Source of the DNA: Aeromicrobium sp.
GTDB lineage: Bacteria > Actinomycetota > Actinomycetes > Propionibacteriales > Nocardioidaceae
Direction of reading: 5' to 3'
Assembly (NCBI RefSeq): GCF_047607065.1
Contig: NZ_JASGDU010000054.1
Coordinates: forward strand, 135-64,134
DNA length: 64,000 bases
Shown: one piece after another, positions 1 to 64,000 of the stretch
Layout: every line of letters starts with the position of its first letter
Numbering within the stretch: position 1 is the stretch's first letter
Notes under the pieces: model-generated
Database searches by the model: none
Seen by the model: only the letters and a program-made list of their open reading frames with translations
What the model was told of the DNA's origin: nothing
Translations under genes and position numbers: made by a program

Positions 1-1554
1 GGCCAGCACCTCGTCGGACTTGCTCGCGTGGAAGGAGTCGCGCGCGCCGGCGTTGACCAGCGCCATTGTCAGGACGTTGCCGTTCAGGCTCGTGACGTGG
101 GCGTTCTGGCTCAGCAGGATCCACGTGAAACGGCGCAGCGACTGCACGGCGTCGAGGATGTGGGGCCACAGCCGGCGGACGTCGGCGACCCCCAGCTGCC
201 CCGCAGCCGGAGCCGGGGACGCCGGCTCCGGTTCGGGTTCTGGGGTCGGTGCGGGAGCGGGTTCCGGGGTCGGCTCGGGAGCGGGTTCCGGGGTCGGCTC
301 GGGCTGCGGTTGCGGGGTAGGTTCCGGCGCGGGCCGAGGGGCCTCCGGTGCCGGGGCTGGCTCGGGCGTCGGCGCGCTCCCCCCGCTCGCGTCGAGGCGC
401 CGTTCGATACGGTCCAGGCGCGCGGCGAAGCCGTCGGAATCGTGGTCGGCACCGGGCACGAGGATGCGCGCGCACAGGAGTTCCAGCAGGAGCCGGGGTG
501 CCGTCGCGCCGCGGAAATCCGTCAGGGCGGTGTCGACCAGATCCGCGTTGCGCACCAGCTCGGCCGGACCGAAGGACTGCGCCTGCGCAGTCAACTGGTC
601 GGCGCGGTCGGCGGGTATGTCGAGCAGCCCGACGGCGAAGGCGTTCGGGACCGCGCGCACGACGACGAGGTCGCGCAGCCGCTGCAGCAGGTCTTCGGCG
701 AAGCGGCGCGGGTCTTGCCCCGATTCGATCACCTTGTCGACGACGCCGAAGGCCGTGGCCCCGTCGCGCGCGGCGAAGGCGTCGACGGCCTCGTCGAGTA
801 GCGAATCGGGCGTGTAGCCGAGCAGGGCGACCGCGAGCGCGTAGGTCACTCCGTCGTCGCTCGCGCCGGCGATGAGCTGGTCGAGCACGCTGAGCGTGTC
901 GCGGACCGAACCGCCGCCGGCGCGTACGACGAGCGGCAGCGCGGCCGGGTCGAGCGTGACGCCTTCGCTCGCGCACAGTTGGTTGAGGTAGTCGCCGAGC
1001 GCCTTGGGCGGTACCAGCCGGAACGGGTAGTGGTGGGTGCGCGAACGGATCGTGCCGATGACCTTGTCCGGCTCGGTTGTGGCGAAGATGAACTTCAGGT
1101 GCGGCGGCGGCTCCTCGACCAGCTTGAGCAGCGCGTTGAAGCCCTGCGGGCTGACCATGTGCGCCTCGTCGATGATGTAGACCTTGTAGCGGCTGCTGAC
1201 CGGCGCGAAGAAGGCGCGTTCGCGCAGGTCACGGGCGTCGTCGACGCCGCCGTGGCTGGCCGCGTCGATCTCGATGACGTCGACGCTGCCGGGGCCGCCC
1301 CGGGCCAGGTCGCGGCAAGACTGGCACTGTCCGCACGGGTCGGCGACGGGGGCGGCTTCGCAGTTGAGCGCGCGGGCGAGGATGCGGGCGCTGGTGGTCT
1401 TGCCGCAGCCGCGCGGGCCGCTGAACAGGTAGGCGTGGTTGACGCGATTGTTCGCCAGAGCGTGCCGCAGCGGATCGGTGACGTGCTCCTGACCGATGAC
1501 CTCGGCGAAGGTCTCGGGTCGGTATCGGCGATACAGGGCGAGGGGCGCGTCCAC
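1..1554 (-). CDS. dnaX: DNA polymerase III subunit gamma/tau, N-terminal 518 codons; C-terminus lies beyond the left edge
   Basis: Absent from the ORF track because it has no stop inside the window. Own minus-strand translation from GTG at 1554 (in-frame TAG 4 codons upstream) gives VDAPLALYRRYRPETFAEVIGQEHV. It has Walker A GPRGCGKTT, zinc module CGQCQSC, Walker B YIIDEAHM and SRTHHY, then a Pro/Thr/Glu-rich linker. Confidence 0.9.
   Translation of the reverse strand, partial: MDAPLALYRRYRPETFAEVIGQEHVTDPLRHALANNRVNHAYLFSGPRGCGKTTSARILARALNCEAAPVADPCGQCQSCRDLARGGPGSVDVIEIDAASHGGVDDARDLRERAFFAPVSSRYKVYIIDEAHMVSPQGFNALLKLVEEPPPHLKFIFATTEPDKVIGTIRSRTHHYPFRLVPPKALGDYLNQLCASEGVTLDPAALPLVVRAGGGSVRDTLSVLDQLIAGASDDGVTYALAVALLGYTPDSLLDEAVDAFAARDGATAFGVVDKVIESGQDPRRFAEDLLQRLRDLVVVRAVPNAFAVGLLDIPADRADQLTAQAQSFGPAELVRNADLVDTALTDFRGATAPRLLLELLCARILVPGADHDSDGFAARLDRIERRLDASGGSAPTPEPAPAPEAPRPAPEPTPQPQPEPTPEPAPEPTPEPAPAPTPEPEPEPASPAPAAGQLGVADVRRLWPHILDAVQSLRRFTWILLSQNAHVTSLNGNVLTMALVNAGARDSFHASKSDEVLA
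253..300. repeat. perfect 2 x 24-bp tandem duplication inside the dnaX linker
   Basis: gggagcgggttccggggtcggctc occurs at 253-276 and again at 277-300. In frame on the minus strand it encodes EPTPEPAP twice. Confidence 0.85.
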
Positions 1555-1609
1555 GCCGCCAGCCTAACGACGCCCGCCGACACCCGCGACCGCTGCGCGG
1601 GGGCGGGCC

Positions 1610-2593
1610 TCAGCGCTCGAGGATGAAGTCGTGCAGCCAGCGGTCTGTGGCGGCGTAGGCCTGCGCGCGGACCGCCGGTGCCGACAGGTACACGTCGTGC
1701 AGCGCCCCCGGAATCGCCAGCGAGGTCACCGCATCGCCCAGGCACCCGGCCCACCGCGCGATCTGCTTCACGTCGAGCACCGCGTCGCTCACATCGGTGC
1801 GTGGCCGGTGGGTCCGCGAGAAGTAGGTGGCGTCCGAGCGCAGCACCAGCGACGGCACGCCCACGTCGATCCCGCGATGGAAGGCCGCATGACCGCGCCG
1901 GATCGCGTTGATCCAGCCGTAGGTGATCGGGAATCCGCCGATGGGTTTCCAGTCGAGGTTGTAGTCCCACTCCCCGTGCGCGCTGACGTGCAGGCTAGAG
2001 CCGTAGGCCGAACTCTTGGGCAGGTTGAGCGCGCGATACGGCTGCACCTGGGCGACCAGCCGGATGACCTGCGTGCCGACCGACCGCAGCCACGCCGCAC
2101 CCTGCAGGTCGAACCACGGGCTGTCGAGCAGCAGTCCCTCGATGCCCTCCTTGCGGGCGCGGCCGGGTACCGAGTTGAGCCGGCCGGCCCACAGTGCCAG
2201 CACCAGTCCGCCGGTGGAATGCCCGCCCAGCAGGATCGGCAGGTCGCCGCTCTCCTCGCGTACGAGGTCCAGCGCCCGGCCGATCTCGGCGTCGTAGAGG
2301 CCGAGATCGGAGACGTAATGCGGGGTCTGCCCCGGCCGCCGCGACCGGCCGCACTTGTGCAGGTCGAGCGCGTAGAAGGCGAAGCCGCGCTCGACCAGGA
2401 AGTCGGCAAGCTCGGTCTGGAAGAAATAGTCGGTGAAGCCGTGGACCCAGACGAAGGCGTGCGTCGCCTTCACCGGCTCCGTGGCGCGGACGAGGGTGGC
2501 CACGATGTCGCCCTCGCCGTCGGGGTCGGCACCCAACTCGATGGTCCGCTGTTCGTAGCCGGAACCCAGGACATCCTCGACCCACGCAGACAT
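1610..2593 (-). CDS. alpha/beta hydrolase (lysophospholipase / monoacylglycerol lipase-like)
   Basis: ORF 1610..2680 carries the nucleophile elbow GHSTGG and the VWVHGFTDY oxyanion region. I prefer the internal ATG at 2593 (MSAWVEDV) because the longer N-terminus would overlap the SRP RNA. Confidence 0.75.
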   Translation of the reverse strand: MSAWVEDVLGSGYEQRTIELGADPDGEGDIVATLVRATEPVKATHAFVWVHGFTDYFFQTELADFLVERGFAFYALDLHKCGRSRRPGQTPHYVSDLGLYDAEIGRALDLVREESGDLPILLGGHSTGGLVLALWAGRLNSVPGRARKEGIEGLLLDSPWFDLQGAAWLRSVGTQVIRLVAQVQPYRALNLPKSSAYGSSLHVSAHGEWDYNLDWKPIGGFPITYGWINAIRRGHAAFHRGIDVGVPSLVLRSDATYFSRTHRPRTDVSDAVLDVKQIARWAGCLGDAVTSLAIPGALHDVYLSAPAVRAQAYAATDRWLHDFILER

Positions 2594-2649
2594 GCCGCGA
2601 GCATAGCCGCGCTCGGAGACCGCGATGGGATTTGACGGACCGGCGGGAT

Positions 2650-2745
2650 GCGAGGACCCCCCGCGTACCCGACAGAGCACACTGACCCTTGCTGCCTTCC
2701 GGCCCTGGGGGAGTTGGGTGAGATGTCGCCACGCGAGGGGCTGCG
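2650..2745 (-). ncRNA. ffs: signal recognition particle RNA (small bacterial 4.5S type); ends approximate
   Basis: The minus strand reads CCCCCAGGGCCGGAAGGCAGCAAGGGUCAG. This fits the conserved domain IV pattern CAGG-NCC-GGAA-GGN-AGCA (GGAA tetraloop at 2697-2700). A closing helix pairs CCCCUCGCG (2740-2732) with CGCGGGGGG (2665-2657), 9 bp including one G-U. Its position near dnaX and a tRNA-Ser fits the usual actinobacterial ffs neighbourhood. Confidence 0.7.
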
Positions 2746-2806
2746 CACACTGTACCGACCGGGACTGGCTCGCTCCAAGTCGAGGTGGCCCGGTAAGGTC
2801 TCTCGC

Positions 2807-2891
2807 GGAGGATTCGCATAGTGGCCTAGTGCGCTCGCTTGGAAAGCGGGTTGAGTGAAAGCTCTCAGGGGTTCGAATCCCCTATCCTCCG
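2807..2891 (+). tRNA. tRNA-Ser (anticodon GGA)
   Basis: Hand-folded cloverleaf. Acceptor GGAGGAT/ATCCTCC plus discriminator G. D arm GCAT-AGTGGCCTA-GTGC. Anticodon arm CTCGC-TTGGAAA-GCGGG. 16-nt variable arm. T arm AGGGG-TTCGAAT-CCCCT. CCA is not encoded. Confidence 0.95.
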
Positions 2892-2893
2892 CA

Positions 2894-2946
2894 GATGACT
2901 CTGGCCCCCGCAGCGCTCTTTGCTGCGGGGGCCAGAGTCATCTTTG
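2894..2946 (+). terminator. intrinsic terminator after tRNA-Ser
   Basis: Perfect 21-bp stem: GATGACTCTGGCCCCCGCAGC (2894-2914) pairs with GCTGCGGGGGCCAGAGTCATC (2922-2942). The loop is 7 nt and TTT follows. Confidence 0.8.
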
Positions 2947-2983
2947 AGCTAGTGATTCGAGGAGGAGGGAACTTGCGACCGAC

Positions 2984-3003
2984 GGAGTCCCCTATCCTCC
3001 GCA
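2984..3003 (+). repeat. direct copy of the tRNA-Ser 3' end (att-like)
   Basis: tcccctatcctccgcag (17 nt) is identical to the 3' end of the tRNA at 2877-2893. Confidence 0.7.
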
Positions 3004-3041
3004 GGTGGAAGTCCTGATCTATTCGGGTTGTGTGCTGTTGC

Positions 3042-3150
3042 CCGGTCCCTGAGGTGCGAGGCCGCTCGCGGCCGAGCCTCGAAGGGACTCAAACTGCAAC
3101 TCATTTCGCCCTTCGAGGCCGCTCCTTCGTCGCGGCACCTCAGGGGCCGG
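3042..3150. repeat. palindromic repeat family, inverted unit pair (cluster A)
   Basis: ccggtccctgaggtgcgag-gccgctcgcggcc-gagcctcgaagggac, then the inverted copy tcatttcgcccttcgaggccgctccttcgtcgcggcacctcaggggccgg. Confidence 0.85.
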
Positions 3151-3165
3151 ATTCTGCCGACCTGC

Positions 3166-3186
3166 GGAGTCCCCTATGGTCCGCAG
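3166..3186 (+). repeat. second, diverged direct copy of the tRNA-Ser 3' end
   Basis: ggagtcccctatggtccgcag versus ggagtcccctatcctccgcag at 2984-3004, 2 mismatches. The two copies bracket repeat cluster A. Confidence 0.6.
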
Positions 3187-3238
3187 ACCGAGAAGGGCAC
3201 CGAATCCCGTGGATCCGGTGCCCTTCAGGTGAGGAGGC

Positions 3239-4330
3239 TCAGCGCTCTTCTTCGCCGCGGATGAAGGCTTCGAGCTTGGCGCGACCGAGGTCGTCGGGGC
3301 GCTGCTCCGGCGGGGACTTCATCAGGTAGGACGAGGCGCTCAGCAGCGCGCCGCCGATGCCGCGGTCCTTGGCGATCTTCGCCGCACGGATCGCGTCGAT
3401 GATGATGCCGGCCGAGTTCGGCGAGTCCCAGACCTCGAGCTTGTACTCCAGGTTCAGGGGCACGTCGCCGAACGCGCGGCCCTCGAGGCGCACGTACGCC
3501 CACTTGCGGTCGTCGAGCCAGGCGACGTAGTCCGACGGGCCGATGTGAACATCCTTGTCGTGGACCTTGCCGGCCAGCGGGCCGGTGAGGTTCGACGTGA
3601 CGGCCTGCGTCTTGGAGACCTTCTTGGACTCCAGGCGCTCGCGCTCGAGCATGTTCTTGAAGTCCATGTTGCCGCCGACGTTGAGCTGGTAGGTGCGATC
3701 CAGCACCACGCCGCGGTCCTCGAACAGCTTGGCCATGACGCGGTGCGTGATGGTCGCGCCGACCTGGCTCTTGATGTCGTCGCCGATGATCGGCACGCCG
3801 GCTGCCTCGAACTTCGCCGCCCACTCCGGGTCCGACGCGATGAACACGGGCAGCGCGTTGACGAAGGCGACGCCTGCGTCGACGGCGCACTGCGCGTAGA
3901 ACTTGTCGGCGTCCTCCGAACCCACCGGCAGGTAGGACACGAGCACGTCGGCCTGGGTGTCCTTGAGTACCTGCACGACGTCGACGGGAGCGGCGTCGGA
4001 CTCCTCGATGGTCTCCAGGTAGTACTTGCCGAGGCCGTCGAGGGTGTGACCGCGCTGCACGGTCACACCGGTCGGCGGGACGTCGGTGATCTTGATGGTG
4101 TTGTTCTCGCTGCTGCGGATCGCATCGGCCAGGTCGAAGCCGACCTTCTTGGCATCGACGTCGAACGCCGCGACGAACTCCACGTCACTGACGTGATACT
4201 CGCCGAACTGGACGTGCATCAGGCCCGGCACGGTGCCGGCCGGGTCGGCGTTCTTGTAGTACTCGACGCCTTCGATGAGGGACGTGGCGCAGTTGCCCAC
4301 GCCCACAATTGCCACGCGTACCGAACCCAT
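3239..4330 (-). CDS. ino1: myo-inositol-1-phosphate synthase
   Basis: ORF 3239..4366. [25 protein letters not shown] and later NVGGNMDF and [13 protein letters not shown] are typical of actinobacterial Ino1. The ATG at 4330 is preceded by AAGGAG. Confidence 0.95.
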
Positions 4331-4362
4331 GGGTTCTCCTTTTGTAGTGCTCGTTCTCGGGG

Positions 4363-4962
4363 TCATGCTGATTGGCTGGTCGTATCGGAACCGTCGACGT
4401 CGTCGTCGACGGTCGTATACCCACCTGCACGCTCGCGGTCGATGAGCTCGGTCAACCAGGCGACCTCGCGCTCGACCGACTCCAGCCCGTGTCGCTGGAG
4501 TTCGCGCGTGTAGGAGTCCGCCCCACGCCGACCCCGAAGGGAAGCGTCGCGGACGTGCTCGAGTCGCTCCTGGAGCCGGCTGCGCCGGCCTTCGAGAATG
4601 CGGACCCGCGTCGGAGCGTCGGTCCGCGCGAAGAACGCGAATCGCACACCGAAGTTCTCGTCATCCCATGTCGCCGGGCCGGATTCCTCCATGACCTGCG
4701 CGAAGTACTCCTTGCCCTCGGCCGTCAGGCGGTAGGCGATCCGGTTGCGGCGGCCGCGGATGGCGGCACCGGGGTCGTCGTCGGCGACGATCAGCCCTTG
4801 GCGCACGAGGCTCTTCAGGCAGGGGTACAGCGTGCCGTAGGACAGCACCCGGCCCCAGCCGAGCAGCGCGATCAACTGCTTGCGCAACTCGTACCCGTGC
4901 ATGGGCGAGTCGTGCAGCAGTCCGAGGGTCGCGAGCTCCAGAGCCGCACCGCGCCGTGCCAT
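4363..4962 (-). CDS. PadR family transcriptional regulator
   Basis: The N-terminus [23 protein letters not shown]...[17 protein letters not shown] is a PadR winged helix. It sits upstream of ino1, as does the PadR-like gene next to ino1 in mycobacteria. Confidence 0.85.
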
Positions 4963-4981
4963 CGAAGAAAAACCTCAACCA

Positions 4982-5002
4982 GATATCAGGAGAATGGATA
5001 TA
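4982..5002. promoter_or_regulatory. candidate operator in the AT-rich padR/ponA1 divergent region
   Basis: GATATC-aggagaatg-GATATA lies in an unusually AT-rich stretch (4963-5050). No experimental or comparative support. Confidence 0.25.
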
Positions 5003-5161
5003 TCGGAACGATACATCGGTTCGTTGTCTCGAAACAAGTCTGGGTGCCACAACAACCCGATAGGTTTGGTGCCTGCATCACGAACAGGCACACTTGAGCA
5101 GATTGTCCGCGACCGGCCGGGTCCCTCTCGTCGGCCGAGATCACCAGAGGAGGTGCCCGCG

Positions 5162-7555
5162 ATGGCGCGCAACGGCACCAGGAGCGCATCCACGCGAAAG
5201 GCCGCCATTCGTGACGGCATCTTCAAGTTCGTTCGAGCCATCGGCGGTGAAGGTCGGCCCCGGTGGGTTCAGGTTCTGCGATGGATCGCCTTCCTGACCG
5301 TGACCGGATTCGTGAGCGGTGCGCTGGCGTTCTTCGTCCTGTACCAGATGATCGACATCCCCGACCCCAACGAGGAGTTCCAGACCCAGACCACGAAGGT
5401 CTACTTCTCCGACGGGACCACGCTCCTGGGCGAGTTCTCCGAGCAGCGCCGCGAGAACGTCACTCTCGATCAGGTGCCCGCCTCGATGCAGGCCGCCGTG
5501 ATCTCGGCCGAAGACCGGTCGTTCTACTCCAACCGCGGCATCGACTTCAAGGGCATCCTGCGCGCCCTGCGTGACAACACGGCCAGCGGCGAGATCAGTT
5601 CCGGTGGCTCGACGATCACCCAGCAGTACGTCAAGATCCTCTACCTGACCCAGGAGCGGACCTACACCCGCAAGTTCAAAGAAGCGATTCTGTCGCTCAA
5701 GATCGACAATCAGCTCAGCAAGTCCGAAATCCTCGAGGGCTACCTCAACACCGTCTACTACGGCAATGGTGCCTACGGCGTTCAGGTGGCGGCCAAGACC
5801 TACTTCGGCAAGGAGGCGGCCGATCTGACGGTGCCGGAGTCGGCCTATCTGGCGACGGTCATCAACAGCCCGTCCTTCTACGACCCCTATACCGCGAGTT
5901 GCCTGGCCGACGCCGCGAGCGCCGAGTGCCAGGCCGAGACCGCCGAGCGCGACGAGCGCATCCTGCCGCGCTACAACTACGTGATCGACGGCATGGAGAA
6001 GTCCGGGGCGATCACCGCCGAGGAGGCCACGCAGTACCGCGATACCCTCCCGGCCTTCTCGCCGCGCGTCGTCAGCAACCGCTACGCCGGCCCGAATGGC
6101 CACCTGCTGAAGATGGTCGAAGACGATATGGCCAAGAACGACTTCAGCGAGGCCCAAGTTCAGGGCGGCGGCCTGCGCATCACCACGACTATCGACGCCA
6201 CCTTGCAACAAGAGGCCATCGACGCGGTCAACGACGTCAGCCCGCAGGGCCTCGACGGCCTCCATCAGGCGCTGGCGTCGGTCGAACCGGGCACCGGTGC
6301 GGTCAAAGCGCTCTACGGCGGACCGGACTTCCTGACCAGCCAGATCAACTGGGCCACGGCTGGCACCCAGCCGGGATCGACCTTCAAAGCGTTCGCCGTG
6401 GTCGCGGCCTTGGAAGACGGGTTCAGCCTCAAGACCAAACTCAACGGCAATACGCCCTATCGGATCGGCGGCGGCGCGGTGAAGAACGCCGGAGACAGTG
6501 GCGGCTCTTCCTACGGCACGATCGACCTCGCCAAGGCGACGGCTAAATCGGTCAACACCGCGTTCATCGACTTGACGGTGCAGATGAGTGACGGCGGCGA
6601 TGTGAGTGTCGGTGCTCAGAAGATCCTCGATGCCGCCGTCGACCTGGGCATCCCCCAGGAGACGGTCGACCAGATCGACCCGGTAGCGGTGACCCCGCTC
6701 GGCTACGCGCCGGTGGCACCGATCGATATGGCCAACGCCTACGCGACGCTCGCGGCCGGTGGCAACCGCGCGGACTGGCACGTCGTGCAGAAGGTCGCCA
6801 GTGCGGAGGGATCGGTGTTGTACGAGCACTCCGACACCACCGACCAGGCCGTTCCGACCGATGTCGCGGCCGACACCTTGTCCGCACTGCAGGGGGTCAC
6901 CAGTTCCGGCGGCACGGGAACGGCAGGTAAGACGGTGTGCCCGACAGCCGGCAAGACTGGTACTGCCACCGCATCGGACGCCTCCGGTGATGTGCGCACG
7001 TCGGCGGTGTGGTTCGTCGGTGCGACGCCCAAACTGGTGACCGCAGTGATGTATAACCGCGGCGTCGGCAATGAACAACTCGACGGCTTCCTCAAGCCTG
7101 CCTACGGCGGTGCCTACCCGGCCCGCACGTTCAAGGCGTTCATGGACAAGGCGCTCGACGCGGACGACTGCGGCAGTTTCCCGGATGCCGCCAACATCTC
7201 CGGCGACAAGGGCGAGACCGTCTCGACTCCCGCCCCGTCGTGCGGCCCCACGCAGCAGTTCAACGCCGATCACACCGGCTGCGAAGAGCGAACCGTGCCG
7301 ACGTGCTCGAGCGACGAGAAACTCGACTCGTCCGGCTATGCCTGCGTGCCGAGGACGTGTGCCGACGACGGTAAGACCGGCACCTACCCGAACTGCACAG
7401 CGACAGCGACACCCACACCGACAGCCACGACAACCTCGACGGCGTACGGGTCGGTGCATCCGTCGAATCCGTCTTCAGCAGCCGCCTGTGCGGCCTACGC
7501 CTCCGAGGGCTACACCTGGTGGGGCAGTCCGGCGAGATGTCGTTATTCCGGGTAG
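5162..7555 (+). CDS. ponA1: class A penicillin-binding protein (transglycosylase + transpeptidase) with a Cys-rich C-terminal tail
   Basis: ORF 4880..7555. I prefer the ATG at 5162 (GGAGG 8 nt upstream): MARNG..., then a TM segment. GT51 motifs are AVISAEDRSFYSNRGID and GGSTITQQYVK. Transpeptidase motifs are STFK and KTGT. Confidence 0.9.
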   Translation: MARNGTRSASTRKAAIRDGIFKFVRAIGGEGRPRWVQVLRWIAFLTVTGFVSGALAFFVLYQMIDIPDPNEEFQTQTTKVYFSDGTTLLGEFSEQRRENVTLDQVPASMQAAVISAEDRSFYSNRGIDFKGILRALRDNTASGEISSGGSTITQQYVKILYLTQERTYTRKFKEAILSLKIDNQLSKSEILEGYLNTVYYGNGAYGVQVAAKTYFGKEAADLTVPESAYLATVINSPSFYDPYTASCLADAASAECQAETAERDERILPRYNYVIDGMEKSGAITAEEATQYRDTLPAFSPRVVSNRYAGPNGHLLKMVEDDMAKNDFSEAQVQGGGLRITTTIDATLQQEAIDAVNDVSPQGLDGLHQALASVEPGTGAVKALYGGPDFLTSQINWATAGTQPGSTFKAFAVVAALEDGFSLKTKLNGNTPYRIGGGAVKNAGDSGGSSYGTIDLAKATAKSVNTAFIDLTVQMSDGGDVSVGAQKILDAAVDLGIPQETVDQIDPVAVTPLGYAPVAPIDMANAYATLAAGGNRADWHVVQKVASAEGSVLYEHSDTTDQAVPTDVAADTLSALQGVTSSGGTGTAGKTVCPTAGKTGTATASDASGDVRTSAVWFVGATPKLVTAVMYNRGVGNEQLDGFLKPAYGGAYPARTFKAFMDKALDADDCGSFPDAANISGDKGETVSTPAPSCGPTQQFNADHTGCEERTVPTCSSDEKLDSSGYACVPRTCADDGKTGTYPNCTATATPTPTATTTSTAYGSVHPSNPSSAAACAAYASEGYTWWGSPARCRYSG

Positions 7556-7697
7556 CGCGCTCGCGGGCCGACCAGCGCAGACGCTTCGTACGCCGTGTGC
7601 CTCCGCGCTATAGCGCAAAGCCTCGTCCGAGGACGAAACATGGCTGACACGAAGGAGTCCTAGGGTGACCACGTGAACGAGCGAAGCGAGCGAAACG

Positions 7698-9301
<1,604 letters not shown>

Positions 9302-9302
<1 letters not shown>

Positions 9303-10228
9303 TGTTGAGCCGGATCGCCGAATCGCTGTTCTGGATCGGCCGCTATCTAGAGCGCGCCGACGACACCGCCCGCATCCTCGATGTCGAGTTGCAGGTGCTG
9401 GTGGAGGATCCCTCCGTCGACGAGGACCGCTCGTGCCGCCAGATCCTCACCATCATGGGCGTCGAGGACCTCCCCTCGACGGTCGACCGCTGGAGCGTGC
9501 TCGACCTGTTGGCGCACAATCCGGAGTCGGCCGGCTCCATCGCCTATGCCATCGACGCGGCGCGCGAGAACGCGCGGGGTGCCCGCGAGACACTCTCGAC
9601 CGACATGTGGGCGGCGATCAACACGATGTGGCGCGGCCAGCCCGCATCGCGTTCGATGCGACCGATCGACATGTTCGGCTGGGTGCGCGGCCGCACGGCG
9701 ATGATCGCCGGCATCGCCGATGCCACCATGACCCGCGACGAAGGCTGGCAGTTCTTCATCCTGGGGCGCAGTATCGAGCGGGTCGACATGACCGCGCGAC
9801 TCCTGTCGGCGGCCTCCCTCGCCTCCGAGGCACACCTGGCCTGGCCCACGACGCTGCGCGCGTGCGGGGCGTACGAGGCCTTCATCCGCGCCTACCGCGG
9901 AGTGGAGGCCGACCGGCTCGCGGCGGAGTTCCTGCTGCTGGATCGCTGGTATCCGCGTTCGGTCGTCTCGGCGCTGGTCGAGGCCGAACGGGCGCTGTCG
10001 ACGCTGGAGGCCGAGGGACGCCGTTCGGGCTTCACCGACGAGGCGCTGCGGTTGCTCGGGCGAGCGCGCACCGAGTTGGAGTACCGGCCGCTGAGCGAGA
10101 TCATGTTCGACCTGCCGACGGAGATGGAGGGCCTCCAGCGTCGGTGCGCGGAGGCCAGCGACGCGGTCACGGCGCGCTACTTCTCCCACGGTGAGGCCCA
10201 CGTCTGGAGTGAGGGGGCGCTGCTGTGA
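9302..10228 (+). CDS. alpha-E domain protein (DUF403)
   Basis: MLSRIAESLFWIGRYLERADDTARILDV is the characteristic alpha-E N-terminus. The gene is translationally coupled on both sides. Confidence 0.85.
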
Positions 10229-11088
10229 GCACCACCGACACGATGCAACTGCGCATCCGCCACACCACCGGTTACACCTACCCCGAGGGGGCCAGCGCCT
10301 CGCTCAACGAGGCCCGTATGACCCCGATGACCACCAGCGATCAGACGCTGCTGCGCTCGCGGCTGGAGATCTCGCCGAGTCCGTGGTCCTTCGAGTTCCG
10401 CGACTACTGGGGCACGACGGTCACCGCCTTCGAGGTGACCGAGGAGCACACGGACCTGCAGGTGGTCGCGACCTCGACGGTCGAGACGGTCGCGGGTAGC
10501 GAGGCGACGGCTGACCGGTCACGGGCGGCGTGGGAGGACCTGGCCGAGGTGGCCGACACCTGGTGCGAGTTCCTCATGCGTTCGACCTGGGTCGAGCCGC
10601 CGGACGACCTCGTTGCCGCCCTGGAGCCGATACGGCAGGCGGCCGCCCGGCCCGGCGATTACGTGCGCGCGGTCGGTGCGTTCCTCCACGAGCAGATCGC
10701 CTACCTGCCCGGCAGTACGACGGTCGACTCGACCGCAGCCGAGGCGTGGGCGGCGCGCGCGGGGGTCTGTCAGGACTTCGCACACCTCATGGTCGGTGCG
10801 CTGCGCTGGGCAGGCATCCCCGCGCGGTACGTCTCGGGCTACCTGCACCCCTCCCCCGATCCGCGTATCGGTGAGACGGTCAGTGGCGAGTCGCATGCGT
10901 GGATCGAGTGGTTCGACGGCGAGTGGACGGGTTGGGACCCGACCAATGCGGTCGCGCCGGCCGGGCGGCATGTCGTCGTCGCGCGGGGGCGGGACTACTC
11001 CGACAACCCGCCGCTGCGCGGCATCTACGCCACCACCGACACCTCAGCGTTGTTCGTCGTCTCCGTCGAGATCACCCGCCTGCGGTAG
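10225..11088 (+). CDS. transglutaminase-like cysteine peptidase (Bact_transglu_N + transglutaminase core)
   Basis: Cys-His-Asp triad context: GVCQDFAHLMVGALRWAGIPARYVSGYL, ESHAWIEWF, GWDPTN. GTGA overlap with the alpha-E gene. Confidence 0.85.
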   Translation: MSTTDTMQLRIRHTTGYTYPEGASASLNEARMTPMTTSDQTLLRSRLEISPSPWSFEFRDYWGTTVTAFEVTEEHTDLQVVATSTVETVAGSEATADRSRAAWEDLAEVADTWCEFLMRSTWVEPPDDLVAALEPIRQAAARPGDYVRAVGAFLHEQIAYLPGSTTVDSTAAEAWAARAGVCQDFAHLMVGALRWAGIPARYVSGYLHPSPDPRIGETVSGESHAWIEWFDGEWTGWDPTNAVAPAGRHVVVARGRDYSDNPPLRGIYATTDTSALFVVSVEITRLR

Positions 11089-11101
11089 GCAGCCACCACG
11101 G

Positions 11102-11142
11102 CCGGTGAGGTGCGACGAGGAACGAGAAGCCTCGAAACGACC
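11102..11142. repeat. palindromic repeat family, single 5'-shortened unit
   Basis: ccggtgaggtgcgacgaggaacgagaagcctcgaaacgacc. Compare 49967-50010, ccggtccctgaggtgcgacgaggaacgaggagcctcgaagggcg. It fills the 60-bp gap between convergent stops. Confidence 0.7.
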
Positions 11143-11148
11143 TCTCGC

Positions 11149-12684
11149 TCACGCCAGGACGGCGACGGGGGTGGGGTCGGGGCGCCCGCGCAGCACGACC
11201 GGCTCGGCCGGGGTCCAGCGTCCCGCCTCGGCCGCTGCGGCCGCATCGACGGAAGCCTGCATGACGAGCACCCGACCGGGGACGTCCTTGGCGAGATCGG
11301 TCAGCCGAGAGGCGGAGTTCACCGCGTCGCCGATGACGGTGTACTCGAAGCGTGACTCGTCGCCGATGTTGCCCGCGACGACCTCGCCGGTGGCCACGCC
11401 GATGCCGGCACCGACCTCGACGACCTCGGCCGCGAGCCGCCGCGCCATCGCCCGCGCCGCCGCGAGCGCCTGGGCCGCGTGGTCCGCGCGGGTGACGGGG
11501 GCACCGAAGATCGCCAGCACCGCATCGCCCATGAACTTGTTGACCAGCCCATGATACCGGTCGACCTCCTCGACCACGACCCCGAAGAAGCGATTGAGCA
11601 CTTCGACCACCTCGGTCGGTGAATGCTCGGTCGCGTAGGTCGTCGATGACACCAGATCGACGAACAGGACCGTGACGAAGCGCGTCTCGCCGCCGAGTTC
11701 GACAGCGCCCAACTCGGCCGCCTCGGCGACTTCGCGGCCCACATGGCGCCCGAACATGTCTCGTATCGCCTCGCGCTCGCGTAGGCCCTGCACCATGTCG
11801 TTGAAGCCCGCCTGCAGCGTGCCCAGCTCGGTGCCGTCGTAGACGACCACCTCGGCGTCGTAGTCGCCGTCGCGCACCCGGCTGAGCGCGTCGGTGACCG
11901 AGCGCAGCGGGTTGACGACCGACCGTGCGGTCAGGGCGGTCACGAGTAGGCCGAAGGCCAAGATGATCCCCGACAGTCCCAGCACGACGATGGCGAACTG
12001 TACTTTTGAGGACGCGGGGAAGACGAGTACCAGCATGGCGGCGACGACGAGTCCGAGGACGGGTGCGGCGGTGCCGAGTCCCCAGAAGACGAGCATGCGC
12101 CATTGCACGCCCATGCCGCGGGTGCGGGTCGGCTCGTGCCCGGCGAGCGCACGGGCCGCGACCGGCCGCAGCGCGAATTCGGCGAACAGGTAGGCGATGG
12201 TCGTAACCACCAGACCGGCGATGACGACCGACGCCACCGCCCCGAACACGGCCCGCGGCTGCAGGAAGAACGCGAGCGTCCCGTAGAAAATCGCGGCGAC
12301 ATCCCACAGTACCGCCTGCATGAGGCTCAGCCGCCAGGGCAGCCGTAGGGCCGCGTAGCGTTCGACGTCGGTCGGCTCACGTTCGAGGATGACCCAGCGC
12401 AGGCCGCGCAGGCCCATGATCGTGCCGAAGGTGGCACCGAAGATCACCGCGAGCAGGACGTAGGTCGGCGTGGTGATGGCGACGACGAGGCCGAAGCGGG
12501 CGTTGATGCCTTCGCCGGGGATGACGACGAAGGTGAGGGCCGCGACGATGACCGAACCGATGATGTTGGTGCCGACCAGCAGCACCGTGAGCATCGTCTG
12601 GATACGCACCCGCAACCGCAGAGGTCCTTGATCGGCGGACCCGAGCAGCAGCGAGCCGTACGCCGAGCTGCTTCTGCGTGCCAT
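11149..12684 (-). CDS. membrane-anchored class III adenylate/guanylate cyclase with HAMP domain
   Basis: Six predicted TM segments, then a HAMP region (NPLRSVTDALSRVRDGDY...). Cyclase core: VTVLFVDLVSST, FMGDAVLAIFGAP, GVATGEVVAGNIG, YTVIGDAVNSASRL. Confidence 0.85.
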   Translation of the reverse strand: MARRSSSAYGSLLLGSADQGPLRLRVRIQTMLTVLLVGTNIIGSVIVAALTFVVIPGEGINARFGLVVAITTPTYVLLAVIFGATFGTIMGLRGLRWVILEREPTDVERYAALRLPWRLSLMQAVLWDVAAIFYGTLAFFLQPRAVFGAVASVVIAGLVVTTIAYLFAEFALRPVAARALAGHEPTRTRGMGVQWRMLVFWGLGTAAPVLGLVVAAMLVLVFPASSKVQFAIVVLGLSGIILAFGLLVTALTARSVVNPLRSVTDALSRVRDGDYDAEVVVYDGTELGTLQAGFNDMVQGLREREAIRDMFGRHVGREVAEAAELGAVELGGETRFVTVLFVDLVSSTTYATEHSPTEVVEVLNRFFGVVVEEVDRYHGLVNKFMGDAVLAIFGAPVTRADHAAQALAAARAMARRLAAEVVEVGAGIGVATGEVVAGNIGDESRFEYTVIGDAVNSASRLTDLAKDVPGRVLVMQASVDAAAAAEAGRWTPAEPVVLRGRPDPTPVAVLA

Positions 12685-12767
12685 GGGGGTCCGTTCTCGT
12701 CTGCCGTCCCGCCCGATCCTAGAGGTTCGGCCGCCTGTTCTCCCGCCACCGGTCCTACAGTGGAGGC

Positions 12768-13319
12768 GTGTCCGAGACGAGTGCGGCCCCGTGGAGCCAC
12801 ATCGAGATCACCCGCCCGACGGCTTTGCTGATCGTCGACGTGCAGCACGGATTCGTCGGGCCGCATACCGCGCATGTCCCGGCCGCCGTGCGGTCGTTGC
12901 TCGTCGAGCGCCGCAGCGACTACGCGGCGGTGATCGCCACCCGTTTCCACAACCCGCCCGAATCCAACTTCCGCGAGCTGATCGACTGGCACCGGCTTGC
13001 CGAGCCGCCCGAGACGGACTTGGTCGACGGGCTGGAGTCCGTGATCGACACCGTCATCGACAAGGACACCTACGGTGCGGTCGAGGCCATCGCCGCCGTC
13101 CTGGATCACCTCGGCGTCCGCGATGTCCACCTGTGCGGCATCGACACCGACGTCTGCGTCCTGCAGAACGCCGCCGGCCTCTTCGACCGCGGATACCGTC
13201 CGGCCGTGCTGATCGACGGGTGCGCCACCAACGGCGGCCCGGATGCGCAGGCCTCGGCCATCCCGTTGCTCGGTCGCACCATTGGTGCTCGCCAGGTGAT
13301 CCGGCGTGATGACCAGTAG
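12768..13319 (+). CDS. isochorismatase-family cysteine hydrolase
   Basis: ALLIVDVQHGF..., HLCGIDTDVCVLQNA (catalytic Cys context). GTG start. Confidence 0.75.
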   Translation: MSETSAAPWSHIEITRPTALLIVDVQHGFVGPHTAHVPAAVRSLLVERRSDYAAVIATRFHNPPESNFRELIDWHRLAEPPETDLVDGLESVIDTVIDKDTYGAVEAIAAVLDHLGVRDVHLCGIDTDVCVLQNAAGLFDRGYRPAVLIDGCATNGGPDAQASAIPLLGRTIGARQVIRRDDQ

Positions 13320-14232
13320 CAGGGCCATGAGCGTCGCACCGCTCGATCTCGGTCCGACGGTCGAGACCTTCGCGCGCGCCACACCCACGAAGATGCGCCG
13401 CAGTTACGACGACAAGATCGTTCACTACGCGATGACCACCTACTTCCTGACCGCCACGACGAGCGATCCGCAGCGGCTCTCCGACGAGGCCTGCCGGCAT
13501 CTGACGGCCTGCCTCGACCCGTCGGTCATCGACTTGGACGACACCCCCTTCACTGCCGACCTCGTGACGACCGACGAGTCGCTGGCCGCGCATCTGGCGG
13601 ACTTCGATGACCGGATGGAGCGCGTTCAGGAGCGGATGTCGGACTATCCCGACTACGACACCTCCTCCGCGACGGCCGTGTTCGCGAGCTGGTCGAGTGT
13701 CGTCGTGCTCGGCGACACCGACGAGGAGACCACCTATCTCATGGCCGCGTTGCAGGCGCGGGTGCAGATCTCCTGGCTGGCCGCCTGGACGATCCAGGAT
13801 ATCTCCTCGCGCGTCCTGCACAGTTCGCGCAAGGGGATCAGCCGGGTGTCGCTGGACTGGCAGGCCGTGGAACTCAATCGCCTCAAGCGATACGCGCGCG
13901 CTCGGGTCGACTCTTCCGAATCGGACCGCATCGCCCGGCTGCTGGAGTGCTTCGAGACCACGAGCGGGCTGACGCGTGAGTGGAACCTGGCCGAAGAAGC
14001 CTTGGAGGATGCCCGGGAATACGCCGAGGTCGCCAATGCGAGGGGCGCCGAATCCCGCCAGCTCACCATCGAAGCGCTCCTGCTGCTGTTCTCCTTGGCG
14101 TCGTTCGCGCCGATGTTCCTCGAACTGCCGCTGACCGGGTGGTCTGATGTCCGCGAGCAGTGGCAGATGTGCGTGACGCTGTTGATCCTGCTCGGAATCG
14201 GCCTGGCCGCGGTCTTCCGCCGCGACCGCTGA
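13306..14232 (+). CDS. hypothetical protein with two C-terminal TM helices (CorA-like topology, no GMN motif)
   Basis: 308-aa ORF with good high-GC third-position bias. The C-terminus is LLLLFSLASFAPMFLELPL...VTLLILLGIGLAAVF. The start is uncertain (13306 or 13327). Confidence 0.5.
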   Translation: MMTSSRAMSVAPLDLGPTVETFARATPTKMRRSYDDKIVHYAMTTYFLTATTSDPQRLSDEACRHLTACLDPSVIDLDDTPFTADLVTTDESLAAHLADFDDRMERVQERMSDYPDYDTSSATAVFASWSSVVVLGDTDEETTYLMAALQARVQISWLAAWTIQDISSRVLHSSRKGISRVSLDWQAVELNRLKRYARARVDSSESDRIARLLECFETTSGLTREWNLAEEALEDAREYAEVANARGAESRQLTIEALLLLFSLASFAPMFLELPLTGWSDVREQWQMCVTLLILLGIGLAAVFRRDR

Positions 14233-14249
14233 GAACCTCAGCCGGCGGG

Positions 14250-14376
14250 CTTAGAACGCGCGCGGATAGGCGGAACCCGGTCCCTGAGGTGCGAGCTTGC
14301 GAGCCTCGAAGGGACCTCACCGCGACGGGCTTCGCCCTTCGAGGCTCCTCGTTCCTCGTCGCTCCTCAGGACCCGG
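14250..14376. repeat. palindromic repeat family, left TIR + inverted unit pair (cluster B)
   Basis: cttagaacgcgcgcggataggcggaac-ccggtccctgaggtgcgagcttgcgagcctcgaagggacc-spacer-cttcgcccttcgaggctcctcgttcctcgtcgctcctcaggacccgg. Confidence 0.85.
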
Positions 14377-14403
14377 CTCGGCCGCGGGCCTACCCCCGCG
14401 TTG

Positions 14404-15996
14404 TCAGAAGGTGCGGTGGCGGCGCAGGGCGGCGGGGCGGCCGTCGGGGTCGTGGAGGTAGCGGTACCACGGCGCCGCGAAGGCCTGACGGAACAGCGGC
14501 AGCGACGGCGCGGGCAGGCGGCGCAGCCGGCCGGCGGGCCGAGGCCCCTGCCGGCCGTCGCGGTGCCAGGCCTCCAGCCGCTCGGCCGCTCGCGCGAACT
14601 GGGCGAACATCGCGGCGGCCTCGACCGCCACCTCGCCCGGCTCGACATCCAGATGCTCCGCCGCCAGCGCCAGCCGCAACTCGCGCGCATAGGCGCTGTG
14701 ACCCTCGCCGGCCGGGTCGATCACCACGGCCGACAGCTCCGAGTCGTGGGTCCACGGCCGGCGGCAGAAATTGTCCGAGCCGATGGACGCCCACCAGTCG
14801 TCGAGCACGCACACCTTCGCGTGGACATAGACCGGTGTGCCCGCGTGATTCTCCAAGCCGTAGAAGGCCACCCGGTCCGGCGCCGCCGCGTACACCCGGC
14901 GCAGGGCGCGCAACCGACCGAGCACCTGCGGGTCGCGGGCGAACCAGCCGTCCTGGTCCGGGAATTGCGGCAGCACCCCGATCAGGTGCAGGCCCGGATG
15001 CGACTCCAGCGCGTCGACCAGGACCTCGCTCATCTGCCGGCCCCAGAGGAACTGGTCCTCCACGTAGATCAGCGACCGGGTCCGGCGCACCGCCTTGGCG
15101 TAGCCGCGCGCCACCGAGCGCTCCCCCTGCGGCGCGAAGTCGTACGCCCAGCCCAGGCCGAGCTTCGGGTAGGTGCGCAGCAGCTGCACCCGGTGGCCGG
15201 CGGGCCGCGGCGGCGGAGGGGGAGCCTGCGGCGGCAGCGGACGGCGTTCGCGGTGCAGCCCGCGCAGGGCGTCTCGCAGGCGGCGCAGCGGGTTGCGGGT
15301 CAGCGGCGTGGCGTCGTCCCACCGCTCGCGGAACACCGTCTCGACGTCGTGGACGACCGGCCCTTGCAAGGCGACCTGCACGTCGTGCCAGGGCGGTCGG
15401 TCGCCGTATTCGGACGCGAGGGCATCGGCCTGCGGATCGCCGAGGTGCCCGGCGTCGTCGCGCCGGCCGTGGCACAGGTCGATCCCGCCGACGAAGGCGA
15501 TGTCGCGGTCGGCGTCCCGGGCATGACGGATAACGACGAACTTCTGGTGATGTGCGCCGCCGGGCCGCACCCGCATGTCCAACTGCACGTCGGCGCCGCG
15601 ACGCTGGAGCAGGTCACCGAGCCGCCGGTGCTTCCCGGTCGCATAGCCCAAGGCGCCGCTGTGCGAGCGCCAGATGAGGGCGCGCATGTCGACACCGCGC
15701 TCCACCGCACGCCCGAACGTCTCGGCGACGCTGCTGCCCGGGTCGTCGGTCAGCCGCTGGTCGGGGTCGCCCTGCCAGTCGGTGAAGCAGATGAGGGCGC
15801 ACGGGCCGGTCGCCTCGATCCGGTCGTACAACTCGCGGAAGTAGGCGGCGCCGTGCAGGAGCGGCCGGGCCTCGTTGCCGTCGCGCCAGGCCCGGTCGAT
15901 CCCGTCGGGGCGGGTGTCGAGGCGCGTCGCGGGGTTGCCGCGCTCGGCGGCGGTGAGGAACCAGGCCGCCCGTTCGGTATGCCCGTCGATGCCCAT
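14404..15996 (-). CDS. phospholipase D superfamily protein with two HKD motifs
   Basis: HHQKFVVIRH...GGIDL and YVHAKVCVLDDWWASIGSDNF are the two HxK(x)4D(x)6G(S/G)xN motifs. No TM segments. Confidence 0.85.
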   Translation of the reverse strand: MGIDGHTERAAWFLTAAERGNPATRLDTRPDGIDRAWRDGNEARPLLHGAAYFRELYDRIEATGPCALICFTDWQGDPDQRLTDDPGSSVAETFGRAVERGVDMRALIWRSHSGALGYATGKHRRLGDLLQRRGADVQLDMRVRPGGAHHQKFVVIRHARDADRDIAFVGGIDLCHGRRDDAGHLGDPQADALASEYGDRPPWHDVQVALQGPVVHDVETVFRERWDDATPLTRNPLRRLRDALRGLHRERRPLPPQAPPPPPRPAGHRVQLLRTYPKLGLGWAYDFAPQGERSVARGYAKAVRRTRSLIYVEDQFLWGRQMSEVLVDALESHPGLHLIGVLPQFPDQDGWFARDPQVLGRLRALRRVYAAAPDRVAFYGLENHAGTPVYVHAKVCVLDDWWASIGSDNFCRRPWTHDSELSAVVIDPAGEGHSAYARELRLALAAEHLDVEPGEVAVEAAAMFAQFARAAERLEAWHRDGRQGPRPAGRLRRLPAPSLPLFRQAFAAPWYRYLHDPDGRPAALRRHRTF

Positions 15997-16170
15997 ACGC
16001 GTCCTCCCACCCGGTGCGGATCGACATTACGCCCGCACGGGTGCAGCGAGTTTTCCCCGGGCGCGCAGCACGGCTTGAGCGCACCTCGATGACCGGGGTC
16101 GCGCGGCGGCGGGACTCCGGGGTGCGGCGAACTACACTGGATCGCTCGCCCTGAACGCCCGAGGAGACCG

Positions 16171-18279
16171 GTGACCTCACCTGCCGCAGCCCAACGCGAG
16201 ATCGCGTCCGAGCAGTCCTACGTCGACACCGTCTACGAACGGCTCGATGCCTCTGCGGACGTCGCGCGCGCCCTCGTCCGGGAGGGTTTCGCGCGTGCTG
16301 ACGTCGGCCACGAGGGCGGACTCGTCGAGCGCGACGCGATGGTCTTCCAGGCCACCCGCCGGCTCACGGCGCTGAACGCCGCCCACGACGGCCTGGTCTT
16401 CGGCCGCCTCGACCTGACCGACGGACAGAAGCGCTACATCGGCCGGATCGGCGTGCGCGACGCGGAACGCGAGATCCTGCTCGTCGACTGGCGCGCGCCC
16501 GCCGCCTCGCTGTTCTACCAGGCCACCGCCGCCAACCCGTCCGGCGTCGTGCGGCGTCGCGTCCTGCGTTGTTCGGGCAGCACCGTCATCGGGGTCGAGG
16601 ACGACCTGCTCGACGCCGAGCATGCGCCGCCGGACATGGTGATCGTCGGCGATGGTGCCCTTCTGGCGAGCATGTCTCGTGCCCGTGACGCCCGCATGCA
16701 CTCGGTCGTCGCCACGATCCAGGCCGAGCAGGACGACGCGATCCGCGCCCCCAGTCGCGGGGCCACCATCATCGGCGGCGGCCCCGGCACCGGCAAGACG
16801 GTGGTGGCGCTGCATCGCGCGGCCTACCTGCTCTACACCGACCGGCGGCGCTTCGAGTCCGGCGGCGTGCTCGTGGTCGGCCCGTCGAACGTGTTCATGT
16901 CCTACATCGAGCGCGTGCTGCCCAGCCTCGGCGAGACGAGCGTGACCCTGCGTTCGCTCGGCGAGGTGGTCGACGGTCTCACGGCGTCGCGCCACGACGA
17001 GCCGGTCGCCGCAGCGGCCAAGGGGTCCTCGCGCATGGTGCGGGTGCTGCGCCGGCTCGCGGTCGAACCCGCTCCGGAGACGCCGGCGGAGTTCCGCTAC
17101 TTCTACAAGGACGACGTGCTGCGGCTCGACGCGGCGCGGCTGGCCGGCCTGCGCCGCCACCTTCTGCACCAGTCGACCTATAACCGCGCGGTGCCTCGCG
17201 TGCCCGCCGCCCTGGCCGACGCGCTGTGGCGGCAGGTCCGCGGGGAGCGGGCGCGCGAGGGGGGCCGGGCGGAGTTCCTCGACCGGATCGCCGACGACCG
17301 CCGGTTCGTCGACTTCGTCGAAGCCTGGTGGCCCGAGCGTGACGCCGTGCGGATGTGGCGCAGCCTGCGCGAGCGCGTCGCGGAGGTCGCGCAGGGGGCC
17401 TTCCGCCGCGCCGAGCTGGACGCCCTGCGGGCCTCGTGGGAGGCCGGCGGTGGCACCCCGAGCATCGAGGACATCCCGCTGATCGACGAGCTGCGCTACC
17501 TGCTCGGCGAGGTGCCTCCTCATGACGAGGCCGACGACGACCTACCGAAACAGTTGATGAGTTTCGAGCGCCGCGAGCGCGAGGAGGTCCGCACGACCAC
17601 CTCCATCGCCGACGACGGCTACGCGCATGTCCTCATCGACGAGGCGCAGGACCTCTCGCCGATGCAGTGGCGCATGGTCGGCCGTCGCGGGCGGCACGCG
17701 AGCTGGACCATCGTCGGCGACCCCGCGCAGTCGTCGTGGCCGGTGCCCGAGGAAGCCGAGCGCGCCCGGGTCGAGGCGCTGGACGGCAAGCCCGAGCACC
17801 GTTTCCGGCTGTCGACGAACTACCGCAACTCTGCGGAGATCTACGAACTGGCCGCCGGGGTGGCTCGCCGGGCGATCCCCGGTGCGGACCTGGCCGACGG
17901 GGTGCGGCGCACCGGCGAGCATCCGGCCCACCTGGAGGTTCCCGCCGGAGCCGTCGCGGCGGCCGTGCGCGAGGAGGCCGAGAAACTGCTCGCGCGGGTC
18001 GGGGAGGGCAGCGTCGCGGTGGTGACGCCGCTGGCGCTGCGGGCCGGCCTCGAACGCGAGCTGGCCCCGGTGCTGGCCGCGCACGAGCGGGTCCGGCTGC
18101 TCGACGCGCTCGACACGAAGGGCCTGGAGTTCGACGGGGTCGTGGTGGCCGAGCCGGACACGCTGATCGGCGAGTCCGAGGCCGGATGGCGTACGTTCTA
18201 TGTCGTTTTGACCCGCGCGACGCAACTGCTGACGACTGTCGGCTCGTCCGCGCGCTGGCGCACCGAGGAGCCCCGATGA
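16171..18279 (+). CDS. helD: HelD-like UvrD/Rep superfamily 1 helicase (RNA polymerase-associated type)
   Basis: The N-terminal region YVDTVYERLD and RIGV...LLVDWRAPAA is typical of HelD. Walker A GGPGTGKT, HVLIDEAQDLSPMQW, NYRNSAEI, KGLEFDGVVV. Confidence 0.8.
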   Translation: MTSPAAAQREIASEQSYVDTVYERLDASADVARALVREGFARADVGHEGGLVERDAMVFQATRRLTALNAAHDGLVFGRLDLTDGQKRYIGRIGVRDAEREILLVDWRAPAASLFYQATAANPSGVVRRRVLRCSGSTVIGVEDDLLDAEHAPPDMVIVGDGALLASMSRARDARMHSVVATIQAEQDDAIRAPSRGATIIGGGPGTGKTVVALHRAAYLLYTDRRRFESGGVLVVGPSNVFMSYIERVLPSLGETSVTLRSLGEVVDGLTASRHDEPVAAAAKGSSRMVRVLRRLAVEPAPETPAEFRYFYKDDVLRLDAARLAGLRRHLLHQSTYNRAVPRVPAALADALWRQVRGERAREGGRAEFLDRIADDRRFVDFVEAWWPERDAVRMWRSLRERVAEVAQGAFRRAELDALRASWEAGGGTPSIEDIPLIDELRYLLGEVPPHDEADDDLPKQLMSFERREREEVRTTTSIADDGYAHVLIDEAQDLSPMQWRMVGRRGRHASWTIVGDPAQSSWPVPEEAERARVEALDGKPEHRFRLSTNYRNSAEIYELAAGVARRAIPGADLADGVRRTGEHPAHLEVPAGAVAAAVREEAEKLLARVGEGSVAVVTPLALRAGLERELAPVLAAHERVRLLDALDTKGLEFDGVVVAEPDTLIGESEAGWRTFYVVLTRATQLLTTVGSSARWRTEEPR

Positions 18280-19832
18280 ACCTTCCCGCCCCGTTGCGTC
18301 GGCTGGCGGCGCGCGCCCTGCCCCCGCTCCTGCTTGCGGCCGTCGTGGTCCCGGTCGGTGTCGCCGTGGCGAGGACCACCTTCGAGACCTCCGAGCGGCC
18401 GATCTCCATCGGTGCCCACCAGGCGACGCTGCGCCCGGACTACAGCGGCGACATCGTGCTCGACTTCGGGCCGCTGCTGCCCCAGGTGAAGATGGACTTG
18501 GACGATCCGCGCTTCGGTATCGGCGCGACCATCCAGTTGGGCGACGCCGAGGTCACCTCGCTCGACGAGCTGATTTCCCGCGACGCGGTAATCGCCTCGC
18601 AGCCCGACGGCGAGGTCGCGGCGGTGGAGGCGGCGCTGCGCGATATGTGGATCGCGTCGGCCTGGCGCGGCGCGGGCGTGGCCGTGGCGCTCGCCGTGGT
18701 GCTGAGTGTGGCGTGGATCGCCGTCGGCCGCGAGCGGCGCGCCGCCCTGGTGGAGGGTCGCAAGCCCCTTCGGATCACGGCGGCGGTCGTCGCCCTCGCC
18801 GTGGCCGGCGGGGGCGTCGTCGCGGCCGTGCGCTCGGACCCGTCGCGCGACCCCGATCCGGTCTCGTGGGTCACCCTCGCGGAGGCCTTCCCGGACCTGC
18901 CGCTGCCCGACGACTCGCGACTCGGCGCACTGCAGCTGTCCGACGGTGCCGCGCTGCGCAGCGGGGAGTCGCTGATCGAGGGCGCCCTCAACACCTACAC
19001 CGCCTCGAATGCCTTCTTCGACCAGCTTGCCACGACCGCCGAGGACGTCAAGGTGCGGCGTCCGGGCGAGGGCCAGACCGTCGCCCTGGTCGTCACCGAC
19101 CGGCACGACAACGTCGCGATGGACCCGGTCGCCCGGCAGATCGCCGAGAACGCTGATGCCACGATGCTGCTCGACCTCGGTGACGACACCTCCAACGGTG
19201 CCGCGTGGGAGGAGTTCAGCATCAACTCCCTCGCGCGCGAGTTCACCGGCTTCGACATCGTCGCGGTCGCGGGCAACCACGACCAGGGCGCGCACATTGC
19301 CGACTACATGGCCGACAGCGGCTTCACCCTGCTCAAGGGCGAGCCGGTGACCGTCGACGGCATCCGGTTCATCGGTGACAGCGATCCGCGTTCCTCCGGT
19401 CTGACGAAGGGCTACACCGGCAACGAGGACGACAACATCGCCGCGATCAGCGAACAGGATCAGGAACTGACGGAGACCGCCTGCGACGACGGTGAAGTGG
19501 CGGTGGCGCTCGTTCACAGCATCGCGTCGGCCAAGCAGTTGGCCGAGTCCGGCTGCGTCGACCTGATCCTGTCGGGGCACCTGCACCGCCAGGTCGGCCC
19601 TGACGTGGTCCGCAGCGATGATGACGAGCCGACGGTGACGCTGGCGACCGGCAGTACCGGCGGCGCGGTGTATGCGTTCGCGCTGGGCACCGGGCTGCGG
19701 CGCGAGGCGCAGATGACGCTCGTGACCTTCGCCGACGGTCGTCCGGTGGGCCTGCAGCTGGTGGACATCGACACCGGGGGGCATATCGCCGCGCAGCCGT
19801 ACGTCACCCTCGACGACCTCATCGGCGACTGA
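18276..19832 (+). CDS. membrane-associated calcineurin-like metallophosphoesterase
   Basis: Track ORF 17667..19832 is over-extended. The ATG at 18276 overlaps the helD stop (ATGA) and gives MNLPAPLRRLAARALPPLLLAAVVV. Motifs: VTDRHDN, LGDDTSNG, VAGNHD, SGHLH. Confidence 0.75.
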   Translation: MNLPAPLRRLAARALPPLLLAAVVVPVGVAVARTTFETSERPISIGAHQATLRPDYSGDIVLDFGPLLPQVKMDLDDPRFGIGATIQLGDAEVTSLDELISRDAVIASQPDGEVAAVEAALRDMWIASAWRGAGVAVALAVVLSVAWIAVGRERRAALVEGRKPLRITAAVVALAVAGGGVVAAVRSDPSRDPDPVSWVTLAEAFPDLPLPDDSRLGALQLSDGAALRSGESLIEGALNTYTASNAFFDQLATTAEDVKVRRPGEGQTVALVVTDRHDNVAMDPVARQIAENADATMLLDLGDDTSNGAAWEEFSINSLAREFTGFDIVAVAGNHDQGAHIADYMADSGFTLLKGEPVTVDGIRFIGDSDPRSSGLTKGYTGNEDDNIAAISEQDQELTETACDDGEVAVALVHSIASAKQLAESGCVDLILSGHLHRQVGPDVVRSDDDEPTVTLATGSTGGAVYAFALGTGLRREAQMTLVTFADGRPVGLQLVDIDTGGHIAAQPYVTLDDLIGD

Positions 19833-19850
19833 GCGCCGGGCGGGGGCAAC

Positions 19851-20045
19851 CGGGTCCCTCAGGTGCGAGCGAGGAACGAAGGGACGTGGGCGGGTCATTT
19901 CGAGGCTCGGCCGCGAACGGCCTCGCACCTCAACGACCGGCTCCGTACGTCGGTCCCTGAGGTGCGAGCGAGGAACGAGCGAGCCTCGAAGGGACCTACC
20001 TCGCACCTCAACGACCGGGAGCCGCCGGGTCCCCGAGGTGCGGGC
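19851..20045. repeat. palindromic repeat family, array of about 3 full + 2 half units (cluster C)
   Basis: cgggtccctcaggtgcgag..gaagggac; gggtcatttcgaggctcggccgcgaacggcctcgcacctcaacgaccgg; cggtccctgaggtgcgagcgaggaacgagcgagcctcgaagggacc; ctcgcacctcaacgaccgg; ccgggtccccgaggtgcggg. Confidence 0.85.
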
Positions 20046-20075
20046 GGGGCGGACCGGCGCGCTAGGCTGCGTGTC

Positions 20076-20108
20076 ATGTCCGAGCGTCGCTGGTGGTCCC
20101 TCCCGTAG
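20076..20108 (+). CDS. trpL: trp leader peptide MSERRWWSLP (tandem Trp codons)
   Basis: ATG TCC GAG CGT CGC TGG TGG TCC CTC CCG TAG. It lies about 90 nt upstream of the anthranilate synthase start, and a U-tailed terminator follows directly. Confidence 0.6.
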   Translation: MSERRWWSLP

Positions 20109-20128
20109 AGGAGGACTGCCGTCGCACG

Positions 20129-20163
20129 CGCCCAGACCCCTCGCACCGGGGCTGGGCGTTTTT
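20129..20163 (+). terminator. attenuator terminator upstream of trpE(G)
   Basis: CGCCCAG(A)CCCC (20129-20140) pairs with GGGGCTGGGCG (20148-20158): 11 bp with one bulge. TTTTT follows (20159-20163). Confidence 0.7.
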
Positions 20164-20198
20164 CGCGTCGGGACCCGGGCGAACCCGTGAGGAAGCAT

Positions 20199-22094
20199 AT
20201 GAATCTGCTCGACACCGTTGTCCTGAAGGACGTGCTCGCCCAGCCGGCCTTCGCCCTGATCCGTTCGCGCGAGGCCGACACGGTCACGCTCATCGGCGGC
20301 CCGCGCATCGACGTGGCCTCCCTCGACGACATCCCGGTGGAGACGGCACCCACCGGCCGACCCGAATGGGACCACCTCGTCTTGATCCCGTTCGCGCAGG
20401 TCCGTGAGCGCGGCTACGAGGCGCACCAGGACGGCACCCCGCTCAGCGTCATCCGTGCCGAGGTGTGTGCCGAGGTGCCGCTGGCCGATCTCCTCGCGGA
20501 CCTCCCCGATGTGCCGGTGACCTTCGCCGACTCCGGCGGCTTCGCCATCGGTGACGACGAGTACGCCGGCGTGGTGCGCCGGATCATCGACGACGAGATC
20601 GGTCGCGGCGAGGGCGCCAACGTCGTCATCGGCCGCCGCTACACCGCCGAGCTGGAGGGGTGGGGCCACGACCAGGCGCTCACCGTCCTGCGCCGGCTGC
20701 TGGAGCGCGAGCGCGGCGCGTTCTGGACCTTCTGCATCTTCACCGGCGACCGGCATCTCATCGGCGCGAGTCCGGAGCGGCATGTCAGCGTCGAGCACGG
20801 CGAGGTCCGCATGAACCCGATCAGCGGCACCTTCCGCCTGCGAGGCCTGGAGACGCAAGGCGAGCGCACGGAGGCGCTGCTGGACTTCCTGCGCGACGAG
20901 AAGGAGATCTACGAGCTCTTCATGGTCGTCGACGAGGAGCTGAAACAGATGTGCCGCATCTGCCACGAGGGCGGCCTCGTGCTCGGCCCCTACCTCAAGG
21001 CGATGAGCCACCTCGTCCACACCGAATACCTGCTGTCGGGCCGCACCGACCTAGACGTGCGTGAAGTGCTGCGCGAGTCGATGTTCGCCGCGACGGTCAC
21101 CGGCAGCCCGGTGGAGAACGCCTGCCGGCTCATCGCGCGCTACGAGGACGAAGGGCGCGGCTACTACGCCTCGGTGGCGGCGCTCATCGGGCGTGACGCC
21201 GACGGGGGCGTGCGCGCCGACGCGCCGATCCTCATCCGCACGGCCGATGTCGATGCCTTCGGGCGGCTCTCGGTCACCGCAGGCGCGACGCTCGTGCGCG
21301 ATTCGGACCCGGTCAGCGAGACCGCCGAGACGTGGGCCAAGGCGAGCGGCATCCTCAGCGCCTTCGGCCTAGTCGACGCCGCACCGCCGGCGACCGACGG
21401 GTTCGCGGCGTTCACGCGGGCCGACGACGTGCTGGTGGCGCTCGGCGCGCGCAATCAGCGGCTGAGCCAGTTCTGGCTGACCGACCAGTCCGGTGCCGCG
21501 CCGGAGGCCTCGCTGACCGGCAAGCGGGTGGTGATCCTCGACGGCGAGGACGACTTCGTCAACATGCTCTCGCACGTGTTCGGCGTCCTCGGCATGACGA
21601 CCGACATCGTCCGCCACGATGCTTCCGACCTGTCTGCCGAGGGCGCGCTCGACGGTTACGACCTCATTGTGGTCGGCCCTGGTCCCGGTGACCCGCGCGA
21701 CACCGGCGACCCGAAGATCGCCACGATCCACGGCGTTGTCGACCGGCTGCTCGCCGCCGAACGCCCGTTCTTGGCGATCTGCCTCGGCCACCAGGTGCTC
21801 TCGCACCGTATCGGCCTCGACCTGGTGTTCAAGGACATCGTTTTCCAAGGCACGCAGAGCCGTCTGTCAGTGCTGGGCCGGACTGAGACGGTCGGCTTCT
21901 ACAACACCTTCGTCGCCCGTGTGCCCGAGGCGGGGCTGCCTGCGGGCGTGAGTGTCGAGGCCGACGAGGAGACCGGCGACATCCACCTTGTCGCCGGCCC
22001 CCACTACCGCGGCGTGCAGTTCCACCCCGAGTCGGTGCTGACCCAGAACGGCTTCGCCATTCTCCGCGATCTCACCCTCGACCTCCTGGGCTGA
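20199..22094 (+). CDS. trpE: anthranilate synthase, fused component I / glutamine amidotransferase (TrpE-TrpG; PhzE-like architecture)
   Basis: The N-terminal chorismate-binding domain has GASPERH, GTFR, ELKQM and TGSPVENA. The C-terminal GATase has FLAICLGHQVL and GVQFHPES. The ATG at 20199 has GAGGA 5 nt upstream; the track starts at the GTG at 20187. Confidence 0.85.
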   Translation: MNLLDTVVLKDVLAQPAFALIRSREADTVTLIGGPRIDVASLDDIPVETAPTGRPEWDHLVLIPFAQVRERGYEAHQDGTPLSVIRAEVCAEVPLADLLADLPDVPVTFADSGGFAIGDDEYAGVVRRIIDDEIGRGEGANVVIGRRYTAELEGWGHDQALTVLRRLLERERGAFWTFCIFTGDRHLIGASPERHVSVEHGEVRMNPISGTFRLRGLETQGERTEALLDFLRDEKEIYELFMVVDEELKQMCRICHEGGLVLGPYLKAMSHLVHTEYLLSGRTDLDVREVLRESMFAATVTGSPVENACRLIARYEDEGRGYYASVAALIGRDADGGVRADAPILIRTADVDAFGRLSVTAGATLVRDSDPVSETAETWAKASGILSAFGLVDAAPPATDGFAAFTRADDVLVALGARNQRLSQFWLTDQSGAAPEASLTGKRVVILDGEDDFVNMLSHVFGVLGMTTDIVRHDASDLSAEGALDGYDLIVVGPGPGDPRDTGDPKIATIHGVVDRLLAAERPFLAICLGHQVLSHRIGLDLVFKDIVFQGTQSRLSVLGRTETVGFYNTFVARVPEAGLPAGVSVEADEETGDIHLVAGPHYRGVQFHPESVLTQNGFAILRDLTLDLLG

Positions 22095-22102
22095 GACCAT
22101 CG

Positions 22103-22159
22103 CCGGTCCCTGAGGTGGGGGTCATTTCGAGGCTCGCAAGCTCGCACCTCAATGACCGG
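22103..22159. repeat. palindromic repeat family, truncated unit + full inverted unit (cluster D)
   Basis: ccggtccctgaggtg / ggggtcatttcgaggctcgcaagctcgcacctcaatgaccgg. Confidence 0.85.
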
Positions 22160-22176
22160 CTCGGCCTCGCACCGGC

Positions 22177-23550
22177 TCACTCCTGGGAGGAGGACAACTC
22201 GCCGCCGTCGGAGTCGAGCTTGACGTCGACGGTGTCGGACTTGCCGTCGCGCAGGTAGGTGATCTTCACCGTGTCGCCCGGCTGGTGGCCGCGCACGGCG
22301 GCGACCAGGGCGCTGGAACTGGCCACCGGGTGACCGTCGAGCGCGGTGATGATGTCGCCCGCTTTCAGTCCCGCATCGTCGCCCGCGCCGCCGGATTCGA
22401 CTTCGCGGATCTCCGCGCCGATGCCGGTCAACTCGTCCTTCTCGGTCGCCGGAGTGACCGTGACGCCGATCCGGGCGTGCTCGACCGTATCGCCCTTGAC
22501 CAGTTGCTCGGCGACATTGCGGGCCAGGTCGATGGGGATGGCGAAACCGAGGCCGATGGACCCCGACGCGCTCGAATCGGTACGGATCGCGGCGTTGATG
22601 CCGATGACGTTGCCGGCCAGGTCGACGAGCGGGCCGCCGGAGTTGCCGGGGTTGATCGCCGCATCGGTCTGGATGGCGGGGAAGACCGTGGCGTTGTCGC
22701 CGGAGGCGTCGCTGGATTCCACCGGACGGTTCAGCGCGCTGACGATGCCCTGGGTGACGGTGCTCTCCAGGCCGAAGGGTGAGCCGATGGCCACGACGTC
22801 CTGGCCGACGACGAGGTCCGCCGACGAGCCGAGTTTGGCCGGCGTCAGGCCCGAAACATCGTCGGCCTGGATGACCGCGATGTCGGTGACCGGGTCGCGG
22901 CCGAGGATCGAGGCCTGCGCGTTGGTGCCGTCACTGAAGGCGACCATGATGGTGCCGCCGTCGGCCGCCGTCTCGACGACATGGTTGTTGGTGAGGATCT
23001 GGCCGTCTCCGCTGAGGATGACCCCGGATCCGGAGCCGCCCTCCTCGCCGTTGCGGACGTTGATCTGCACGACCGACGGCATGACCTCGGCGGCGACGCT
23101 CTCGACCTCGCCCGAGGGGGCTTCGTCGGTGGAGGCGGGGCGATCGAGCGAGGAGGTGCTGTCGTCGGGCGTCGAGGAGGTGCTGTCGTCGTCGCCGCGA
23201 TTCTGCAGCCACGTGCCGCCGTACCCGGCTCCTGCGGCCAGCGCGATGATGACCGCGCCTGCCCCGACCCGACGAGCAACGGTACCGCCGCGCTTCGAGC
23301 CGGAGCCGGGAGCGGCAGCGGGCGGACCTGGCAGCGGCTCACCGGCGGCGGCCGCCGCTTCGGGCGGGGCGGGGACCACGGGGCTGGGCGGCAGGACCGT
23401 GGTCGGGGCGGCGTCGCTGGCCGGAGGCGGGGCGATCTCGGTCGTCGCCTCGATATCGGCGGAGGTCTCCGCAGGGGGTGCCGGATCGATGGGGGGAGCC
23501 GGGACCTCGTGGTCGCTGGTCTCGGCGAAGGGGTCGTGCGAATCGGTCAT
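22177..23550 (-). CDS. pepD: HtrA/PepD-like trypsin-fold serine protease with C-terminal PDZ domain
   Basis: Pro-rich N-terminus and a TM segment. Catalytic His (LTNNHVV), Asp (TDIAVIQ), Ser (NPGNSGGPLV). PDZ domain (GAEIREV...GLKAGDIITALDG). Immediately downstream of mprAB, as in mycobacteria. Confidence 0.9.
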   Translation of the reverse strand: MTDSHDPFAETSDHEVPAPPIDPAPPAETSADIEATTEIAPPPASDAAPTTVLPPSPVVPAPPEAAAAAGEPLPGPPAAAPGSGSKRGGTVARRVGAGAVIIALAAGAGYGGTWLQNRGDDDSTSSTPDDSTSSLDRPASTDEAPSGEVESVAAEVMPSVVQINVRNGEEGGSGSGVILSGDGQILTNNHVVETAADGGTIMVAFSDGTNAQASILGRDPVTDIAVIQADDVSGLTPAKLGSSADLVVGQDVVAIGSPFGLESTVTQGIVSALNRPVESSDASGDNATVFPAIQTDAAINPGNSGGPLVDLAGNVIGINAAIRTDSSASGSIGLGFAIPIDLARNVAEQLVKGDTVEHARIGVTVTPATEKDELTGIGAEIREVESGGAGDDAGLKAGDIITALDGHPVASSSALVAAVRGHQPGDTVKITYLRDGKSDTVDVKLDSDGGELSSSQE

Positions 23551-23569
23551 GGTGTCAGCATCTCCGAGG

Positions 23570-25030
23570 TCACTGAGACGGCTCTGAAGCCGTGGTGTGA
23601 GGGGGCGAAAAAGGGTGCGGGTCGGCCGGTGGGATGGTCATCGAGAACGTCGCTCCCTGGCCGCGGACCGACTCGACCTCGACCGTACCGCCGTGGCGTT
23701 CGGCGGCGCGGCGGACGATGGACAGCCCGAGACCCGATCCGGGCTGGGTGCGGGCCTCGGGCGAGCGGTAGAAGCGGTCGAACACGTGCGGCAGGTCCGC
23801 ATCGGCGATGCCCGGCCCGTGGTCGCGGACGGTGACGACGCCCTCGCGCAGGGCGATCTCGACCGTGCCGTCGACCGGACTCCACTTGGCCGCGTTGTCG
23901 AGCAGATTCGTGATGGCCCGTTCCAGCGAGCGCGGCTCGCCCACGACCCACCACGGAGCGAGGTCCGCCTCGAAGGTCACCGAGGGCGCGCGCAGGCGTA
24001 CCCGGTGCAGGGCGTGTTCGACCACCTCGGCGAGGTCGACAGGCTCGGGGTCATGGGCCAGCGGTTCGTCGCGGGCCAGTTCGACGAGATCGCCGATGAG
24101 CGTGGTCAACTCCTCGACCTGGGCGTGGATGTCGCCCATGACCTCGCTGACCTGTTCGTCGCCGAGCGGCCGGCCGGCTGCGCTGGCCTGGGTCAGGAAC
24201 TCGATGTTGGTGCGCAGGCTGGTCAACGGCGTACGTAGTTCGTGACCGGCGTCGGCGACGAGCTGGCGCTGTTGGGTCTGCGAGGCGTCCAGCGCGACAA
24301 GCATCTGGTTGAACGATGCAGTGAGCCGGGCCAGTTCGTCGCGGCCGATCACCTCGATGGGCTGCAGTTCCTCGGTCCGGGCGACGTGCTCGGCAGCGGC
24401 GGTCAGGCGGCGCACCGGGCGTAGGCCGTTGGTCGCCACAGCCCAGCCCGCGCCGCCGGCGACCGCCATGCCGACGAGCGTCGTGATCGCCAGGACCAGG
24501 CCGAGCCGGTCCAGGGTGCTCTGGATCGAATCCATGCGTTGCACCATGACGAGGGCAGCGCCGGGACCGGCCTGGATCGCCACCACGCGGTAGGCGGTGT
24601 TATCGATCACCGTCGTGCGCGCCGACGTCTGCTCGCGTCCCAGGGAGACAGCCAACTCAGTATCGGTCAGGCGGACTTCGGTGCTCCCGGTGAGGCTGGC
24701 GAACAGCCGGTCGCCCTCGACTCGGAAGATTTCCAGACCCGCGACGTCGAGCAATTCGGCGTCCTGTTTGTCCAGGGATCCGGGGGTGTAACCGGAGGCC
24801 ACAGCCTGATGTGCGCGCGCCCGGATCGAGGCGTCCAGGTTGGCGACCAGCTCGGCCCGAACAACGAGATAGATCGCCGAACTGACGCAGCCGAGGGTCA
24901 GTGCCACCGCGATGGTGGTGAGGGTGGCGACGCGCGCCGCAAGTGAGACGCGCAGCGTCCACTGGCGCAGTCGTGTCCAGAGCGGGCCGTCGTCGGAGTG
25001 GTTGCGGAGTCGGTCGAAAGGCCGGCTCAC
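23570..25030 (-). CDS. mprB: two-component sensor histidine kinase (HAMP-HisKA-HATPase)
   Basis: Track ORF 23570..25171 is over-extended. The GTG at 25030 overlaps the mprA stop (GTGA). H-box [15 protein letters not shown]-box DNAAKWSP, G-boxes DHGPGI and GSGLGLSIV. Confidence 0.85.
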
Positions 25031-25716
25031 GGCGGCGTCTCGCGCAGGACGTAGCCGACCCCGCGAACCGTGTGCAGCAGCCGGCTCTCGCCGTCGGCCT
25101 CCAGCTTGCGGCGCAGATAGCCGACGTAGACCTCCAGGGAGTTGGCCGTCGTCGGGAAGTCGAAGCCCCATACCTCTTGCAGAATGAAGGACCGCTCCAG
25201 GACTCGCTTCGGCCTGCGCAGGAACAACTCCAGCAGCGTGTACTCGGTGCGGGTCAGGGAGATCTGGCGCTCACCGCGCATGACCTCGCGGGTCACCGGG
25301 TTGAGTGACAGGTCGGCGAAGGAGACCGGTTCCTCGTCCGGTTCCTCGTCGGTGCGCGTAGCGCGGCGCAGCAGCGCGCGCAGGCGGGCGAGCAGTTCTT
25401 CGAGGGCAAAGGGCTTGGTCAGATAGTCGTCGGCTCCGGCGTCCAGGCCGTCAACCCGGTCGGTGACGGCGTCGCGGGCGGTCAGCACGAGGATCGGGAC
25501 GTCGTTGCCGGCCCCTCGTAGTGCGCGGGTGGTCTCCAGGCCGTCCAAGCGCGGCATCATCACGTCCATGACGAGGGCGTCGGGCTGGACCTGCGGTACT
25601 CGGGCGAGGGCGTCGATCCCGTCGGTGGCGACTTCGACGACATAACCGTTGAACTCCAGGGACCGCCGGATCGAATCACGGACGGCGCGATCATCGTCGA
25701 CCACCAGAATGCGCAT
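25027..25716 (-). CDS. mprA: OmpR-family response regulator
   Basis: MRILVVDDD...[14 protein letters not shown] receiver domain, then a winged-helix output domain ([12 protein letters not shown]...VRGVGYVL). Confidence 0.9.
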
Positions 25717-25887
25717 GGTGCCAGTGTGCCGCGCAGGCCTAAGACTGCGCTGAGACCCAGCGCGGGGGCCGCTGAGGAGTCCGCGATCACGGTTGCGGTG
25801 GTGTCAGGCGCGCCGAGCGGTGTGGAGCGGGTCGTTATCGTGGCAGCGGTTCGCCACAGAGCATCGACACAGGAGGCCGACAGCCCT

Positions 25888-26316
25888 ATGACCCCTCGCG
25901 CCGCCCTGGTCGGCTCCCTGCTCGCTGCGGCCCTGGTGTTGACCGCCGGATGCGGTGGCGGTGACGATTCGCCGTCGAAGACGCAGGTTAACCCTGAGAA
26001 CGTTTCCCCGCAGGATCTGCCCGACGTCCCCGACCTTCCCGGTGCCGAAGGGGCGATCGCCGATGCCACTTTCGGCGAGTGCGGTACCGACGCCGGATCG
26101 CAGACCGTCGAAGGCGAGGTCGAGAACTCCACCAAGGCTGCGGCGAACTACGTCGTTGCGATCAGTTGGATCAACGAGCGTTCGGACGTCCTGGCGCGTG
26201 GTGTGACCGAGATCCAGGACGTCAAGGCGGGCAAAACCGAGGGCTTCGAGGTCACCGCCGAGGTGCCCGAGGGTGTCGGGTCCTGCACCTACTACGTCCT
26301 GCGCGCCGCCGCGTAG
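25888..26316 (+). CDS. putative lipoprotein
   Basis: The in-frame ATG at 25888 has AGGAGG upstream. MTPRAALVGSLLAAALVLTAGCGGGDD contains the lipobox LTAGC. Confidence 0.6.
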   Translation: MTPRAALVGSLLAAALVLTAGCGGGDDSPSKTQVNPENVSPQDLPDVPDLPGAEGAIADATFGECGTDAGSQTVEGEVENSTKAAANYVVAISWINERSDVLARGVTEIQDVKAGKTEGFEVTAEVPEGVGSCTYYVLRAAA

Positions 26317-26380
26317 GGAGCGCGGGCTTGCGGCGCTACACTCGGGCCGTCAGACAGGGGAGCGCCGGGTCCACCGCAGA

Positions 26381-26459
26381 CGGACAGGGGCGCTGAGAGT
26401 GCGGGTGAAGCCGCAGACCCTCCGAACCTGCTCCGGTTAGTACCGGCGAAGGGAGTCCA
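26381..26459 (+). promoter_or_regulatory. TPP (THI-box) riboswitch
   Basis: ggacAGGGGCGCTGAGAGtgcgggtgaagccgcagACCCTccgAACCTGctCCGGttAGTACCGGCGaAGGGAgtcc matches the THI-box signature (CUGAGA, ACCC, AACCUG, CCGG..AUACCGGCG, AGGGA). The 3' strand of P1 (gtcc) and the AGGGAG Shine-Dalgarno end 2-6 nt before the ATG at 26461. Confidence 0.8.
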
Positions 26460-26460
26460 C

Positions 26461-27066
26461 ATGAGTTCTGCATCCCTGCGCGATCTCCTGCGCTACCGCA
26501 CCATCGACCTGGTGACCATCGCGACCCTAGGCGTCGCGTTCGGCGTCGTCTTCTGGGGGTGGGGCAAGCTGTACGCCCTGTTCGACATCGCCGCCAAGCT
26601 CGGCTTCCCGCCGGCGGCGGCTCTCATGGGCGGCGGTTGGCTGATCGCCGGCGTGGTCGGCGGACTTGTGGTTCGCAAGCCCGGTGCCGCGCTGGTGACC
26701 GAGCTGATCGCTGCCTGCGTCTCGGCGTTCATGCCGGGCAACGAGTGGGGCAGCTCGGTCCTGGTGTCCGGCTTGCTGGAGGGTCTCGGTGCCGAGCTGG
26801 TGCTGGCGGTCTTCGCCTACCGGCTGTTCGGGCCTGCCGTCGCTATGGCCGCCGGGGCGCTTGCGGGGGTCTTCGAGGCCGTTTACGAGTGGGGGTCCTG
26901 GTACGCGGACTGGGATTTCGACTACCGCCTGGCCCACCTCGTGCTGTTCGTCGTCTCCGGGGCGCTGATCGCCGGGGTCGGCGGCTGGTTGCTGGTGCGC
27001 GCGCTGGCCAGGGCGGGTGCGCTCGACGCCTTCCCGGCCGGGCGTGAGGCCGTCACCACCGTCTAG
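26461..27066 (+). CDS. ykoE: YkoE-family HMP/thiamine substrate-capture membrane component
   Basis: 201-aa protein with 5-6 TM segments, directly behind the TPP riboswitch and ahead of a duplicated ABC ATPase. This is the classical ykoEDC arrangement. Confidence 0.7.
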   Translation: MSSASLRDLLRYRTIDLVTIATLGVAFGVVFWGWGKLYALFDIAAKLGFPPAAALMGGGWLIAGVVGGLVVRKPGAALVTELIAACVSAFMPGNEWGSSVLVSGLLEGLGAELVLAVFAYRLFGPAVAMAAGALAGVFEAVYEWGSWYADWDFDYRLAHLVLFVVSGALIAGVGGWLLVRALARAGALDAFPAGREAVTTV

Positions 27067-28437
27067 ATGACGTCCGTGCTGCGCCGGGGCGAGGTGGTCG
27101 CCCGGTTCACCTGGCGACCCCTCGGCCGGCGTGAGCCGACGGTCCGCGACCTCGACCTGCGCGTCGAACCGGGCGAGCGGCTGCTGTTGGTCGGCCCGAG
27201 CGGCAGCGGCAAGTCGACGGTCCTGCAGGCGCTCGCCGGTGCGCTGGGGCCGACGGTGCCCGGCGACCTGGACGGCTCGGTCTGCGTCGGCGGGTTCCTC
27301 GGCTTCGTCCCGCAGAATCCGCTCGACGGTCTTGTGGCGGACCGCATCGACCGCGAGATCGCCTTCGGTCCGGAGAACCTGGGCCTGCCGCGCGAGCAGA
27401 TCCGGCGGCGTATCGCCGAATCCCTGGCGGCGGTGCGGCTGCCCTATGGCCTCGATCATCCGACTGCCGCGCTGTCCGGCGGCGAACAGCAGCGGCTGGT
27501 ACTCGCCGGCGTGCTGGCGATGCGGCCGGACGTGATGGCGCTGGACGAGCCGACGTCGATGCTTGACGAGGCGACCGCGCGGGAGGCGCGTTCGGCCGTG
27601 CTCGACGTGACCGGCGACCGGACACTGATCGTCGTCGAGCATCGCTTCGCCGGGTGGCTGGAGCACGTCGACCGGGTGGTGGTGCTCGATGCCGGGCGGA
27701 TCGTGTTCGACGGGTCGCCCGCCGCCCTGCTCGACGCGGCACCGGCGGGTTTGTGGCTGCCCGGTCGGCCAGTGCCGGAGCCGGTGGCGCTGCCCGCCGG
27801 CCTCGTCGGGGCCTCGGGCGAGCCGGTGGTGATCGAGTCCGTCTCGGCCGACCTGACCACCCGGACGCTGCGCGGGACCCGCCGGCACCGCGCGCTCGCC
27901 GGGGTGAGCGCGCGGTTCGATCCCGCCCGCGTCCACGCGGTGACCGGGCCGAGCGGATCGGGCAAGAGCACGCTGCTGCTGACGGCTGCGGGCCTGGTGC
28001 GGCCGGCATCGGGGCGGGTGCGGCCGGACCGGTCGCGACGCCGTCCGCGCGACCTGGCGGCTGGCCTCGGCTGGGTGCCGCAGAATCCCGAGCACGGCTT
28101 CGTCACGACCAGGGTCCGCGACGAGGTCGCGCGCACCTCCGGGGTCGTCGGTGCCTCGGTCGATGTCGGGGCCGTGCTGGAGGCGGTGGGGCTGTCGCGG
28201 CTGGCCGAGGCGCATCCCTTCCGGCTGTCCGGCGGCGAGCAGCGCCGGCTCGCGCTGGCCGCAGCGCTCGCACACCGGCCGGGCCTGGTCGTGCTGGACG
28301 AGCCGACCGTCGGCCAGGACCCCCAGGCGTGGGCGCTGGTCGCGGGGTGGATGACGAGCGCGGCTCGTCACGGCGCGACGGTGTTGGCGAGCACCCATGA
28401 TCCGGACCTGCCGCGCGATGCCGAGGTGCGGTTGTGA
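27067..28437 (+). CDS. ykoD: duplicated ABC ATPase (YkoD/EcfA-EcfA' fusion type)
   Basis: Two complete cassettes. Walker A GPSGSGKST occurs twice, signatures are LSGGEQQR and LSGGEQRR, Walker B ALDEPTS and VLDEPTV. Confidence 0.85.
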   Translation: MTSVLRRGEVVARFTWRPLGRREPTVRDLDLRVEPGERLLLVGPSGSGKSTVLQALAGALGPTVPGDLDGSVCVGGFLGFVPQNPLDGLVADRIDREIAFGPENLGLPREQIRRRIAESLAAVRLPYGLDHPTAALSGGEQQRLVLAGVLAMRPDVMALDEPTSMLDEATAREARSAVLDVTGDRTLIVVEHRFAGWLEHVDRVVVLDAGRIVFDGSPAALLDAAPAGLWLPGRPVPEPVALPAGLVGASGEPVVIESVSADLTTRTLRGTRRHRALAGVSARFDPARVHAVTGPSGSGKSTLLLTAAGLVRPASGRVRPDRSRRRPRDLAAGLGWVPQNPEHGFVTTRVRDEVARTSGVVGASVDVGAVLEAVGLSRLAEAHPFRLSGGEQRRLALAAALAHRPGLVVLDEPTVGQDPQAWALVAGWMTSAARHGATVLASTHDPDLPRDAEVRL

Positions 28438-29105
28438 CCGGTCTCATCGCACGGGTCAATCCGCTGGTGCTCGTCATCGTCGGCCTGTGCGCCCTGGCCG
28501 GGTCGCCGTTCGTGCGCAGCTGGCCGGTGGCGCTGGTGACCCTCGGCACCTACGGGCTGGCCGCGGCGCTGTTCGTGCCGTCGTGGCGGTATGTGCTCGT
28601 CTGCCTCGCCTTCACCCTCGTCGCCGGGGTGAGCGTCGCCTATTCGACGTGGCGGCTCGGTGGGCACGACCCGGCCCTGGCAGTGACGGCGGGCCTGCGG
28701 ATCGTCGTGCTCGCCTGGCCCGGATCAGTCGCCGCCGGCTACATCGATCCGGCGCGGCTTGCGGACTATGCCGGCCAGCGGCTGCGGCTGCCCGCGCGCG
28801 GGGTGGTCGCGTTCTCGGCGGCGTTGCAGCGCTTCTCCCACCTCGCGCAGACCTGGACGACGCTGCAGCGCACCCGCCGTGCCCGAGGCCTGCGGACCCG
28901 GCCCGGTCCGCTGGCCTTCGCGCTGCTGGTCGACGCGATGCGCGGCGCGACCCGCTCGGCGGTGGCGATGGACGCGCGGGGATTCGCCTCCGCGCGGCGG
29001 CGCACCTGGCTCGTGCCGGCACCGTGGACCGGCCTGGACTCGGCGGCCGTCGCCGTGGCCGTCACCCTCGCCGCCCTCCCCGCGCTCCTGTCCCGCCTCC
29101 TGTGA
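28434..29105 (+). CDS. ykoC: CbiQ/EcfT-family transmembrane component
   Basis: 223-aa polytopic membrane protein with GTGA overlap to the ATPase gene. The Arg-rich coupling region is RTRRARG...AMRGATRSAVAMDARGF. Confidence 0.7.
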   Translation: MTGLIARVNPLVLVIVGLCALAGSPFVRSWPVALVTLGTYGLAAALFVPSWRYVLVCLAFTLVAGVSVAYSTWRLGGHDPALAVTAGLRIVVLAWPGSVAAGYIDPARLADYAGQRLRLPARGVVAFSAALQRFSHLAQTWTTLQRTRRARGLRTRPGPLAFALLVDAMRGATRSAVAMDARGFASARRRTWLVPAPWTGLDSAAVAVAVTLAALPALLSRLL

Positions 29106-29165
29106 GGCCGCGTGTGGGCCTAGTCACTGAGCCGGGAAGCGACTAGGGTGCGAACTAAGCAAGCG

Positions 29166-29300
29166 CTTAGAACATGTGCGGATAGGCGCTGGCTGAGGTG
29201 CGAGCGAGGAACGAGCGAGCCTCGAAGCCTGCCACGGCTGGGTCATTTCGAGGCTCGCAAGCTCGCACCTCAATGACCGGCTCCGCCTATCTGCGGAATC
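29166..29300. repeat. palindromic repeat family, full-length composite with terminal inverted repeats (cluster E)
   Basis: Left end GCGGATAGGCG (29178-29188), right end CGCCTATCTGC (29284-29294), 1 mismatch. Inside: ctggctgaggtgcgagcgaggaacgagcgagcctcgaagcc, a spacer, then ggtcatttcgaggctcgcaagctcgcacctcaatgaccgg. Confidence 0.85.
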
Positions 29301-29325
29301 TCATAGTCACCGTGGAAGGAATCCC

Positions 29326-29784
29326 ATGCCCCGCGTCTTCTCCAGCCTCGACGATTTCAAGGCCGCCGCCGGCACCGAACTCGGCACCAGCGACTGGATC
29401 ACCGTCACCCAGGAACAGATCAACACCTTCGCCGACGCCACCGGCGATCACCAGTGGATCCACGTCGACCCCGAGGCCGCCGCGAAGGGTCCCTTCGGCA
29501 CCACCATCGCCCACGGCTACCTCACCTTGAGCCTGTTGCCGGTCTTCGCCGAGCAGATCTACGAGGTGCAGGGCCTGGCGATGGGCGTCAACTACGGTGC
29601 CAACAAGGTCCGCTTCCCCAACCCCGTGCCGGTCGGCTCCCGCCTGCGCGCCACCGCCACGCTCAAGGAGACCGCCGACATCGCCATCGGCACGCAGGCC
29701 ACCATCTCCTTCGTGGTCGAGCGCGAGGGTGCCGACAAGCCTGCCGTCGTCGCCGAGGTCGTCTACGTGATGGCGAGCGCCTGA
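29326..29784 (+). CDS. MaoC-like (R)-specific enoyl-CoA hydratase, hot-dog fold
   Basis: FADATGDHQWIHVDPEAAAKGPFGTTIAHGYL is the MaoC dehydratase motif. Confidence 0.85.
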   Translation: MPRVFSSLDDFKAAAGTELGTSDWITVTQEQINTFADATGDHQWIHVDPEAAAKGPFGTTIAHGYLTLSLLPVFAEQIYEVQGLAMGVNYGANKVRFPNPVPVGSRLRATATLKETADIAIGTQATISFVVEREGADKPAVVAEVVYVMASA

Positions 29785-29785
29785 C

Positions 29786-31018
29786 ATGCACTTCGGTTTC
29801 GACGACACCACGAACGCGCTGCTCGAACGGGTCGGTGCCTTCATGGACGAACACGTCTACCCGGCCGAGCCGGTGCTGGCGGCGCAACTACAGGAGCGGG
29901 TGCGCGCCGACGACTGGACGATCCCGGAGGTCATCGGCGACCTGCGCGAGAAGGGCAAGGCCGCAGGCCTGTGGAACTTCTTCATGCCGGGCGAGGGCAA
30001 CGGGGGTGCTGGTCTGACGAACCTCCAGTACGCGCCCATCGCCGAGCTGACCGGACGCAGCATCCAGCTCGCCCCGCAGGCGTTCAACTGTGCCGCGCCC
30101 GACACGGGCAACATGGAGGTCCTCCACATGTTCGGCACGCCCGAGCAGAAGGAGCGCTACCTCACGCCGCTGCTGGACGGCACGATCCGCTCGGCCTTCG
30201 CCATGACCGAGCCGGACGTCGCCAGTTCCGATGCCACCAACGTCGAGACGTCCATCGTGCGCGACGGCACCGACTACGTCATCAACGGCCGCAAGTTCTA
30301 CATCACCGGCGCGATGAACCCGAACTGCCGGGTCTTCATCGTCATGGGCAAGACCGATCTGTCGGCCGACCGCCATCGCCAGCAGTCGATGATCCTCGTC
30401 GACCGCGACACCCCGGGCGTCGAGATCGTGCGCGGTATGCACGTCTTCGGCTACCACGACCGCGACCACGGCGGTCATGCGGAGGTGATCTTCCGCGACG
30501 TGCGGGTGCCCGCCGCGAACCTCATCGGCGAGGAGGGTCAAGGGTTCGCCATCGCGCAGGCACGCCTCGGACCGGGCCGCATCCACCACTGCATGCGCTC
30601 CATCGGCATTGCCGAGCGGGTCGTCGAGATGCTGTGCCAGCGGGTGCAGAACCGGGTGGCTTTCGGCAAGCCGCTGGCACGGCAGGGCGTGATCCGCGAC
30701 TGGATCGCCGAGTCGCGGGTGCGGATCGAGCAGTTGCGGCTGCTGGTGCTCAAGACCGCCTGGCTCATGGACACCGTCGGCAACAAGGGTGCGCACACCG
30801 AGATCCAGGCGATCAAGATCGCGACGCCCGAGACGGTCAACTGGATCATCGACAGGGCGATCCAGGCGCACGGTGCGGCCGGGATCAGCCAGGACTTCCC
30901 GCTGGCCGAGATGTGGGCGGGCATCCGGACGCTGCGCTTCGCCGACGGTCCTGACGAGGTACACAAGAATTCGCTGGCCCGCGCGGAACTGCGCAAGCAC
31001 GCGAGTCCGCCGGTGTGA
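29786..31018 (+). CDS. fadE: acyl-CoA dehydrogenase
   Basis: 410 aa. AFAMTEPDVASSDATN, KFYITGA and the catalytic-base region ADGPDEVH are typical of the ACAD family. It begins 2 nt after the maoC stop. Confidence 0.9.
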   Translation: MHFGFDDTTNALLERVGAFMDEHVYPAEPVLAAQLQERVRADDWTIPEVIGDLREKGKAAGLWNFFMPGEGNGGAGLTNLQYAPIAELTGRSIQLAPQAFNCAAPDTGNMEVLHMFGTPEQKERYLTPLLDGTIRSAFAMTEPDVASSDATNVETSIVRDGTDYVINGRKFYITGAMNPNCRVFIVMGKTDLSADRHRQQSMILVDRDTPGVEIVRGMHVFGYHDRDHGGHAEVIFRDVRVPAANLIGEEGQGFAIAQARLGPGRIHHCMRSIGIAERVVEMLCQRVQNRVAFGKPLARQGVIRDWIAESRVRIEQLRLLVLKTAWLMDTVGNKGAHTEIQAIKIATPETVNWIIDRAIQAHGAAGISQDFPLAEMWAGIRTLRFADGPDEVHKNSLARAELRKHASPPV

Positions 31019-31032
31019 TCCCAGTCGTCACC

Positions 31033-31202
31033 GCGGTCCCTGAGGTGCACCCTTCGAGGCCGCTCGTTCCTCGCGGTACCTCAGGACCCGCGCAAGCACA
31101 CTGGTCCCTGAGGTGCGAGCTTGCGAGCCTCTAAGGGACCTACCACGGCGGGCTTCGTGGCTGAAAGCTCGCACCTCAATGACCGGTTCCGCCTATCTGC
31201 GG
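31033..31202. repeat. palindromic repeat family, two unit pairs + right TIR (cluster F)
   Basis: gcggtccctgaggtgcacccttcgaggccgctcgttcctcgcggtacctcaggaccc; ctggtccctgaggtgcgagcttgcgagcctctaagggacc; ...aaagctcgcacctcaatgaccggttCCGCCTATCTGCGG. Confidence 0.85.
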
Positions 31203-31221
31203 AGACCTCTAGGGTGTCGGC

Positions 31222-31587
31222 ATGGGTCGAGAGTCCAAGCGTGTCGTCGGCATGTGGCTGGCCGCTGTCGTCGTGACGGTCTCGTGGGCGATCTGGCTGG
31301 TCGACGGCTGGTCGTCCGACACCGTCACGGCAGCCCGGTTGGCGGTGATCGCCGCTGCGGTCGTCAGTGCAGTGATCGCCTATCAGACCTTCACGGTCGC
31401 GTCCTCGCGCGATCCCCTTCTCATCTCCTCGATGGCGGTCTCGTTGGTCGGCGGGGCCGCGCTGGTGTCGATGACGATGAACGCGCCGGCCGGGCAACTG
31501 CTCCCCCACGGCCCCTACGCGGTTGTGGGCGTGGTCGCCCTGATCTATGCCGCCGCAGCGATGACGTTCGCCGCGCGCCGCACCTGA
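31222..31587 (+). CDS. hypothetical small membrane protein (about 4 TM)
   Basis: 121-aa hydrophobic ORF (WLAAVVVTVSWAIWLV..., AVIAAAVVSAVIAY...). No recognisable motif. Confidence 0.45.
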   Translation: MGRESKRVVGMWLAAVVVTVSWAIWLVDGWSSDTVTAARLAVIAAAVVSAVIAYQTFTVASSRDPLLISSMAVSLVGGAALVSMTMNAPAGQLLPHGPYAVVGVVALIYAAAAMTFAARRT

Positions 31588-31642
31588 CTGCCCGGAGCCG
31601 TCAGCCTTCGCGGCCATGACGCTGACCTTCTAGGGTTGACGT

Positions 31643-32167
31643 GTGCGCCTGACCAACCCCCTGTGGTACCTCGCTGCGGTCCTCGTCGCCATCGCCGGAT
31701 CGATGGTGGGCACCGCCATCGCCGCGAGTGCCTGGGACGGCGTGCGCGATGCGGTCGTGGAGCCGGCCACCGAGCCGATCAACGCCGCCGGGCACTCGCT
31801 GGCGATCTTCACCGATCAGCTTCAGCCCGAGCGCGACATCGCCTGCCGATCCCGCCCGGCCGACCAGCCCGAGGCCGAGGGCACGGCGCTGAGCAAGGCC
31901 TCCATCGACATCGTCGTGGACCGCAACGGCAGCCAGTGGCACCTGATCGCCCTCGCCGCCGAGGGTCGCGACGGCGTCATCGTCAGCTGCCTGCCGGCCG
32001 ACGGAGCCGCCGACTCGGCCGCCTATGGCTATGCGGTCTTCGACGGCTCCGACAAGATCGACCGCGGCACGCAGGTCGGCGCTCTCTCGCTCGCTGCGGG
32101 CCTGGTGCTCGCCGGATTCGTATTCTGGTGTCGTTGGCAGGCCGGGCGCACTACTGAGGAGGACTGA
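31643..32167 (+). CDS. hypothetical membrane-anchored protein (N- and C-terminal TM)
   Basis: 174-aa ORF with GTG start. N-terminus WYLAAVLVAIAGSMVGTAIAA, C-terminus ALSLAAGLVLAGFVFW. No recognisable motif. Confidence 0.45.
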   Translation: MRLTNPLWYLAAVLVAIAGSMVGTAIAASAWDGVRDAVVEPATEPINAAGHSLAIFTDQLQPERDIACRSRPADQPEAEGTALSKASIDIVVDRNGSQWHLIALAAEGRDGVIVSCLPADGAADSAAYGYAVFDGSDKIDRGTQVGALSLAAGLVLAGFVFWCRWQAGRTTEED

Positions 32168-32168
32168 C

Positions 32169-33119
32169 ATGTCCCGCTGGAGTACCACCGACATCGGCGA
32201 CCAGACCGGACGGCGCTTCCTCGTCACCGGGGTCACTGGCGGCCTCGGCACGCAGATCGCGGGCGAACTGGCCCGGCACGGTGCCTCGCTCATCGTCACT
32301 GCCCGTGACGCCGCCAAGGCCGAGGCCACGCTCGAACGGGTGCGGCGGCTCGCGCCGGAGGCCGACATTCGGTTGGTCGACCTCGACCTGGCCGACCTGG
32401 CCTCGGTCGAGCGTGCTGCGGAGGCCGTGCACGGGCTGACCGACCGGATCGACGTGCTCGTCAACAACGCCGGGATCATGGTCCCGCCGCTGCGGCACAC
32501 CGCCGACGGCTTCGAGTTGCAGATCGGCACGAACCACCTGGGACATTTCGCCCTGACCGCCCGGCTGTGGCCGCTGCTGGCCGACGCGCCGGGCGCGCGC
32601 GTCGTGACCGTTTCGTCGCTGGCGCACACGGCGGCGCGCCGTGTCGATCTGCGCAGTCTGACGCCCGAGGGTGCGCCGCGCCGCTACCGCCGCTGGCCGG
32701 TGTACGCCGAGTCGAAGCTCGCCAATCTCCAGTTCGCTCAGGAGCTGCATCGTCGCGCCGGAGCGGCGGGACTCGACGTGGCGAGCGTCGCCGCGCATCC
32801 GGGATTCGCGGCGACCGAACTGACCAAGACCGGATGGGGCCTCGGCGGACTCGCGCCGGTCGGCTTCGTCATGCACCAGGGGACCAAGGTCATCGCGCAG
32901 TCGGCGCATGCGGGGGCGATGCCGATCCTCATGGCGGCCACAGACCCGGCCCTGACCGGCGGCGAATACCTCGGGCCGCAGGGGTTCCGCGGGCTTCGCG
33001 GTCGTCCCGGTCCCAGCCCGATGACGCGGGCCGCCCGTGACGCCGACCTCGGTGCCGCGCTGTGGGCGGCCTCCGAGAGCGCGGCGGGTCTGTCCTTCCC
33101 CGTCACCTCTGCGGGGTAG
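32169..33119 (+). CDS. short-chain dehydrogenase/reductase (retinol-dehydrogenase/WWOX-like subgroup)
   Basis: Track ORF 32025..33119 is over-extended. The ATG at 32169 has GAGGAGGA upstream. Motifs: LVTGVTGGLGTQIA, NNAG, YAESKLAN. Confidence 0.85.
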   Translation: MSRWSTTDIGDQTGRRFLVTGVTGGLGTQIAGELARHGASLIVTARDAAKAEATLERVRRLAPEADIRLVDLDLADLASVERAAEAVHGLTDRIDVLVNNAGIMVPPLRHTADGFELQIGTNHLGHFALTARLWPLLADAPGARVVTVSSLAHTAARRVDLRSLTPEGAPRRYRRWPVYAESKLANLQFAQELHRRAGAAGLDVASVAAHPGFAATELTKTGWGLGGLAPVGFVMHQGTKVIAQSAHAGAMPILMAATDPALTGGEYLGPQGFRGLRGRPGPSPMTRAARDADLGAALWAASESAAGLSFPVTSAG

Positions 33120-33183
33120 GGCTGCTGCTGGCTGTACCGCCCACCCGGAGGGCGGGCGACCTCAGGGAAGTGCTGGTTGAGAC

Positions 33184-33395
33184 GTGCCGAAGATAGGTCC
33201 GCTGGCTGAGGTGCGCCCTTCGAGGCCGCTCGTTCCTCGCGGTACCTCAGGACCCGCGAGGAACGAGCGAGCCGGGTCCTGAGGTGCGAGGAGCGGTCCC
33301 TGAGGTGTGAGGCCGCTCGCGGCCGAGCCTCGAAGGGTGAAGCCTGCCGTAGGTGGATCATTTCGAGGCTCGCAAGCTCGCACCTCAGGGACCGG
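33184..33395. repeat. palindromic repeat family, array of about 3 full + 3 partial units (cluster G)
   Basis: Degenerate left end gtgccgaagataggtccgctggctgaggtgcg. Then cccttcgaggccgctcgttcctcgcggtacctcaggaccc; gggtcctgaggtgcgaggagc; ggtccctgaggtgtgaggccgctcgcggccgagcctcgaagggtg; ggatcatttcgaggctcgcaagctcgcacctcagggaccgg. Confidence 0.85.
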
Positions 33396-33404
33396 CGGGT
33401 GGCC

Positions 33405-34154
33405 TCAGCGGTCGGTACGGCGGATGACGGTGAGCCGCTTCTGCTCGTCGACGGCCTCCTCGTAGGCGGTGACGAGTGCCTGTACGGTCAGCGGCTTGAA
33501 GCGCTCGACCATCGTCGTCAGCAGCTCGGGCGGGTAGTCGGACGCTTTGAGGTGCGGCCAGACGGCCACGCGGAACATCTCGGTGAGCTGCTGGGCGAGC
33601 TGGCTGCTGTGCTCGGTGATGATCTTGCGCGCGGCGAGCGCGGCCTCAATGGGCAGCGTCGCGTCGAGGAAACTGACGCCGATGGCCAGGTGCGCCGGGG
33701 CGAGCCGGAACTGATCCTCGACCGGCGTCGGCTCGACCACGCCGAGCGCCACCAGCACCTCGATGTCGTCGTCGGACAGCGCGCGGCCGCAGCGCGTCTC
33801 CAGCGCGGCCCGGTCGACGGTCTCGGGCATCTCCGGCGTCCACGGCGCCAGCAGCGTGCGGTGCAGCGCGACCTGCTCGGGCGTGGCGTCGGCCGGGATG
33901 CGTTCGAGGTAGCCCTCGATGGCCGACAGTGTGAAGCCGTGGGCCTGGAGTTCGCGGACGAGTTCGAGCCGGGCCAGGTGATCGGGGCCGTAATAGCCGT
34001 TGCGGCCCTCGCGCCGCGGCGGGGGGATGAGGCCGCGGCCGGCGTAGAACCGGACCGTCCGTACCGTCATGCCGACGCGCGCGGCCAGTTGCTCCACGGT
34101 CAGCGTCTGTTCGGCGTCGGGGTCGGCGGTCACGGTGCCGAGAGTAGCCCGCAT
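33405..34154 (-). CDS. MerR family transcriptional regulator
   Basis: LTVEQLAARVGMTVRTVRFYAGRGLIPPPRR...GYYGPDHLARLELVRELQAHGFTLSAIEGYL. Confidence 0.85.
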   Translation of the reverse strand: MRATLGTVTADPDAEQTLTVEQLAARVGMTVRTVRFYAGRGLIPPPRREGRNGYYGPDHLARLELVRELQAHGFTLSAIEGYLERIPADATPEQVALHRTLLAPWTPEMPETVDRAALETRCGRALSDDDIEVLVALGVVEPTPVEDQFRLAPAHLAIGVSFLDATLPIEAALAARKIITEHSSQLAQQLTEMFRVAVWPHLKASDYPPELLTTMVERFKPLTVQALVTAYEEAVDEQKRLTVIRRTDR

Positions 34155-34183
34155 CGGCGCGCCGACAGCCCCTGGTTGATGTT

Positions 34184-34199
34184 GACAGTAGTGGTGTCA
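34184..34199. promoter_or_regulatory. candidate operator / -35 region between merR and fadA
   Basis: gTTGACAgtagtggTGTCAc: TGACA-N6-TGTCA inverted repeat that includes a TTGACA hexamer. Speculative. Confidence 0.25.
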
Positions 34200-34296
34200 C
34201 AATGAAACGGCGCGGTGTCCCACCGTGCGCCCCTCCGTGCTGGCATCCTCAGCGAGTCAGCCGACATGACCCACTCGTCTGCGAGGACTCACACCC

Positions 34297-35511
<1,215 letters not shown>

Positions 35512-35541
35512 CCCGACCTCACCGAAGAAGAGAGAACTCAC

Positions 35542-37725
35542 ATGACTGAAGCAGTGCGTTACGAGGTCGACGGCGGCATCGTCAACCTCGTCATCGACGA
35601 CCCGACCCAGTCGGCCAACACGATGAACCCGATCTACTCCGCCTCGATGGCCAAGGCCGTCGACCGGCTCGCCGACGAGATCGCCGCCGACGGCGACGCG
35701 ATCAAGGGCGTCATCGTCTCCAGTGCGAAGAAGACCTTCTTCGCCGGCGGCGACCTCAAGCTGATGATGCAGTCCGGCCCCGAGGATGCTGCGCGCCTCT
35801 TCGAGGAGATCGAGGCGATCAAGGCCACGCTGCGCAAGCTGGAGACCATCGGCAAGCCGGTCGTCGCGGCGATCAACGGTGCCGCGCTCGGCGGCGGCCT
35901 GGAGATCGCCCTGGCCTGTCATCACCGCGTCGCGGCCGAGGGCCGCTACGAGATCGGCCTGCCCGAGGTCACCCTCGGCCTGCTGCCCGGCGGCGGAGGC
36001 GTCACCCGCACGGTGCGCATGTTCGGCATTCAGGACGCGCTGATGAACATCCTGCTGCAGGGTCCGCGCGTGAAGCCGGACAAGGCGCAGGCGCTCGGCC
36101 TGGTCGACGAGCTGGTCGCGCCCGAGGAGCTGCTGGGTGCGGCGAAGGCCTGGATCGAGTCGGTCCAGGGCGACGCGGACGCGGCCAGCCAGCCGTGGGA
36201 TCGCCGTGGTTACAAGATGCCCGGCGGCACCCCGTCGAACCCGAAGCTCGCCATGAACCTGCCCGGCTTCCCCTCGATGCTGCGCAAGCAGATCAAGGGC
36301 GCGGCCTACAAGGCGCCGCGCAGCATCCTGGCTGCGGCGGTCGAGGGCGCGCAGGTCGACTTCGACACCGCCAGCCGGATCGAGTCGCGCTACCTCGTCG
36401 ACCTCATCACCGGCCAGCAGTTCAAGAACATGACGCAGGCGTTCTTCTTCGATCTCGGGGCGATCAACGCCGGCGGCTCGCGTCCCGACGGCATCGAGGC
36501 GACGAAGGCGACCAAGCTGGCCATCCTCGGCGCGGGCATGATGGGCGCGGGCATCGCCTACGTCTCGGCGCGCAACGGCATCGAGTGCGTGCTCAAGGAC
36601 ATCTCTTTGGAGGCGGCCGAGAAGGGCAAGCAGTACTCGGTAAACCTGCTCGACAAGGCCGTCTCGCGCGGCAAGATCACGCAGGAGAAGGCCGACGAGA
36701 TCCTGGCCCGCATCACCCCGACGGCCGACTACGCCGACCTCGCGGGCTGCGACTTCGTCATCGAAGCGGTTTTCGAGTCCGTCGAGCTGAAGCATTCGGT
36801 CTTCGGCGAGCTGGAGCCGATCGTCAACGCCGACGCGCTGCTCGGCTCGAACACGTCGACGCTGCCCATCACCGACCTGGCCGAGGGCGTCAAGCGTCCC
36901 GAGGACTTCATCGGCATCCACTTCTTCTCCCCGGTCGACAAGATGCCGCTGGTGGAGATCATCGTGGGCGAGAAGACCTCCGATGCGGCCATCGCGCGAG
37001 CCATCGACTACACCAAGCAGATCAAGAAGACGCCCATCGTCGTCAACGACAGCCGCGGCTTCTTCACCTCGCGGGTGTTCGGCACGCTGGTCATGGAGGG
37101 CGCGCAGATGGTCGGCGAGGGCATCAACCCCATCACCATCGAGCGGGCGGCCTCGCTGGCCGGCTTCCCGGGTCAGCCGCTGGCGATGATCGACGAGGTG
37201 TCGCTGACGCTGCCGCAGAAGATCGCCGCAGAGGCCAAGAAGGCCGCCGAGGATGAGGGCAAGGTGTTCCCCGACAGCCTCGCGATGGACGTCGTCAACA
37301 AGCTGGTCGACCTGGACCGCAAGGGCAAGGCCGCCGGCGCGGGCTTCTACGAGTACCCCGAGGGTGGCAAGAAGTACCTGTGGCCGGGCCTGGCCGAACT
37401 CTTCGGCGGGGACAAGGAGATCCCGCTCGAGGACATCAAGGAGCGCCTGACGTTCATCATGTCCATCGAGACGATCCGCTGTGTCGAGGAGGGCGTGCTG
37501 CGCACCACCGCCGACGCCAACATCGGCTCGATCTTCGGCATCGGCTTCCCGCCGCTGCAGGGCGGTGCGCTGCAGTACGTCAACGGGTACGAGGCGGCTG
37601 ACGGCCGGATCGGCATCGAGGCGTTCACCGAGCGCGCGCAGGAGCTGGCTGCGGCCTACGGCGAGCGTTTCGCTCCGCCGCAGTTGCTGCTCGACAAGGC
37701 CGCGAAGGGCGAGAAGTTCGCCTGA
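35542..37725 (+). CDS. fadB: fatty-acid oxidation complex alpha subunit (enoyl-CoA hydratase + 3-hydroxyacyl-CoA dehydrogenase)
   Basis: 727 aa. Crotonase part FFAGGDL...AAINGAALGGGLEIALAC. Rossmann part LAILGAGMMGAGIAY. HFFSPV motif. Confidence 0.95.
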   Translation: MTEAVRYEVDGGIVNLVIDDPTQSANTMNPIYSASMAKAVDRLADEIAADGDAIKGVIVSSAKKTFFAGGDLKLMMQSGPEDAARLFEEIEAIKATLRKLETIGKPVVAAINGAALGGGLEIALACHHRVAAEGRYEIGLPEVTLGLLPGGGGVTRTVRMFGIQDALMNILLQGPRVKPDKAQALGLVDELVAPEELLGAAKAWIESVQGDADAASQPWDRRGYKMPGGTPSNPKLAMNLPGFPSMLRKQIKGAAYKAPRSILAAAVEGAQVDFDTASRIESRYLVDLITGQQFKNMTQAFFFDLGAINAGGSRPDGIEATKATKLAILGAGMMGAGIAYVSARNGIECVLKDISLEAAEKGKQYSVNLLDKAVSRGKITQEKADEILARITPTADYADLAGCDFVIEAVFESVELKHSVFGELEPIVNADALLGSNTSTLPITDLAEGVKRPEDFIGIHFFSPVDKMPLVEIIVGEKTSDAAIARAIDYTKQIKKTPIVVNDSRGFFTSRVFGTLVMEGAQMVGEGINPITIERAASLAGFPGQPLAMIDEVSLTLPQKIAAEAKKAAEDEGKVFPDSLAMDVVNKLVDLDRKGKAAGAGFYEYPEGGKKYLWPGLAELFGGDKEIPLEDIKERLTFIMSIETIRCVEEGVLRTTADANIGSIFGIGFPPLQGGALQYVNGYEAADGRIGIEAFTERAQELAAAYGERFAPPQLLLDKAAKGEKFA

Positions 37726-37746
37726 CGGGCCGGTCTGACAGCCGGT

Positions 37747-37782
37747 GAGGGGTTGTGGTCGCCACGGCGGCCACAACCCCTC
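37747..37782. terminator. hairpin between convergent fadB and SDR genes
   Basis: GAGGGGTTGTGG (37747-37758) pairs with CCACAACCCCTC (37771-37782), a 12-bp perfect stem. No clear U tract. Confidence 0.5.
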
Positions 37783-37816
37783 ATTGCCGTTCGGGGGAAC
37801 CGATGCTTCCTGACAC

Positions 37817-37846
37817 GGTTCCGCCAGCGGACCTATTGGCGGAACC
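37817..37846. repeat. solo palindrome built from repeat-family end sequences
   Basis: GGTTCCGCCA-gcggacctat-TGGCGGAACC. gccagcggacctat equals the reverse complement of 33192-33205, and ggcggaacc equals the left-end sequence at 14269-14277. Confidence 0.5.
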
Positions 37847-37873
37847 TCTTGCCCCCGATCAGTGGGACATGGC

Positions 37874-38731
37874 TCAGTGCAGCCGCAGGGCGGGGTTCAT
37901 CGGACCCTTCGGCTCGACCCAGAAGTCGAGCGCGAGGTCCTCTTCCTTCCCGCCGTTGAGGTAGACGCTGAAGTCGGTCACGCCAGCCTCGGCCAGCACA
38001 TCGTCGTCGATGAAGAAGTGTCCGGTGCACTCGCGGCTCGGGCGGGTGAGGATCTCGTAGGCGGCGTCGGCCATGATCGCGGGCGTGCGCGAGTTGGCGC
38101 TCAGACCGGGGCCGACCACATTGCGCACCGCAGCGGTGTCGATGGCGGTGCGCGGCCACAGTGAGTTCGCCGCGATGCCGTCCTCGCGCAACTCGCCGGA
38201 CAGGCCCAGCGTTACCAGGCTCATGCCGAACTTCGCGATGGTGTAACCGGTGAAGGTCGTGTGCCACTTCGGGTCGAGCTCCAGCGGCGGGCTGAGCGTG
38301 AGGATGTGCGCGTTGGCCGACTGCCGCAGCCACGGGATGCACGTCTTGGACAGCAAGAAGGTGCCGCGGCAGTTGATGTCGTTCATCAGGTCGTACTTCT
38401 TCATCGGCAGGTCTTCGGTGCGCGTCAGGTCGATGGCGCTGGCGTTGTTGACCACGATGTCGATACCGCCGAAGGTCTCGGCGGTCTGGGCGACGGCGTC
38501 GATGACGAAGGCGTCGTCGCGGACGTCGCCGACGAGCGGCAGGGCGCGGCCGCCGGCCTCCTCGATGGCCTTCGCTGCCGTGTAGATCGTGCCGGGCAGG
38601 TTCGGGTGCGGCTCGGACGACTTGGCCAGCAGCGCCACGTTGGCCCCGTCGCGCGCGGCACGGACGGCGATGGCCTCGCCGATGCCGCGGCTGCCGCCGG
38701 ACATGATGATCGTGACTTCGGACAGCGACAT
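37874..38731 (-). CDS. short-chain dehydrogenase/reductase (HSDL2-like)
   Basis: IIMSGGSRGIGEAIA, NNAS, YTIAKFGMS. Confidence 0.85.
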   Translation of the reverse strand: MSLSEVTIIMSGGSRGIGEAIAVRAARDGANVALLAKSSEPHPNLPGTIYTAAKAIEEAGGRALPLVGDVRDDAFVIDAVAQTAETFGGIDIVVNNASAIDLTRTEDLPMKKYDLMNDINCRGTFLLSKTCIPWLRQSANAHILTLSPPLELDPKWHTTFTGYTIAKFGMSLVTLGLSGELREDGIAANSLWPRTAIDTAAVRNVVGPGLSANSRTPAIMADAAYEILTRPSRECTGHFFIDDDVLAEAGVTDFSVYLNGGKEEDLALDFWVEPKGPMNPALRLH

Positions 38732-38788
38732 GGGTCCTCCTGAATGTGACTGCCGTCATCATGGCAGTGCCGGTGGGACGATGTCAGG

Positions 38789-39466
38789 GTGATGAACGAA
38801 AACTCCGATCTGCTGGTGCTGACCGACCAGATCGTGCGGGCGCGATGGAGCTGTCGCGGCTTCCGGCCCGATCCGGTGCCCCGGCCGCTGATCGAGCGCC
38901 TCCTCGAGACCGCGCAGGCGACGCCGTCATGGTGCAACGTCCAGCCGTGGCAGGTGGCGGTGGTGTCCGGGGAGGCTCTGGACGAGCTGCGCGCGGCGGT
39001 CGCGGCCGACGAGCGCTGGGGGTCCGACATCGACTTCCCGCCCGGCTACGACGGCGAGTACGCGGTGCGCCGCCGGGCGGTCGGCTGGCAGTTGTACGAG
39101 GCGGTCGGGGTGGCGCGCGATGATCGGGAGGCGTCCGCGCGGCAGATGATGCGCAACTTCGACTTCTTCGGCGCGCCGCATCTGGCGGTGATCTCGGCAC
39201 CGGCGAGCCTCGGCCCGTACGGCCTGGTCGACTGCGGCCTGTACGTGCAGTCCTTCCTGCTCGCGGCGCAGGCGGCGGGGGTGGCGACGTGCGCGCAGGC
39301 GGCAGTGGCGATGAAGTCGGTGCTGCTGCGCGAGCGGTTCGGCTGGGGTGAGGACCGCCGGGTGGTCTGCGGTGTGTCCTTCGGCTGGCCCGACCCCGAC
39401 CATCCGGTGAACTCCTTCCGCGCCCCGCGCGTCCCCGTAGCCGACGCCGTCACCTTCCACGACTGA
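38789..39466 (+). CDS. nitroreductase family protein
   Basis: [36 protein letters not shown] is a typical nitroreductase N-terminus. GTG start. Confidence 0.8.
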
Positions 39467-39566
39467 GGGGCGGTGTCGCGGGGCAGACGTCCCCGATCGC
39501 TCCTCAGGCGGCGTAACTATCGCGCACGATCGAGTCACAGCACGGCGATCTCTCCATCAGTGCCGC

Positions 39567-41454
<1,888 letters not shown>

Positions 41455-41461
41455 CACGGCG

Positions 41462-42874
41462 ATGACTGAGTTCGGCAAGGACCTCACCGTCACCGAGACC
41501 CCCATACCGGGACTGCTCGTGATCGAGCTGCCCGTGCACGGCGACAGCCGCGGCTGGTTCAAGGAGAACTGGCAGCGCGAGAAGCTGCGTGCCCTCGGCG
41601 TGCCCGACCTCGGTGTCGTGCAGAACAACATCTCCTTCAACGACGCCGTCGGCACGACCCGCGGCATCCACGCCGAGCCGTGGGACAAGTTCGTCTCGGT
41701 CGCCCACGGACGCATCTTCGGTGCCTGGGTCGACCTGCGCGCCGGCGACAGCTTCGGCACGGTCTTCACGGTCGAGCTGGACGCCTCCCGTGCGGTGCTC
41801 GTGCCGCGCGGGGTCGGCAACTCGTACCAGACCCTCGAGCCCGACACGGCCTACACGTACCTCGTCAACGACCACTGGTCGCCCGACGCCGCGTACACCT
41901 TCCTCAATCTGCGCGACGAGACGGCCGCGATCGACTGGCCCATCAGCCTCGACGACGTGGAGATCTCCGAGAAGGACCAGGCTCACCCGCGGCTGGCCGA
42001 CGTCACGCCCTTCGGACCACGCAAAGTCCTCGTCACCGGTGCCAACGGGCAACTCGGCCAGGCCCTGCGCACCCTGTTCGCCGGTCTCGACCACGTCGAG
42101 TTCACCGACGTCGACGAGCTCGACCTCACCGCCGACCTGAGCCGGGCACGGCCGTGGCGCCAGTACGACACGATTATCAACGCCGCCGCCTACACCGCAG
42201 TCGATCAGGCCGAGACGGCCGAGGGGCGCGTCGCCAGCTGGCGGGTCAACGTCGAGGCCGTCGCCAACCTCGCCCGCGTCGCCACGGCCCACCAGCTGAC
42301 CCTGGTCCACGTCTCCAGCGACTACGTCTTCGACGGCAGCCGTGAGGTTCACACCGAGGACGAATCGTTCAGCCCGCTCGGCGTCTACGGGCAGACCAAG
42401 GCTGCGGGAGACGCCCTCGCCGCTACCGTGCCCCGGCACTACGTGGTCCGCACGAGCTGGGTCATCGGCGAGGGCAGCAACTTCGTCCGTACTATGGCCT
42501 CCCTGGCCGAGCGCGGGATCGACCCGAGCGTCGTCGACGACCAGCACGGGCGGCTCACGTTCACGAGCGACCTGGCTGCCGGGATCGGCCACCTGCTCGA
42601 CACCGGTGCCCCGTACGGCACCTACAACCTGTCCAACGACGGGACTGTGCAGTCGTGGGCCGACATCGCCAAGCGCGTCTACGAGCTCACCGGACACGAC
42701 CCGGCACGAGTGACCCCGGTCAGCACCGCCGACTACTACGCCACGGCCGAGGGGCCGATCGCGCCACGACCGACGCACAGTGCGCTGGACCTCACGAAGG
42801 TCACGGCCGCAGGCTTCGTGCCACGTGACGCCGACGAGGCCCTGCGCAACTATCTCGCGGACACTGCGCAATAA
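41462..42874 (+). CDS. rmlCD: fused dTDP-4-dehydrorhamnose 3,5-epimerase / dTDP-4-dehydrorhamnose reductase
   Basis: The N-terminal ~190 aa form an RmlC-like cupin (GDSRGWFKENW, RGIHAEPWDKFVSV). The C-terminal ~280 aa form RmlD (KVLVTGANGQLGQAL, VHVSSDYVFDG, YGQTKAAGD). Confidence 0.9.
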   Translation: MTEFGKDLTVTETPIPGLLVIELPVHGDSRGWFKENWQREKLRALGVPDLGVVQNNISFNDAVGTTRGIHAEPWDKFVSVAHGRIFGAWVDLRAGDSFGTVFTVELDASRAVLVPRGVGNSYQTLEPDTAYTYLVNDHWSPDAAYTFLNLRDETAAIDWPISLDDVEISEKDQAHPRLADVTPFGPRKVLVTGANGQLGQALRTLFAGLDHVEFTDVDELDLTADLSRARPWRQYDTIINAAAYTAVDQAETAEGRVASWRVNVEAVANLARVATAHQLTLVHVSSDYVFDGSREVHTEDESFSPLGVYGQTKAAGDALAATVPRHYVVRTSWVIGEGSNFVRTMASLAERGIDPSVVDDQHGRLTFTSDLAAGIGHLLDTGAPYGTYNLSNDGTVQSWADIAKRVYELTGHDPARVTPVSTADYYATAEGPIAPRPTHSALDLTKVTAAGFVPRDADEALRNYLADTAQ

Positions 42875-42875
42875 A

Positions 42876-42980
42876 AACGTGCGCAGATACGTCCCGCTGG
42901 ATGAGTCGCGTAGGCCGCAAGCGGTCGAAGCCCCGAATCCTGCATCGGCGGGTCATTTCGAGGCTCGCTGTGCTCGCACG
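42876..42980. repeat. palindromic repeat family, degenerate copy (cluster H)
   Basis: aacgtgcgcagatacg (compare aacgtgcgcggatagg), cgtaggccgcaagcggtcgaagcc, gggtcatttcgaggctcgctgtgctcgcacgg. Confidence 0.45.
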
Positions 42981-42993
42981 GAGTAGCCCCGGC

Positions 42994-44235
42994 CTACGGC
43001 CGGCGACGTTCGCGGACGCGGCGGCGGGACCGCCAGATGTTCGCCAGGCCGAGGGTCCACAGCACGTACTGGCTCGCCATCGCCCAGCGGAAGGCCTGCG
43101 GCGTGTACTCCGACCCGGCGGGCGTCAGCCAGTCCAGCACGATCCCGATGGCGATCACGAGGATGAGGCTGGCGACGAATCCGCCTTGGTTGATGATGCC
43201 GATGGCCGCGCCGAGGCGGTCGTCGGGATTGAACTCCCTGCCGTACTCGAAACCGATCACCGAGGCCGGGCCGCCCACGCCGACGACGACCATGAGCAGG
43301 ACCAGCAGCCAGGTCGGCGCGTCGCCGGGCCACAGCAACACCGCCGCCCAGACGGCCATGATCGTTATCACGATGCCCATGACGAGGTCGGAGCGCCGGT
43401 ACGGATGGCGTGAGGTGATTCCGGCTAGTACCGGTCCGGCGGCGATGACCGCGATCACCAGCACGGTCAGCAGCGCCCCGGCTTGATCCGACGACCGGCC
43501 TTCGCCGCGCACGAAGAACGGATAGCCCCACAGCAGGCTGAGTGTCGTCGCGCTGAACTGGGTCGAGAAGTGCGTCCAGAAGCCGAGCCGGGTGCCGGGG
43601 TGGCGCCAGGAGTCGCCGAGGCTGGAGCGCACCAGGGGCCACGAGATCGGCTTGCCGCGGCGGTGCCACGCCCCCGGTTCGTCGCGCACGACGAGGGCCA
43701 GCAGGAGCGTCACGACGATGCCGGCCGAGGCCGAGACCAGGTAGGCGCGCGTCCAACCCCAGTGGGCGAAGGCCCAGGTCATCGGCAGCGCGGCGATGAT
43801 CGCGCCGAGCTGGCCGAGCACGCCGGTCAGCTGGGTCACCAGTGGGATGCGGGCCGAGGTGAACCAGGTGGCGATGAGCCGCAGGACGCAGGTGAAGGTC
43901 ATTGCGTCGCCGGCACCGACGAGCAGCCGCGCGCCGATGGCCTGCGGATAGGACTCGGCCAGCGCGAAGCACGCCTGGCCGAGGGTCATCGTCACCGCGC
44001 CGATGACGATGACGCGCCGCGGGCCGAAGCGGTCTAGGGCCAGGCCGACCGGCACCTGCAGACCCGCGTAGACGAGCAGCTGCACGGTGGCGAAGGTCGC
44101 CAGCTGGGCTGCGGAGATGCCGAAGCGGTCGGCCGCCTCCAGTCCGGCTACGGCCAGCGAGGAGCGGTGGAAGACCGCCAGGAGATAGGCCGAGAGGCCG
44201 ACCAGCCAGATGACGACCGCCGACTGCCTCCTCAC
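42994..44235 (-). CDS. MFS transporter
   Basis: 413 aa with about 12 TM segments and an MFS signature-like loop GLALDRFGPRRV. Confidence 0.85.
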   Translation of the reverse strand: MRRQSAVVIWLVGLSAYLLAVFHRSSLAVAGLEAADRFGISAAQLATFATVQLLVYAGLQVPVGLALDRFGPRRVIVIGAVTMTLGQACFALAESYPQAIGARLLVGAGDAMTFTCVLRLIATWFTSARIPLVTQLTGVLGQLGAIIAALPMTWAFAHWGWTRAYLVSASAGIVVTLLLALVVRDEPGAWHRRGKPISWPLVRSSLGDSWRHPGTRLGFWTHFSTQFSATTLSLLWGYPFFVRGEGRSSDQAGALLTVLVIAVIAAGPVLAGITSRHPYRRSDLVMGIVITIMAVWAAVLLWPGDAPTWLLVLLMVVVGVGGPASVIGFEYGREFNPDDRLGAAIGIINQGGFVASLILVIAIGIVLDWLTPAGSEYTPQAFRWAMASQYVLWTLGLANIWRSRRRVRERRRP

Positions 44236-44272
44236 ATCCTCACCCTAGGGAACGGTCGATGCCGCCCCGCAC

Positions 44273-44339
44273 CCGGTCGTTGAGGCGCGCCCTTCGAGGC
44301 AGGGACCGGACTCCCCGCGCCCGAGCCTCGAAGGGCGAA
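44273..44339. repeat. palindromic repeat family, diverged units (cluster I)
   Basis: ccggtcgttgaggcgcgcccttcgaggcagggaccgg ... cccgagcctcgaagggcgaa. Confidence 0.6.
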
Positions 44340-44342
44340 AGG

Positions 44343-44891
44343 TCAAGCGGCGTCGAGGGCTGCGCGCAGCAGGGCCTCGGTCAGTGCCAGTTCACCGGCC
44401 GAATCCAGGTCCGACCCCGGCGTCACCGTGACGGTGTAGAGCACGCCGTCCTCGTAGGCGGCACCGGTCGTCATGCTGAAACCCGACGCGGTGCCGGTGA
44501 GGATGCGCGCACCCTCGCCGAGGTCCGGCGTGCTCTCGTCCTCGACCTCCAGCGGTGCCTGCATGGCGGCGAGATAGTCGTCGAAGGAGCCGCCGAGGTC
44601 GGACTGCACCATCAGGTCCAGCGAGAAGCTGGTGGCCGTCGGGTCCTCCTGGTCGTACTCACACGCGCCGAGCGGCCCGCTCTCGGCGGTCACCGTGAAC
44701 CCCGCAGCCGCGCTGGCGTCGTCGGCCGAGAGCACGTCGCACGCCTCCGGAGCCTCGGTGGGGGCCTCGTCGGCCTGGCTGACGGAGTCGGAGGGATCGG
44801 GCGAATCGGCGGTCGTGTCGTCATCACCGCACCCGGCGAGCACCAGGGCGAGGGGCAGCAGGACGGCGGAGGCGAAACGGAGACGGCGCAC
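44343..44891 (-). CDS. putative lipoprotein
   Basis: MRRLRFASAVLLPLALVLAGCGDDD (lipobox LAGC), followed by an acidic mature domain. Confidence 0.6.
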   Translation of the reverse strand: MRRLRFASAVLLPLALVLAGCGDDDTTADSPDPSDSVSQADEAPTEAPEACDVLSADDASAAAGFTVTAESGPLGACEYDQEDPTATSFSLDLMVQSDLGGSFDDYLAAMQAPLEVEDESTPDLGEGARILTGTASGFSMTTGAAYEDGVLYTVTVTPGSDLDSAGELALTEALLRAALDAA

Positions 44892-45019
44892 GGAGACTCC
44901 CGGGGACGAAGGGACAGGGACGATCCGATCGTCACGCTAGGGCTGCGGCCTCCCCGGTGCCAAGGGGGTTTTCCCTCACCCTGGCCCCGCCGGCCGGCGT
45001 CCTCGCTAGGCTGCCTTCC

Positions 45020-45988
45020 GTGTCGTCCACCGCCTTGCATGTCGTGACCGGCAAGGGGGGCACCGGTAAGACCACGACTGCCGTGGCGCTGGCGCTCGCC
45101 CTCGCCGACCGGGGCCAGCGCGTCCTCGTGTGCGAAGTCGAGGGGCGCCAGGGCATCGCGCAACTGCTCGACGTGGCCCCGCTGCCGTACGAGGAGCGGC
45201 GCGTCGCCACCGGGCTGGGCGGCGGTGAGGTGTTCGCCCTGGCCATCGACGCCGAATCGGCGCTCCTGGAATACCTCGACATGTTCTACCGGCTCGGCCG
45301 CGCCGGCAAAGCGCTCGACCGGTTCGGCGTCATCGACTTCGCCACGACCATCGCGCCGGGGGTCCGTGATGTGCTGCTGACCGGGAAGATCTACGAGATC
45401 GCCCGCCGCCGCGGCCAACACCAGGACACCGGGCCGCTGTACGACGCCATCGTCATCGACGCGCCGCCGACCGGGCGGATCACGCGCTTCCTCAACGTCA
45501 GCGCCGAGGTGGCCGGCCTGGCCAAGGTGGGACCGATCCGCCGCCAATCCGACGCGATCACCGAGATGATGCGTTCGGAGGCGACCCGTGTCCACCTCGT
45601 CACGGTGCTGGAGGAGATGCCGGTGCAGGAGACGCTCGACGGCATCGCCGAACTGCACGCGGCCGGGCTGCCGGTGGGGCACGTGGTGGTCAACCTGGTC
45701 CGCGCGGCGCTGGTGTCGGACGAGACCGCCGCCGCGCTGGAGGACGGCATCCTGGATGCCGCTGCGGTCGCCGGCGTGCTCACCGGGGCCGGACTCGATC
45801 CCGACGTCGCCGCCGCGCTGCTGGCTGGGGGCCGCGGGCACCTGGAACGGCAGGCGCTCCAGCAGTCCCAGCGCGACCTGCTGGCCGCCGACGCCACGCC
45901 CACGGTCGAACTGCCCGTCGTGGAGCGGACCGACCTCGGCGGCCTGCTGGAACTGGCCGGGTTGCTGCGCGAGGGGAGCCTGGCATGA
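45020..45988 (+). CDS. ArsA/Get3-like P-loop ATPase
   Basis: The GTG at 45020 gives VSSTALHVVTGKGGTGKTTTAVALAL (deviant Walker A). Later IVIDAPPTG. The track ORF starts at 44957. Confidence 0.8.
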   Translation: MSSTALHVVTGKGGTGKTTTAVALALALADRGQRVLVCEVEGRQGIAQLLDVAPLPYEERRVATGLGGGEVFALAIDAESALLEYLDMFYRLGRAGKALDRFGVIDFATTIAPGVRDVLLTGKIYEIARRRGQHQDTGPLYDAIVIDAPPTGRITRFLNVSAEVAGLAKVGPIRRQSDAITEMMRSEATRVHLVTVLEEMPVQETLDGIAELHAAGLPVGHVVVNLVRAALVSDETAAALEDGILDAAAVAGVLTGAGLDPDVAAALLAGGRGHLERQALQQSQRDLLAADATPTVELPVVERTDLGGLLELAGLLREGSLA

Positions 45989-47169
45989 GTCCCCGCGCCC
46001 GCACGGCACCGGACGCCCGCCGCGCCCGCACCCGGCCCCGGGTGGTGGCCCGCGACGTGCGCGGCACGCTCGATGTCGATGCGCTGATCGCCGACAGGTC
46101 CGTCGAGATCGTCGTGTGCTGCGGATCGGGCGGGGTCGGCAAGACGACGACCTCGGCCGCGCTGGCCATGCGGGCCGCCGACGCCGGCCGCCGCGTGTGT
46201 GTCCTGACCATCGACCCGGCACGGCGGCTCGCGCAGTCGATGGGGCTGACCGAGCTGGACAACACGCCCCGCTCGGTCGCCGGCGCGGGCGCGAACGGCG
46301 GCTCGCTCGACGCGATGATGCTCGACATGAAGCGCACCTTCGACGAGGTGGTCGAGGCGCACGCGAGCGCGGAGAAGGCGCGGCAGATCCTCGCCAACCC
46401 GTTCTACCAGGCGCTGTCCAGTTCCTTTGCGGGCACGCAGGAGTACATGGCGATGGAGAAGCTGGGGCAGTTGCACGCGAGCGGTGCCTGGGACCTCATC
46501 GTCGTGGACACCCCACCGTCGCGCTCGGCGCTGGACTTCCTCGACGCGCCCGAGCGGCTGTCGTCGATGCTGGACGGGCGTTTCATCAAGCTGCTGCTCG
46601 CCCCGGCGAAGGGTCCGGCTCGCCTGCTCAGCGCGGGGTTCGGCCTGGTCACCGGGGCGATCAACAAGATCCTCGGTGCCCAGGTCCTCAGCGACGTGCA
46701 GACCTTCGTGGCGGCCTTCGACACGCTGTTCGGCGGTTTCCGGCAGCGCGCCGAGGCCACGTATGCGCTGCTCAAGGCGCCGGGGACGGCGTTCGTGGTG
46801 GTGGCCTCGCCCGAGCCGGCGGCGGTGCGCGAGGCGTCCTATTTCGTCGAACGACTCGCCGGCGATCAGATGCCGCTGGCCGGGCTGGTCGTCAACCGGG
46901 TTCACGACGACGTCGCCGATCAGATCGATCTGGCGGCGGCGCAGGCGGCCATCGCCCGGCTCGCCGAGGGTGACGCGCTGCAGCGGCAGGTGGCCGAGCT
47001 GCTGGCCGTCCATGCCGAGCGTCTGGCTCTGGCTGGTCGGGAGCGGCGCGAGCGGGAGAGTTTCGCCCGGTCGCATCCGGGGGTGGCGCAGGTGCCGGTC
47101 ACCGCGCTGTCGAGTGACGTCCACGACCTCGACGGCCTGCGCCGCGTCGGCGACCTCCTCGCCCGCTGA
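45985..47169 (+). CDS. ArsA/Get3-like P-loop ATPase (second paralogue)
   Basis: IVVCCGSGGVGKTTTSAALAM, IVVDTPPS. ATGA overlap with the preceding paralogue. Same pairing and neighbours as mycobacterial Rv3679/Rv3680. Confidence 0.8.
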   Translation: MSPRARTAPDARRARTRPRVVARDVRGTLDVDALIADRSVEIVVCCGSGGVGKTTTSAALAMRAADAGRRVCVLTIDPARRLAQSMGLTELDNTPRSVAGAGANGGSLDAMMLDMKRTFDEVVEAHASAEKARQILANPFYQALSSSFAGTQEYMAMEKLGQLHASGAWDLIVVDTPPSRSALDFLDAPERLSSMLDGRFIKLLLAPAKGPARLLSAGFGLVTGAINKILGAQVLSDVQTFVAAFDTLFGGFRQRAEATYALLKAPGTAFVVVASPEPAAVREASYFVERLAGDQMPLAGLVVNRVHDDVADQIDLAAAQAAIARLAEGDALQRQVAELLAVHAERLALAGRERRERESFARSHPGVAQVPVTALSSDVHDLDGLRRVGDLLAR

Positions 47170-47178
47170 GCGAGGCCT

Positions 47179-47222
47179 GGTCCCTGAGGTGCGAGGAGCT
47201 TGCGACGAGCCTCGAAGGGACC
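47179..47222. repeat. palindromic repeat family, single complete unit (cluster J)
   Basis: ggtccctgaggtgcgag-gagcttgcgac-gagcctcgaagggacc, sitting between two convergent stop codons (47169 and 47237). Confidence 0.85.
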
Positions 47223-47236
47223 TATCGGTACGTCTC

Positions 47237-47494
47237 TCAGGCGGGCTGGAGGACGCGACGCCACTGGGTCACGTGCGGGCGACGGCGCAGCAGCGCGCGG
47301 CGCTCTCGCTCGGTCATTCCGCCCCAGACGCCCCATTCGATCCGGTTGTCGAGTGCCTCGGCCAGGCATTCGGCGGCCACCGGACAGTGCGTGCAGACGA
47401 CCTTGGCACGGTTCTGCTCAGCGCCCTGGACGAATAACTCCTCGGTTCGCCCACGGCAGGCCGCATGGGCGGCCCAGTTCTCGTTCCACGTCAT
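47237..47494 (-). CDS. whiB4: WhiB-family Fe-S redox-sensing transcription factor, WhiB4-like
   Basis: ACRGRTEELFVQGAEQNRAKVVCTHCPVAAECLAEALDNRIEWGVWGGMTERERRALL has four Cys and GVWGG. It closely parallels M. tuberculosis WhiB4 as I recall it. Synteny with ponA2 also fits. Confidence 0.9.
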   Translation of the reverse strand: MTWNENWAAHAACRGRTEELFVQGAEQNRAKVVCTHCPVAAECLAEALDNRIEWGVWGGMTERERRALLRRRPHVTQWRRVLQPA

Positions 47495-47705
47495 CGATCA
47501 ACCTCCCGAGGTCACCCCGGCAGGGCGGGGCGAAGGTGTCTGGGACGACCGTACGAAAAACCTGAACGTTTCCGGCAGGGCCGCAGGGAGTGTTTCTGTC
47601 TAGTCCTTTCGGACTAGGAATGCCGTAGTCCGCAGCCGTCGTGGGAGGCTCCTTCAAGCGCATGGGTCGTCGCCTGCGTGGAAGCGCGTCCCGTACCCTA
47701 AGCGC

Positions 47706-49904
47706 ATGGAGTGGGACAAAGTCGCTGCGGCTACCGCCACCGCGACGAGCGGGCGCGTTGGCCGTCTGCGTCGCCGTGTCCGCGATGAGCACCGTCCGCC
47801 TTCGCCCGGCGCGGCTGTCATGTCGATCTTGCGGCTCTCGGGCATCGCGGGCCTGCTGGTGGCTTTTATCGTCACACCGGCTGCGGCCCTGACGACCTAC
47901 ACCTTCACCCGGGTCGTCGACGACGTGATGACGCTGCCGCTCGAGTTGCCCGAGACTCCGAATGCGCAGACCAGCCGTCTGTACGCCGCCGGCGGCGAGT
48001 TGATCGCGTACTTCTACCAGGAGAACCGCCAGGACGTTCCGCTCGACCAGATCGCGCCGGTCATGCGCGATGCGATCTTGGCCATCGAAGACCATCGCTT
48101 CTACGAGCACGGCGCGCTCGACCTCGAAGGCACCCTGCGCGCCGCGTTCAACAACGCCGCCGCCGGCTCCACCCAGGGCGGCTCCACGATCACCCAGCAG
48201 CTCGTCAAGATGACCCTGCTCCAGCAGGCCAGCACCGACGAGCAGAAGAAGGCCGCGACCGAGCAGACACTGGCGCGCAAGATGCGCGAGTTGCGCCTGG
48301 CCATCGATATGGAAGAGCGGTACACCAAGGACGAGATCCTGGCGAAGTACCTCAACATCGCCTACTTCGGTGACGGCGCGTACGGGGTGTTTGCCGCAGC
48401 CTCGCACTACTTCTCGGTGACGCCCGACCAGTTGACCACCGCGCAGGCGGCGATGCTTGCCGGTCTGGTCAAGAATCCCGTGGAGTTCGACCCGAACGTC
48501 TACCCCGAGCGCTCGCTGCAGCGCCGCAACACCGTCTTGTCGGTCATGGCCGATCAGGGAAAGATCAGCGCGTCGGAGTCCCAGGAGTTGCAGGCGACCG
48601 GCCTGGATCTCCACGTGACCGAGTTCCCGAACGGCTGCGTGTCCTCCACGGCTGCGTTCTCGTGCGACTACGCGCGCCGCTATCTGCTCGACGAGCCGGC
48701 CCTCGGCAGCACGGTCGAGGAGCGCCGCGAGCGGTTGGAGCGCGGCGGCCTGACGATCAAGTCCAACATCGACCTCAACATGCAGACCGCGATCAACGAC
48801 GCGGTCGCCGCCAGCGTGACGCCCACCGAGAACGCCATCGGTGCGCTGGCCCTCGTCGAACCGGGTTCGGGCAAAGTCCGCGGTGTCGCGCAGTCGCGAC
48901 CGATGGGCCGTGACAAGGCCGCCGGACAGTCCTACATCAATTTCGCCGTGCCCACGCAGTATGGCGATTCCGCCGGATTCCAGGCCGGATCGACGTTCAA
49001 GATGTTCACCCTCGCCGCCGCGCTCAACGCAGGGCTACCCGTGACAACGAGTTTCAACTCGCCCGCGACCATGACCCTGCCGTCGGGCACGTACTTCGAT
49101 TGCAACGGCGATGGCACCGGCAAGTGGACGGTCAGCAACTCCACTTCGTCGGGCACCATGAACATGTACACGGGTATGCGGCTGTCGGTGAACACCTACT
49201 TCGCGCAACTCGAGGCCAAGGTCGGCTTGTGCAAGACCATCCAGATGGCCGAGGCCATGGGCATTGAGGTGCCGGACGGGTCCGACGGGCGGCCGACCAG
49301 CCACGTCCCCTCGTTCACCCTGGGTGTCACCGACGTCAGCGCGCTCGACATGGCTGCGGCCTACGCCGTGCCCGCCTCGGGCGGCATGTACTGCAAGCCG
49401 CAGCCCATCGCCGAGATCCTCGACCACGAAGGTGACGTGCTCAAGACCTACCAGCCCGAATGCACGCGGGTGTTCTCCGAAGAGGTCGCCGCGCAGATCA
49501 ACGACATTACTCGCGGCCTGCAGGAACCGGGCGGCTTCGGCTACTCCCACGGCACCGGCCTGAACATTCCCTCGGCGGCCAAGACCGGTACGACGAGTTC
49601 GGCCAAGGCCGTCTGGTACGTCGGCTACACGCCGGAGTTGTCCACGGCGGCGATGATCGCCGGGGCCGACGCCGACGGCATCCCCATCGCCCTGCGCGGC
49701 GGTAACGCGGCTGGCAGTTCGGTGGCCGGTCCGATGTGGGCACGCGCGATGAAGGTGATCCAGAACTACCTGAGTCCGGTCGACTTCGCCGCGCCGCCGT
49801 CACGCCAACCGTCGGCAAACCCGTCGCCGACACCGACCACGACTCCCACCACGCCCCCGGCGAACCAGCAGACTGACCCGAACGTCACCGTCGTCACCCC
49901 GTAG
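47706..49904 (+). CDS. ponA2: class A penicillin-binding protein
   Basis: GT51 motifs AILAIEDHRFYEHGALD and GGSTITQQLVK. Transpeptidase motifs STFK and KTGT. Thr/Pro-rich tail. The start is uncertain (47706 or the ATG at 47820). Confidence 0.85.
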   Translation: MEWDKVAAATATATSGRVGRLRRRVRDEHRPPSPGAAVMSILRLSGIAGLLVAFIVTPAAALTTYTFTRVVDDVMTLPLELPETPNAQTSRLYAAGGELIAYFYQENRQDVPLDQIAPVMRDAILAIEDHRFYEHGALDLEGTLRAAFNNAAAGSTQGGSTITQQLVKMTLLQQASTDEQKKAATEQTLARKMRELRLAIDMEERYTKDEILAKYLNIAYFGDGAYGVFAAASHYFSVTPDQLTTAQAAMLAGLVKNPVEFDPNVYPERSLQRRNTVLSVMADQGKISASESQELQATGLDLHVTEFPNGCVSSTAAFSCDYARRYLLDEPALGSTVEERRERLERGGLTIKSNIDLNMQTAINDAVAASVTPTENAIGALALVEPGSGKVRGVAQSRPMGRDKAAGQSYINFAVPTQYGDSAGFQAGSTFKMFTLAAALNAGLPVTTSFNSPATMTLPSGTYFDCNGDGTGKWTVSNSTSSGTMNMYTGMRLSVNTYFAQLEAKVGLCKTIQMAEAMGIEVPDGSDGRPTSHVPSFTLGVTDVSALDMAAAYAVPASGGMYCKPQPIAEILDHEGDVLKTYQPECTRVFSEEVAAQINDITRGLQEPGGFGYSHGTGLNIPSAAKTGTTSSAKAVWYVGYTPELSTAAMIAGADADGIPIALRGGNAAGSSVAGPMWARAMKVIQNYLSPVDFAAPPSRQPSANPSPTPTTTPTTPPANQQTDPNVTVVTP

Positions 49905-49910
49905 GCACCC

Positions 49911-50084
49911 GGTGCCTGAGCCTCGAAGGGACCCACCTCAGCCAGCGGACCTCCCCGCGCGCCAGGCCGGTCCCTGAGGTGCGACGAGGAACGAGGAGCC
50001 TCGAAGGGCGAAGCCTGCGGTGGTGGTCATTTCGAGGCTCGCAAGCTCGCACCTCAACGACCGGCTCCGCCTATCTGCGGAATC
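49911..50084. repeat. palindromic repeat family, several units + right TIR (cluster K)
   Basis: gagcctcgaagggacccacctcagccagcggacc; ccggtccctgaggtgcgacgaggaacgaggagcctcgaagggcg; ggtcatttcgaggctcgcaagctcgcacctcaacgaccggctCCGCCTATCTGCGGaatc. Confidence 0.85.
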
Positions 50085-50099
50085 GCCTACCCGCGAACC

Positions 50100-50561
50100 T
50101 TATGCGCCGAGTTGGCGCTTGACCTCGGCGGCGACGACCCCGCCGTCGGCGCGGCCCTTGACCTGGGGCTGCACGACGCCCATGACCCGTCCCATGGCTT
50201 TCATCCCCTCGCCCGCCGCGCCGATGTCCTGCACCGCCGCCGTCACGATCGCGGCGATCTCCTCGGCACTCAGCGCCTCCGGCAGGTAGCCGGCCAGGAT
50301 CGCGGCCTCGTCGCGCTCCTTCTGGGCCAGCTCGGGGCGGCCGCCGGCCTCGAATGCCTCGGCCGACTCGCGGCGCTTCTTGGCCTCCTTGGCGATGACG
50401 TCGAGGACTTCGTCATCGGACAGATCGCGCGCCTCGGTGCCGGCGACCTCGGCGTTGCTGATCGCCGTGAGCACCAGGCGGATCGTCGAGGCGGTCAGTG
50501 CCTCACGGGCCTTGAGAGCGGTGGTCAGGTCGGCGCGCAGACGGTCCTTGAGTTCAGCCAT
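50100..50561 (-). CDS. GatB/YqeY domain protein
   Basis: MAELKDRLRADLTTALKAREALTASTIRLVLTAISNAEV is a typical YqeY N-terminus. Track ORF 50100..51629 is over-extended; the ATG is at 50561. Confidence 0.85.
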   Translation of the reverse strand: MAELKDRLRADLTTALKAREALTASTIRLVLTAISNAEVAGTEARDLSDDEVLDVIAKEAKKRRESAEAFEAGGRPELAQKERDEAAILAGYLPEALSAEEIAAIVTAAVQDIGAAGEGMKAMGRVMGVVQPQVKGRADGGVVAAEVKRQLGA

Positions 50562-50624
50562 ACCCCCAGTCTGACCCATGACGCCAGGTGCCGGCCCCGA
50601 GGCGTCGTGTGCAACGCTGGGGTC

Positions 50625-51527
50625 GTGAGAGTGCGTCACGTCCTGGGAGGGGCTGCGGCAGCGAGTGCCGCAGCAGTTGCTTGGGGGGCCTTGATCGAGG
50701 TGCGGGCGTTTACGCTGCGCGAGTTCGCCGTGCCGGTGCTCGCTCCGGGGTCGCGGCCGGTGCGCATCTTGCACCTGTCCGACGCGCACATGCTGCCCTC
50801 GCAGGGCCGCAAGCAGGCGTGGCTGCGGGCGCTGGCCGACCTCGAACCCGATCTCGTCGTCAACACGGGCGACAACCTCTCGCACGTCGACGCGCTGCCG
50901 GCCGTGCTCGACGCCTACGGACCGCTGCTCGACGTGCCCGGTGTGTTCGTGTTCGGCTCGAACGACTACTTCTCCCCCCGGCCGAAGAACCCCGTGCGCT
51001 ACCTGCTGGGCGGCACCGGCGTCGCCTCCGGCGGGGCCTGGCAGCGGGTGCCCGACCTGCCGTTCGAGCAGATGCGCGAGGCGTTCACCGGGCGCGGCTG
51101 GGTGGACCTGACCAACCGCCACGACGCGCTCACCGTCGGCGGCCAGCGGCTCGCGTTCGTCGGGGTCGACGATCCGCACCTGGAGTACGACGTGCTCGAC
51201 GACGCCCCCGCCGATCCGGGGGCGGACCTGGCCATCGGCGTCGCGCACGCCCCCTACCTGCGGGTGCTCGACCGATGGAACACGCTCGGCTACCGGCTGA
51301 TCCTCGCCGGGCACACTCACGGTGGTCAGTTGTGCCTGCCGTACGTCGGCGCGCTGGCCACCAACTGCGATCTCGACACCGCCCGCGCGAAGGGGCTGCA
51401 CACCCACCGGGTGCCGGGACACGAGCCGTCCTGGATGCACGTCTCGGCGGGCCTCGGCACTTCCCCGTACGCGCCGATCCGCTTCGCCTGCCGACCCGAG
51501 GCGACACTGCTCACGCTGACTGGGTAG
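50625..51527 (+). CDS. metallophosphoesterase (Rv3683-like)
   Basis: ILHLSDAHM, NTGDN, GSNDY, GHTHGGQ. The start is approximate (in-frame GTG at 50625 or 50631). Confidence 0.8.
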   Translation: MRVRHVLGGAAAASAAAVAWGALIEVRAFTLREFAVPVLAPGSRPVRILHLSDAHMLPSQGRKQAWLRALADLEPDLVVNTGDNLSHVDALPAVLDAYGPLLDVPGVFVFGSNDYFSPRPKNPVRYLLGGTGVASGGAWQRVPDLPFEQMREAFTGRGWVDLTNRHDALTVGGQRLAFVGVDDPHLEYDVLDDAPADPGADLAIGVAHAPYLRVLDRWNTLGYRLILAGHTHGGQLCLPYVGALATNCDLDTARAKGLHTHRVPGHEPSWMHVSAGLGTSPYAPIRFACRPEATLLTLTG

Positions 51528-51560
51528 ACTCGCCCCGGTCGTTGACGCTGACGACTGCCA

Positions 51561-51634
51561 CGGGGTGTGGCGCAGCTTGGTAGCGCGCATCGTTCGGGAC
51601 GATGAGGCCGCAGGTTCAAATCCTGTCACCCCGA
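51561..51634 (+). tRNA. tRNA-Pro (anticodon CGG)
   Basis: Hand-folded. Acceptor CGGGGTG/CACCCCG plus A. D arm GCGC-AGCTTGGTA-GCGC. Anticodon arm CATCG-TTCGGGA-CGATG. T arm GCAGG-TTCAAAT-CCTGT. CCA is not encoded. Confidence 0.95.
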
Positions 51635-51650
51635 CGTTGCCCTCAGGGGC

Positions 51651-51690
51651 GCGAAGACTCCCGGATCACACGCGATCCGGGAGTCTTCGC
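51651..51690 (+). terminator. hairpin after tRNA-Pro
   Basis: GCGAAGACTCCCGGATC (51651-51667) pairs with GATCCGGGAGTCTTCGC (51674-51690), a 17-bp perfect stem. GTTGTTG follows. Confidence 0.6.
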
Positions 51691-51786
51691 GTTGTTGCGC
51701 AGGTCCGCTCGCCTGATGCGCCGTCGCAGATGTCGGCTCCGGCCGGTAGACTTCGGCTACGACCCGATCCTCGACGGAAGGCGGCG

Positions 51787-53265
51787 GTGGACATCCACGA
51801 CCTCGACCAGTTCCTGCTGATCGGGTCTGCGGTGCTGATCGTTGCGGTGCTCGCCGTGCGGCTGTCGGTCACCGCCGGGCTTCCCTCGCTGCTGATGTAC
51901 CTGGCCCTCGGCCTGCTGCTCGGTTCCAGCGGCCTCGGCATCGAATTCGACAACGCCGACCTGGCCCTGTCGTTCGGCCTCTCGGCGCTCATGCTCATCC
52001 TCGCCGAGGGCGGTATCACGACCAACTGGTCGCATGTGCGCCCGTCTATCGGCTTCGGGCTGCTCCTGGCGACCCTCGGCTCGGTGGTCAGCGTGCTGGT
52101 CGTCTCGGTCGGGGTCCATGTGTTGTTGGACCTGAACTGGACACTCTCGATACTGCTCGCTGCGGTGCTCACTCCCACCGACGCCGCCGCCGTGTTCTCC
52201 GTGTTGCGCAGCGTGCCGTTGAAGCACCGGGTCAGCGGCACCCTCGAAGCCGAGTCGGGCCTCAACGACGCACCGATCGTCGTGCTGGTGCTGGCGATCA
52301 GCAGCGGCGACCTCGCCCACGGCGGCCTCGTCTCGTTCGCGGTGCTCATCGTTTACGAAGTGGTCGCCGGCATCGGCCTCGGCGCAGCCGTCGGCCTCCT
52401 CGGCGGTGCGCTGCTCAAGCGGGTGGCACTACCGGCCTCCGGTTTGTATCCGCTCGTCGTGGTGGCGTTCACGATCTTCGCGTACTCCTCGGCGGCTGCG
52501 GTACATGCGTCCGGATTCGCCGCGATCTACGTGGCCGCGCTCATCCTGGGCAACACCGAGCTGCCGCACCGTATGGCGACTCGGTCCTTCGTCGAGGGGG
52601 TGGGATGGCTCGCGCAGATTGCGCTATTCGTCATGCTGGGCCTGCTGGCCAGTCCCGGTGAGTTCTCGTGGTGGCACATCTGGATGGGCGTCGCCGTCGG
52701 TGCGATCCTCACCTTCGTCGCCCGGCCGCTGTCCATCGCCGTCTGCGGCGTGTGGTTCGGCATCCGCATGCGCGAGCAGCTGTTCCTCGGCTGGGCCGGG
52801 CTGCGGGGCGCAGTGCCGATCATCTTGGCGACGATCCCGCTGGCCCACGATGTACCCGGCTCGCACGACCTGTTCAACATCGTCTTCGTCGCGGTGGTGA
52901 TCTACACCCTCGCCCAGGCCGCGCCGCTCGGTGTGCTGGCGTCGTGGTGCGGCGTGCTGGGCGAGGTACGCCAGCTCGAGGTGGAGGCGGCACCACTCGA
53001 ACGCATTGCCGCCGACCTGCTGCAGGTGCGCGTGTCGAGTGGCTCGAAGTTCGTCGGCCTGGAGGTCGGGGAGCTGCGCCTGCCGCAGGGGGCGGTGGTG
53101 TCGCTGCTCGTGCGGGGCGAGGAGACGCTCGTCCCGTCCAGGAACACCCGCATCATGGTCGGCGACGAGATGCTCATCGTCAGCTCACGCCAGGTGCGCG
53201 ACCGGGTCGACCGGAGGCTGACGTCGGTGGCGCGCCACGGCCGGCTCGCCGACTGGGGCCGGTAG
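51787..53265 (+). CDS. nhaP: K+/H+ (cation/proton) antiporter, CPA1/NhaP2 type with C-terminal TrkA_C (RCK_C) domain
   Basis: Track ORF 51565..53265 runs through the tRNA. The in-frame GTG at 51787 gives VDIHDLDQFLLIGSAVLIVAVL. The protein has about 12 TM segments. The C-terminus FVGLEVGELRLPQGAVVSLLVRGEETLVP...GDEMLIV is TrkA_C-like. Confidence 0.85.
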   Translation: MDIHDLDQFLLIGSAVLIVAVLAVRLSVTAGLPSLLMYLALGLLLGSSGLGIEFDNADLALSFGLSALMLILAEGGITTNWSHVRPSIGFGLLLATLGSVVSVLVVSVGVHVLLDLNWTLSILLAAVLTPTDAAAVFSVLRSVPLKHRVSGTLEAESGLNDAPIVVLVLAISSGDLAHGGLVSFAVLIVYEVVAGIGLGAAVGLLGGALLKRVALPASGLYPLVVVAFTIFAYSSAAAVHASGFAAIYVAALILGNTELPHRMATRSFVEGVGWLAQIALFVMLGLLASPGEFSWWHIWMGVAVGAILTFVARPLSIAVCGVWFGIRMREQLFLGWAGLRGAVPIILATIPLAHDVPGSHDLFNIVFVAVVIYTLAQAAPLGVLASWCGVLGEVRQLEVEAAPLERIAADLLQVRVSSGSKFVGLEVGELRLPQGAVVSLLVRGEETLVPSRNTRIMVGDEMLIVSSRQVRDRVDRRLTSVARHGRLADWGR

Positions 53266-53274
53266 GAGGATCTC

Positions 53275-53400
53275 TGCCCCTGAGGTGCGAGGAGCTTGCG
53301 GCCTCGAAGGGCGAAGGGATCCCCTCGAAGGCCGAAGGGACCCAGACAGCGGGCCGTTGTTGGGGTCCGTTCGAGGCTCCTTCGTCGCACCTCAGGGACC
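53275..53400. repeat. palindromic repeat family, inverted unit pair (cluster L)
   Basis: gcccctgaggtgcgaggagcttgcggcctcgaagggcgaagggatcccctcgaaggccgaagggaccc ... ggggtccgttcgaggctccttcgtcgcacctcagggacc. Confidence 0.8.
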
Positions 53401-53414
53401 GCGGCGGAACGCTC

Positions 53415-53927
53415 TTACAGTTCGAGGTCGGGGACACACACGTCGACGTCGCGCGAGGCGGTGATCTCCGTCGGGGCGGCCTCGTTCAGATCGGTGTAGT
53501 TCGGTCCCACGACCACGGTGACGCCGTCGCCGATCTTCACATCGGGTGCGACGATCTGCGGCGTGACCTGGAACTGCTGCGCTACGAGTTGCACCAACGG
53601 GTCCTCGGGATCCTCGGTGAAGATCGCGACCTGATCGATGGGGATTTCGCTGGTGCTGTTGGCGATGGAGCCGGCGAGGAAGCCGTGCCTCTGCAGGTTG
53701 ATGCTGACCCGGTTGGCCAGGCCGCTGCGCCCGGAGGCGTTGAGCACGTCGACCTCGATGAGGTTCGCGGTGAGGTTTTCCCCTGCGGCGACGTGGTGGT
53801 CGGTGCAGCTTGGCCCGGGGTCGGTGGTCTCGGGCTTTTGGGTCAGCAGGTTCCAGCCGACCATCGCCCCGCCGACGAACATCACCCCAGCGGCGGCCGT
53901 GACCAACAGACTCGTCGATCGCGTCAT
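53415..53927 (-). CDS. LytR_C domain membrane protein
   Basis: N-terminal TM, then VDVLNASGRSGLANRVSINLQRHGF...VTVVVGPNY, typical of the LytR cell-envelope-related C-terminal domain. Confidence 0.8.
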   Translation of the reverse strand: MTRSTSLLVTAAAGVMFVGGAMVGWNLLTQKPETTDPGPSCTDHHVAAGENLTANLIEVDVLNASGRSGLANRVSINLQRHGFLAGSIANSTSEIPIDQVAIFTEDPEDPLVQLVAQQFQVTPQIVAPDVKIGDGVTVVVGPNYTDLNEAAPTEITASRDVDVCVPDLEL

Positions 53928-54073
53928 CGGCGCGCTCCCCTCGTGTGTGCCCGTGTGTGCCCGTGCAAGATCACTTCGACAGTCTAGGTGAGCCAGTCCG
54001 GGGGTTTGCGGTCGTAGGGGGTCGGCTGATCGGAGGACTCGGCTGGGTCACGTTCCGTAGTAGGCTCGCGGGC

Positions 54074-55201
54074 ATGCTCCGCCGCCGTCGTAGCCGCCCC
54101 GAGCGCTTGTACGTCATCGGCGTACCAGGTCACCCGAACTTCGGAGACGAAGCAATCGCTCGTGCGTGGCTTCGATGGTTGGCACGTCACCGGCCCGATG
54201 CTGAAATCTGGCTCGACACCCCCAATCCGTCGGGTGCCTCGGTCCTCCACCAGGGCATTCATCCGCGAGTAGTCTTCGTGGATACGATCTGCCGTCTTGG
54301 TGGTTGGGAGCGTGAGGGTACGCCGCAGGAGCGGGCCGCTGGGGTTGAACGGATCCTCGACAACCCCTCCTTGGCCCCTCGGTGGATGGCCGGCCTGGAA
54401 GCGTTCCATACTGCGGACCGTGTCCACCTCATCGGTGGCGGCTACCTGACCGGTGCCGATCCGGTCTTCTCTGGCCTTGTCGGTGCCGTGCGGTGGGCGC
54501 ATTATCGACGAGGCATCCCTGTGGCGGCTACAGGCCTCGGCATGATGCCGATGTCTGATGAGTTGATTCAACTCTGGCGAGATTCTGCCGATGCCTACAC
54601 GGTGCTGACGGTCCGCGACGAGTCGACACGGACGGCACTGAGAGGGGTCGCCGACTTGGCGCCCGATGACGTCTTCCTCGGCGGCACGGGGACCCACGTG
54701 TCTCATGGCGGTCACCATCCTCGGACCGTCGTCGTCGCGCAGGAGGATGGACATGATCGCTTCGATCTCCTCGAACAACAGGTCACCCGCCTCTTGGAGA
54801 TGTGGGGCGTCACCGACGATCTCTGCTTCGTCGAGGCCAATCCGCCGCTAGACCGCCGGATCTTCTCGGCCTTGCGTGATCGGTGGCCGACTGCCGGGTT
54901 CCTGTCGTTCACCGAACTCATGCGTCAGGGATTGCCCGTCGGCGGCCACCAACAGTGGATTTCGACCCGGTACCACCCGCACCTTTTGGCGGCCTCCCAG
55001 GGCGCTCGTGGGGTGGCCTTGAACGTCAGCGACGACTACTACGGTGTCAAGCATGCGGCCGTCGAAGCGTGGGGGTCGGCTTGGCCCATCATCGGGCTGC
55101 ATGATGACCCAGTTCTTCCGGGAGACCCGGGTGACCTTCCCGGTCGGTCGGCCGGCTATTCCGCACACCTGAGGCAGATCGCCGAGACGATCTACTCGTA
55201 G
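54074..55201 (+). CDS. polysaccharide pyruvyl transferase family protein
   Basis: YVIGVPGHPNFGDEAIARAWLRWL..., HLIGGGYL, ISTRYHPHLLAA resemble the CsaB/PS_pyruv_trans family. Lower-GC gene. The ATG at 54074 lies inside track ORF 53945..55201. Confidence 0.7.
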   Translation: MLRRRRSRPERLYVIGVPGHPNFGDEAIARAWLRWLARHRPDAEIWLDTPNPSGASVLHQGIHPRVVFVDTICRLGGWEREGTPQERAAGVERILDNPSLAPRWMAGLEAFHTADRVHLIGGGYLTGADPVFSGLVGAVRWAHYRRGIPVAATGLGMMPMSDELIQLWRDSADAYTVLTVRDESTRTALRGVADLAPDDVFLGGTGTHVSHGGHHPRTVVVAQEDGHDRFDLLEQQVTRLLEMWGVTDDLCFVEANPPLDRRIFSALRDRWPTAGFLSFTELMRQGLPVGGHQQWISTRYHPHLLAASQGARGVALNVSDDYYGVKHAAVEAWGSAWPIIGLHDDPVLPGDPGDLPGRSAGYSAHLRQIAETIYS

Positions 55202-55398
55202 TCTCCAGTGGGTTGTCATCCCTTTGGCCGACGGTCAACCTGTGTGACACCGCACAGACAGGGGGAACACAGTCGGGGAGAGGCGACGTCGGGGAGGCCA
55301 TCGCGAAATGGCTTGCCCTGTAGGCTCTGAGGGGTTTCTGCCGCAAGCGGCCTACGCGCTCTAGCCTGCGGCTCTAGATTCGTCCTTAGGATTCCACG

Positions 55399-57225
55399 GT
55401 GGACACTTCCCCCCGACCACAGCCGATGACACAGGTCATCCAACGTATGTTGTTCGCTCCGCTCGACGCTGTGCCGGAGGAGCTTTATGTCCTCACGTCG
55501 GGACAAGTCGCCTGCACCCGCACCACCGGATCTCTCGGCCCGTGGTCCAGTCTCAGCACATGTACGTATTTTGGCCGGGTGCCGGTGTCCTACGTGCAGC
55601 GGTGGACCACGGTGACGGCTGTCGATGTCGTCATGACCGTGAGCGGGCGAGGGCGAGTGCGAGTCATGGCCGACGATCACCTCTCAGGCAGCCGCATTGT
55701 GAGCCAGGAGGAGTTCGACAGTGAGGTTCCGCTCACGCTGCGTCTTCAGGCACCGGTGGACCGTTATCTCGAGGCCGGGCACATCTGGGTGGAGGCAAGT
55801 ACGACACATGGTCACCTGACCGTCGGTGACGTGCGCGTCGATGCGGTGGGCACGAGGAGGCCGCGATCAGCCTCCGTGGTGATCTGCACCTACAACCGGC
55901 CGACCTACTGCACTGCCACGCTCGCGCGGATCGCGTCGGACCCAGCCGTGTTGGACTTGATCGACCGAATCGTTGTCGTCGACCAAGGCAGCGCACTGGT
56001 TACCGACGCCCAGGGTTTCGGCGAAGTCGCGAGGGACCTGGGCGAGCGGTTGCATGTGGTGCAGCAGGGAAACTTCGGCGGTGCGGGCGGCTTCACTCGA
56101 GGGTTGATCGAGTTGCGCGGGTTGTCGCGGTCCGCAGACTTCGCGGCGATCCTCATGGATGATGACATCCAACTTGAACCTGAGTCGTTGCTCCGCTTGG
56201 TAGCTTTTGATGCCCAGCGGCGTGATCCGACGATCATCGGCGGTCAGATGCTCAAGTTGTTCCATCCATCGGTATTGCTGACGCACGGAGAGCAGACGGA
56301 CTTCTCCGATTTGCGTGGGGGCGTGCCCGTTGACCACGAGGTGCACGGCGTCGACCTGCTGGAGACGCTACCGGCTCGCCGGATTGACGTGGAGTACAAC
56401 GCATGGTGGTTGTGCCTGGTGCCCTCGGAGTTGCTCGACAAGGTGGGCCTCCCTCTGCCGATCTTCTTTCAAGGCGACGACATCGAACTTGGCCTGCGTG
56501 CTCGTGAGGTAGGCGTACAGACGGTGACGCTGCCCGGTGCTGCGGTGTGGCACGCGGACTTCGAGTTCAAGGACTGGGACAGCCCGATCGCGTTCTTCGC
56601 GATACGCAACGCACTCATCAACGCGGCCCTGCACACCGATCTCGTTCCTTCCGGGGTGGTGGAGAAGCTAGCTATTCGGTTACGACACCAATTGATCGAG
56701 TACCGCTACGGACTCACCGCGACCATTCTGTTCGCGATCGAACAGTTCCTTGCCGGTCCGGCGATCTTGGATGCGGGCGGCGCTGAGGATCTCGAGGCGG
56801 TCATGCGCTTACGAGCGAAATACCCGGACACCCATCGGTTGACTGCCGAGGAGGTGCGGGAGCGGGGTCTCGGCCATGTGCGGTTGCGTCAGGAGGACTG
56901 GGTCCCCGACGACGCGGATAAAGCATCACTGCGGCGGTTTATCGGTCAGTTGCGAGGGCGCGTCATGCCGGAGGTGGCTCTTCCGTCGTTGGCCCCGTGG
57001 TGGCAAGGGAGTTCCTTTCGGACGATCGTTGCCACCGACTGTTCGCAGGATGCTTTTCGCGTGCGCTCTCTTTCGCGGAGAGAGACTCTTCGGCAGGCGC
57101 GTGAGTGTCGACGGGTGTTGCGCAGGCTGCGTCGTGAAGGCCCGCGTGTCGTCGAAGCATGGCGGGCCGCGCGACCCGAACTCACCTCCGAAAAGTCGTG
57201 GCGAACGTTGCTCGGACTCGTCTGA
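55399..57225 (+). CDS. glfT2: GT2 galactofuranosyltransferase, GlfT2-like
   Basis: By eye it aligns along the M. tuberculosis GlfT2 sequence as I recall it: TYFGRVPVSYVQRWTTVTAVDVVMTVSGRGRVRV; VICTYNRP; GGAGGFTRG; LMDDDIQLEPES; RRIDVEYNAWWLCLVP; PIFFQGDDIELGLRA; TLPGAAVWH. The start may be the ATG at 55426. Confidence 0.85.
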   Translation: MDTSPRPQPMTQVIQRMLFAPLDAVPEELYVLTSGQVACTRTTGSLGPWSSLSTCTYFGRVPVSYVQRWTTVTAVDVVMTVSGRGRVRVMADDHLSGSRIVSQEEFDSEVPLTLRLQAPVDRYLEAGHIWVEASTTHGHLTVGDVRVDAVGTRRPRSASVVICTYNRPTYCTATLARIASDPAVLDLIDRIVVVDQGSALVTDAQGFGEVARDLGERLHVVQQGNFGGAGGFTRGLIELRGLSRSADFAAILMDDDIQLEPESLLRLVAFDAQRRDPTIIGGQMLKLFHPSVLLTHGEQTDFSDLRGGVPVDHEVHGVDLLETLPARRIDVEYNAWWLCLVPSELLDKVGLPLPIFFQGDDIELGLRAREVGVQTVTLPGAAVWHADFEFKDWDSPIAFFAIRNALINAALHTDLVPSGVVEKLAIRLRHQLIEYRYGLTATILFAIEQFLAGPAILDAGGAEDLEAVMRLRAKYPDTHRLTAEEVRERGLGHVRLRQEDWVPDDADKASLRRFIGQLRGRVMPEVALPSLAPWWQGSSFRTIVATDCSQDAFRVRSLSRRETLRQARECRRVLRRLRREGPRVVEAWRAARPELTSEKSWRTLLGLV

Positions 57226-57536
57226 CGGGTGCCGCACCGCGAAGGTCAGGGGGCATCCTTCCCACCGGGATTCATGCGGGTTACCTAGTGAGGCCGAGAC
57301 GCGGGCTTCAGGTCCGCCGATATCGCGTTTTGTCGCCGTAGAGTTGACCCATGGCACGCCGATCCTTGTACATGACGCTGTTGCAGCGCCATCTGTCCGA
57401 AGGCGAGCCGTGGACCGAGGCCTCCGAGCACGCGCTCAGTGGCGTGGCGCACGCCTACGACCTCATCAAGCAGGCCGTGATCGGTCCGCCGGCCCTCCGC
57501 CCAGGCCGGCGGTCCTCCTCCGCCGACCAGTGACGT

Positions 57537-58688
57537 TCACTCGGCTGTGGGATCGATGAGGATCTTCGCGTGCTTCTCGGGATCGCCGAGTTGATCGAAG
57601 GCCGCAGCGACGCCGTCCAGCCCCACGGTGCCGGTATGCAGGGGTGAGGGGTCGAGGGTGCCGTCGGCGAGCCACATGAGCACCTGGCGGAACTCGGCCG
57701 GGTCGTAGCCGAACGCGAAGCGGAACTCGTGTTCCTTGTTGACCGCCATGACCGGCCGGAAGGTGTCGGGTTCCATGCACACGCCGACGATGACGATGCG
57801 GCTCAGCATGGGTGCCTGCGTGCTGATCTGTTCGATGATGCCGGGCACGCCGACGCACTCGAAGACCACCGGACCCTTCGGCAGCGCGCCGGCCACCTCG
57901 GCGGCCTGGAAGGCACGCCACCAGGGCACCTTCGGCAGCCGGCGCAGCCGCTCCATCGTGGTCAGTCCTAGCCGCAGGTAGCTGACGGCATCGGTCAGGT
58001 ATCGCTTGTCGTCGACGAACTCGTGCCACGGCGATTCACGGGCCGGGTCGATGACGACATCGGCCCTGCAGCGCCGAGCCAGATTGCGGCGACCCGGCGA
58101 CGGGTCGCTGGCGATCACCCGCTTGACGCCGCTGGCCTTGAGCAGCAGGATCACGGCCAGCCCGATGGGACCGCAGCCGATGACGACGGCGGTGTCCTTG
58201 CGGCCGAGGTGGCCCTTGCGCACGGCGTGCCAGGCGACGGCCAGGGGTTCGGTCATGGCGGCATGGTCGAGGCTGACCCCGTCGGGTACCTCCATCGTCA
58301 TCGCCTCGGATACCAGGACGTATTCGGCGTAGCCGCCGCCGGCCTTGGGGGTGAGGCCGGTCATCTGCACGCCGCCGTCGGTGCCGAGGACGGGCAGCGA
58401 GACGACCCGGGTGCCGGCCTGCCAGCGGCTGCGGGTCTTGGGGCCGTAGGCGACCACTTCGCCGACGAACTCGTGACCGAGTACGACACGGTCGTCGGGG
58501 GTCATGAAGTCGTGATAGCCGACCTCACTGATGGTGTCGTGGGTGAGCTGGGCGTGGTGGCGCACGTGGAGGTCCGATCCGCAGATGCCCGACCGCAGCA
58601 CCCGCACGAGCACCTGGCCGCGGCCAGGCGTCAGCTCGGGCAGCTCTTCGACGGTCAGCTCGCTTCGATGGCAGACGACTGCACGCAT
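57537..58688 (-). CDS. zinc-dependent medium-chain alcohol dehydrogenase
   Basis: The ATG at 58688 gives MRAVVCHRSELTVEELPEL...GICGSDLH..LGHEFVGEV..VIGCGPIGL. Track ORF 57537..58916 is over-extended. Confidence 0.85.
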   Translation of the reverse strand: MRAVVCHRSELTVEELPELTPGRGQVLVRVLRSGICGSDLHVRHHAQLTHDTISEVGYHDFMTPDDRVVLGHEFVGEVVAYGPKTRSRWQAGTRVVSLPVLGTDGGVQMTGLTPKAGGGYAEYVLVSEAMTMEVPDGVSLDHAAMTEPLAVAWHAVRKGHLGRKDTAVVIGCGPIGLAVILLLKASGVKRVIASDPSPGRRNLARRCRADVVIDPARESPWHEFVDDKRYLTDAVSYLRLGLTTMERLRRLPKVPWWRAFQAAEVAGALPKGPVVFECVGVPGIIEQISTQAPMLSRIVIVGVCMEPDTFRPVMAVNKEHEFRFAFGYDPAEFRQVLMWLADGTLDPSPLHTGTVGLDGVAAAFDQLGDPEKHAKILIDPTAE

Positions 58689-58771
58689 GAGAACCCCTTC
58701 GTTCATCCTTGGTCCGACCCTAGGGCGGCCGTCTCGGGCGGCGACGCAGTGGTCATCGCCTAGAGTTCTCG

Positions 58772-59956
58772 GTGATGCTCTCCCCCTTGTTCGTGCGGAT
58801 CGCGCTCGCACTCGCCATCGTGGTGCTGACCGCGTTCTTTGTGGGCGGCGCGCCGGGGGGGGGTGCCGGTCCGGTGCCGCCGGCCAGCGCCTCCACCGCG
58901 AGGAACCCGGCGGCACCGGCTGAGCCGGCGTCGGTCGTCATCGGCGCATCGGGCGAGATTTTGCCCCATGCGCCGGTGATCCGTAGCGCTCACCAGCTCG
59001 CGGGCAATCGCTCGGGTGCCTACGACTTCGCGCCGCTGTTCGCGGAGGTCGCGCCGTTGTTGAGCGCGCCGCAGCTGTCGCTGTGTCATTTGGAGGCACC
59101 GATCAGCGATGATCCGCTCGATATCGACCGGCCGGCGGGCATGGTGTTCAACAGTCCGCCGCAATTGGCCGCAGCGCTGGCCGGAGCCGGGTTCGACGGC
59201 TGCGAGTTCGCGTCGAATCACACCCTGGATCAGGGCATGAGCGGCCTGCGGGACACGCAGGCGGTCGTGGAAGGTGCTGGGATGACCTATGCCGGGCCGT
59301 CGGCCGACGCGGCACGATCCGGGCAGCCGGCGATGCTGCGGGCCGGTGACCTGACCATTGCGCATCTGGCTTATAGCTACACAGCCTTCAACGACAGTAC
59401 CGAACCCAATGCGCGGGTGCCCGAGGCGGCTCCGTGGCTGTCCGGGACGCTGTGGGCCGCAGTCGGGGCCGCCGGCATTGCCGGCGATGCCGAGCGGGCG
59501 CGCGAGGCCGGGGCCGATCTGGTCGTGGTGAGCCTGCATTGGGGCGTCGAGTACCAGGCCGAGCCCACCGGGGATCAGCGTGAGGTCGCTCGCGAACTGC
59601 TGGAGGCCGGTGCCGTCGATCTGATCCTGGGCACGCACGCCCACGTGGTACAGCCGTGCGAGAAGATCAACGACCGCTATGTGCTGTACGGGATGGGCAA
59701 CTTCCTCTCGAATCAGTCGCCGAGTGCGGGCCTGCCGGTGCCGACACAGGACGGGATGATCGCGCAGGTGACGCTGGCGCTCGATGCGGACGGCGCTCTG
59801 ACCTCGTCGCTGGCCGTGCAGCCGGCGCAGGTACAGATTCCCGGGCATCGGATCCAGTTGGCGACGCCGCAGCGGAATGCCGCCAGCTACCAGCGGACGA
59901 TGGACACCCTCGGCTCGCTCGGCACCTGCGACGTCACTTCCCTCGCCGCCGCCTGA
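58772..59956 (+). CDS. capA: CapA-family (PGA_cap) metallophosphatase-fold protein
   Basis: N-terminal TM. Motifs ASNHTLDQG, VSLHWGVEYQ, ILGTHAHVVQP, YGMGNFLSNQ. Confidence 0.8.
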   Translation: MMLSPLFVRIALALAIVVLTAFFVGGAPGGGAGPVPPASASTARNPAAPAEPASVVIGASGEILPHAPVIRSAHQLAGNRSGAYDFAPLFAEVAPLLSAPQLSLCHLEAPISDDPLDIDRPAGMVFNSPPQLAAALAGAGFDGCEFASNHTLDQGMSGLRDTQAVVEGAGMTYAGPSADAARSGQPAMLRAGDLTIAHLAYSYTAFNDSTEPNARVPEAAPWLSGTLWAAVGAAGIAGDAERAREAGADLVVVSLHWGVEYQAEPTGDQREVARELLEAGAVDLILGTHAHVVQPCEKINDRYVLYGMGNFLSNQSPSAGLPVPTQDGMIAQVTLALDADGALTSSLAVQPAQVQIPGHRIQLATPQRNAASYQRTMDTLGSLGTCDVTSLAAA

Positions 59957-60112
59957 GTGCGCCCTTCGAGGCCGCTCGTTCCTCGCGGCACCTCAGGACC
60001 CGCTTGCGAGCCTCGAAGGGCGAAGGGACCCGCCGACGCTGGTGGCTTCGCGGCTCGGCCGCAAGCGGCCTCACACCTCAGCCACCGGAGGAGGGTCGCC
60101 GGTCCCTGAGGT
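59957..60112. repeat. palindromic repeat family, several units (cluster M)
   Basis: gtgcgcccttcgaggccgctcgttcctcgcggcacctcaggaccc; cttgcgagcctcgaagggcgaagggaccc; cttcgcggctcggccgcaagcggcctcacacctcagcc; ccggtccctgaggt. It starts at the base after the capA stop. Confidence 0.85.
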
Positions 60113-60142
60113 TGCCAGGGGATCGGTGGCCCGCTGCGGGCC

Positions 60143-60937
60143 TCAACTGCGGTCGGCGAGGGGCTTGGGGTCGTTGCCCGGCAGGCCGGCGAAGGTCTGG
60201 ACGACGTTCAGCCAGTCGTCGGCCGCCTCGCCCTCGGCGCGCACGTCGACATCGACGCGATGCCGGCGGCGGGTCGCCAGCAGGGCGAAATCCCACGCAC
60301 TGCCGGTGACCCGGTTCTCGGCGTCTTCCGGTCCCCACGTCCAGGCCTGGCCCGACGGCCCGACCAGCTCGACGCGGACCTCGGCCTCCGGGGCCTCCTT
60401 CCCGCGCATGAGATAGGCGAAGCTGCGGGTGCGGACCCCGAGATGGCAGACGTGCCGCACCCGGTCGCTGCGCGGCACGTCGATGCCGAGGGCGTCGGCG
60501 ATGTCGTACCCGTGCGCCCAGCTCTCCATGAGCCGCGCCGTCGCCATCGAGGCCGCGCTCATCGGCGGGCCGAACCAGGCGATCTTCGTGCCGCCCGGCA
60601 CAGCCGCCAGCGCCCCCGCGAGCCGGGTGCGCGAGTCGCGCCAATGGTGCAGCAGTGATTCCGGCGCGATCTCCACGAGCCGTTCGGTCTCGGTGTCGAC
60701 GAAGCCGAACGGATCCTGCTGGGCCAGATGCACCAGCTGGTCCCACTCCTCGCCGGCGGCGATGGCGGCCAGGCTGGCTCGGTCGGTCCACATCAGGTGC
60801 GCGATCTGGTGCCGCACGGTCCAGCCCTCGGGGGTGGTGACGGTATCCCAGCCGGCGTCGTCCAGGGTACTCACCCAGTCGTCGATCTGATCGCTCTCGG
60901 CGGCCAGGTCGGCCAGGACGGCAGTCGCAGTGCTCAT
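60143..60937 (-). CDS. mycothiol-dependent maleylpyruvate isomerase-like DinB-fold protein (TIGR03084-type)
   Basis: The ATG at 60937 gives MSTATAVLADLAAESDQIDDWV...WTVRHQIAHL. ATGA overlap with the tetR stop. Track ORF 60143..61468 is over-extended. Confidence 0.8.
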   Translation of the reverse strand: MSTATAVLADLAAESDQIDDWVSTLDDAGWDTVTTPEGWTVRHQIAHLMWTDRASLAAIAAGEEWDQLVHLAQQDPFGFVDTETERLVEIAPESLLHHWRDSRTRLAGALAAVPGGTKIAWFGPPMSAASMATARLMESWAHGYDIADALGIDVPRSDRVRHVCHLGVRTRSFAYLMRGKEAPEAEVRVELVGPSGQAWTWGPEDAENRVTGSAWDFALLATRRRHRVDVDVRAEGEAADDWLNVVQTFAGLPGNDPKPLADRS

Positions 60938-61554
60938 CGGGGGTCCTTGTCTAGTTCGTGGTCGAGGGTGATGGCCCAGGCGTCGAGGATCATGGCGCGT
61001 CGGGCGCTGTCGTCGCTGAGCGAGGCCGCCAGGGCCAGGCCGCGCGTCAGATCGAGGGTCGCCTGCACGAGCTGGCGATTGCGCCCCCGGCTCTCGTCGA
61101 TGTCCAGCAGGGACACGGTGTAGCGGTGCGCGTCGCGGCCGAAACGCCGTTCCAGGGGGGCGACGGCTTCGCGCAGCACGGGGTCGGTGCGCGCCGCGAC
61201 CCACAGTTCGAGCGCAGCGAAGAAGACCGGCGAGACGTACAGGTCGGCGATGAGGTTGAGCGCGGCACGGGTGCGGCCCCGTTCCGGAGGCAGCCGCGCG
61301 GCCGAAGCCGCGATCTCGGTGTGCCGCCGCTCGGACAGATGGTCGAGAGCGGCCATGACGAGGTCGGACTTGGTGGGGAAATGGTGCAACTGCGCCCCGC
61401 GGCTGACGCCGGCCCGTTTGCTGACGACGGTCGTGGTGGTGCCGGTCCACCCATACTCGACGAGGCATTCGACGGTGGCCTCCATCAGCCGCTGGCGCAT
61501 GGCTCGGGTGCGCTCTTCCTGCGGCACGCGCGCGGGCGGGATCGGGGTCGACAC
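60934..61554 (-). CDS. TetR/AcrR family transcriptional regulator
   Basis: RQRLMEATVECLVEYGWTGTTTTVVSKRAGVSRGAQLHHFPTKSDLV is the TetR HTH. Confidence 0.85.
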   Translation of the reverse strand: MSTPIPPARVPQEERTRAMRQRLMEATVECLVEYGWTGTTTTVVSKRAGVSRGAQLHHFPTKSDLVMAALDHLSERRHTEIAASAARLPPERGRTRAALNLIADLYVSPVFFAALELWVAARTDPVLREAVAPLERRFGRDAHRYTVSLLDIDESRGRNRQLVQATLDLTRGLALAASLSDDSARRAMILDAWAITLDHELDKDPR

Positions 61555-61647
61555 GCCTCCAGCATGGAGACAGCCGAAGAAACAGTCAAGGCTGCCGGTT
61601 TCTCGGTCGGCGAGTCCGGGGCAATGCGGTTATTCTGCGAGTACTTG

Positions 61648-61665
61648 CCGCAACACCGGTTGCGG
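61648..61665. promoter_or_regulatory. candidate TetR operator
   Basis: CCGCAAC-accg-GTTGCGG perfect 7-bp inverted repeat in the tetR / 61696 divergent region. Speculative. Confidence 0.25.
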
Positions 61666-61695
61666 TCACCGAATCACTGACGTGGGGATAAAACG

Positions 61696-63456
61696 ATGAG
61701 CGAATCGCTGCCACCGCCTCCTGGCCCGTCCGGCATGCTGCCGCCACCGCCGGTCGACACCGCGCCCGCCGCAGGCGGCGCTGCGGCGGCCGGTGGAGGC
61801 GGGGGTGCAGCCCTGAAGATCGGTGCCGGGGTCGTCGGCCTGGCTCTCGTCGGCGGAGGGGCTTTCGGCGCGAAGGTCCTGTGGGACAACACCCTCGGCG
61901 GCGGCGGTCCGCAGCCGGCTGACGCGCTGCCCGCGAGCACCGTGGCCTACGCGCGGATCGACCTCGACCCCTCGGCCAGCCAGAAGGTTGCACTGCTGGA
62001 CCTCATCGACCGGGTGCCCGAGGTCAAGGAGGAGTTCGGTCTGGAAGACGTCGACTCCCAGGCCGACCTGCGTGAGGTCGCTTTCACCGACTGGTTCGAC
62101 ATCGAGGGTTCCTGCGACGTCGACTACGACGCCGACGTCAAGCCGTGGATCGGCGAGCGGGCCGGCATCGCGCTGATCGGCGACTTCGAGATCAGCGACG
62201 ACGAGCAGGACACCGCGCAGTCCGTCGCGGAGAACACCGCCCTGGTCATTCAGGTGACCGACGAGGACAAGGCGCGCGAAGGCATCACCAAGCTGGCGAC
62301 CGAGTGCGGGGTCATGGACGACCTCGCCGACGGTCTCGACCTCGACAACGAGGAGCCGGGCATTGTCTTCCGGGACGGCTTCGCCGTGGTCGCGGTGAGC
62401 CAGGAGGCCGCCGACGCCATCGACCAGGCCACGTCCGACAAGGGCACCCTGGCCAGCAACGACCGGTTCTCGGCCGACATGGACGCCCTCGGCGAGGACG
62501 GCATCTTCTCGGCCTGGTACGACGAGCGCACGCTCATGGGCAAGGTCGACGAAGCGCTCGACGAGTTCGGCGACGATGTGCCCGATGATGTCCACGACAT
62601 GGTTCAGGCCTACTCGAAGGTCGAGTCGGCGGCGTTCACCATCCGCGCGAGCGAGGAGTCGCTGGAGGCTGCGGGCGTAACGACGCTTGAGGACGGCTTC
62701 GAGACGCCCGATGCCGACAGCCTCGCGGGCCTGCCGGCCGACACCCTGGTCGGCGTGTCCATCGTGGGCGGCGGTCAGTGGATCGAGGAGGGCTGGGATT
62801 CCTTCGCGCCGATGGCCGAGCTGTACCTGCTGGACTCGTATGCCTGCCCGTACTACGACGACTACGAGTACGGTTACGACTACACCTGCGAACCGCCGTC
62901 GTTCGACGACATGGTCGACGACTTCGAGAGCGAGACCGGCCTGAAGGTGCCCGACGACCTGGCGACGCTGCTGGGCACGGAGTTCAACCTCTACGTCGGT
63001 TCCGAGGGCGTGGAGGACCTCAAGAACGCCGATGATGAGGCCGAGGCGCTGGAGACCCTCAACGCGGGAATCGAGATCACCTCCGACGGTGATGTGGCGG
63101 GTGTGTTGGAAGACCTCATGGACTTCGCCGGGGCCGACCTGGACATCACCGAGACTGACGGCGGTGCCATCATCGCCACGAACGACGATGCCGCCGAGAC
63201 GCTGGAGAGTGACGACGGCCTGGGTGAGTCCGAGACGTTCTCCTCGGTTATCAGCCAGCAGGACAACCCGATGGGCGGTGTCTACGTTGACATCGCGGGT
63301 GTGATCGACGCGCTCAAGTCCTTCGACGCCATTGACACCGGTGATGCCGACGACCTGGCATTCCTCAAGGCCTTCGGTCTGACGACGTGGCAGGAGAGCG
63401 ACAACGTCATCGGATTCAGTGCGAAACTGAGCTTCAACCCCGCCGACAGCGAGTAG
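61696..63456 (+). CDS. hypothetical membrane-anchored, highly acidic extracytoplasmic protein (DUF3352-like)
   Basis: Pro/Gly/Ala-rich N-terminus, one TM (IGAGVVGLALVGGGAF), then a 500-aa Asp/Glu-rich domain. The family assignment is from memory only. Confidence 0.5.
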   Translation: MSESLPPPPGPSGMLPPPPVDTAPAAGGAAAAGGGGGAALKIGAGVVGLALVGGGAFGAKVLWDNTLGGGGPQPADALPASTVAYARIDLDPSASQKVALLDLIDRVPEVKEEFGLEDVDSQADLREVAFTDWFDIEGSCDVDYDADVKPWIGERAGIALIGDFEISDDEQDTAQSVAENTALVIQVTDEDKAREGITKLATECGVMDDLADGLDLDNEEPGIVFRDGFAVVAVSQEAADAIDQATSDKGTLASNDRFSADMDALGEDGIFSAWYDERTLMGKVDEALDEFGDDVPDDVHDMVQAYSKVESAAFTIRASEESLEAAGVTTLEDGFETPDADSLAGLPADTLVGVSIVGGGQWIEEGWDSFAPMAELYLLDSYACPYYDDYEYGYDYTCEPPSFDDMVDDFESETGLKVPDDLATLLGTEFNLYVGSEGVEDLKNADDEAEALETLNAGIEITSDGDVAGVLEDLMDFAGADLDITETDGGAIIATNDDAAETLESDDGLGESETFSSVISQQDNPMGGVYVDIAGVIDALKSFDAIDTGDADDLAFLKAFGLTTWQESDNVIGFSAKLSFNPADSE

Positions 63457-63470
63457 GAGTAGGCCCACCC

Positions 63471-63566
63471 GGTCCCTGAGGTGCTGCGACGAAGGAGCAG
63501 CCTCGAAGGGACTTGCCACGGCAGGCTTCGAGGCTCGGCCGCAGGCGGCCTCACACCTCAGCCAGC
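63471..63566. repeat. palindromic repeat family, inverted unit pair (cluster N1)
   Basis: ggtccctgaggtgctgcgacgaaggagcagcctcgaagggac-ttgccacggcagg-cttcgaggctcggccgcaggcggcctcacacctcagccagc. Confidence 0.85.
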
Positions 63567-63588
63567 GGGCTTCGTAGGCCGAACGCGA

Positions 63589-63624
63589 CAGGGGCCGCCG
63601 GGAAGTATTTCCCGGCGGCCCCTG
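63589..63624. terminator. 16-bp perfect hairpin between two repeat elements
   Basis: CAGGGGCCGCCGGGAA (63589-63604), loop gtat, TTCCCGGCGGCCCCTG (63609-63624). No U tract on either strand. Confidence 0.55.
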
Positions 63625-63641
63625 CCGTTCGTCGCGGCCCT

Positions 63642-63777
63642 CAGAACGTGCGCGGATAGGCGGAATCCGGTCATCGAGGTGCGAGCTTGCGAGCCTCGAA
63701 ATGACCTACCACCGCAGGCTTCGAGGCTCCGGCCGCAAGCGGCCTACGCACCTCAGCCAGCGCCTATCCGCGCATCC
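63642..63777. repeat. palindromic repeat family, best-preserved full-length composite (cluster N2)
   Basis: Perfect 13-bp TIR: GCGCGGATAGGCG (63650-63662) and CGCCTATCCGCGC (63761-63773). It encloses ggtcatcgaggtgcgagcttgcgagcctcgaaatgacc, the spacer taccaccgcagg, then cttcgaggctccggccgcaagcggcctacgcacctcagccag. Confidence 0.9.
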
Positions 63778-63779
63778 AC

Positions 63780-64000
63780 TCAGGCGGTACGGCGGCGCCA
63801 GCGGCTCCACCAGCGCTGCTTGCGCTTCGGCTGCGGCGCGGCGGGCTGGGCCTGGGGTCCGGGGGCGGTGGGTGCCTCGCCGACGACGTAGCCGTCGATG
63901 ACCGGCTGCTCGACCGGCTCTTCCGGCACCAACTCGCCGACGATGGGTTCGACCGAGACGCTGCCGGACTCCTCGCTGGCTTCGGGCTTGACCGGCTCGC
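63780..64000 (-). CDS. C-terminal end of an unidentified protein (5' part beyond the right edge)
   Basis: Own minus-strand translation gives ...EPVKPEASEESGSVSVEPIVGELVPEEPVEQPVIDGYVVGEAPTAPGPQAQPAAPQPKRKQRWWSRWRRRTA, with the stop at 63780-63782. It is open to the window edge and has a low-complexity acidic/Pro region followed by a basic Trp/Arg tail. No family recognised. Confidence 0.4.
   Translation of the reverse strand, partial: EPVKPEASEESGSVSVEPIVGELVPEEPVEQPVIDGYVVGEAPTAPGPQAQPAAPQPKRKQRWWSRWRRRTA

Follow-up and report, generated by a model that had tools for sequence, protein, structure and literature searches.

Nested hairpin repeats at gene 3' ends in Aeromicrobium: a REP/BIME-like family probably related to the repeats of Ssn nucleases

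Short palindromes recur between the genes of a 64-kb stretch of an Aeromicrobium MAG (the window), and raise the question of what kind of element they are and which enzyme would act on them. A scan of the whole window by a covariance model (CM) trained on 26 window units, with filters off, recovered 26 complete units of 38-64 bits each and about 12 fragments; the copies beyond the 26 are degenerate or partial. Every match with E<0.2 falls within 16 clusters and none in coding DNA; the 16-cluster list drawn up beforehand is thus complete, its coordinates are good to a few bases, and no copies were found inside translated genes. The half-motif GGTCCCTGAGGTGCGAG has 25 matches at ≤3 mismatches in the window against 0.56 expected, and GAGCCTCGAAGGGACC has 22 against 1.4. 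Together the clusters span 1950 nt, or 3.0% of the window, in agreement with the earlier estimate of about 1.9 kb, and they account for approximately one quarter of its intergenic DNA overall and for 54% of what lies between convergent genes.

Structured hairpins at transcription-unit 3' ends

Each unit is a nested hairpin of approximately 45 nt, comprising a variable outer stem, an invariant core and a variable inner hairpin, in the order (outer stem)-CTGAGG-TG-(inner hairpin)-CCTCGAAGG-(outer stem). Window units start with CCGGTC, and their helix contains 15 pairs, is broken by two bulges and is closed by a loop or inner hairpin of 5-19 nt or more. The loop range of the original prediction holds, with small corrections to its arms: only T-GAGG/CCTC-GA-A, with a 2-nt GA bulge, is invariant, and the outer stem exists in at least four covarying versions (GGTCCC/GGGACC, GGTCAT/ATGACC, GCTGGC/GCCTGC and GGGTCC/GGGCGA). 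Pairing is present in 82.7% of cells, double (compensatory) changes occur at 8 of the 15 stem pairs, and the covariation score is 0.291, compared with 0.105 for shuffles and 0.04-0.08 for slid controls. Stem pairing and covariation are likewise seen across 141 units of other taxa, and ssDNA folding gives back the outer stem, the GA bulge and the GAGG/CCTC helix. The unit is a structure-constrained hairpin.

Every pair comprises a forward unit, a spacer of 10-25 nt (often with CCACGG) and a reverse unit, the head-to-head arrangement first described for them, and RNAfold predicts that pairs can fold either as one long branched hairpin or as two short ones, also as proposed. Some pairs feature an additional inverted repeat, GCGGATAGGCG (the outer repeat).

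Forward-reverse pairs lie at 3042..3150 (forward 3041-3092, +; reverse 3103-3151, -; CM 60.2 and 57.1 bits), in the convergent gap between a tRNA-Ser (+) and an inositol-1-phosphate synthase gene (-), and at 63471..63566 (63468-63516, +; 63518-63569, -; 60.4 and 55.3 bits), downstream of a gene ending at 63456. A long-spacer pair at 53275..53400 (forward 53272-53317, +; reverse 53361-53403, -; 38.5 and 50.6 bits) occupies a convergent gap. Single forward units are found at 11102..11142 (unit 11097-11145, +; 56.4 bits), where the outer stem is degenerate and the unit takes up a convergent gap of 60 nt, and at 47179..47222 (unit 47176-47225, +; 61.6 bits), where a perfect one begins 10 nt past a stop codon. 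At 22103..22159, in a convergent gap, a forward 5' fragment, CCGGTCCCTGAGGTG, is fused to a complete reverse unit (22117-22160, -; 58.5 bits).

Two full composites of approximately 135 nt were identified. That at 29166..29300, in a tandem gap, comprises a left outer repeat, a forward unit (29185-29235, +), a reverse unit (29238-29281, -) and the right outer repeat CCGCCTATCTGCGG (57.0 and 56.6 bits; long-hairpin fold -78 kcal/mol, as RNA), and that at 63642..63777 comprises the left outer repeat GCGCGGATAGGCG, a forward unit (63666-63709, +), a reverse unit (63711-63764, -) and the right outer repeat CGCCTATCCGCGC (53.0 and 46.5 bits; long-hairpin fold -73 to -83 kcal/mol). A further composite at 14250..14376, in a convergent gap and with its fold computed, has the left outer repeat CTTAGAACGCGCGCGGATAGGCGGAACC, a forward unit (14276-14319, +), a reverse unit (14329-14377, -; both 60.6 bits) and a degenerate right outer repeat.

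The remaining loci are mosaic, nested or degenerate. Upstream of an anthranilate-synthase-family gene, the tandem gap at 19851..20045 holds an internally deleted forward unit (~19853-19890), a reverse unit (19890-19941, -), a forward unit (19949-19999, +), the 3' half of a reverse unit (~20000-20019) and a 5' fragment (20028-20045), identified at 60.4 and 63.6 bits and by motif matches. The cluster at 31033..31202 (tandem gap; 58.0, 53.8 and 12 bits) runs from a forward 5' fragment directly into a reverse unit (31044-31092, -), then a forward unit (31100-31143, +), a degenerate reverse unit (31145-31187, -) and a right outer repeat. At 49911..50084, in the convergent gap between a PBP gene and a YqeY-like gene (Pfam), a unit 3' fragment (49908-49936) precedes a forward unit (49966-50014, +), a reverse unit (50022-50065, -) and a right outer repeat (23.7, 64.3 and 57.9 bits). 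In the nested cluster at 33184..33395 (convergent gap; 59.4, 55.1 and 50.4 bits), a host unit, GCTGGCTGAGGTG ... GAAGCCTGCC, is split by a reverse unit (33210-33258, -) and followed by a 5' fragment (~33274-33294), a forward unit (33292-33343, +) and a reverse unit (33353-33396, -). The nested cluster at 59945..60112 (convergent gap; 61.2 and 52.8 bits) has a host 5' arm, CCTGAGTG, that includes the TGA stop of a gene whose end is at 59956, a reverse unit (59956-60004, -) within the host, the host 3' half CTTGCGAGCCTCGAAGGGCGA (~60003-60026), a second reverse unit (60038-60089, -) and a 5' fragment (60099-60112). Whole units are nested inside others at 33205-33275, 59945-60026 and 31035-31095, and in Tessaracoccus (locus L117, 7150-7225); in both taxa the insertions share one position, just 3' of the host unit's GAGGTG. 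A degenerate pair at 42876..42980 (convergent gap) comprises a degenerate left outer repeat, a weak forward unit (42893-42946, +; 17.9 bits, E=0.013) and, by motif match, the 3' part of a reverse unit (~42951-42980). Lastly, the tandem gap between two minus-strand genes at 44273..44339 holds one or more degenerate or rearranged units with the arms CCTTCGAGG and CCTCGAAGG (17.9 and 17.3 bits).

Of the window's gaps, 9 of 11 convergent and 5 of 20 tandem ones hold clusters, compared with 0 of 12 divergent ones. Clusters mostly start 2-20 nt past a stop codon (the widest distances being 61 and 65 nt), and units occur almost only where transcription units end. The window sequences show no U-tract after the hairpins.

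A core shared across phyla, and its GIY-YIG neighbour

Three other Aeromicrobium genomes feature no unit in 64 kb around the same gene, compared with 26 in the window; the family bloomed in this lineage and not in these three congeners. The exact 22-nt core, CTGAGGTGCGAG...GAGCCTCGAA, is nonetheless widespread. It was found at at least 118 loci, mostly in Alphaproteobacteria, where it is abundant, and also in Gordonia (3), Nocardioides, Janibacter, Tessaracoccus and two Actinomycetota MAGs. The portion conserved across phyla is the inner hairpin core and not the outer repeat. Our searches of Rfam and the searchable literature returned no named family for the consensus, as the original prediction had it, but the family is not specifically actinobacterial, since its core is common in Alphaproteobacteria, and the novelty implied is correspondingly smaller. 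Short imperfect hairpins, inverted pairs, intergenic 3'-end placement and compensatory stem changes bear out the proposal of a REP/BIME-like, non-autonomous palindrome family. Judged by the core sequence, the window units are the actinobacterial branch of a cross-phylum family.

In alphaproteobacterial and metagenomic loci, the CTGAG...TCGAAG motif class brackets a single-domain GIY-YIG gene of approximately 100 aa. In 77 of 80 metagenomic relatives a unit lies within 220 nt of this gene, where units are 15.7 times as dense as in the outer flanks. On the upstream side the unit closest to the gene is forward at 52 of 64 loci; on the downstream side it is reverse at 49 of 68. Units occur on both sides at 55 of the 80 loci. 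At loci L018 and L075 the gene lies exactly between one forward and one reverse unit. A CM built from window units alone scores these flanks at up to 49 bits, and R. palustris CP019967 provides an isolate example. Near-identical GIY-YIG genes occur in unrelated contexts, and unit subtype follows the protein clade, a covariation that is confounded by host phylogeny. The nearest solved structures to the flanked proteins are UPF0213 proteins. Causality could also run in reverse, with the nuclease gene homing into pre-existing repeat pairs.

The window itself, as first noted, encodes no transposase, integrase or RAYT: hmmsearch and the other annotation of its ~50 genes revealed no transposase, integrase, Y1 or GIY-YIG domain. 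Nor was a GIY-YIG gene found in ~60 kb of other actinobacterial loci, a recognisably actinobacterial homologue among the best 120 homologues or best 150 cluster representatives, or a homologue on actinobacterial plasmids or phages.

The bracketing seen in relatives resembles that of the Ssn proteins, recently described ssDNA nucleases flanked by hairpin repeats (NTS/SRM), which bind and cut the cognate hairpin when it is in single-stranded DNA and not otherwise (Chenal et al., Nat Commun 2025, PMC11893778). Both systems comprise hairpin repeats of 20-50 nt, many per genome, inverted on both sides of a single-domain GIY-YIG gene of ~95-100 aa, and both have been described as resembling IS elements and REP-RAYT systems. 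The layout is Ssn-like at 77 of the 80 metagenomic loci and also in R. palustris; membership of the flanked proteins in cd10448 is putative. The published motif, CGTCATTCCCGCG..GCGGGAATC (pattern HGTCWY...RNCYNB), differs from the window units, and its degenerate form has no match in the window; window units are also longer and nested, with a GA bulge and inner hairpin. The main text of that paper does not mention Actinobacteria, and the nuclease gene found for NTS has no counterpart in the window or the other actinobacterial loci searched.

Origin of the units

Several REP families share features with the window repeats. The REP/BIME (REPIN) elements of Enterobacteria and Pseudomonas are likewise short imperfect palindromes, in inverted pairs of unlike subtypes (cf. 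Y/Z REPs in BIMEs) and mosaic clusters at transcription-unit 3' ends, foldable as one long or two short hairpins, with a partner enzyme acting on ssDNA hairpins (here, in relatives); they differ in their GT[AG]G foot, HUH Y1 partner and host phylum. The four families of CGTC-tagged REPs (Di Nocera, De Gregorio & Rocco, BMC Genomics 2013, PMC3733652) occur mainly in Alphaproteobacteria, mostly as head-to-head dimers, often of unlike units, downstream of genes, with no dedicated transposase identified. Alphaproteobacterial copies of our core resemble them, starting with cCGTCATCC or cCCTCATCC (a CGTC/CCTC tag, then AT). As described in text, however, CGTC repeats start with CGTC rather than CCGGTC, have 8-9-bp stems and 4-5-nt loops compared with 15 pairs, two bulges and 5-19+ nt here, and are listed for five phyla that do not include Actinobacteria. 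Br-REP1 and Br-REP2 of Bradyrhizobium (Hahn et al., PLoS One 2016, PMC5082802) are intergenic palindromes transcribed as part of 3' UTRs, and share their alphaproteobacterial host genomes with the CTGAGG...CCTCGAAGG core; their consensus (CCGGAATCTCGAGATTCCGG; CGAGATTCCGGG...CCCGGAATGA) differs from it and is of the CCGGAAT type.

As a whole, these data are best explained, with somewhat better than even confidence, by REP/BIME-like units that are putative ssDNA hairpin sites of a cognate nuclease of the Ssn type, whose gene would lie in another part of the genome, a reading suggested by the match of gene-repeat pairing in relatives to the Ssn/NTS system. Movement by a RAYT (an HUH Y1 transposase) encoded elsewhere, as for classical REP/REPIN elements, would account for the same habit of short imperfect palindromes in inverted pairs and mosaic clusters at intergenic 3' ends, and the Y1 search covered the window, so a RAYT may lie elsewhere in the genome. 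We consider it very unlikely: although the original prediction named RAYT as the gene to seek, it is probably the wrong partner, since RAYT-associated REPs are defined by a conserved 5' GT[AG]G foot (PMC3733652, PMC6006769) that is missing from the units, and relatives with the identical core bracket a GIY-YIG nuclease gene. A MITE is another alternative: a DDE-type IS would have left a deletion derivative of ~135 bp, moved by the IS transposase via the terminal inverted repeats GCGGATAGGCG / CGCCTATCCGC, and the ends of this parent IS would match CTTAGAACGYGCGCGGATAGGCG. The two full composites are of MITE-like size, and partial outer repeats occur at 14250, 31188 and 50066; against this, the outer repeat is present at only ~5 of 16 loci and is not the part conserved across phyla, no target-site duplication is seen in the flanks of window clusters, no IS lies in the window, and the 45-nt units also occur alone (11102, 47179) or inside one another. 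This alternative is weaker than the REP/BIME-like reading, and very unlikely.

Non-mobile RNA elements selected by the host, as factor-independent terminators or 3' mRNA stabilisers, would fit the strict 3'-end location, the empty divergent (promoter-only) gaps, the proximity of most clusters (within ~20 nt) to stop codons and the very stable predicted folds. Such an origin is nevertheless quite improbable given the missing U-tract, the occurrence of both orientations, fragments and nested copies, and the absence of units from matching regions of three congeners; moreover, local selection for terminators would hardly account for one 22-nt core in distant phyla, and the partner enzyme published for the related motif class works on ssDNA, not RNA (PMC11893778). 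A secondary effect of this type is a separate matter, taken up below. Lastly, the units may be inert, decaying relics that arrived with, or were spread by, an enzyme since lost. Many copies are truncated, internally deleted or degenerate (e.g. 19853, 42893, 44272, 31145), no partner gene was found in the actinobacterial sequences searched, and 19% of genomes with >200 motifs have no Ssn homologue (PMC11893778). This too is unlikely: the units at 22117 and 29238 are identical over their full length, and those at 31044, 33210 and 59956 differ at 1-2 positions, which suggests recent copying or gene conversion, and outer-stem pairing is maintained by compensatory change.

The window repeats are a REP-like and probably Ssn-related family. 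As ssDNA sites of an Ssn-type nuclease, the units would have spread, directly or indirectly, through an enzyme acting on single-stranded replication or recombination intermediates, and paired units may derive from a forward-gene-reverse cassette that lost its gene. Established copies would be strong hairpins at 3' ends, with possible effects on termination, on the stability of mRNA 3' ends and on recombination nearby; terminator or stabiliser activity is likely in a secondary role, as a side effect rather than the origin of the units. Hairpin repeats that bracket a GIY-YIG gene have been a known kind since 2025, and the units of this Aeromicrobium lineage would accordingly not be a new kind of element.

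A nested hairpin repeat at operon ends

The repeats of the window form a genuine family of short intergenic hairpins. With up to three mismatches allowed, the two half-motifs from which the original prediction assembled it gave 25 and 22 matches, where dinucleotide shuffles lead one to expect 0.56 and 1.4. We extracted 26 complete units, aligned them and made them into a covariance model, with which the entire window was scanned with filters off. All 26 units are recovered, scoring 38-64 bits, and the few remaining, weak matches are truncated or degenerate copies within the 16 known clusters; no match with E <0.2 lies beyond these clusters anywhere in the window. None of the copies sits within a translated gene, since the model has no match in a coding region and all 26 units are intergenic, and the clusters total 1950 nt (3.0% of the window), in agreement with the predicted share of about 3%. 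In gathering mode, Rfam returned for the window tRNA-Ser(GGA) (2807-2892, plus strand), tRNA-Pro(CGG) (51561-51635, plus strand), the SRP RNA (2649-2745, minus strand) and a TPP riboswitch (26346-26471, plus strand, 60.6 bits), and no repeat family; in E-value mode nothing was reported over units in the window clusters and nine related loci. The expectation that the consensus belongs to no named family thus held in Rfam and in the literature searched by keyword, where the literal unit sequence gave chance primer matches only.

Read 5' to 3' in its forward orientation, the unit opens with an outer arm of 6-7 nt and T-GAGG, continues with TG (in rare cases TA or AG) and a 14-26-nt inner part, and closes with CCTC-GA-A and the complementary outer arm. 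In the alignment the 5' ends are CCGGTCCC, CCGGTCAT, GCGCTGGC or GCGGGTCC, and the invariant columns are GAGG and CC.C.AA. From its base to the apex, the structure begins with the outer stem, which a GA bulge of 2 nt in the 3' strand separates from the 4-bp GAGG/CCTC helix; a 2-nt TG bulge in the 5' strand then leads to the inner stem. The 15 pairs are interrupted by these two bulges, and the apex of 5-19+ nt is often itself a hairpin. Paired cells make up 82.7% of the alignment, against 69% in shuffles and 31-45% with the partner slid. Double-sided changes affect 8 of the 15 pairs among the window units, and at least four covarying variants of the outer stem are present (GGTCCC/GGGACC, GGTCAT/ATGACC, GCTGGC/GCCTGC and GGGTCC/GGGCGA); these compensatory changes indicate that the stem is preserved. 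When units are folded one at a time under DNA parameters, the predicted structures (-9 to -15 kcal/mol) contain the outer stem, the GA bulge and the GAGG/CCTC helix. At two inner pairs, 20 units have G.A/A.G and five have Watson-Crick partners, from which we infer a putative tandem sheared G.A motif (GCGAGC/GCGAGC). Ribozyme and kink-turn readings of CUGAGG...CGAAGG were rejected from the sequence: a hammerhead fails because GAGG pairs with CCUC, leaving its core positions base-paired, and a kink-turn because the 3-nt bulge is absent beside the G.A pairs. Assignment of a functional strand from G.T versus A.C asymmetry was also dropped, as the subtypes disagree.

When gaps are classed by a curated gene map, repeats are present in 9 of the 11 convergent and 5 of the 20 tandem ones, and in none of the 12 divergent ones. 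They fill 54% of convergent-gap bases and about a quarter of the intergenic DNA of the window (70% G+C), stand at most operon ends, and mostly start 2-20 nt past a stop codon. One gene ends at 59954-59956 with a TGA that is at once its stop codon and part of a unit's CCTGAG (59945-59961), and in Rhodopseudomonas palustris CP019967 a TetR gene upstream of a GIY-YIG gene stops at the TGA within CCTGAGG (positions 1455-1465 of that locus, L225), so units abut or overlap coding ends. Pfam assigned housekeeping functions to approximately 50 genes of the window, including dnaX (1-1554, minus strand, at the left window edge), inositol-phosphate synthase, fatty-acid oxidation, rhamnose synthesis, PBP and two-component system genes. 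Pfam annotation of these genes and a six-frame hmmsearch of the window found no transposase, integrase, Y1 or GIY-YIG gene, in keeping with the predicted absence of mobility genes.

Several other features of the window were recorded. Long ORFs running through repeat clusters at 63481-63891 (plus), 14238-14690 (minus) and 19895-20353 (minus) are almost certainly spurious. Two long ORFs overlap on opposite strands, at 5141-7459 (minus) and 5153-7555 (plus); the former encodes 772 aa from an ATG start and has no Pfam match, and third-position G+C favours the plus strand. Downstream of the TPP riboswitch follows an operon for an ECF/cobalt-type transporter (26461-29105), which is probably thiamine-related. 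The stretch 53900-57600 has lower G+C (0.66-0.67), a weak third-position G+C signal and no repeats; it holds cell-wall polysaccharide genes, among them a pyruvyl transferase and a GlfT2-like galactofuranosyltransferase, and may be horizontally acquired.

Paired and nested units

Eleven forward-reverse pairs are present in the window, with spacers of 10-45 nt that often hold CCACGG, and the partners mostly differ in both outer stem subtype and inner part. In line with the proposal of one long hairpin per pair, RNAfold predicts that a pair may also fold in this way, with branches (-55 to -90 kcal/mol). A third layer, the outer inverted repeat CTTAGAACGYGCGCGGATAGGCG ... CGCCTATCYGCG, is found in about 5 of the 16 loci, and frames composites of approximately 135 nt at 29166-29300 and 63642-63777.

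Some units contain others. At 33205-33275, a complete reverse unit lies directly 3' of the GAGGTG of a host unit of the GCTGGC subtype, and is followed by the remainder of the host inner part (GCTGGCTGAGGTG / CGCCCTTCGAGG...CCTCAGGACCCG / CGAGGAACGAGCGAGCC). The same reverse unit occupies the same position in a different host at 59945-60026, where the host remainder is CTTGCGAGCCTCGAAGGGCGA. Elsewhere (31035-31095 and 22105-22160), a complete reverse unit directly follows a 5' arm whose last bases are GAGGTG; this junction recurs in a Tessaracoccus MAG locus (L117, 7150-7225), which also contains a nested insertion (765-835). Across these two actinobacterial genera the insertion point is the GAGG/CCTC helix boundary, right after GAGGTG or right before CCTCGAA. 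The presence of one insert at one position in different hosts argues for separate insertions of single units, as judged from these junction sequences. Recombination between inverted units could also be a source of nesting, but we found no alternative to unit insertion that accounts for both flanks. The alphaproteobacterial loci L181 and L191 carry a short GAGC..TCGAAG unit within a GAGGAG..GTCTCGAA unit. In the Tessaracoccus locus (560-600, 630-660, 7285-7320 and 7640-7700), a second short repeat (GGTCCCTGATGCGAAAGTGTGTG...) is interleaved with the hairpin units, and the paired units have long conserved spacers (GTTAAACGC...GCAGGRACTGTGCCCAAA).

Distribution across taxa and a flanked GIY-YIG gene

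Copies are not confined to the window, as the core is present in other genera and phyla. When one genome per species was scanned for CTGAGGTGCGAG-N3-25-GAGCCTCGAA, at least 118 loci were returned, with Alphaproteobacteria predominating among the matches listed (Bradyrhizobium, Afipia, Pseudolabrys, Rhodopseudomonas, Caulobacter, Xanthobacteraceae and others). Nine of the listed matches are from Actinomycetota, including three Gordonia species (one a complete chromosome), Nocardioides, Janibacter, Tessaracoccus and two MAGs; single listed matches come from MAGs of Chloroflexia, Eremiobacterota and Chthoniobacterales, a part of which may reflect misbinning. Actinobacterial carriers include Gordonia sp. 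B7-2 (CP194566), G. namibiensis, G. lacunae and Tessaracoccus JAWKJW01. The alphaproteobacterial outer stem is cGTCATC/GATGACg or CTCATC/GATGAG, and forward-reverse pairs are present there too. Structure is retained among 141 model matches beyond the window, with double changes in 10 of the 15 pairs. The exact core was also found on 22 IMG/VR viral or proviral contigs, which are possible vehicles of inter-host transfer; in nearly all of them the outer stem is of the GTCATC/CTCATC type that characterizes the alphaproteobacterial copies. One such contig of 72% G+C (L125) carries three same-strand copies approximately 1.8-2 kb apart with the outer stem CCCCTTGTC/GGGG. A blastn search of plasmids with a window unit pair gave no match.

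Within the genus, the 26 units of the 64-kb window contrast with none in an equal total length from three other Aeromicrobium genomes, taken around the gene at 20187-22094 and searched by regular expression and by the covariance model (E<=0.01). The protein encoded by this gene in the window has a 100% identical counterpart in an Aeromicrobium sp. MAG, those of the three congeners are 80-87% identical to it, and gene adjacency at the repeat-bearing gaps differs in other Aeromicrobium genomes. On this sequence comparison, the repeat expansion in this Aeromicrobium is a lineage-specific bloom.

In two alphaproteobacterial loci (L018, gene at 1279-1578, and L075), a 99-102-aa GIY-YIG ORF (PF01541) lies exactly between forward and reverse units; the forward unit ends 20-30 nt before the ATG and the reverse unit starts approximately 25 nt past the stop. 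We sampled 80 metagenomic loci encoding relatives, in which the covariance model, built from window units only, gave 78 matches grouped at gene ends. With a generalized unit pattern (C[TC]GAG[GC]...TCGAA[GC]), 77 of the 80 loci have a unit no more than 220 nt from the GIY-YIG gene and 55 have units at both sides; compared with the outer flanks, unit density near the gene is higher by a factor of 15.7. Of the units closest to the gene, the upstream one has forward orientation in 52 of 64 loci and the downstream one reverse orientation in 49 of 68. The protein clade nearest L018 is flanked by units of the window subtype (GAGGTG...GCCTCGAA) and other clades by GAGGAG...GTCTCGAA or GAGC(C/T)TGTCGAA, a tracking of subtype with clade that is confounded by host phylogeny. 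Some pairs of GIY-YIG genes 88-93% identical to one another are found in unrelated contexts, and R. palustris CP019967 (L225, gene at 1501-1806) provides an isolate example of a unit-flanked gene. The family numbers 10,495 cluster representatives (E<=1e-3); the flanked proteins match PF01541 only in Pfam and no model in NCBIfam, and their nearest PDB structures are UPF0213 proteins. Many representatives (P0241-P0352) measure 115-170 aa because the called ORF extends into the flanking repeats, as given away by the read-through peptides PQDE, HLRM, HPEVR and ILRGS, and family length statistics in databases are inflated as a result.

An actinobacterial GIY-YIG partner was absent from the window and from approximately 60 kb of other actinobacterial loci (tblastn, hmmsearch), from actinobacterial plasmids and phages, and from viral contigs. 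Nor was one found among the best 120 homologues, and the best 150 of the 10,495 cluster representatives contain no actinobacterial-type read-through peptides.

Relation to known repeat systems

As short imperfect palindromes in many intergenic copies and inverted pairs, the window repeats are correctly classified as REP/BIME-like, as originally proposed: the size and copy number of REPs (imperfect palindromes of 20-50 nt, intergenic, multi-copy) are matched by 26 units in 64 kb, and pairing of dissimilar partners is shared with the Y and Z REPs of E. coli BIMEs. The sequences of Br-REP1 and Br-REP2 differ from the unit consensus. CGTC-tagged REPs are mostly alphaproteobacterial, are arranged as head-to-head dimers and had no dedicated transposase identified; Actinobacteria are not among their listed hosts (Di Nocera et al. 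2013, PMC3733652). The window units share with them a predominance of head-to-head dimers downstream of genes, and alphaproteobacterial core copies possess the CGTC/CCTC tag and AT-starting stem (cCGTCATCC..., cCCTCATCC...). The window units, however, read CCGGTC(C/A), with an extra G and with AT in subtype B only, and against the 8-9-bp stem and 4-5-nt loop of CGTC-tagged REPs they have 15 interrupted pairs and the larger apex. The unit motif strings are absent from the text and supplements of that study.

A parallel in layout is provided by Ssn, the ssDNA-specific GIY-YIG nucleases. Neisseria SsnA (NMV_0044 in N. meningitidis), which consists of a single GIY-YIG domain of 94 aa (cd10448), binds and cleaves the hairpin repeat at its flanks, NTS (CGTCATTCCCGCG..GCGGGAATC), as ssDNA only; thousands of Ssn homologues are bracketed by related motifs (SRM), and the NTS-ssnA-NTS layout has been likened to IS and REP-RAYT systems (Chenal et al. 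2025, PMC11893778). Repeats on both sides of an approximately 95-100-aa GIY-YIG gene are common to these systems and to our alphaproteobacterial and metagenomic loci, and were not found in the window or in the approximately 60 kb of other actinobacterial loci; since unit-GIY-YIG-unit matches NTS-ssnA-NTS, the layout is of an already-published kind. The published SRM expression (HGTCWYN(0-2)YYVSBRHN(0-5)WNVSBRGN(0-2)RNCYNB) matches canonical NTS, has no match in the window and fails on three example units (T1, T2 and T3); canonical SRMs are almost absent from the GIY-YIG loci examined. These results point to CTGAG...TCGAAG hairpins as a separate motif class that the published search would overlook. 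Canonical NTS-like repeats were seen at L191 2687-2756 and L061 ~740-790 (CGTCATTCCCGCGCAGGCGGGAATCCAG; CGTCATTCCGG...CCGGAATCC), alongside the CTGAGG...CCTCGAAGG class, which suggests that one genome may hold several motif classes.

Overall, the window repeats are most plausibly the actinobacterial branch of a cross-phylum hairpin repeat family that is probably Ssn-related, and their expansion is best read as recent and within one Aeromicrobium lineage. Their link to an Ssn-type enzyme is drawn from the identity of the motif core to alphaproteobacterial copies, not from a gene in this genome. Other readings are less well supported. RAYT-type REPs are also paired palindromes; they have a 5' GT[AG]G foot and a Y1 partner, whereas the window units show no GTAG or GTGG foot, no Y1_Tnp domain was found in approximately 50 window genes, and the gene flanked in relatives is GIY-YIG. 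A DDE-type MITE would share terminal inverted repeats with an autonomous IS and generate target-site duplications; an outer inverted repeat does exist, but only in about 5 of the 16 loci, and the flanks show no visible direct duplication and the window no IS. Purely host-selected terminators are likewise less well supported as an explanation, although a predicted secondary role as 3'-end hairpins is likely.

A more far-reaching reading, which we consider unlikely, is that CTGAG...TCGAAG hairpins constitute a distinct, undescribed nuclease-repeat specificity class that extends from Alphaproteobacteria to actinobacterial genera and whose single units move by themselves. Such a class would have been transferred from Alphaproteobacteria into several actinobacterial genera, where lone units of approximately 45 nt would insert apically in other hairpins, after GAGGTG at the GAGG/CCTC helix boundary. 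The enzyme would be a horizontally acquired Ssn-type nuclease with bulged-hairpin specificity or, if complete actinobacterial genomes have no GIY-YIG partner, an enzyme of another kind.

To our knowledge, REP-like repeats are poorly documented in Actinobacteria. The present repeats disturb gene calling, through spurious ORFs and false hypothetical proteins, stop codons within units and read-through database proteins, and may influence transcript 3' ends. The points of most note are the cross-phylum core, the fixed-position nested insertions and a class missed by the published motif definition. Should this Aeromicrobium encode a cognate nuclease, the enzyme would be a candidate endonuclease that acts on ssDNA specifically and has a new specificity for bulged hairpins, the kind of reagent sought by the Ssn work. 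The cross-phylum core and its link to the small GIY-YIG genes suggest that Ssn pairing includes a large motif class missed by the published pattern, and that nuclease-repeat systems can cross phyla and bloom in single lineages.

Follow-up and report, generated by a model that had tools for sequence, protein, structure and literature searches.

A REP-like palindromic repeat at gene 3′ ends in an actinobacterial genome, and its association with a GIY-YIG nuclease cassette

The window analysed here, a stretch of 64,000 nt from a small (2.18 Mb) high-GC actinobacterial assembly, carries at its gene 3′ ends copies of a 49-nt hairpin-forming unit that occurs about 500 times in the assembly. The unit is a REP/REPIN-like selfish palindromic repeat, and its 3′-end bias is real genome-wide. 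The placement is the classical REP/BIME-type distribution, REPs lying mostly between convergent and unidirectional ORFs and at most 20 bp from 3′ ends (Di Nocera 2013, PMC3733652), and the bias as such is therefore not new. New here are a core that is nearly invariant in several phyla, the lack of a RAYT, and units that form the arms of a GIY-YIG cassette, an association that points to this nuclease as the enzyme that may spread the units.

Results

The repeat unit and its copies in the window

The consensus unit of about 49 nt reads CCGGTCCCT-GAGGTGCGA-(variable, 9-17 nt)-CCTCGAA-GGGACC; the interior can also be longer, the stem is bulged, and the outer stem covaries, with compensatory change at three pairs. 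Genome-wide we count 446-457 strict units or 530-685 nhmmer hits, many with cores that are 98-100% identical, and some 30 copies possess an additional outer inverted repeat. Units in the window were located using a covariance model, R1, with filters off, yielding 27 strong units at 37-68 bits, which match by construction since the same 27 served as training set. Weaker matches are found at 49908-49936 (22 bits), 44284-44310 (21 bits) and 42893-42946 (14.5 bits), while the remainder, at or below about 12.6 bits, are partial units inside clusters (22102, 31032, 19850) or at noise level. The elements are as follows, with bit scores from R1 and flanking genes from Pfam.

3041..3151: inverted dimer, unit + at 3041-3092 and unit - at 3103-3151 (59.8, 52.5 bits); convergent, between tRNA-Ser (+) and the inositol-1-phosphate synthase gene 3239-4330 (-) (PF01658)
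11097..11145, +: single unit (55.6 bits); convergent, filling the 60-nt gap between stops 11088 (+) and 11149 (-), the latter of an adenylate cyclase/HAMP gene
14250..14377: dimer, 14276-14319 + and 14329-14377 - (59.8, 59.1 bits), with CTTAGAAC..GCGGATAGGCG as its outer left end; convergent; RNA folding gives -64/-66 kcal/mol, z -3.6
16081..16098, -: solo A-box half-site GCGCACCTCGATGACCGG, identified from sequence, R1 there giving noise only; sole family trace in any divergent spacer of the window
19850..20019: cluster of full units 19890-19941 - and 19949-19999 + plus two partials (R1); co-directional, beginning 17 nt past stop 19832 and ending 167 nt before trpE-G
22102..22160: partial A-box (+) fused to full unit 22117-22160 - (58.2 bits); convergent, between trpE-G and an HtrA-like protease gene
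29166..29305: composite element, dimer 29185-29235 + and 29238-29281 - (57.7, 56.1 bits) within outer inverted ends GCGGATAGGCG / CGCCTATCTGC; co-directional, right boundary 20 nt upstream of the MaoC start 29326
31032..31211: cluster of units 31044-31092 -, 31100-31143 + and 31145-31187 - (R1), with a partial A-box and right outer end, beginning 13 nt past an acyl-CoA dehydrogenase stop; junction type uncertain, as Pfam gives no match for the downstream ORF 31222-31587
33198..33396: cluster of units 33210-33258 -, 33292-33343 + and 33353-33396 - (51-57 bits); convergent, right boundary 8 nt short of a MerR gene stop
37746..37783: ordinary 18-bp hairpin (inverted repeat) outside the family, without R1 match; fadB/SDR convergent junction
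42893..42980: decayed dimer (14.5 bits only), recognised by eye from GGGTCATTTCGAGGCTCGC..GCTCGCAC and CGCTGGATGAGTCGCGTAGGCCGCAAGCGGTCGAAGCC; convergent junction 42874/42994
44284..44341: partial unit (20.9 bits); co-directional, between two minus-strand genes, DUF3558-like and MFS
47176..47225, +: single unit (61.7 bits); convergent, between the stops of an arsA-like gene (47169) and whiB (47237; Pfam Whib)
49908..50089: partial unit, dimer 49966-50014 + and 50022-50065 - (68, 57.5 bits) and right outer end; convergent, with a class A PBP gene on one side and yqeY on the other; folding gives -60 kcal/mol, z -4 to -4.7
53272..53403: dimer with 43-nt spacer (41.4, 51.4 bits); convergent, with one stop 6 nt and the other 11 nt away (LytR_C)
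59956..60089, -: two minus-strand units (54.2, 54.9 bits); convergent (PGA_cap, MDMPI_N); the first unit begins with the final base of the capA stop (59956), a TGA that lies within a CTGAG A-box remnant
63468..63773: dimers 63468-63569 and 63666-63764 (R1), the latter enclosed by perfect 13-bp outer inverted ends, with an unrelated 19-bp hairpin (63586-63627) between them; convergent, facing an Abhydrolase_3 gene (ORF, Pfam); fold -73/-82 kcal/mol, z -6

Placement relative to genes

Independent gene calls, made using our own caller (codon log-odds with dynamic programming), reproduced the 13 convergent and 13 divergent junctions that a sequence-only reading of the window had counted. Units occupy 11 of the convergent ones, as that reading held, ten with strong R1 units and one with the decayed dimer, and at most ends the first unit is indeed 0-20 nt from the stop. 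The solo palindrome of element ends that it had credited to a twelfth junction, fadB/SDR, falls away: 37746-37783 resembles the unit ends only weakly and was rejected as a family member. The one convergent junction it had called empty, 57226-57536, shows no unit on inspection. No divergent spacer holds a unit, the top R1 score there being 9.3 bits, and the half-site-like match reported at 16081 is a real solo half-site. The four co-directional clusters (19850, 29166, 31032, 44284) are likewise present, with the gene downstream of 31032 unverified. By our own arithmetic, all 11 occupied junctions would fall among the 13 convergent ones with a chance probability of 78/7,726,160, about 1e-5.

Genome-wide counts were obtained using nhmmer (E<=1e-5) and our own gene caller, which erred at least once (at the edge of the window), with 59 contig-end units excluded.

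Convergent junctions: 126 of 302 occupied (42%), 186 units, 42.9 kb of spacer DNA
Divergent junctions: 19 of 311 occupied (6%), 28 units, 59.4 kb of spacer DNA
Co-directional junctions: 158 of 1396 occupied (11%), 239 units, 123 kb of spacer DNA

The excess at convergent junctions, for which a genome-wide test had been proposed, thus holds (chi-square for convergent versus divergent occupancy about 108, own arithmetic), but is weaker and less absolute than in the window. That the bias is an artefact of gene calling or counting, with convergent spacers long merely through their repeat content, is hardly credible. Element DNA does lengthen these spacers, and one gene was mis-called at the window edge, the Abhydrolase_3 gene (stop 63780) that our caller overlooked and Pfam recovered. 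However, Pfam supports the genes at 13 of 13 convergent junctions in the window, including every minus-strand gene, the count by junction rather than by base still gives 42% versus 6%, about 2 kb of divergent spacer in the window is free of any R1 unit, and a Gordonia locus with public gene calls has equal placement.

RNA folding and transcription ends

Inverted dimers fold to -60 to -82 kcal/mol on both strands (z -3.6 to -6.6), whereas single units fold no better than shuffled sequence. Two causes had been put forward for the bias, counter-selection in promoters and a function as terminator, stabiliser or insulator; both are compatible with the data, the latter gaining from the stable dimers and losing from the single units. 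Also supported was the remark that U-tailed terminators are rare, as 15 were found in 60 kb against 15.7 expected from shuffles, with 0 at gene ends.

Retention of the units for function, where positive selection for bidirectional terminators devoid of U-tails, 3′ exonuclease barriers or insulators would create the bias, is unlikely in our judgement. The dimer folds and the chance-level U-tailed terminators are in line with it, as are units that fill convergent gaps right behind the stops and the 19850 cluster, which follows an operon end and precedes the trp leader; E. coli REPs stabilise mRNA and can terminate transcription, according to work cited in PMC5082802. Yet single units lack the fold, about half of the genome's convergent junctions do without a unit, and so do 16 of 18 same-genus genomes, with relatives having mere 1-21-nt gaps at the arsA-like/whiB junction. 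Moreover, the composite at 29166-29305 must be read through or carry a promoter, because a start codon with a good Shine-Dalgarno follows it after 20 nt. The single units, the composite and the relatives also speak against an obligatory terminator role.

Distribution across genomes

The family is present in 2 of 18 other same-genus genomes, with no copy in the remaining 16, and in 0 of 400 genomes of a phylum sample. High copy numbers are reached in Gordonia, Aeromicrobium, Tessaracoccus, Janibacter and Agrococcus, and units also occur in Alphaproteobacteria, Peregrinibacteria and Eremiobacterota. In alignments, the orthologous arsA-like/whiB4 junction of three same-genus relatives is unit-free, and the unit at 47176..47225 would on this comparison represent an insertion polymorphism between relatives. 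Neither an empty/filled site pair at high identity nor a target-site duplication was found.

A GIY-YIG nuclease cassette

In other bacteria, a stand-alone GIY-YIG nuclease gene of about 97 aa is bracketed by inverted units with their B-ends inward, and units on both sides of the gene are seen in Agrococcus (3+3), Aeromicrobium, Janibacter and Gordonia lacunae. Among 80 metagenome loci selected by the GIY-YIG protein alone, 16 hold 44 unit matches, 42 of them no farther than about 340 nt from the gene. The closest unit upstream is + in 11 of 12 loci, and the closest one downstream is - in 13-14 of 16. The other 64 loci are without an R1 unit and may possess other cognate repeats, as in locus L142. 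One metagenome cassette sits 10 nt past a stop codon. The genome under study has a single intact GIY-YIG gene with four units at its stop, on the 3′ side only, the site itself being a convergent junction. Co-occurrence is not strict, as genome G007 has at least 40 units and no clear small GIY-YIG gene, and genome G010 has such a gene and 0 units. Equally plain as the cassette geometry is the absence of a RAYT-type Y1/HUH transposase (PF01797), missing from this genome and from 9 of 11 other unit-bearing genomes tested, including 8 of 8 actinobacterial ones.

Discussion

We lean, with little more than even confidence, towards the units being gene-less copies of the GIY-YIG cassette, kept at 3′ ends where they are least harmful, with effects on RNA a by-product. 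The window dimers, 9 of 9 of which share the cassette polarity with an inter-unit gap of just 1-43 nt, are best read as gene-less, MITE-like copies; single units would then be half copies. Mobility would be driven by the nuclease, and selection would be the main cause of the bias, purging copies from promoters and 5′ leaders and sparing those just past a stop codon, a convergent spacer being safe from both sides. The pattern may be strengthened further if the nuclease favours sites that are prone to form hairpins or that already carry a unit. To both converging transcripts a dimer would hand a very stable hairpin, plausibly affecting RNA and probably acting as a 3′ exonuclease barrier or partial terminator.

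Several observations count against this explanation. Occupancy of 11 of 13 convergent junctions in the window exceeds what simple tolerance would suggest, and, given no enrichment of U-tailed terminators, a dependence of the host on the unit hairpins is conceivable. The G007/G010 mismatch, the 64 unit-free metagenome loci and the 3′-only units at the genome's own nuclease gene weigh in the same direction.

Alternatively, the bias could arise mainly at insertion, with the spreading enzyme targeting hairpin-forming, occupied or transcription-end-exposed DNA, and insertion itself aimed at 3′ ends and convergent spacers. Relatives of GIY-YIG include structure-specific nucleases, and congruent with such targeting are the nested or adjacent units at 19850-20019, 31032-31211, 33198-33396 and 63468-63773, the truncated A-boxes fused to full units at 22102, 31032, 33198 and 59952, and the metagenome cassette close behind a stop. 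We nevertheless hold it to be distinctly unlikely, as neither a target motif nor a target-site duplication is definable and the empty junctions of relatives share no common hairpin.

Comparison to known systems places the unit near the REP/BIME sequences of Enterobacteria and Pseudomonas (GTAG/CGTC super-families, PMC3733652), which are also short imperfect palindromes in hundreds of mostly extragenic copies, predominantly as head-to-head dimers and clusters, in convergent and co-directional spacers no more than about 20 bp from stops and at times supplying the stop codon. The alphaproteobacterial copies start with the CGTC head of CGTC REPs, which are reported, like the present unit, without a dedicated transposase (Di Nocera et al. 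2013, PMC3733652). In contrast, REP heads are GTAG or CGTC and this genome's unit has a GGTC head, stems in the four described CGTC families measure 8-9 bp and loops 4-5 nt, versus a bulged stem and longer interior in about 49 nt, and the extra outer inverted repeat of some copies is a further difference. REPIN-RAYT systems or REPtrons (Nunvar 2010; Bertels and Rainey 2011, PMC3116915) share inverted doublets that form long hairpins, an enzyme gene in single copy with cognate repeats on its flanks and an imperfect co-occurrence of enzyme and repeat, but here the flanked gene encodes a GIY-YIG nuclease rather than a Y1/HUH transposase, and REPINs are described as vertically inherited, unlike this patchy, phylum-spanning family.

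As in MITE-like elements, gene-less copies retain the inverted termini of a larger element that bears a gene, and the composite here has 13-bp terminal inverted repeats; however, the putative parent encodes a nuclease in place of a DDE transposase, target-site duplications were not found, and single arms are frequent too. The Correia/NEMIS and ERIC elements are unrelated in sequence, 100-150 bp long, with TA duplications and often upstream of genes where they supply promoters, yet they too are palindromic and co-transcribed with neighbours, with hairpins affecting the mRNA 3′ end. Finally, the units have no U-tract after the stem and form a dispersed family of conserved sequence missing in close relatives, unlike rho-independent terminators, with which they nonetheless share GC-rich hairpins directly past stops, bidirectional in convergent spacers.

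Unit structure and fold

Direct and inverted repeat searches, together with inspection of the sequence, resolved the repeat as a palindromic unit of about 49 nt that runs CCGGTCCCT-GAGGTGCGA, a variable middle, and then CCTCGAA-GGGACC, the most frequent middles being GCTTGCGAG, GGAGCTTGCGACGAG, GCGAGGAACGAGCGAG and GGCCGCCTGCGGCCGAG. Alignment of the 27 units of the window yields a consensus hairpin, with GAGGU paired to GCCUC, then a GA bulge and an outer stem. Both sides of the stem are altered in three pairs across these 27 units, and the outer stem takes three compensatory forms, GGTCCC/GGGACC, GGTCAT/ATGACC and GGTGGC/GCCACC. The usual arrangement is an inverted dimer with the CCTCGAA ends facing inward across a spacer of 1-43 nt (nine cases in the window), and about 30 copies in the genome bear an extra outer inverted repeat, GCGGATAGGCG. 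Whichever strand is folded, dimers and the composite, a dimer with such outer ends, reach energies of -60 to -82 kcal/mol (z-scores -3.6 to -6.6). Single units, on the other hand, fold no better than shuffled sequence.

Rfam gave no match on a dimer at E<=1, and on the window it recognized tRNA, SRP RNA and a TPP riboswitch only, leaving the unit unmatched. The SRP RNA lies at 2649-2745, within the first divergent spacer, and the riboswitch at 26346-26471, upstream of ECF/ABC transporter genes. Perfect hairpins at 2893-2943 (22-bp) and 51650-51691 (18-bp), directly 3' of two tRNA genes, are unrelated to the family. Two RNA motif readings of the unit were rejected: a hammerhead-like reading of CUGAGG...CGAAGGG misfits at the core positions and has no Rfam match, and the conserved interior (UGCGA / CGAG), judged by eye, has no canonical kink-turn combination of a 3-nt bulge and tandem G-A pairs.

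Placement at gene ends in the window

Our own gene caller yields 13 convergent and 13 divergent junctions in the window, and Pfam supports all minus-strand genes at the convergent ones. Pfam also identifies an Abhydrolase_3 gene with its stop at 63780, where the caller had an over-extended plus-strand ORF instead, and genes for inositol-1-phosphate synthase, mycothiol-type MDMPI, a GlfT2-like galactofuranosyltransferase, DUF3558 and WhiB, a gene set read as placing the genome in the Mycobacteriales. A covariance model built from the 27 window units (R1) was run across the entire window with filters off, recovering its source units at 37-68 bits. Further matches were obtained at 49908-49936 and 44284-44310, together with a weak one at 42893-42946 that by eye is a decayed dimer; the remaining matches, at about 12.6 bits or below, are noise or partial units within known clusters.

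The sequence-only reading had assigned repeat elements to 12 of the 13 convergent junctions and to none of the 13 divergent ones. We find family members in 11 of the former, with strong units in ten and a relic, the decayed dimer, in one. The palindrome at the fadB/SDR junction, which had been described as made of the element ends, is instead an ordinary 18-bp hairpin outside the family. The remainder of that picture holds: the lower-GC islet contains the one convergent junction without any element, four co-directional spacers contain units, and none of the 13 divergent spacers has a complete one, a half-site at 16081-16098 being the sole trace. The chance that all 11 occupied junctions, of 26, would be convergent is about 1e-5 (arithmetic from the counts). 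The only empty convergent junction contains a 55-codon ORF (57366-57533) with fair codon statistics, its end separated by 4 nt from the stop of the alcohol dehydrogenase gene. The last convergent junction has, between its two dimers, a 19-bp hairpin (63586-63627) that bears no relation to the unit.

At most stops in the window a unit starts 0-20 nt away. The contact is closer still for the capA-like gene, whose TGA stop (59954-59956) falls within what is left of a CTGAG A-box, and the stop codon is thus supplied by the repeat. An analogous use of TAG as stop codon has been reported for GTAG REPs.

Genome-wide placement

The assembly, from which the window covers C54:135-64134, comprises 2.18 Mb in 63 contigs at 69% G+C, with an estimated completeness of 96%; same-genus genomes measure 3-3.9 Mb. 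A profile HMM made from 446 strict units returned 530 matches at E<=1e-5.

Placement of units by junction type in the genome (profile HMM, E<=1e-5)
Convergent junctions: 126 of 302 occupied (42%); 186 units; 42.9 kb of spacer DNA
Divergent junctions: 19 of 311 occupied (6%); 28 units; 59.4 kb of spacer DNA
Co-directional junctions: 158 of 1396 occupied (11%); 239 units; 123 kb of spacer DNA
Inside called genes: 18 units
At contig ends: 59 units

For convergent against divergent junctions the odds ratio comes to about 11 and the chi-square to about 108 (arithmetic from the counts), and the unit density per kilobase is 4.3 in convergent, 0.47 in divergent and 1.9 in co-directional spacers. The 3'-end bias is thus present genome-wide by junction type, although weaker than the 12/13 versus 0/13 first described for the window, being diluted by errors of our gene caller and by junctions broken at contig ends. 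The 59 units at contig ends indicate that the repeats break the assembly. A single Gordonia locus with public gene calls agrees with the placement in the window; for Aeromicrobium, raw ORF lists leave junction assignment ambiguous in high-GC DNA. As to unit orientation relative to the upstream gene, dimers are symmetric and the few co-directional single units disagree.

Terminator role or tolerated passenger

Two causes had been proposed for the bias, selection against insertion in promoters or a function as terminators, 3' stabilisers or insulators; the data fit both. The accompanying remark that canonical U-tailed terminators are rare is supported: over 60 kb we counted 15 T-tailed terminator-like hairpins against 15.7 in shuffles, none of them at gene ends, and no T-run follows any unit in the window. 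This scarcity and the stable dimers speak for a function; the single units that fold like shuffles, and the relatives, most of which have no copies, speak against an obligatory one. Specifically, 16 of 18 same-genus genomes are devoid of any copy, and the arsA-like/whiB junction, 67 nt including a unit here, spans 1-21 nt in three same-genus genomes (G005, G007 and G016). Furthermore, 20 nt separate the end of the composite (29166-29305) from the MaoC start, where a Shine-Dalgarno sequence, GGAAGGA, is found, so that the transcript must either cross the composite or begin inside it; its position before the start codon makes it part of a 5' leader or operon-internal. Collectively, the absence in relatives, the short orthologous junction and the composite before MaoC count against an indispensable role.

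The simplest explanation of the gene-end bias would be survivorship, with copies persisting at harmless sites, and a landing preference of the GIY-YIG nuclease described below may add to the effect. The unit hairpins may affect transcript ends, incidentally or as a secondarily useful effect. Because canonical terminators are scarce in this genome, the repeats represent a good system for testing whether, in high-GC Actinobacteria, transcripts are terminated or protected by hairpins lacking a U-tail.

Distribution across bacteria

An exact 24-base unit pattern is present in more than 114 stretches of a species-level genome collection. Its actinobacterial carriers include Gordonia, Janibacter, Tessaracoccus, Agrococcus, Aeromicrobium and Marmoricola; elsewhere it occurs in many Alphaproteobacteria and in MAGs of Chloroflexia, Eremiobacterota and Peregrinibacteria. 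Across the extracted unit-bearing loci (L006-L119), the core CCCTGAGGTGCGAG...GAGCCTCGAAGGG hardly varies among Actinobacteria (three orders), many Alphaproteobacteria and the Chloroflexia, Eremiobacterota and Peregrinibacteria MAGs. Conservation extends beyond the 24-base pattern, with a covarying outer stem, CGTCACCC...GGGTGACG, in Alphaproteobacteria.

R1 detects 70 to at least 150 copies in six genomes from three actinobacterial orders. Taklimakanibacter has 52 and a Peregrinibacteria genome of 1.1 Mb has 15, and none were detected in 400 sampled genomes of the phylum with 15 candidates scored per genome. High copy number is restricted to scattered species, and such occurrence across phyla is the signature of an entity that has presumably been mobile. 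At the level of single sites, 29166-29305 and 63640-63775 show no evident target-site duplication. The empty sites of relatives are too diverged for this comparison (73% identity), and the flanks of a unit site in G007, a same-genus genome, are not syntenic in the window's genome. An autonomous element delimited by the 13-bp outer ends was also considered and rejected, as the 31 occurrences of GCGGATAGGCG include no inverted pair 0.7-2.5 kb apart.

Comparison with known repeat systems

In the broad sense the family is REP-type: the units are short imperfect palindromes in high copy number, nearly all extragenic (18 of 530 in called genes), and they favor convergent over co-directional junctions, with both far above divergent ones. 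Di Nocera et al. (PMC3733652) likewise describe REPs that in some cases provide the stop codon and that mostly form head-to-head dimers. The gene-end bias is published REP-type behavior, genuine though already known as a pattern, and taken alone it is ordinary, an actinobacterial REP-type family acting like those of Proteobacteria. The useful additions are the near-invariant core across phyla without a RAYT, and the inverted arms around a tiny GIY-YIG gene.

In the same source, GTAG- and CGTC-tagged REPs carry the tetranucleotide GTAG or CGTC unpaired at one end, and their stem of 8-9 bp closes a loop of 4-5 nt. The alphaproteobacterial units start with CGTCACCC, which has a CGTC head, whereas the units here start with CCGGTCCC, and the interior of our unit is much longer, a comparison made with the published description rather than a consensus. 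Br-REP1 and Br-REP2 of Bradyrhizobium differ from the unit in sequence. From intrinsic terminators the unit is set apart by a stem without a U-tract.

With REPIN-RAYT systems the family shares inverted doublets that form a long hairpin, as in the nine window dimers. A search for the Y1 HUH transposase domain of RAYTs (PF01797), however, yielded nothing in the window's genome (estimated completeness 96%), nor in nine of 11 other unit-bearing genomes, including all eight actinobacterial ones, while control genomes gave matches. The family resembles REPtrons in having an enzyme gene between repeats, the enzyme here being a different one (GIY-YIG), and MITEs in that the gene-less dimers share their inverted ends, with matching polarity, with a gene-bearing element. 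Unlike in MITEs, the product of the unit-flanked ORF is a nuclease and not a known transposase. Literature searches with unit sequence strings and with GIY-YIG plus REP returned nothing relevant, and no paper was found that ties GIY-YIG or UPF0213/YhbQ-type proteins to REP-like repeats.

A small GIY-YIG nuclease gene between inverted units

The window's genome and the unit carriers were searched with PF01541, and R1 was then run on the loci found. A small stand-alone GIY-YIG ORF of about 97 aa is present in the window's genome (C62:55325-55540, minus strand; locus L146, 1426-1716), and similar ORFs were found in carrier genomes; NCBIfam has no name for the protein. The GIY-YIG gene has units on both sides in Aeromicrobium, Janibacter and Gordonia lacunae, and in Agrococcus three '+' units lie 5' of it and three '-' units 3'. 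In four other actinobacterial genera (L141, L143, L144 and L150) the bracketing units are inverted, with CCTCGAA ends toward the gene, and the proteins are 68-70% identical across orders. In the window's genome all four units lie at the GIY-YIG stop, the 5' side being a 95-nt divergent spacer without a unit. Units and gene do not always occur together in the genus, as G007 and G010 show.

We then turned to 80 metagenome loci (L151-L230) chosen solely for encoding a relative of the GIY-YIG protein. R1 gave 44 matches in 16 of these, 42 of them no farther than about 340 nt from the gene; the other 64 loci are without R1 units. Of the units closest to the gene, the upstream one is '+' in 11 of 12 loci and the downstream one '-' in 13-14 of 16. 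Two cassettes are particularly compact, with a '+' unit, about 50 nt, the ORF, and a '-' unit overlapping or just past the stop, about 450 bp in total. This polarity is identical to that of the gene-less dimers in the window.

Aggregated, the repeats are best read as gene-less copies of the arms of the GIY-YIG cassette; the geometry is observed directly, and mobility is what we infer from it. Going further, and only tentatively, unit and small stand-alone nuclease could together represent a replicator analogous to REPIN-RAYT, driven by a nuclease from another superfamily, although we consider this somewhat doubtful. If true, it would name the long-missing enzyme of RAYT-less (CGTC-type) REPs, and the gene-end bias would follow from the choice or creation of sites by the nuclease. 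Which enzyme, if any, makes RAYT-less REPs has been asked since at least 2013; with a 97-residue protein named as candidate and its DNA partner defined, the question becomes testable at the bench.

A second GIY-YIG clade, in Gordonia sp. B7-2 (L142, 1101-2067), is flanked by a different inverted repeat, each arm of which translates to ...HRVSIRGGLAGSLVATQPAVG..., which suggests clade-specific repeat partners for small GIY-YIG proteins.

What the first reader, a model, noticed from the sequence alone, without database searches (positions are those of the whole stretch)
20076..20198. Ribosome-mediated Trp attenuator: 10-codon leader with tandem Trp codons plus mutually exclusive hairpins
A mini-ORF ATG-TCC-GAG-CGT-CGC-TGG-TGG-TCC-CTC-CCG-TAG (MSERRWWSLP, 20076-20108) precedes the fused anthranilate synthase. 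I found four segments by hand:
- Segment 1: GTCCCTCC, 20096-20103, beginning in the second Trp codon.
- Segment 2: GAGGAGGACTG, 20108-20118.
- Segment 3: CAGACCCCTC, within 20129-20142.
- Segment 4: GGGGCTGGGCG, 20148-20158, followed by TTTTT.

The pairings run as follows. 1:2 gives 7 bp with one bulge. 2:3 gives about 9 bp with a bulge and a mismatch. 3:4 gives 11 bp, and this is the only clearly U-tailed terminator I saw in the window. That is the classical pause / antiterminator / terminator logic.

It argues that this PhzE-like fused enzyme is the tryptophan-pathway anthranilate synthase and is regulated by charged tRNA-Trp. As I recall, a Trp-attenuated fused trpEG has been described in Streptomyces. 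The leader sits immediately after repeat cluster C.
Basis: partly seen in the sequence, partly recalled or inferred. Interest (0 to 1): 0.6.

Follow-up and report, generated by a model that had tools for sequence, protein, structure and literature searches.

The report
Tryptophan attenuator before fused anthranilate synthase
A ten-codon mini-gene with two tryptophan codons and three competing RNA hairpins sits in front of the only anthranilate synthase gene of this Aeromicrobium genome; it is a genuine, conserved example of the textbook tryptophan attenuator, so it is well supported but not a new kind of mechanism.

Summary
The leader ORF MSERRWWSLP* lies at 20076-20108. The window belongs to an Aeromicrobium genome (Nocardioidaceae).

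The same layout occurs upstream of the orthologous gene in 41 of 80 related loci, and in 4 more found later:
- a TAnnnT -10 box 6-7 nt before the start codon, which implies a leaderless transcript;
- WW followed by 3 codons and a stop;
- three alternative helices.

All three helices stay paired in 91-96% of alignment cells, against 23-71% in register-shifted controls, and they show compensatory changes.

The downstream 631-aa protein has PhzE-type architecture. It is the only candidate anthranilate synthase, because the other two chorismate enzymes of the genome are PabB and MenF. Canonical TrpE is absent from 61 of 61 sampled Nocardioidaceae genomes.

Streptomyces homologues of the same fused gene carry the known WWW trpL attenuator, which was tested experimentally in S. 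venezuelae.

Verdict: a real ribosome-mediated Trp attenuator and a new member of a known kind. It arose once at the base of the Aeromicrobium clade and was lost several times. No transcript data could be obtained.

The parts
20063..20068 (+). Predicted -10 promoter box TAGGCT, 7 nt before the leader ATG (implies a leaderless transcript)
   Evidence: A TAnnnT box lies 6 nt (34 loci) or 7 nt (8 loci) before the leader start codon in all 42 attenuator loci. The box is TACGCT in 15 of them, so an AGG Shine-Dalgarno reading is not conserved. The TSS itself is inferred, not measured.
20076..20108 (+). Leader ORF trpL-like, MSERRWWSLP*
   Evidence: WW-containing leaders of 10-23 aa stay in frame with the promoter-proximal start codon in 42 loci.
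20091..20096 (+). Tandem Trp codons TGG TGG (regulatory codons)
   Evidence: Invariant in alignment A1. They are followed by exactly 3 codons and a stop in 39 of 42 loci, and by 4 codons in the other 3.
20092..20103 (+). Segment 1
   Evidence: Pairs with segment 2 in the MFE at -15.1 kcal/mol. The helix is paired in 91% of cells, with UA, AU and GU exchange at one pair.
20108..20120 (+). Segment 2; it starts at the last base of the stop codon and pairs with either segment 1 or segment 3
20128..20142 (+). Segment 3; it is the 5' arm of the terminator and also the partner of segment 2 in the antiterminator
   Evidence: The 2:3 helix is paired in 92% of cells against 31-50% when slid. It is the MFE of the masked RNA in 39 of 42 loci.
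20148..20159 (+). Segment 4, the 3' arm of the terminator
   Evidence: The 3:4 helix is paired in 96% of cells, with 4 pairs changed on both sides. Energy -24.1 kcal/mol, z = -3.8.
20159..20163 (+). T-run TTTTT (terminator tail)
   Evidence: Orthologues have weaker tails, with a mean of 4.6 T in the first 10 nt.
20189..20195 (+). Shine-Dalgarno GAGGAAG of the structural gene
   Evidence: Read from the sequence. GAGGAA or AAGGA is conserved before the ATG in orthologues.
20199..22094 (+). trpEG: fused anthranilate synthase with PhzE-type architecture, 631 aa, monocistronic
   Evidence: Pfam Chorismate_bind + GATase. Full-length match to PhzE 3R74 at E 2e-146. It is the only anthranilate synthase candidate in the genome. 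The neighbouring genes are unrelated.

Best explanation
This is a classical ribosome-mediated transcription attenuator that senses charged tRNA-Trp. It controls the monocistronic trpEG gene, which encodes the only anthranilate synthase of this Aeromicrobium genome.

Proposed mechanism:
1. Transcription starts at or next to the A of the leader ATG, so the leader is leaderless and a 70S ribosome can load as soon as the 5' end emerges.
2. When Trp-tRNA is scarce, the ribosome stalls with a Trp codon (20091-20096) in the A site. Its footprint covers segment 1 (20092-20103). Segment 2 is then free to pair with segment 3 as soon as segment 3 is made. The 3:4 terminator cannot form, and RNA polymerase reads into trpEG.
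3. When Trp-tRNA is plentiful, the ribosome runs to the TAG at 20106-20108 and covers segment 2. If no ribosome is present, 1:2 forms instead. Either way segment 3 pairs with segment 4, and transcription stops at the U-run near 20163, giving a leader RNA of about 88 nt.

What is shown: the sequence elements, their geometry, their conservation and covariation, and the metabolic role of the gene from genome content.

What is inferred: the transcription start, translation of the leader, and Trp-dependent read-through.
For: - The elements are present exactly as described.
- The layout is conserved in 41 of 80 orthologous loci and in 4 further loci (L119, L120, L150, L151). The upstream neighbours differ between loci.
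- A TAnnnT box lies 6-7 nt before the leader start in 42 of 42 loci. WW + 3 codons + stop occurs in 39 of 42. By my own knowledge this is the same spacing as E. coli trpL (...GWWRTS*).
- Helices on alignment A1, all with 0 of 500 shuffles reaching the observed share of paired cells:
  - 1:2 is 91% paired against 37-71% when slid, with UA:14, AU:12, GU:7 at one pair.
  - 2:3 is 92% paired against 31-50%.
  - 3:4 is 96% paired against 23-44%, with 4 pairs changed on both sides.
- With segment 1 masked and segment 4 not yet made, the 2:3 helix is the predicted MFE in 39 of 42 loci, mean -10.4 kcal/mol. The terminator mean is -22.8, z = -4.6.
- Covariance model R1 recovers four loci that were not used to build it: 75.8, 68.7, 41.0 and 25.4 bits. 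It gives a single hit in the 64-kb window.
- The genome-wide pattern scan finds no second such leader.
- Gene function from genome content:
  - Only three Chorismate_bind genes exist in the genome.
  - One is a PabB fusion: NF004530 at 398 bits, above its cut-off of 383.
  - One is an isochorismate synthase: TIGR00543 at 247 bits, above its cut-off of 225. It lies beside menC and menE.
  - trpC, trpB and trpA are present, with an empty trpE slot after hisI.
- The fused homologues in Streptomyces-type genomes carry the MFAHS.Q.WWWTAHPAAH leader. That leader is reported as leaderless and followed by a terminator in S. lividans (PMC8079986). Attenuation of the S. venezuelae gene has experimental support (Lin et al. 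1998, as cited in PMC4833913, and PMC1262725).
Against: - No transcript, TSS or termination data exist for this organism.
- In the window alone the 2:3 helix is no more stable than shuffled sequence (z = -0.9). It is also much weaker than 3:4, so it must win kinetically.
- The U-tails of most orthologues are interrupted, for example GTTCGTCGTCC. The efficiency of intrinsic termination there is therefore uncertain.
- About 20 loci inside the same clade have lost the element and seem to do without it. It is therefore dispensable.
- There is no match to any Rfam leader family.
Confidence: 0.85

Rival explanations
1. The leader is translated and senses Trp, but premature termination is wholly or partly factor-dependent (Rho or NusG-assisted) rather than purely intrinsic. 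On this reading the 3:4 hairpin serves mainly as a pause or entry signal.
For: Most orthologues lack a clean U-run after the hairpin, with a mean of 4.6 T in 10 nt. Seliverstov et al. note attenuator-like leaders without obvious terminators in other Actinobacteria (PMC1262725).
Against: The window itself has GC-rich 12-bp stem followed by UUUUU. The hairpin is the most conserved and most strongly covarying part of the element. There is no C-rich unstructured stretch between the leader stop and the hairpin.
Confidence: 0.08
2. The mini-ORF is not translated. The structure is a constitutive 5'-UTR element or a leftover terminator, and the WW codons are a by-product of the GGUGG sequence needed for base pairing.
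For: UGGUGG is itself part of segment 1 in the MFE hairpin, so it is constrained at the RNA level as well. There is no direct evidence of translation.
Against: The ORF stays open and in frame from a start codon fixed 6-7 nt after the -10 box, although leader length ranges from 10 to 23 codons. The stop codon always falls 3-4 codons after WW, in the loop before segment 2. Segment 1 varies between loci (CCACC, CCUCC, CCGCC and CCUUCC) while UGGUGG never does. Independent Trp leaders precede the same gene in Streptomyces-type genomes.
Confidence: 0.04
3. Besides acting in cis, the terminated leader RNA of about 88 nt, or its 10-aa peptide, has a function in trans. The model is rnTrpL and peTrpL, which derive from the trpE(G) attenuator of Sinorhizobium meliloti.
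For: There is a precedent in another bacterium whose attenuated gene is also a fused trpE(G) (PMC6614838 and PMC7968998, listed). In this genome trpC, trpB and trpA lie on another contig without a leader of their own that I could find.
Against: No target complementarity was searched for or found. The peptide sequence outside WW is poorly conserved. The element has been lost repeatedly without an obvious replacement.
Confidence: 0.05

Closest known systems
Streptomyces trpL-trpEG attenuator (S. venezuelae, Lin, Paradkar and Vining 1998; trpL1 of S. lividans TK24, PMC8079986)
   Same: The regulated gene family is the same: a PhzE-type fused anthranilate synthase, 50-53% identical to P0001. Both genes are monocistronic. 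In both, a leaderless short ORF with tandem Trp codons is followed by a GC-rich terminator.
   Different: The Streptomyces leader is 18 aa with WWW and 7 further codons (MFAHS.Q.WWWTAHPAAH). The leader here is 10-12 aa with WW and 3 further codons. The helix sequences differ. Model R1 scores the Streptomyces leaders at only 14-16 bits, E 0.3-0.9, so common descent of the RNA element is not shown. The element is absent from the intervening Nocardioides-type lineages. In addition, to my knowledge Streptomyces keeps other anthranilate synthase genes, whereas here trpEG is the only one.
E. coli trp operon attenuator (trpL; Rfam RF00513 Trp_leader)
   Same: The logic is the same: 1:2 pause helix, 2:3 antiterminator, 3:4 terminator. 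Both have two adjacent Trp codons followed by three codons and a stop. The relative helix stabilities are comparable.
   Different: There is no sequence or covariance-model similarity (no Rfam hit even at E up to 10). The leader here is leaderless rather than Shine-Dalgarno-led. It controls a single gene rather than a five-gene operon.
Sinorhizobium meliloti trpL-trpE(G) attenuator
   Same: A ribosome-mediated Trp attenuator that controls only a fused trpE(G), while the other trp genes lie elsewhere (PMC6614838).
   Different: That fused enzyme is of the TrpE-clade3 type. P0001 scores only 155-172 bits against models whose cut-offs are 645-739. A trans-acting role is demonstrated there and is untested here.
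PhzE, the 2-amino-2-desoxyisochorismate synthase of phenazine biosynthesis (PDB 3R74)
   Same: Domain architecture and full-length sequence similarity (E 2e-146).
   Different: PhzE-type genes of secondary metabolism sit directly after an isochorismatase (phzD-like) gene and have no leader. This gene stands alone, is Trp-attenuated and is the only possible source of anthranilate. Sequence alone cannot separate the two activities (PMC5958127).

Membership tests
Classical ribosome-mediated Trp transcription attenuator (mechanistic class) | Short leader ORF with tandem Trp codons upstream of a Trp-biosynthesis gene | tested here: met
   MSERRWWSLP* at 20076-20108. WW is invariant in 42 loci.
Classical ribosome-mediated Trp transcription attenuator (mechanistic class) | Intrinsic terminator (GC-rich hairpin plus U-run) between the leader and the structural gene | tested here: met
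   Energy -24.1 kcal/mol, z = -3.8, followed by UUUUU. Paired in 96% of cells, with 4 pairs changed on both sides. The U-run is weaker in orthologues.
Classical ribosome-mediated Trp transcription attenuator (mechanistic class) | Mutually exclusive antiterminator (2:3) that shares a strand with the terminator | tested here: met
   Paired in 92% of cells against 31-50% when slid. It is the MFE of the masked RNA in 39 of 42 loci. It is weak in the window alone (z = -0.9).
Classical ribosome-mediated Trp transcription attenuator (mechanistic class) | Geometry: a ribosome stalled at the Trp codons masks segment 1, and a ribosome at the stop codon masks segment 2 | tested here: met
   Segment 1 begins inside the Trp codons, and the stop codon abuts segment 2. 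WW + 3 codons + stop occurs in 39 of 42 loci. The ribosome footprint size is taken from general knowledge.
Classical ribosome-mediated Trp transcription attenuator (mechanistic class) | Read-through increases on Trp or Trp-tRNA limitation | not testable with these tools
No expression data were available.
Rfam RF00513 Trp_leader and other curated leader RNA families | Match to the covariance model at or near the gathering score | tested here: not met
   No leader family matched window 19000-21000 even at E up to 10.
Streptomyces trpL attenuator (as a homologous RNA or peptide family) | Leader peptide of the MFAHS.Q.WWWTAHPAAH type with the shared helix sequences | tested here: not met
   The peptide length, the Trp count and the tail all differ. 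R1 scores the Streptomyces leaders at 14-16 bits, E 0.3-0.9.
PhzE-type fused chorismate enzyme (MST domain + linker + GATase1) | Full-length collinear similarity to PhzE, much stronger than to two-subunit TrpE | tested here: met
   3R74 at E 2.4e-146 over residues 25-624. The best TrpE hits are at E 6e-21 to 4e-15. Pfam gives Chorismate_bind + GATase.
Anthranilate synthase (function, as opposed to ADIC synthase) | Produces anthranilate for tryptophan synthesis | tested here: inconclusive
   Sequence cannot discriminate the two activities (PMC5958127). Context supports anthranilate synthase: it is the sole candidate in the genome, canonical TrpE is absent in 61 of 61 family genomes, no phzD neighbour is present, and the gene has a Trp leader. 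The S. venezuelae homologue is reported to be an anthranilate synthase (Ashenafi 2008, cited in PMC3111181). No enzyme assay is available.

The most novel reading that the evidence does not exclude
Across the family Nocardioidaceae the canonical TrpE has been replaced by a PhzE-type fused TrpEG as the housekeeping anthranilate synthase. A new leaderless WW attenuator was invented once for that gene, at the base of the Aeromicrobium clade, independently of the Streptomyces WWW attenuator on the homologous gene. It was then deleted at least five times, each time leaving a -10 box directly in front of a leaderless trpEG mRNA. This would be a compact natural series for studying the birth and loss of a ribosome-sensing RNA switch.
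Probability: 0.6. Interest if true: 0.45.

Novelty: new member of a known kind. Interest (0 to 1): 0.3.

Why it matters
The finding extends classical Trp attenuation to a lineage for which I found no description: Aeromicrobium, in the Propionibacteriales. The 2005 actinobacterial survey reported Trp attenuators only in Corynebacterium and Streptomyces (PMC1262725).

It gives a functional annotation to a gene that automatic models leave ambiguous. P0001 falls below every NCBIfam equivalog cut-off and looks like the phenazine enzyme PhzE. The Trp leader, together with the absence of any other TrpE, says it is the primary-metabolism anthranilate synthase. This matters for genome annotation and for phzE-based screens for phenazine producers, which could otherwise count these genes as hits.

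The gain-and-loss pattern within one genus is a tidy evolutionary case. The mechanism itself is textbook.

Tried and rejected
- First conservation count was an artefact. I found the leader in only 7 of 24 congeneric loci. Loci from the genome search are not reverse-complemented for minus-strand matches (shown). The oriented loci gave the true figure.
- Rfam search at E up to 10 gave nothing relevant.
- The simple terminator scan missed the site because of the bulged A in the stem.
- The whole-region MFE z-score is unremarkable. I therefore analysed the helices separately.
- Two papers on the S. venezuelae enzyme, PMC3371231 and PMC4303589, are not held. The Lin 1998 paper is also not in the library. 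Their content is cited only through papers that cite them.
- I considered reading TAGGCT as a Shine-Dalgarno sequence (AGG). I rejected this because 15 of 42 loci have TACGCT instead.
- I considered TRAP or T-box control. There is no T-box hit in Rfam. I did not test for TRAP-type GAG/UAG repeats in the leader.
- I considered that the C44 or C14 chorismate enzymes could be TrpE. I rejected this on NCBIfam scores and gene context.

Full report
**1. What is in the sequence**

One search confirms the mini-ORF ATG-TCC-GAG-CGT-CGC-TGG-TGG-TCC-CTC-CCG-TAG at 20076-20108. The structural gene starts at ATG 20199, behind GAGGAAG, and runs to 22094. It encodes P0001, 631 aa.

I folded the pieces separately:
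- The terminator pairs 20128-20140 with 20148-20159. It has 12 bp with A20136 bulged and is followed by UUUU(U). Its energy is -24.1 kcal/mol, z = -3.8, and no shuffle out of 500 folds as well.
- The 1:2 hairpin pairs 20092-20103 with 20110-20120. It has 11 bp, includes both Trp codons, and puts the stop codon in its loop. Its energy is -15.1, z = -2.7.
Taken alone, this helix is not better than shuffled sequence (z = -0.9).

The 141-nt region as a whole is also unremarkable (z = -1.1). The generic terminator scan missed the hairpin because of its bulge. No Rfam family matches the region.

**2. Where the window comes from and whether the element is conserved**

The record titles of related loci place the window in Aeromicrobium, family Nocardioidaceae. 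The assembly is 2.18 Mb, in 63 contigs, and is rated 96% complete.

In the 80 best orthologous loci, all oriented the same way, 41 carry a WW-containing ORF of 10-23 codons 77-130 nt upstream of the gene. Four further loci were found later: L119, L120, L150 and L151.

My first count of 7 of 24 was wrong. Loci from the genome search are not reverse-complemented for minus-strand matches.

In the 41 loci plus the window itself (42 sequences):
- A TAnnnT box (TAGGCT in 20, TACGCT in 15) ends 6 nt (34 loci) or 7 nt (8 loci) before the leader start codon.
- WW is followed by 3 codons and a stop in 39 loci, and by 4 codons in 3.

The promoter-to-start spacing implies a leaderless leader transcript. 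This matches what is reported for trpL1 of S. lividans (PMC8079986). Here it remains an inference.

**3. Structure conservation**

I used a 34-sequence alignment, A1.

| Helix | Cells paired | Paired when 3' partner is slid | Compensatory changes |
|---|---|---|---|
| 1:2 | 91% | 37-71% | UA:14, AU:12, GU:7 at one pair |
| 2:3 | 92% | 31-50% | UG:18, AU:3, UA:1 at the pair that follows the helix 1:2 exchange |
| 3:4 | 96% | 23-44% | four pairs changed on both sides |

For the 2:3 helix, the GGAGG class shifts register by one bulged A.

Per-sequence folding predicts the 2:3 helix as the MFE of the ribosome-masked RNA in 39 of 42 loci, with a mean of -10.4 kcal/mol. Terminators average -22.8 kcal/mol, z = -4.6.

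A covariance model built from A1 (R1) recovered four loci that were not used to build it. Their scores were 75.8, 68.7, 41.0 and 25.4 bits. The model hit the 64-kb window only once, and it found nothing upstream of trpEG in the loci I had scored as lacking the element.

A genome-wide scan for the promoter-leader-WW pattern found only one other match, which has no structure downstream of it.

**4. What the regulated gene is**

P0001 has Chorismate_bind and GATase domains. It is below the cut-off of every NCBIfam equivalog model. It aligns end to end with PhzE (3R74, E 2e-146), far better than with any TrpE. Sequence cannot tell anthranilate synthase from ADIC synthase in this group (PMC5958127), so genome context has to decide.

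- The genome has only three chorismate-binding genes.
- One is a PabB-PabC-PabA fusion, and one is an isochorismate synthase beside menC and menE.
- trpC, trpB, trpA and lgt lie on contig C57. Upstream, hisI abuts the trp-associated membrane-protein gene, in the position where actinobacteria normally have trpE. That normal gene order is from my own knowledge.
- The canonical actinobacterial TrpE model NF010086 is above its cut-off in 15 of 16 other Propionibacteriales genomes. It is above cut-off in 0 of 25 Aeromicrobium genomes. It has no match at all at E <= 1e-90 in 61 Nocardioidaceae genomes from 60 genera.
- The fused gene is present in 55 of those 61 genomes.
- The neighbours in the window are a metallophosphoesterase, an HtrA-like protease and a sensor kinase. 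There is no phzD-like gene.

**5. Comparison with what is known**

In Streptomyces-type genomes, homologues 50-53% identical to P0001 fall into two groups:
- Copies that directly follow an isochorismatase-like gene. These have no leader and belong to secondary metabolism.
- Stand-alone copies preceded by MFAHS.Q.WWWTAHPAAH*. This is the trpL known from S. lividans, S. coelicolor and S. venezuelae.

Attenuation of the S. venezuelae trpEG has experimental support (Lin et al. 1998, as cited in PMC4833913 and PMC1262725). Its product is reported to be an anthranilate synthase (Ashenafi 2008, cited in PMC3111181).

The Aeromicrobium element works like these attenuators and like E. coli trpL. It is not demonstrably homologous to either. 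The peptide differs, the helices differ, and R1 scores the Streptomyces leaders at only 14-16 bits.

The 2005 survey of Actinobacteria found Trp attenuators only in Corynebacterium and Streptomyces. I found nothing on Aeromicrobium or the Nocardioidaceae in the held library.

**6. Evolution**

I built a TrpEG tree of 108 rows.
- All 44 attenuator-bearing loci lie in one clade with 99% SH-aLRT support. The clade has 64 rows: Aeromicrobium plus its nearest genera. An attenuator-bearing genus, L151, is at its base.
- None of the 44 rows outside the clade has the element.
- Inside the clade, starred branches force at least five changes of state.
- Loci that lack the element typically read GATAGGATCG..CC.CATG. 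That is a -10 box directly before the trpEG start codon, which again implies a leaderless mRNA.
- L082 keeps the promoter and a W-less relic ORF, MVGRFSTRSSR*.

The simplest reading is one gain and several deletions. It rests on a gene tree, not a species tree.

**7. Verdict**

The element is a new member of a well-known kind of regulator. The physiological response is untested because no transcript data could be reached.

Noticed in passing
window 19837-20049: A cluster of direct and inverted repeat units (GGTCCCTSAGGTGCGAGCGAGG and CCTCGCACCTCAACGACCGG) fills the spacer after the upstream gene. It ends about 14 nt before the -10 box, so its last half-unit occupies the -35 position of the leader promoter. 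Orthologous loci have unrelated sequence there.
   Followed up: partly
genome contig C57:59091-65500 (locus L118 region): The trp region reads hisI, trp-associated membrane protein, DUF2752-like gene, two small plus-strand membrane-protein genes, trpC, trpB, trpA, lgt. The slot normally holding trpE is empty. Canonical TrpE (NF010086) is missing from all 61 sampled Nocardioidaceae genomes but present in 15 of 16 genomes from other families of the order.
   Followed up: yes
L045, L051, L060, L064, L066, L067, L070, L074, L086, L088, L147 (upstream of the trpEG start): These Aeromicrobium loci lack the attenuator. They share GATAGGATCG(N)5-6 CATG, a -10 box directly before the trpEG ATG, so the structural mRNA itself appears to be leaderless. 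L082 keeps the leader promoter with a W-less relic ORF, MVGRFSTRSSR*.
   Followed up: partly
L035, L037, L040, L062, L064, L066, L069, L075, L077-L079, L082 (about 20-45 nt upstream of the leader -10 box): Paired TGGTATC / GGTGGTATCA (or GATACCA) motifs lie next to the start of a divergent small gene (GTCATGGCCAT...). This looks like an operator of a neighbouring small regulator or antitoxin-type gene that overlaps the -35 region of the trpL promoter in these species.
   Followed up: no
L090, L094-L096, L099-L102, L104, L106, L109, L111-L113: In these Nocardioidaceae loci the tblastn match to P0001 spans about 2400-2480 nt instead of about 1860 nt. This suggests an insertion of roughly 180-200 codons, or an extra segment, inside the trpEG orthologue.
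   Followed up: no
genome contig C14:~250-2960: A single open frame fuses aminodeoxychorismate synthase component I (PabB), a class-IV aminotransferase-like ADC lyase segment and the glutamine amidotransferase (PabA). The ADC lyase identification comes from reading the sequence, not from a model hit. The same long frame of about 880-1000 aa recurs in the other Aeromicrobium genomes.
   Followed up: partly
G012:C11:23385-24772: One Aeromicrobium genome has an extra TrpE-like gene (367 bits to NF010086, below the cut-off of 693). It is followed directly by a GATase gene, possibly a secondary-metabolism anthranilate or ADC synthase pair.
   Followed up: no
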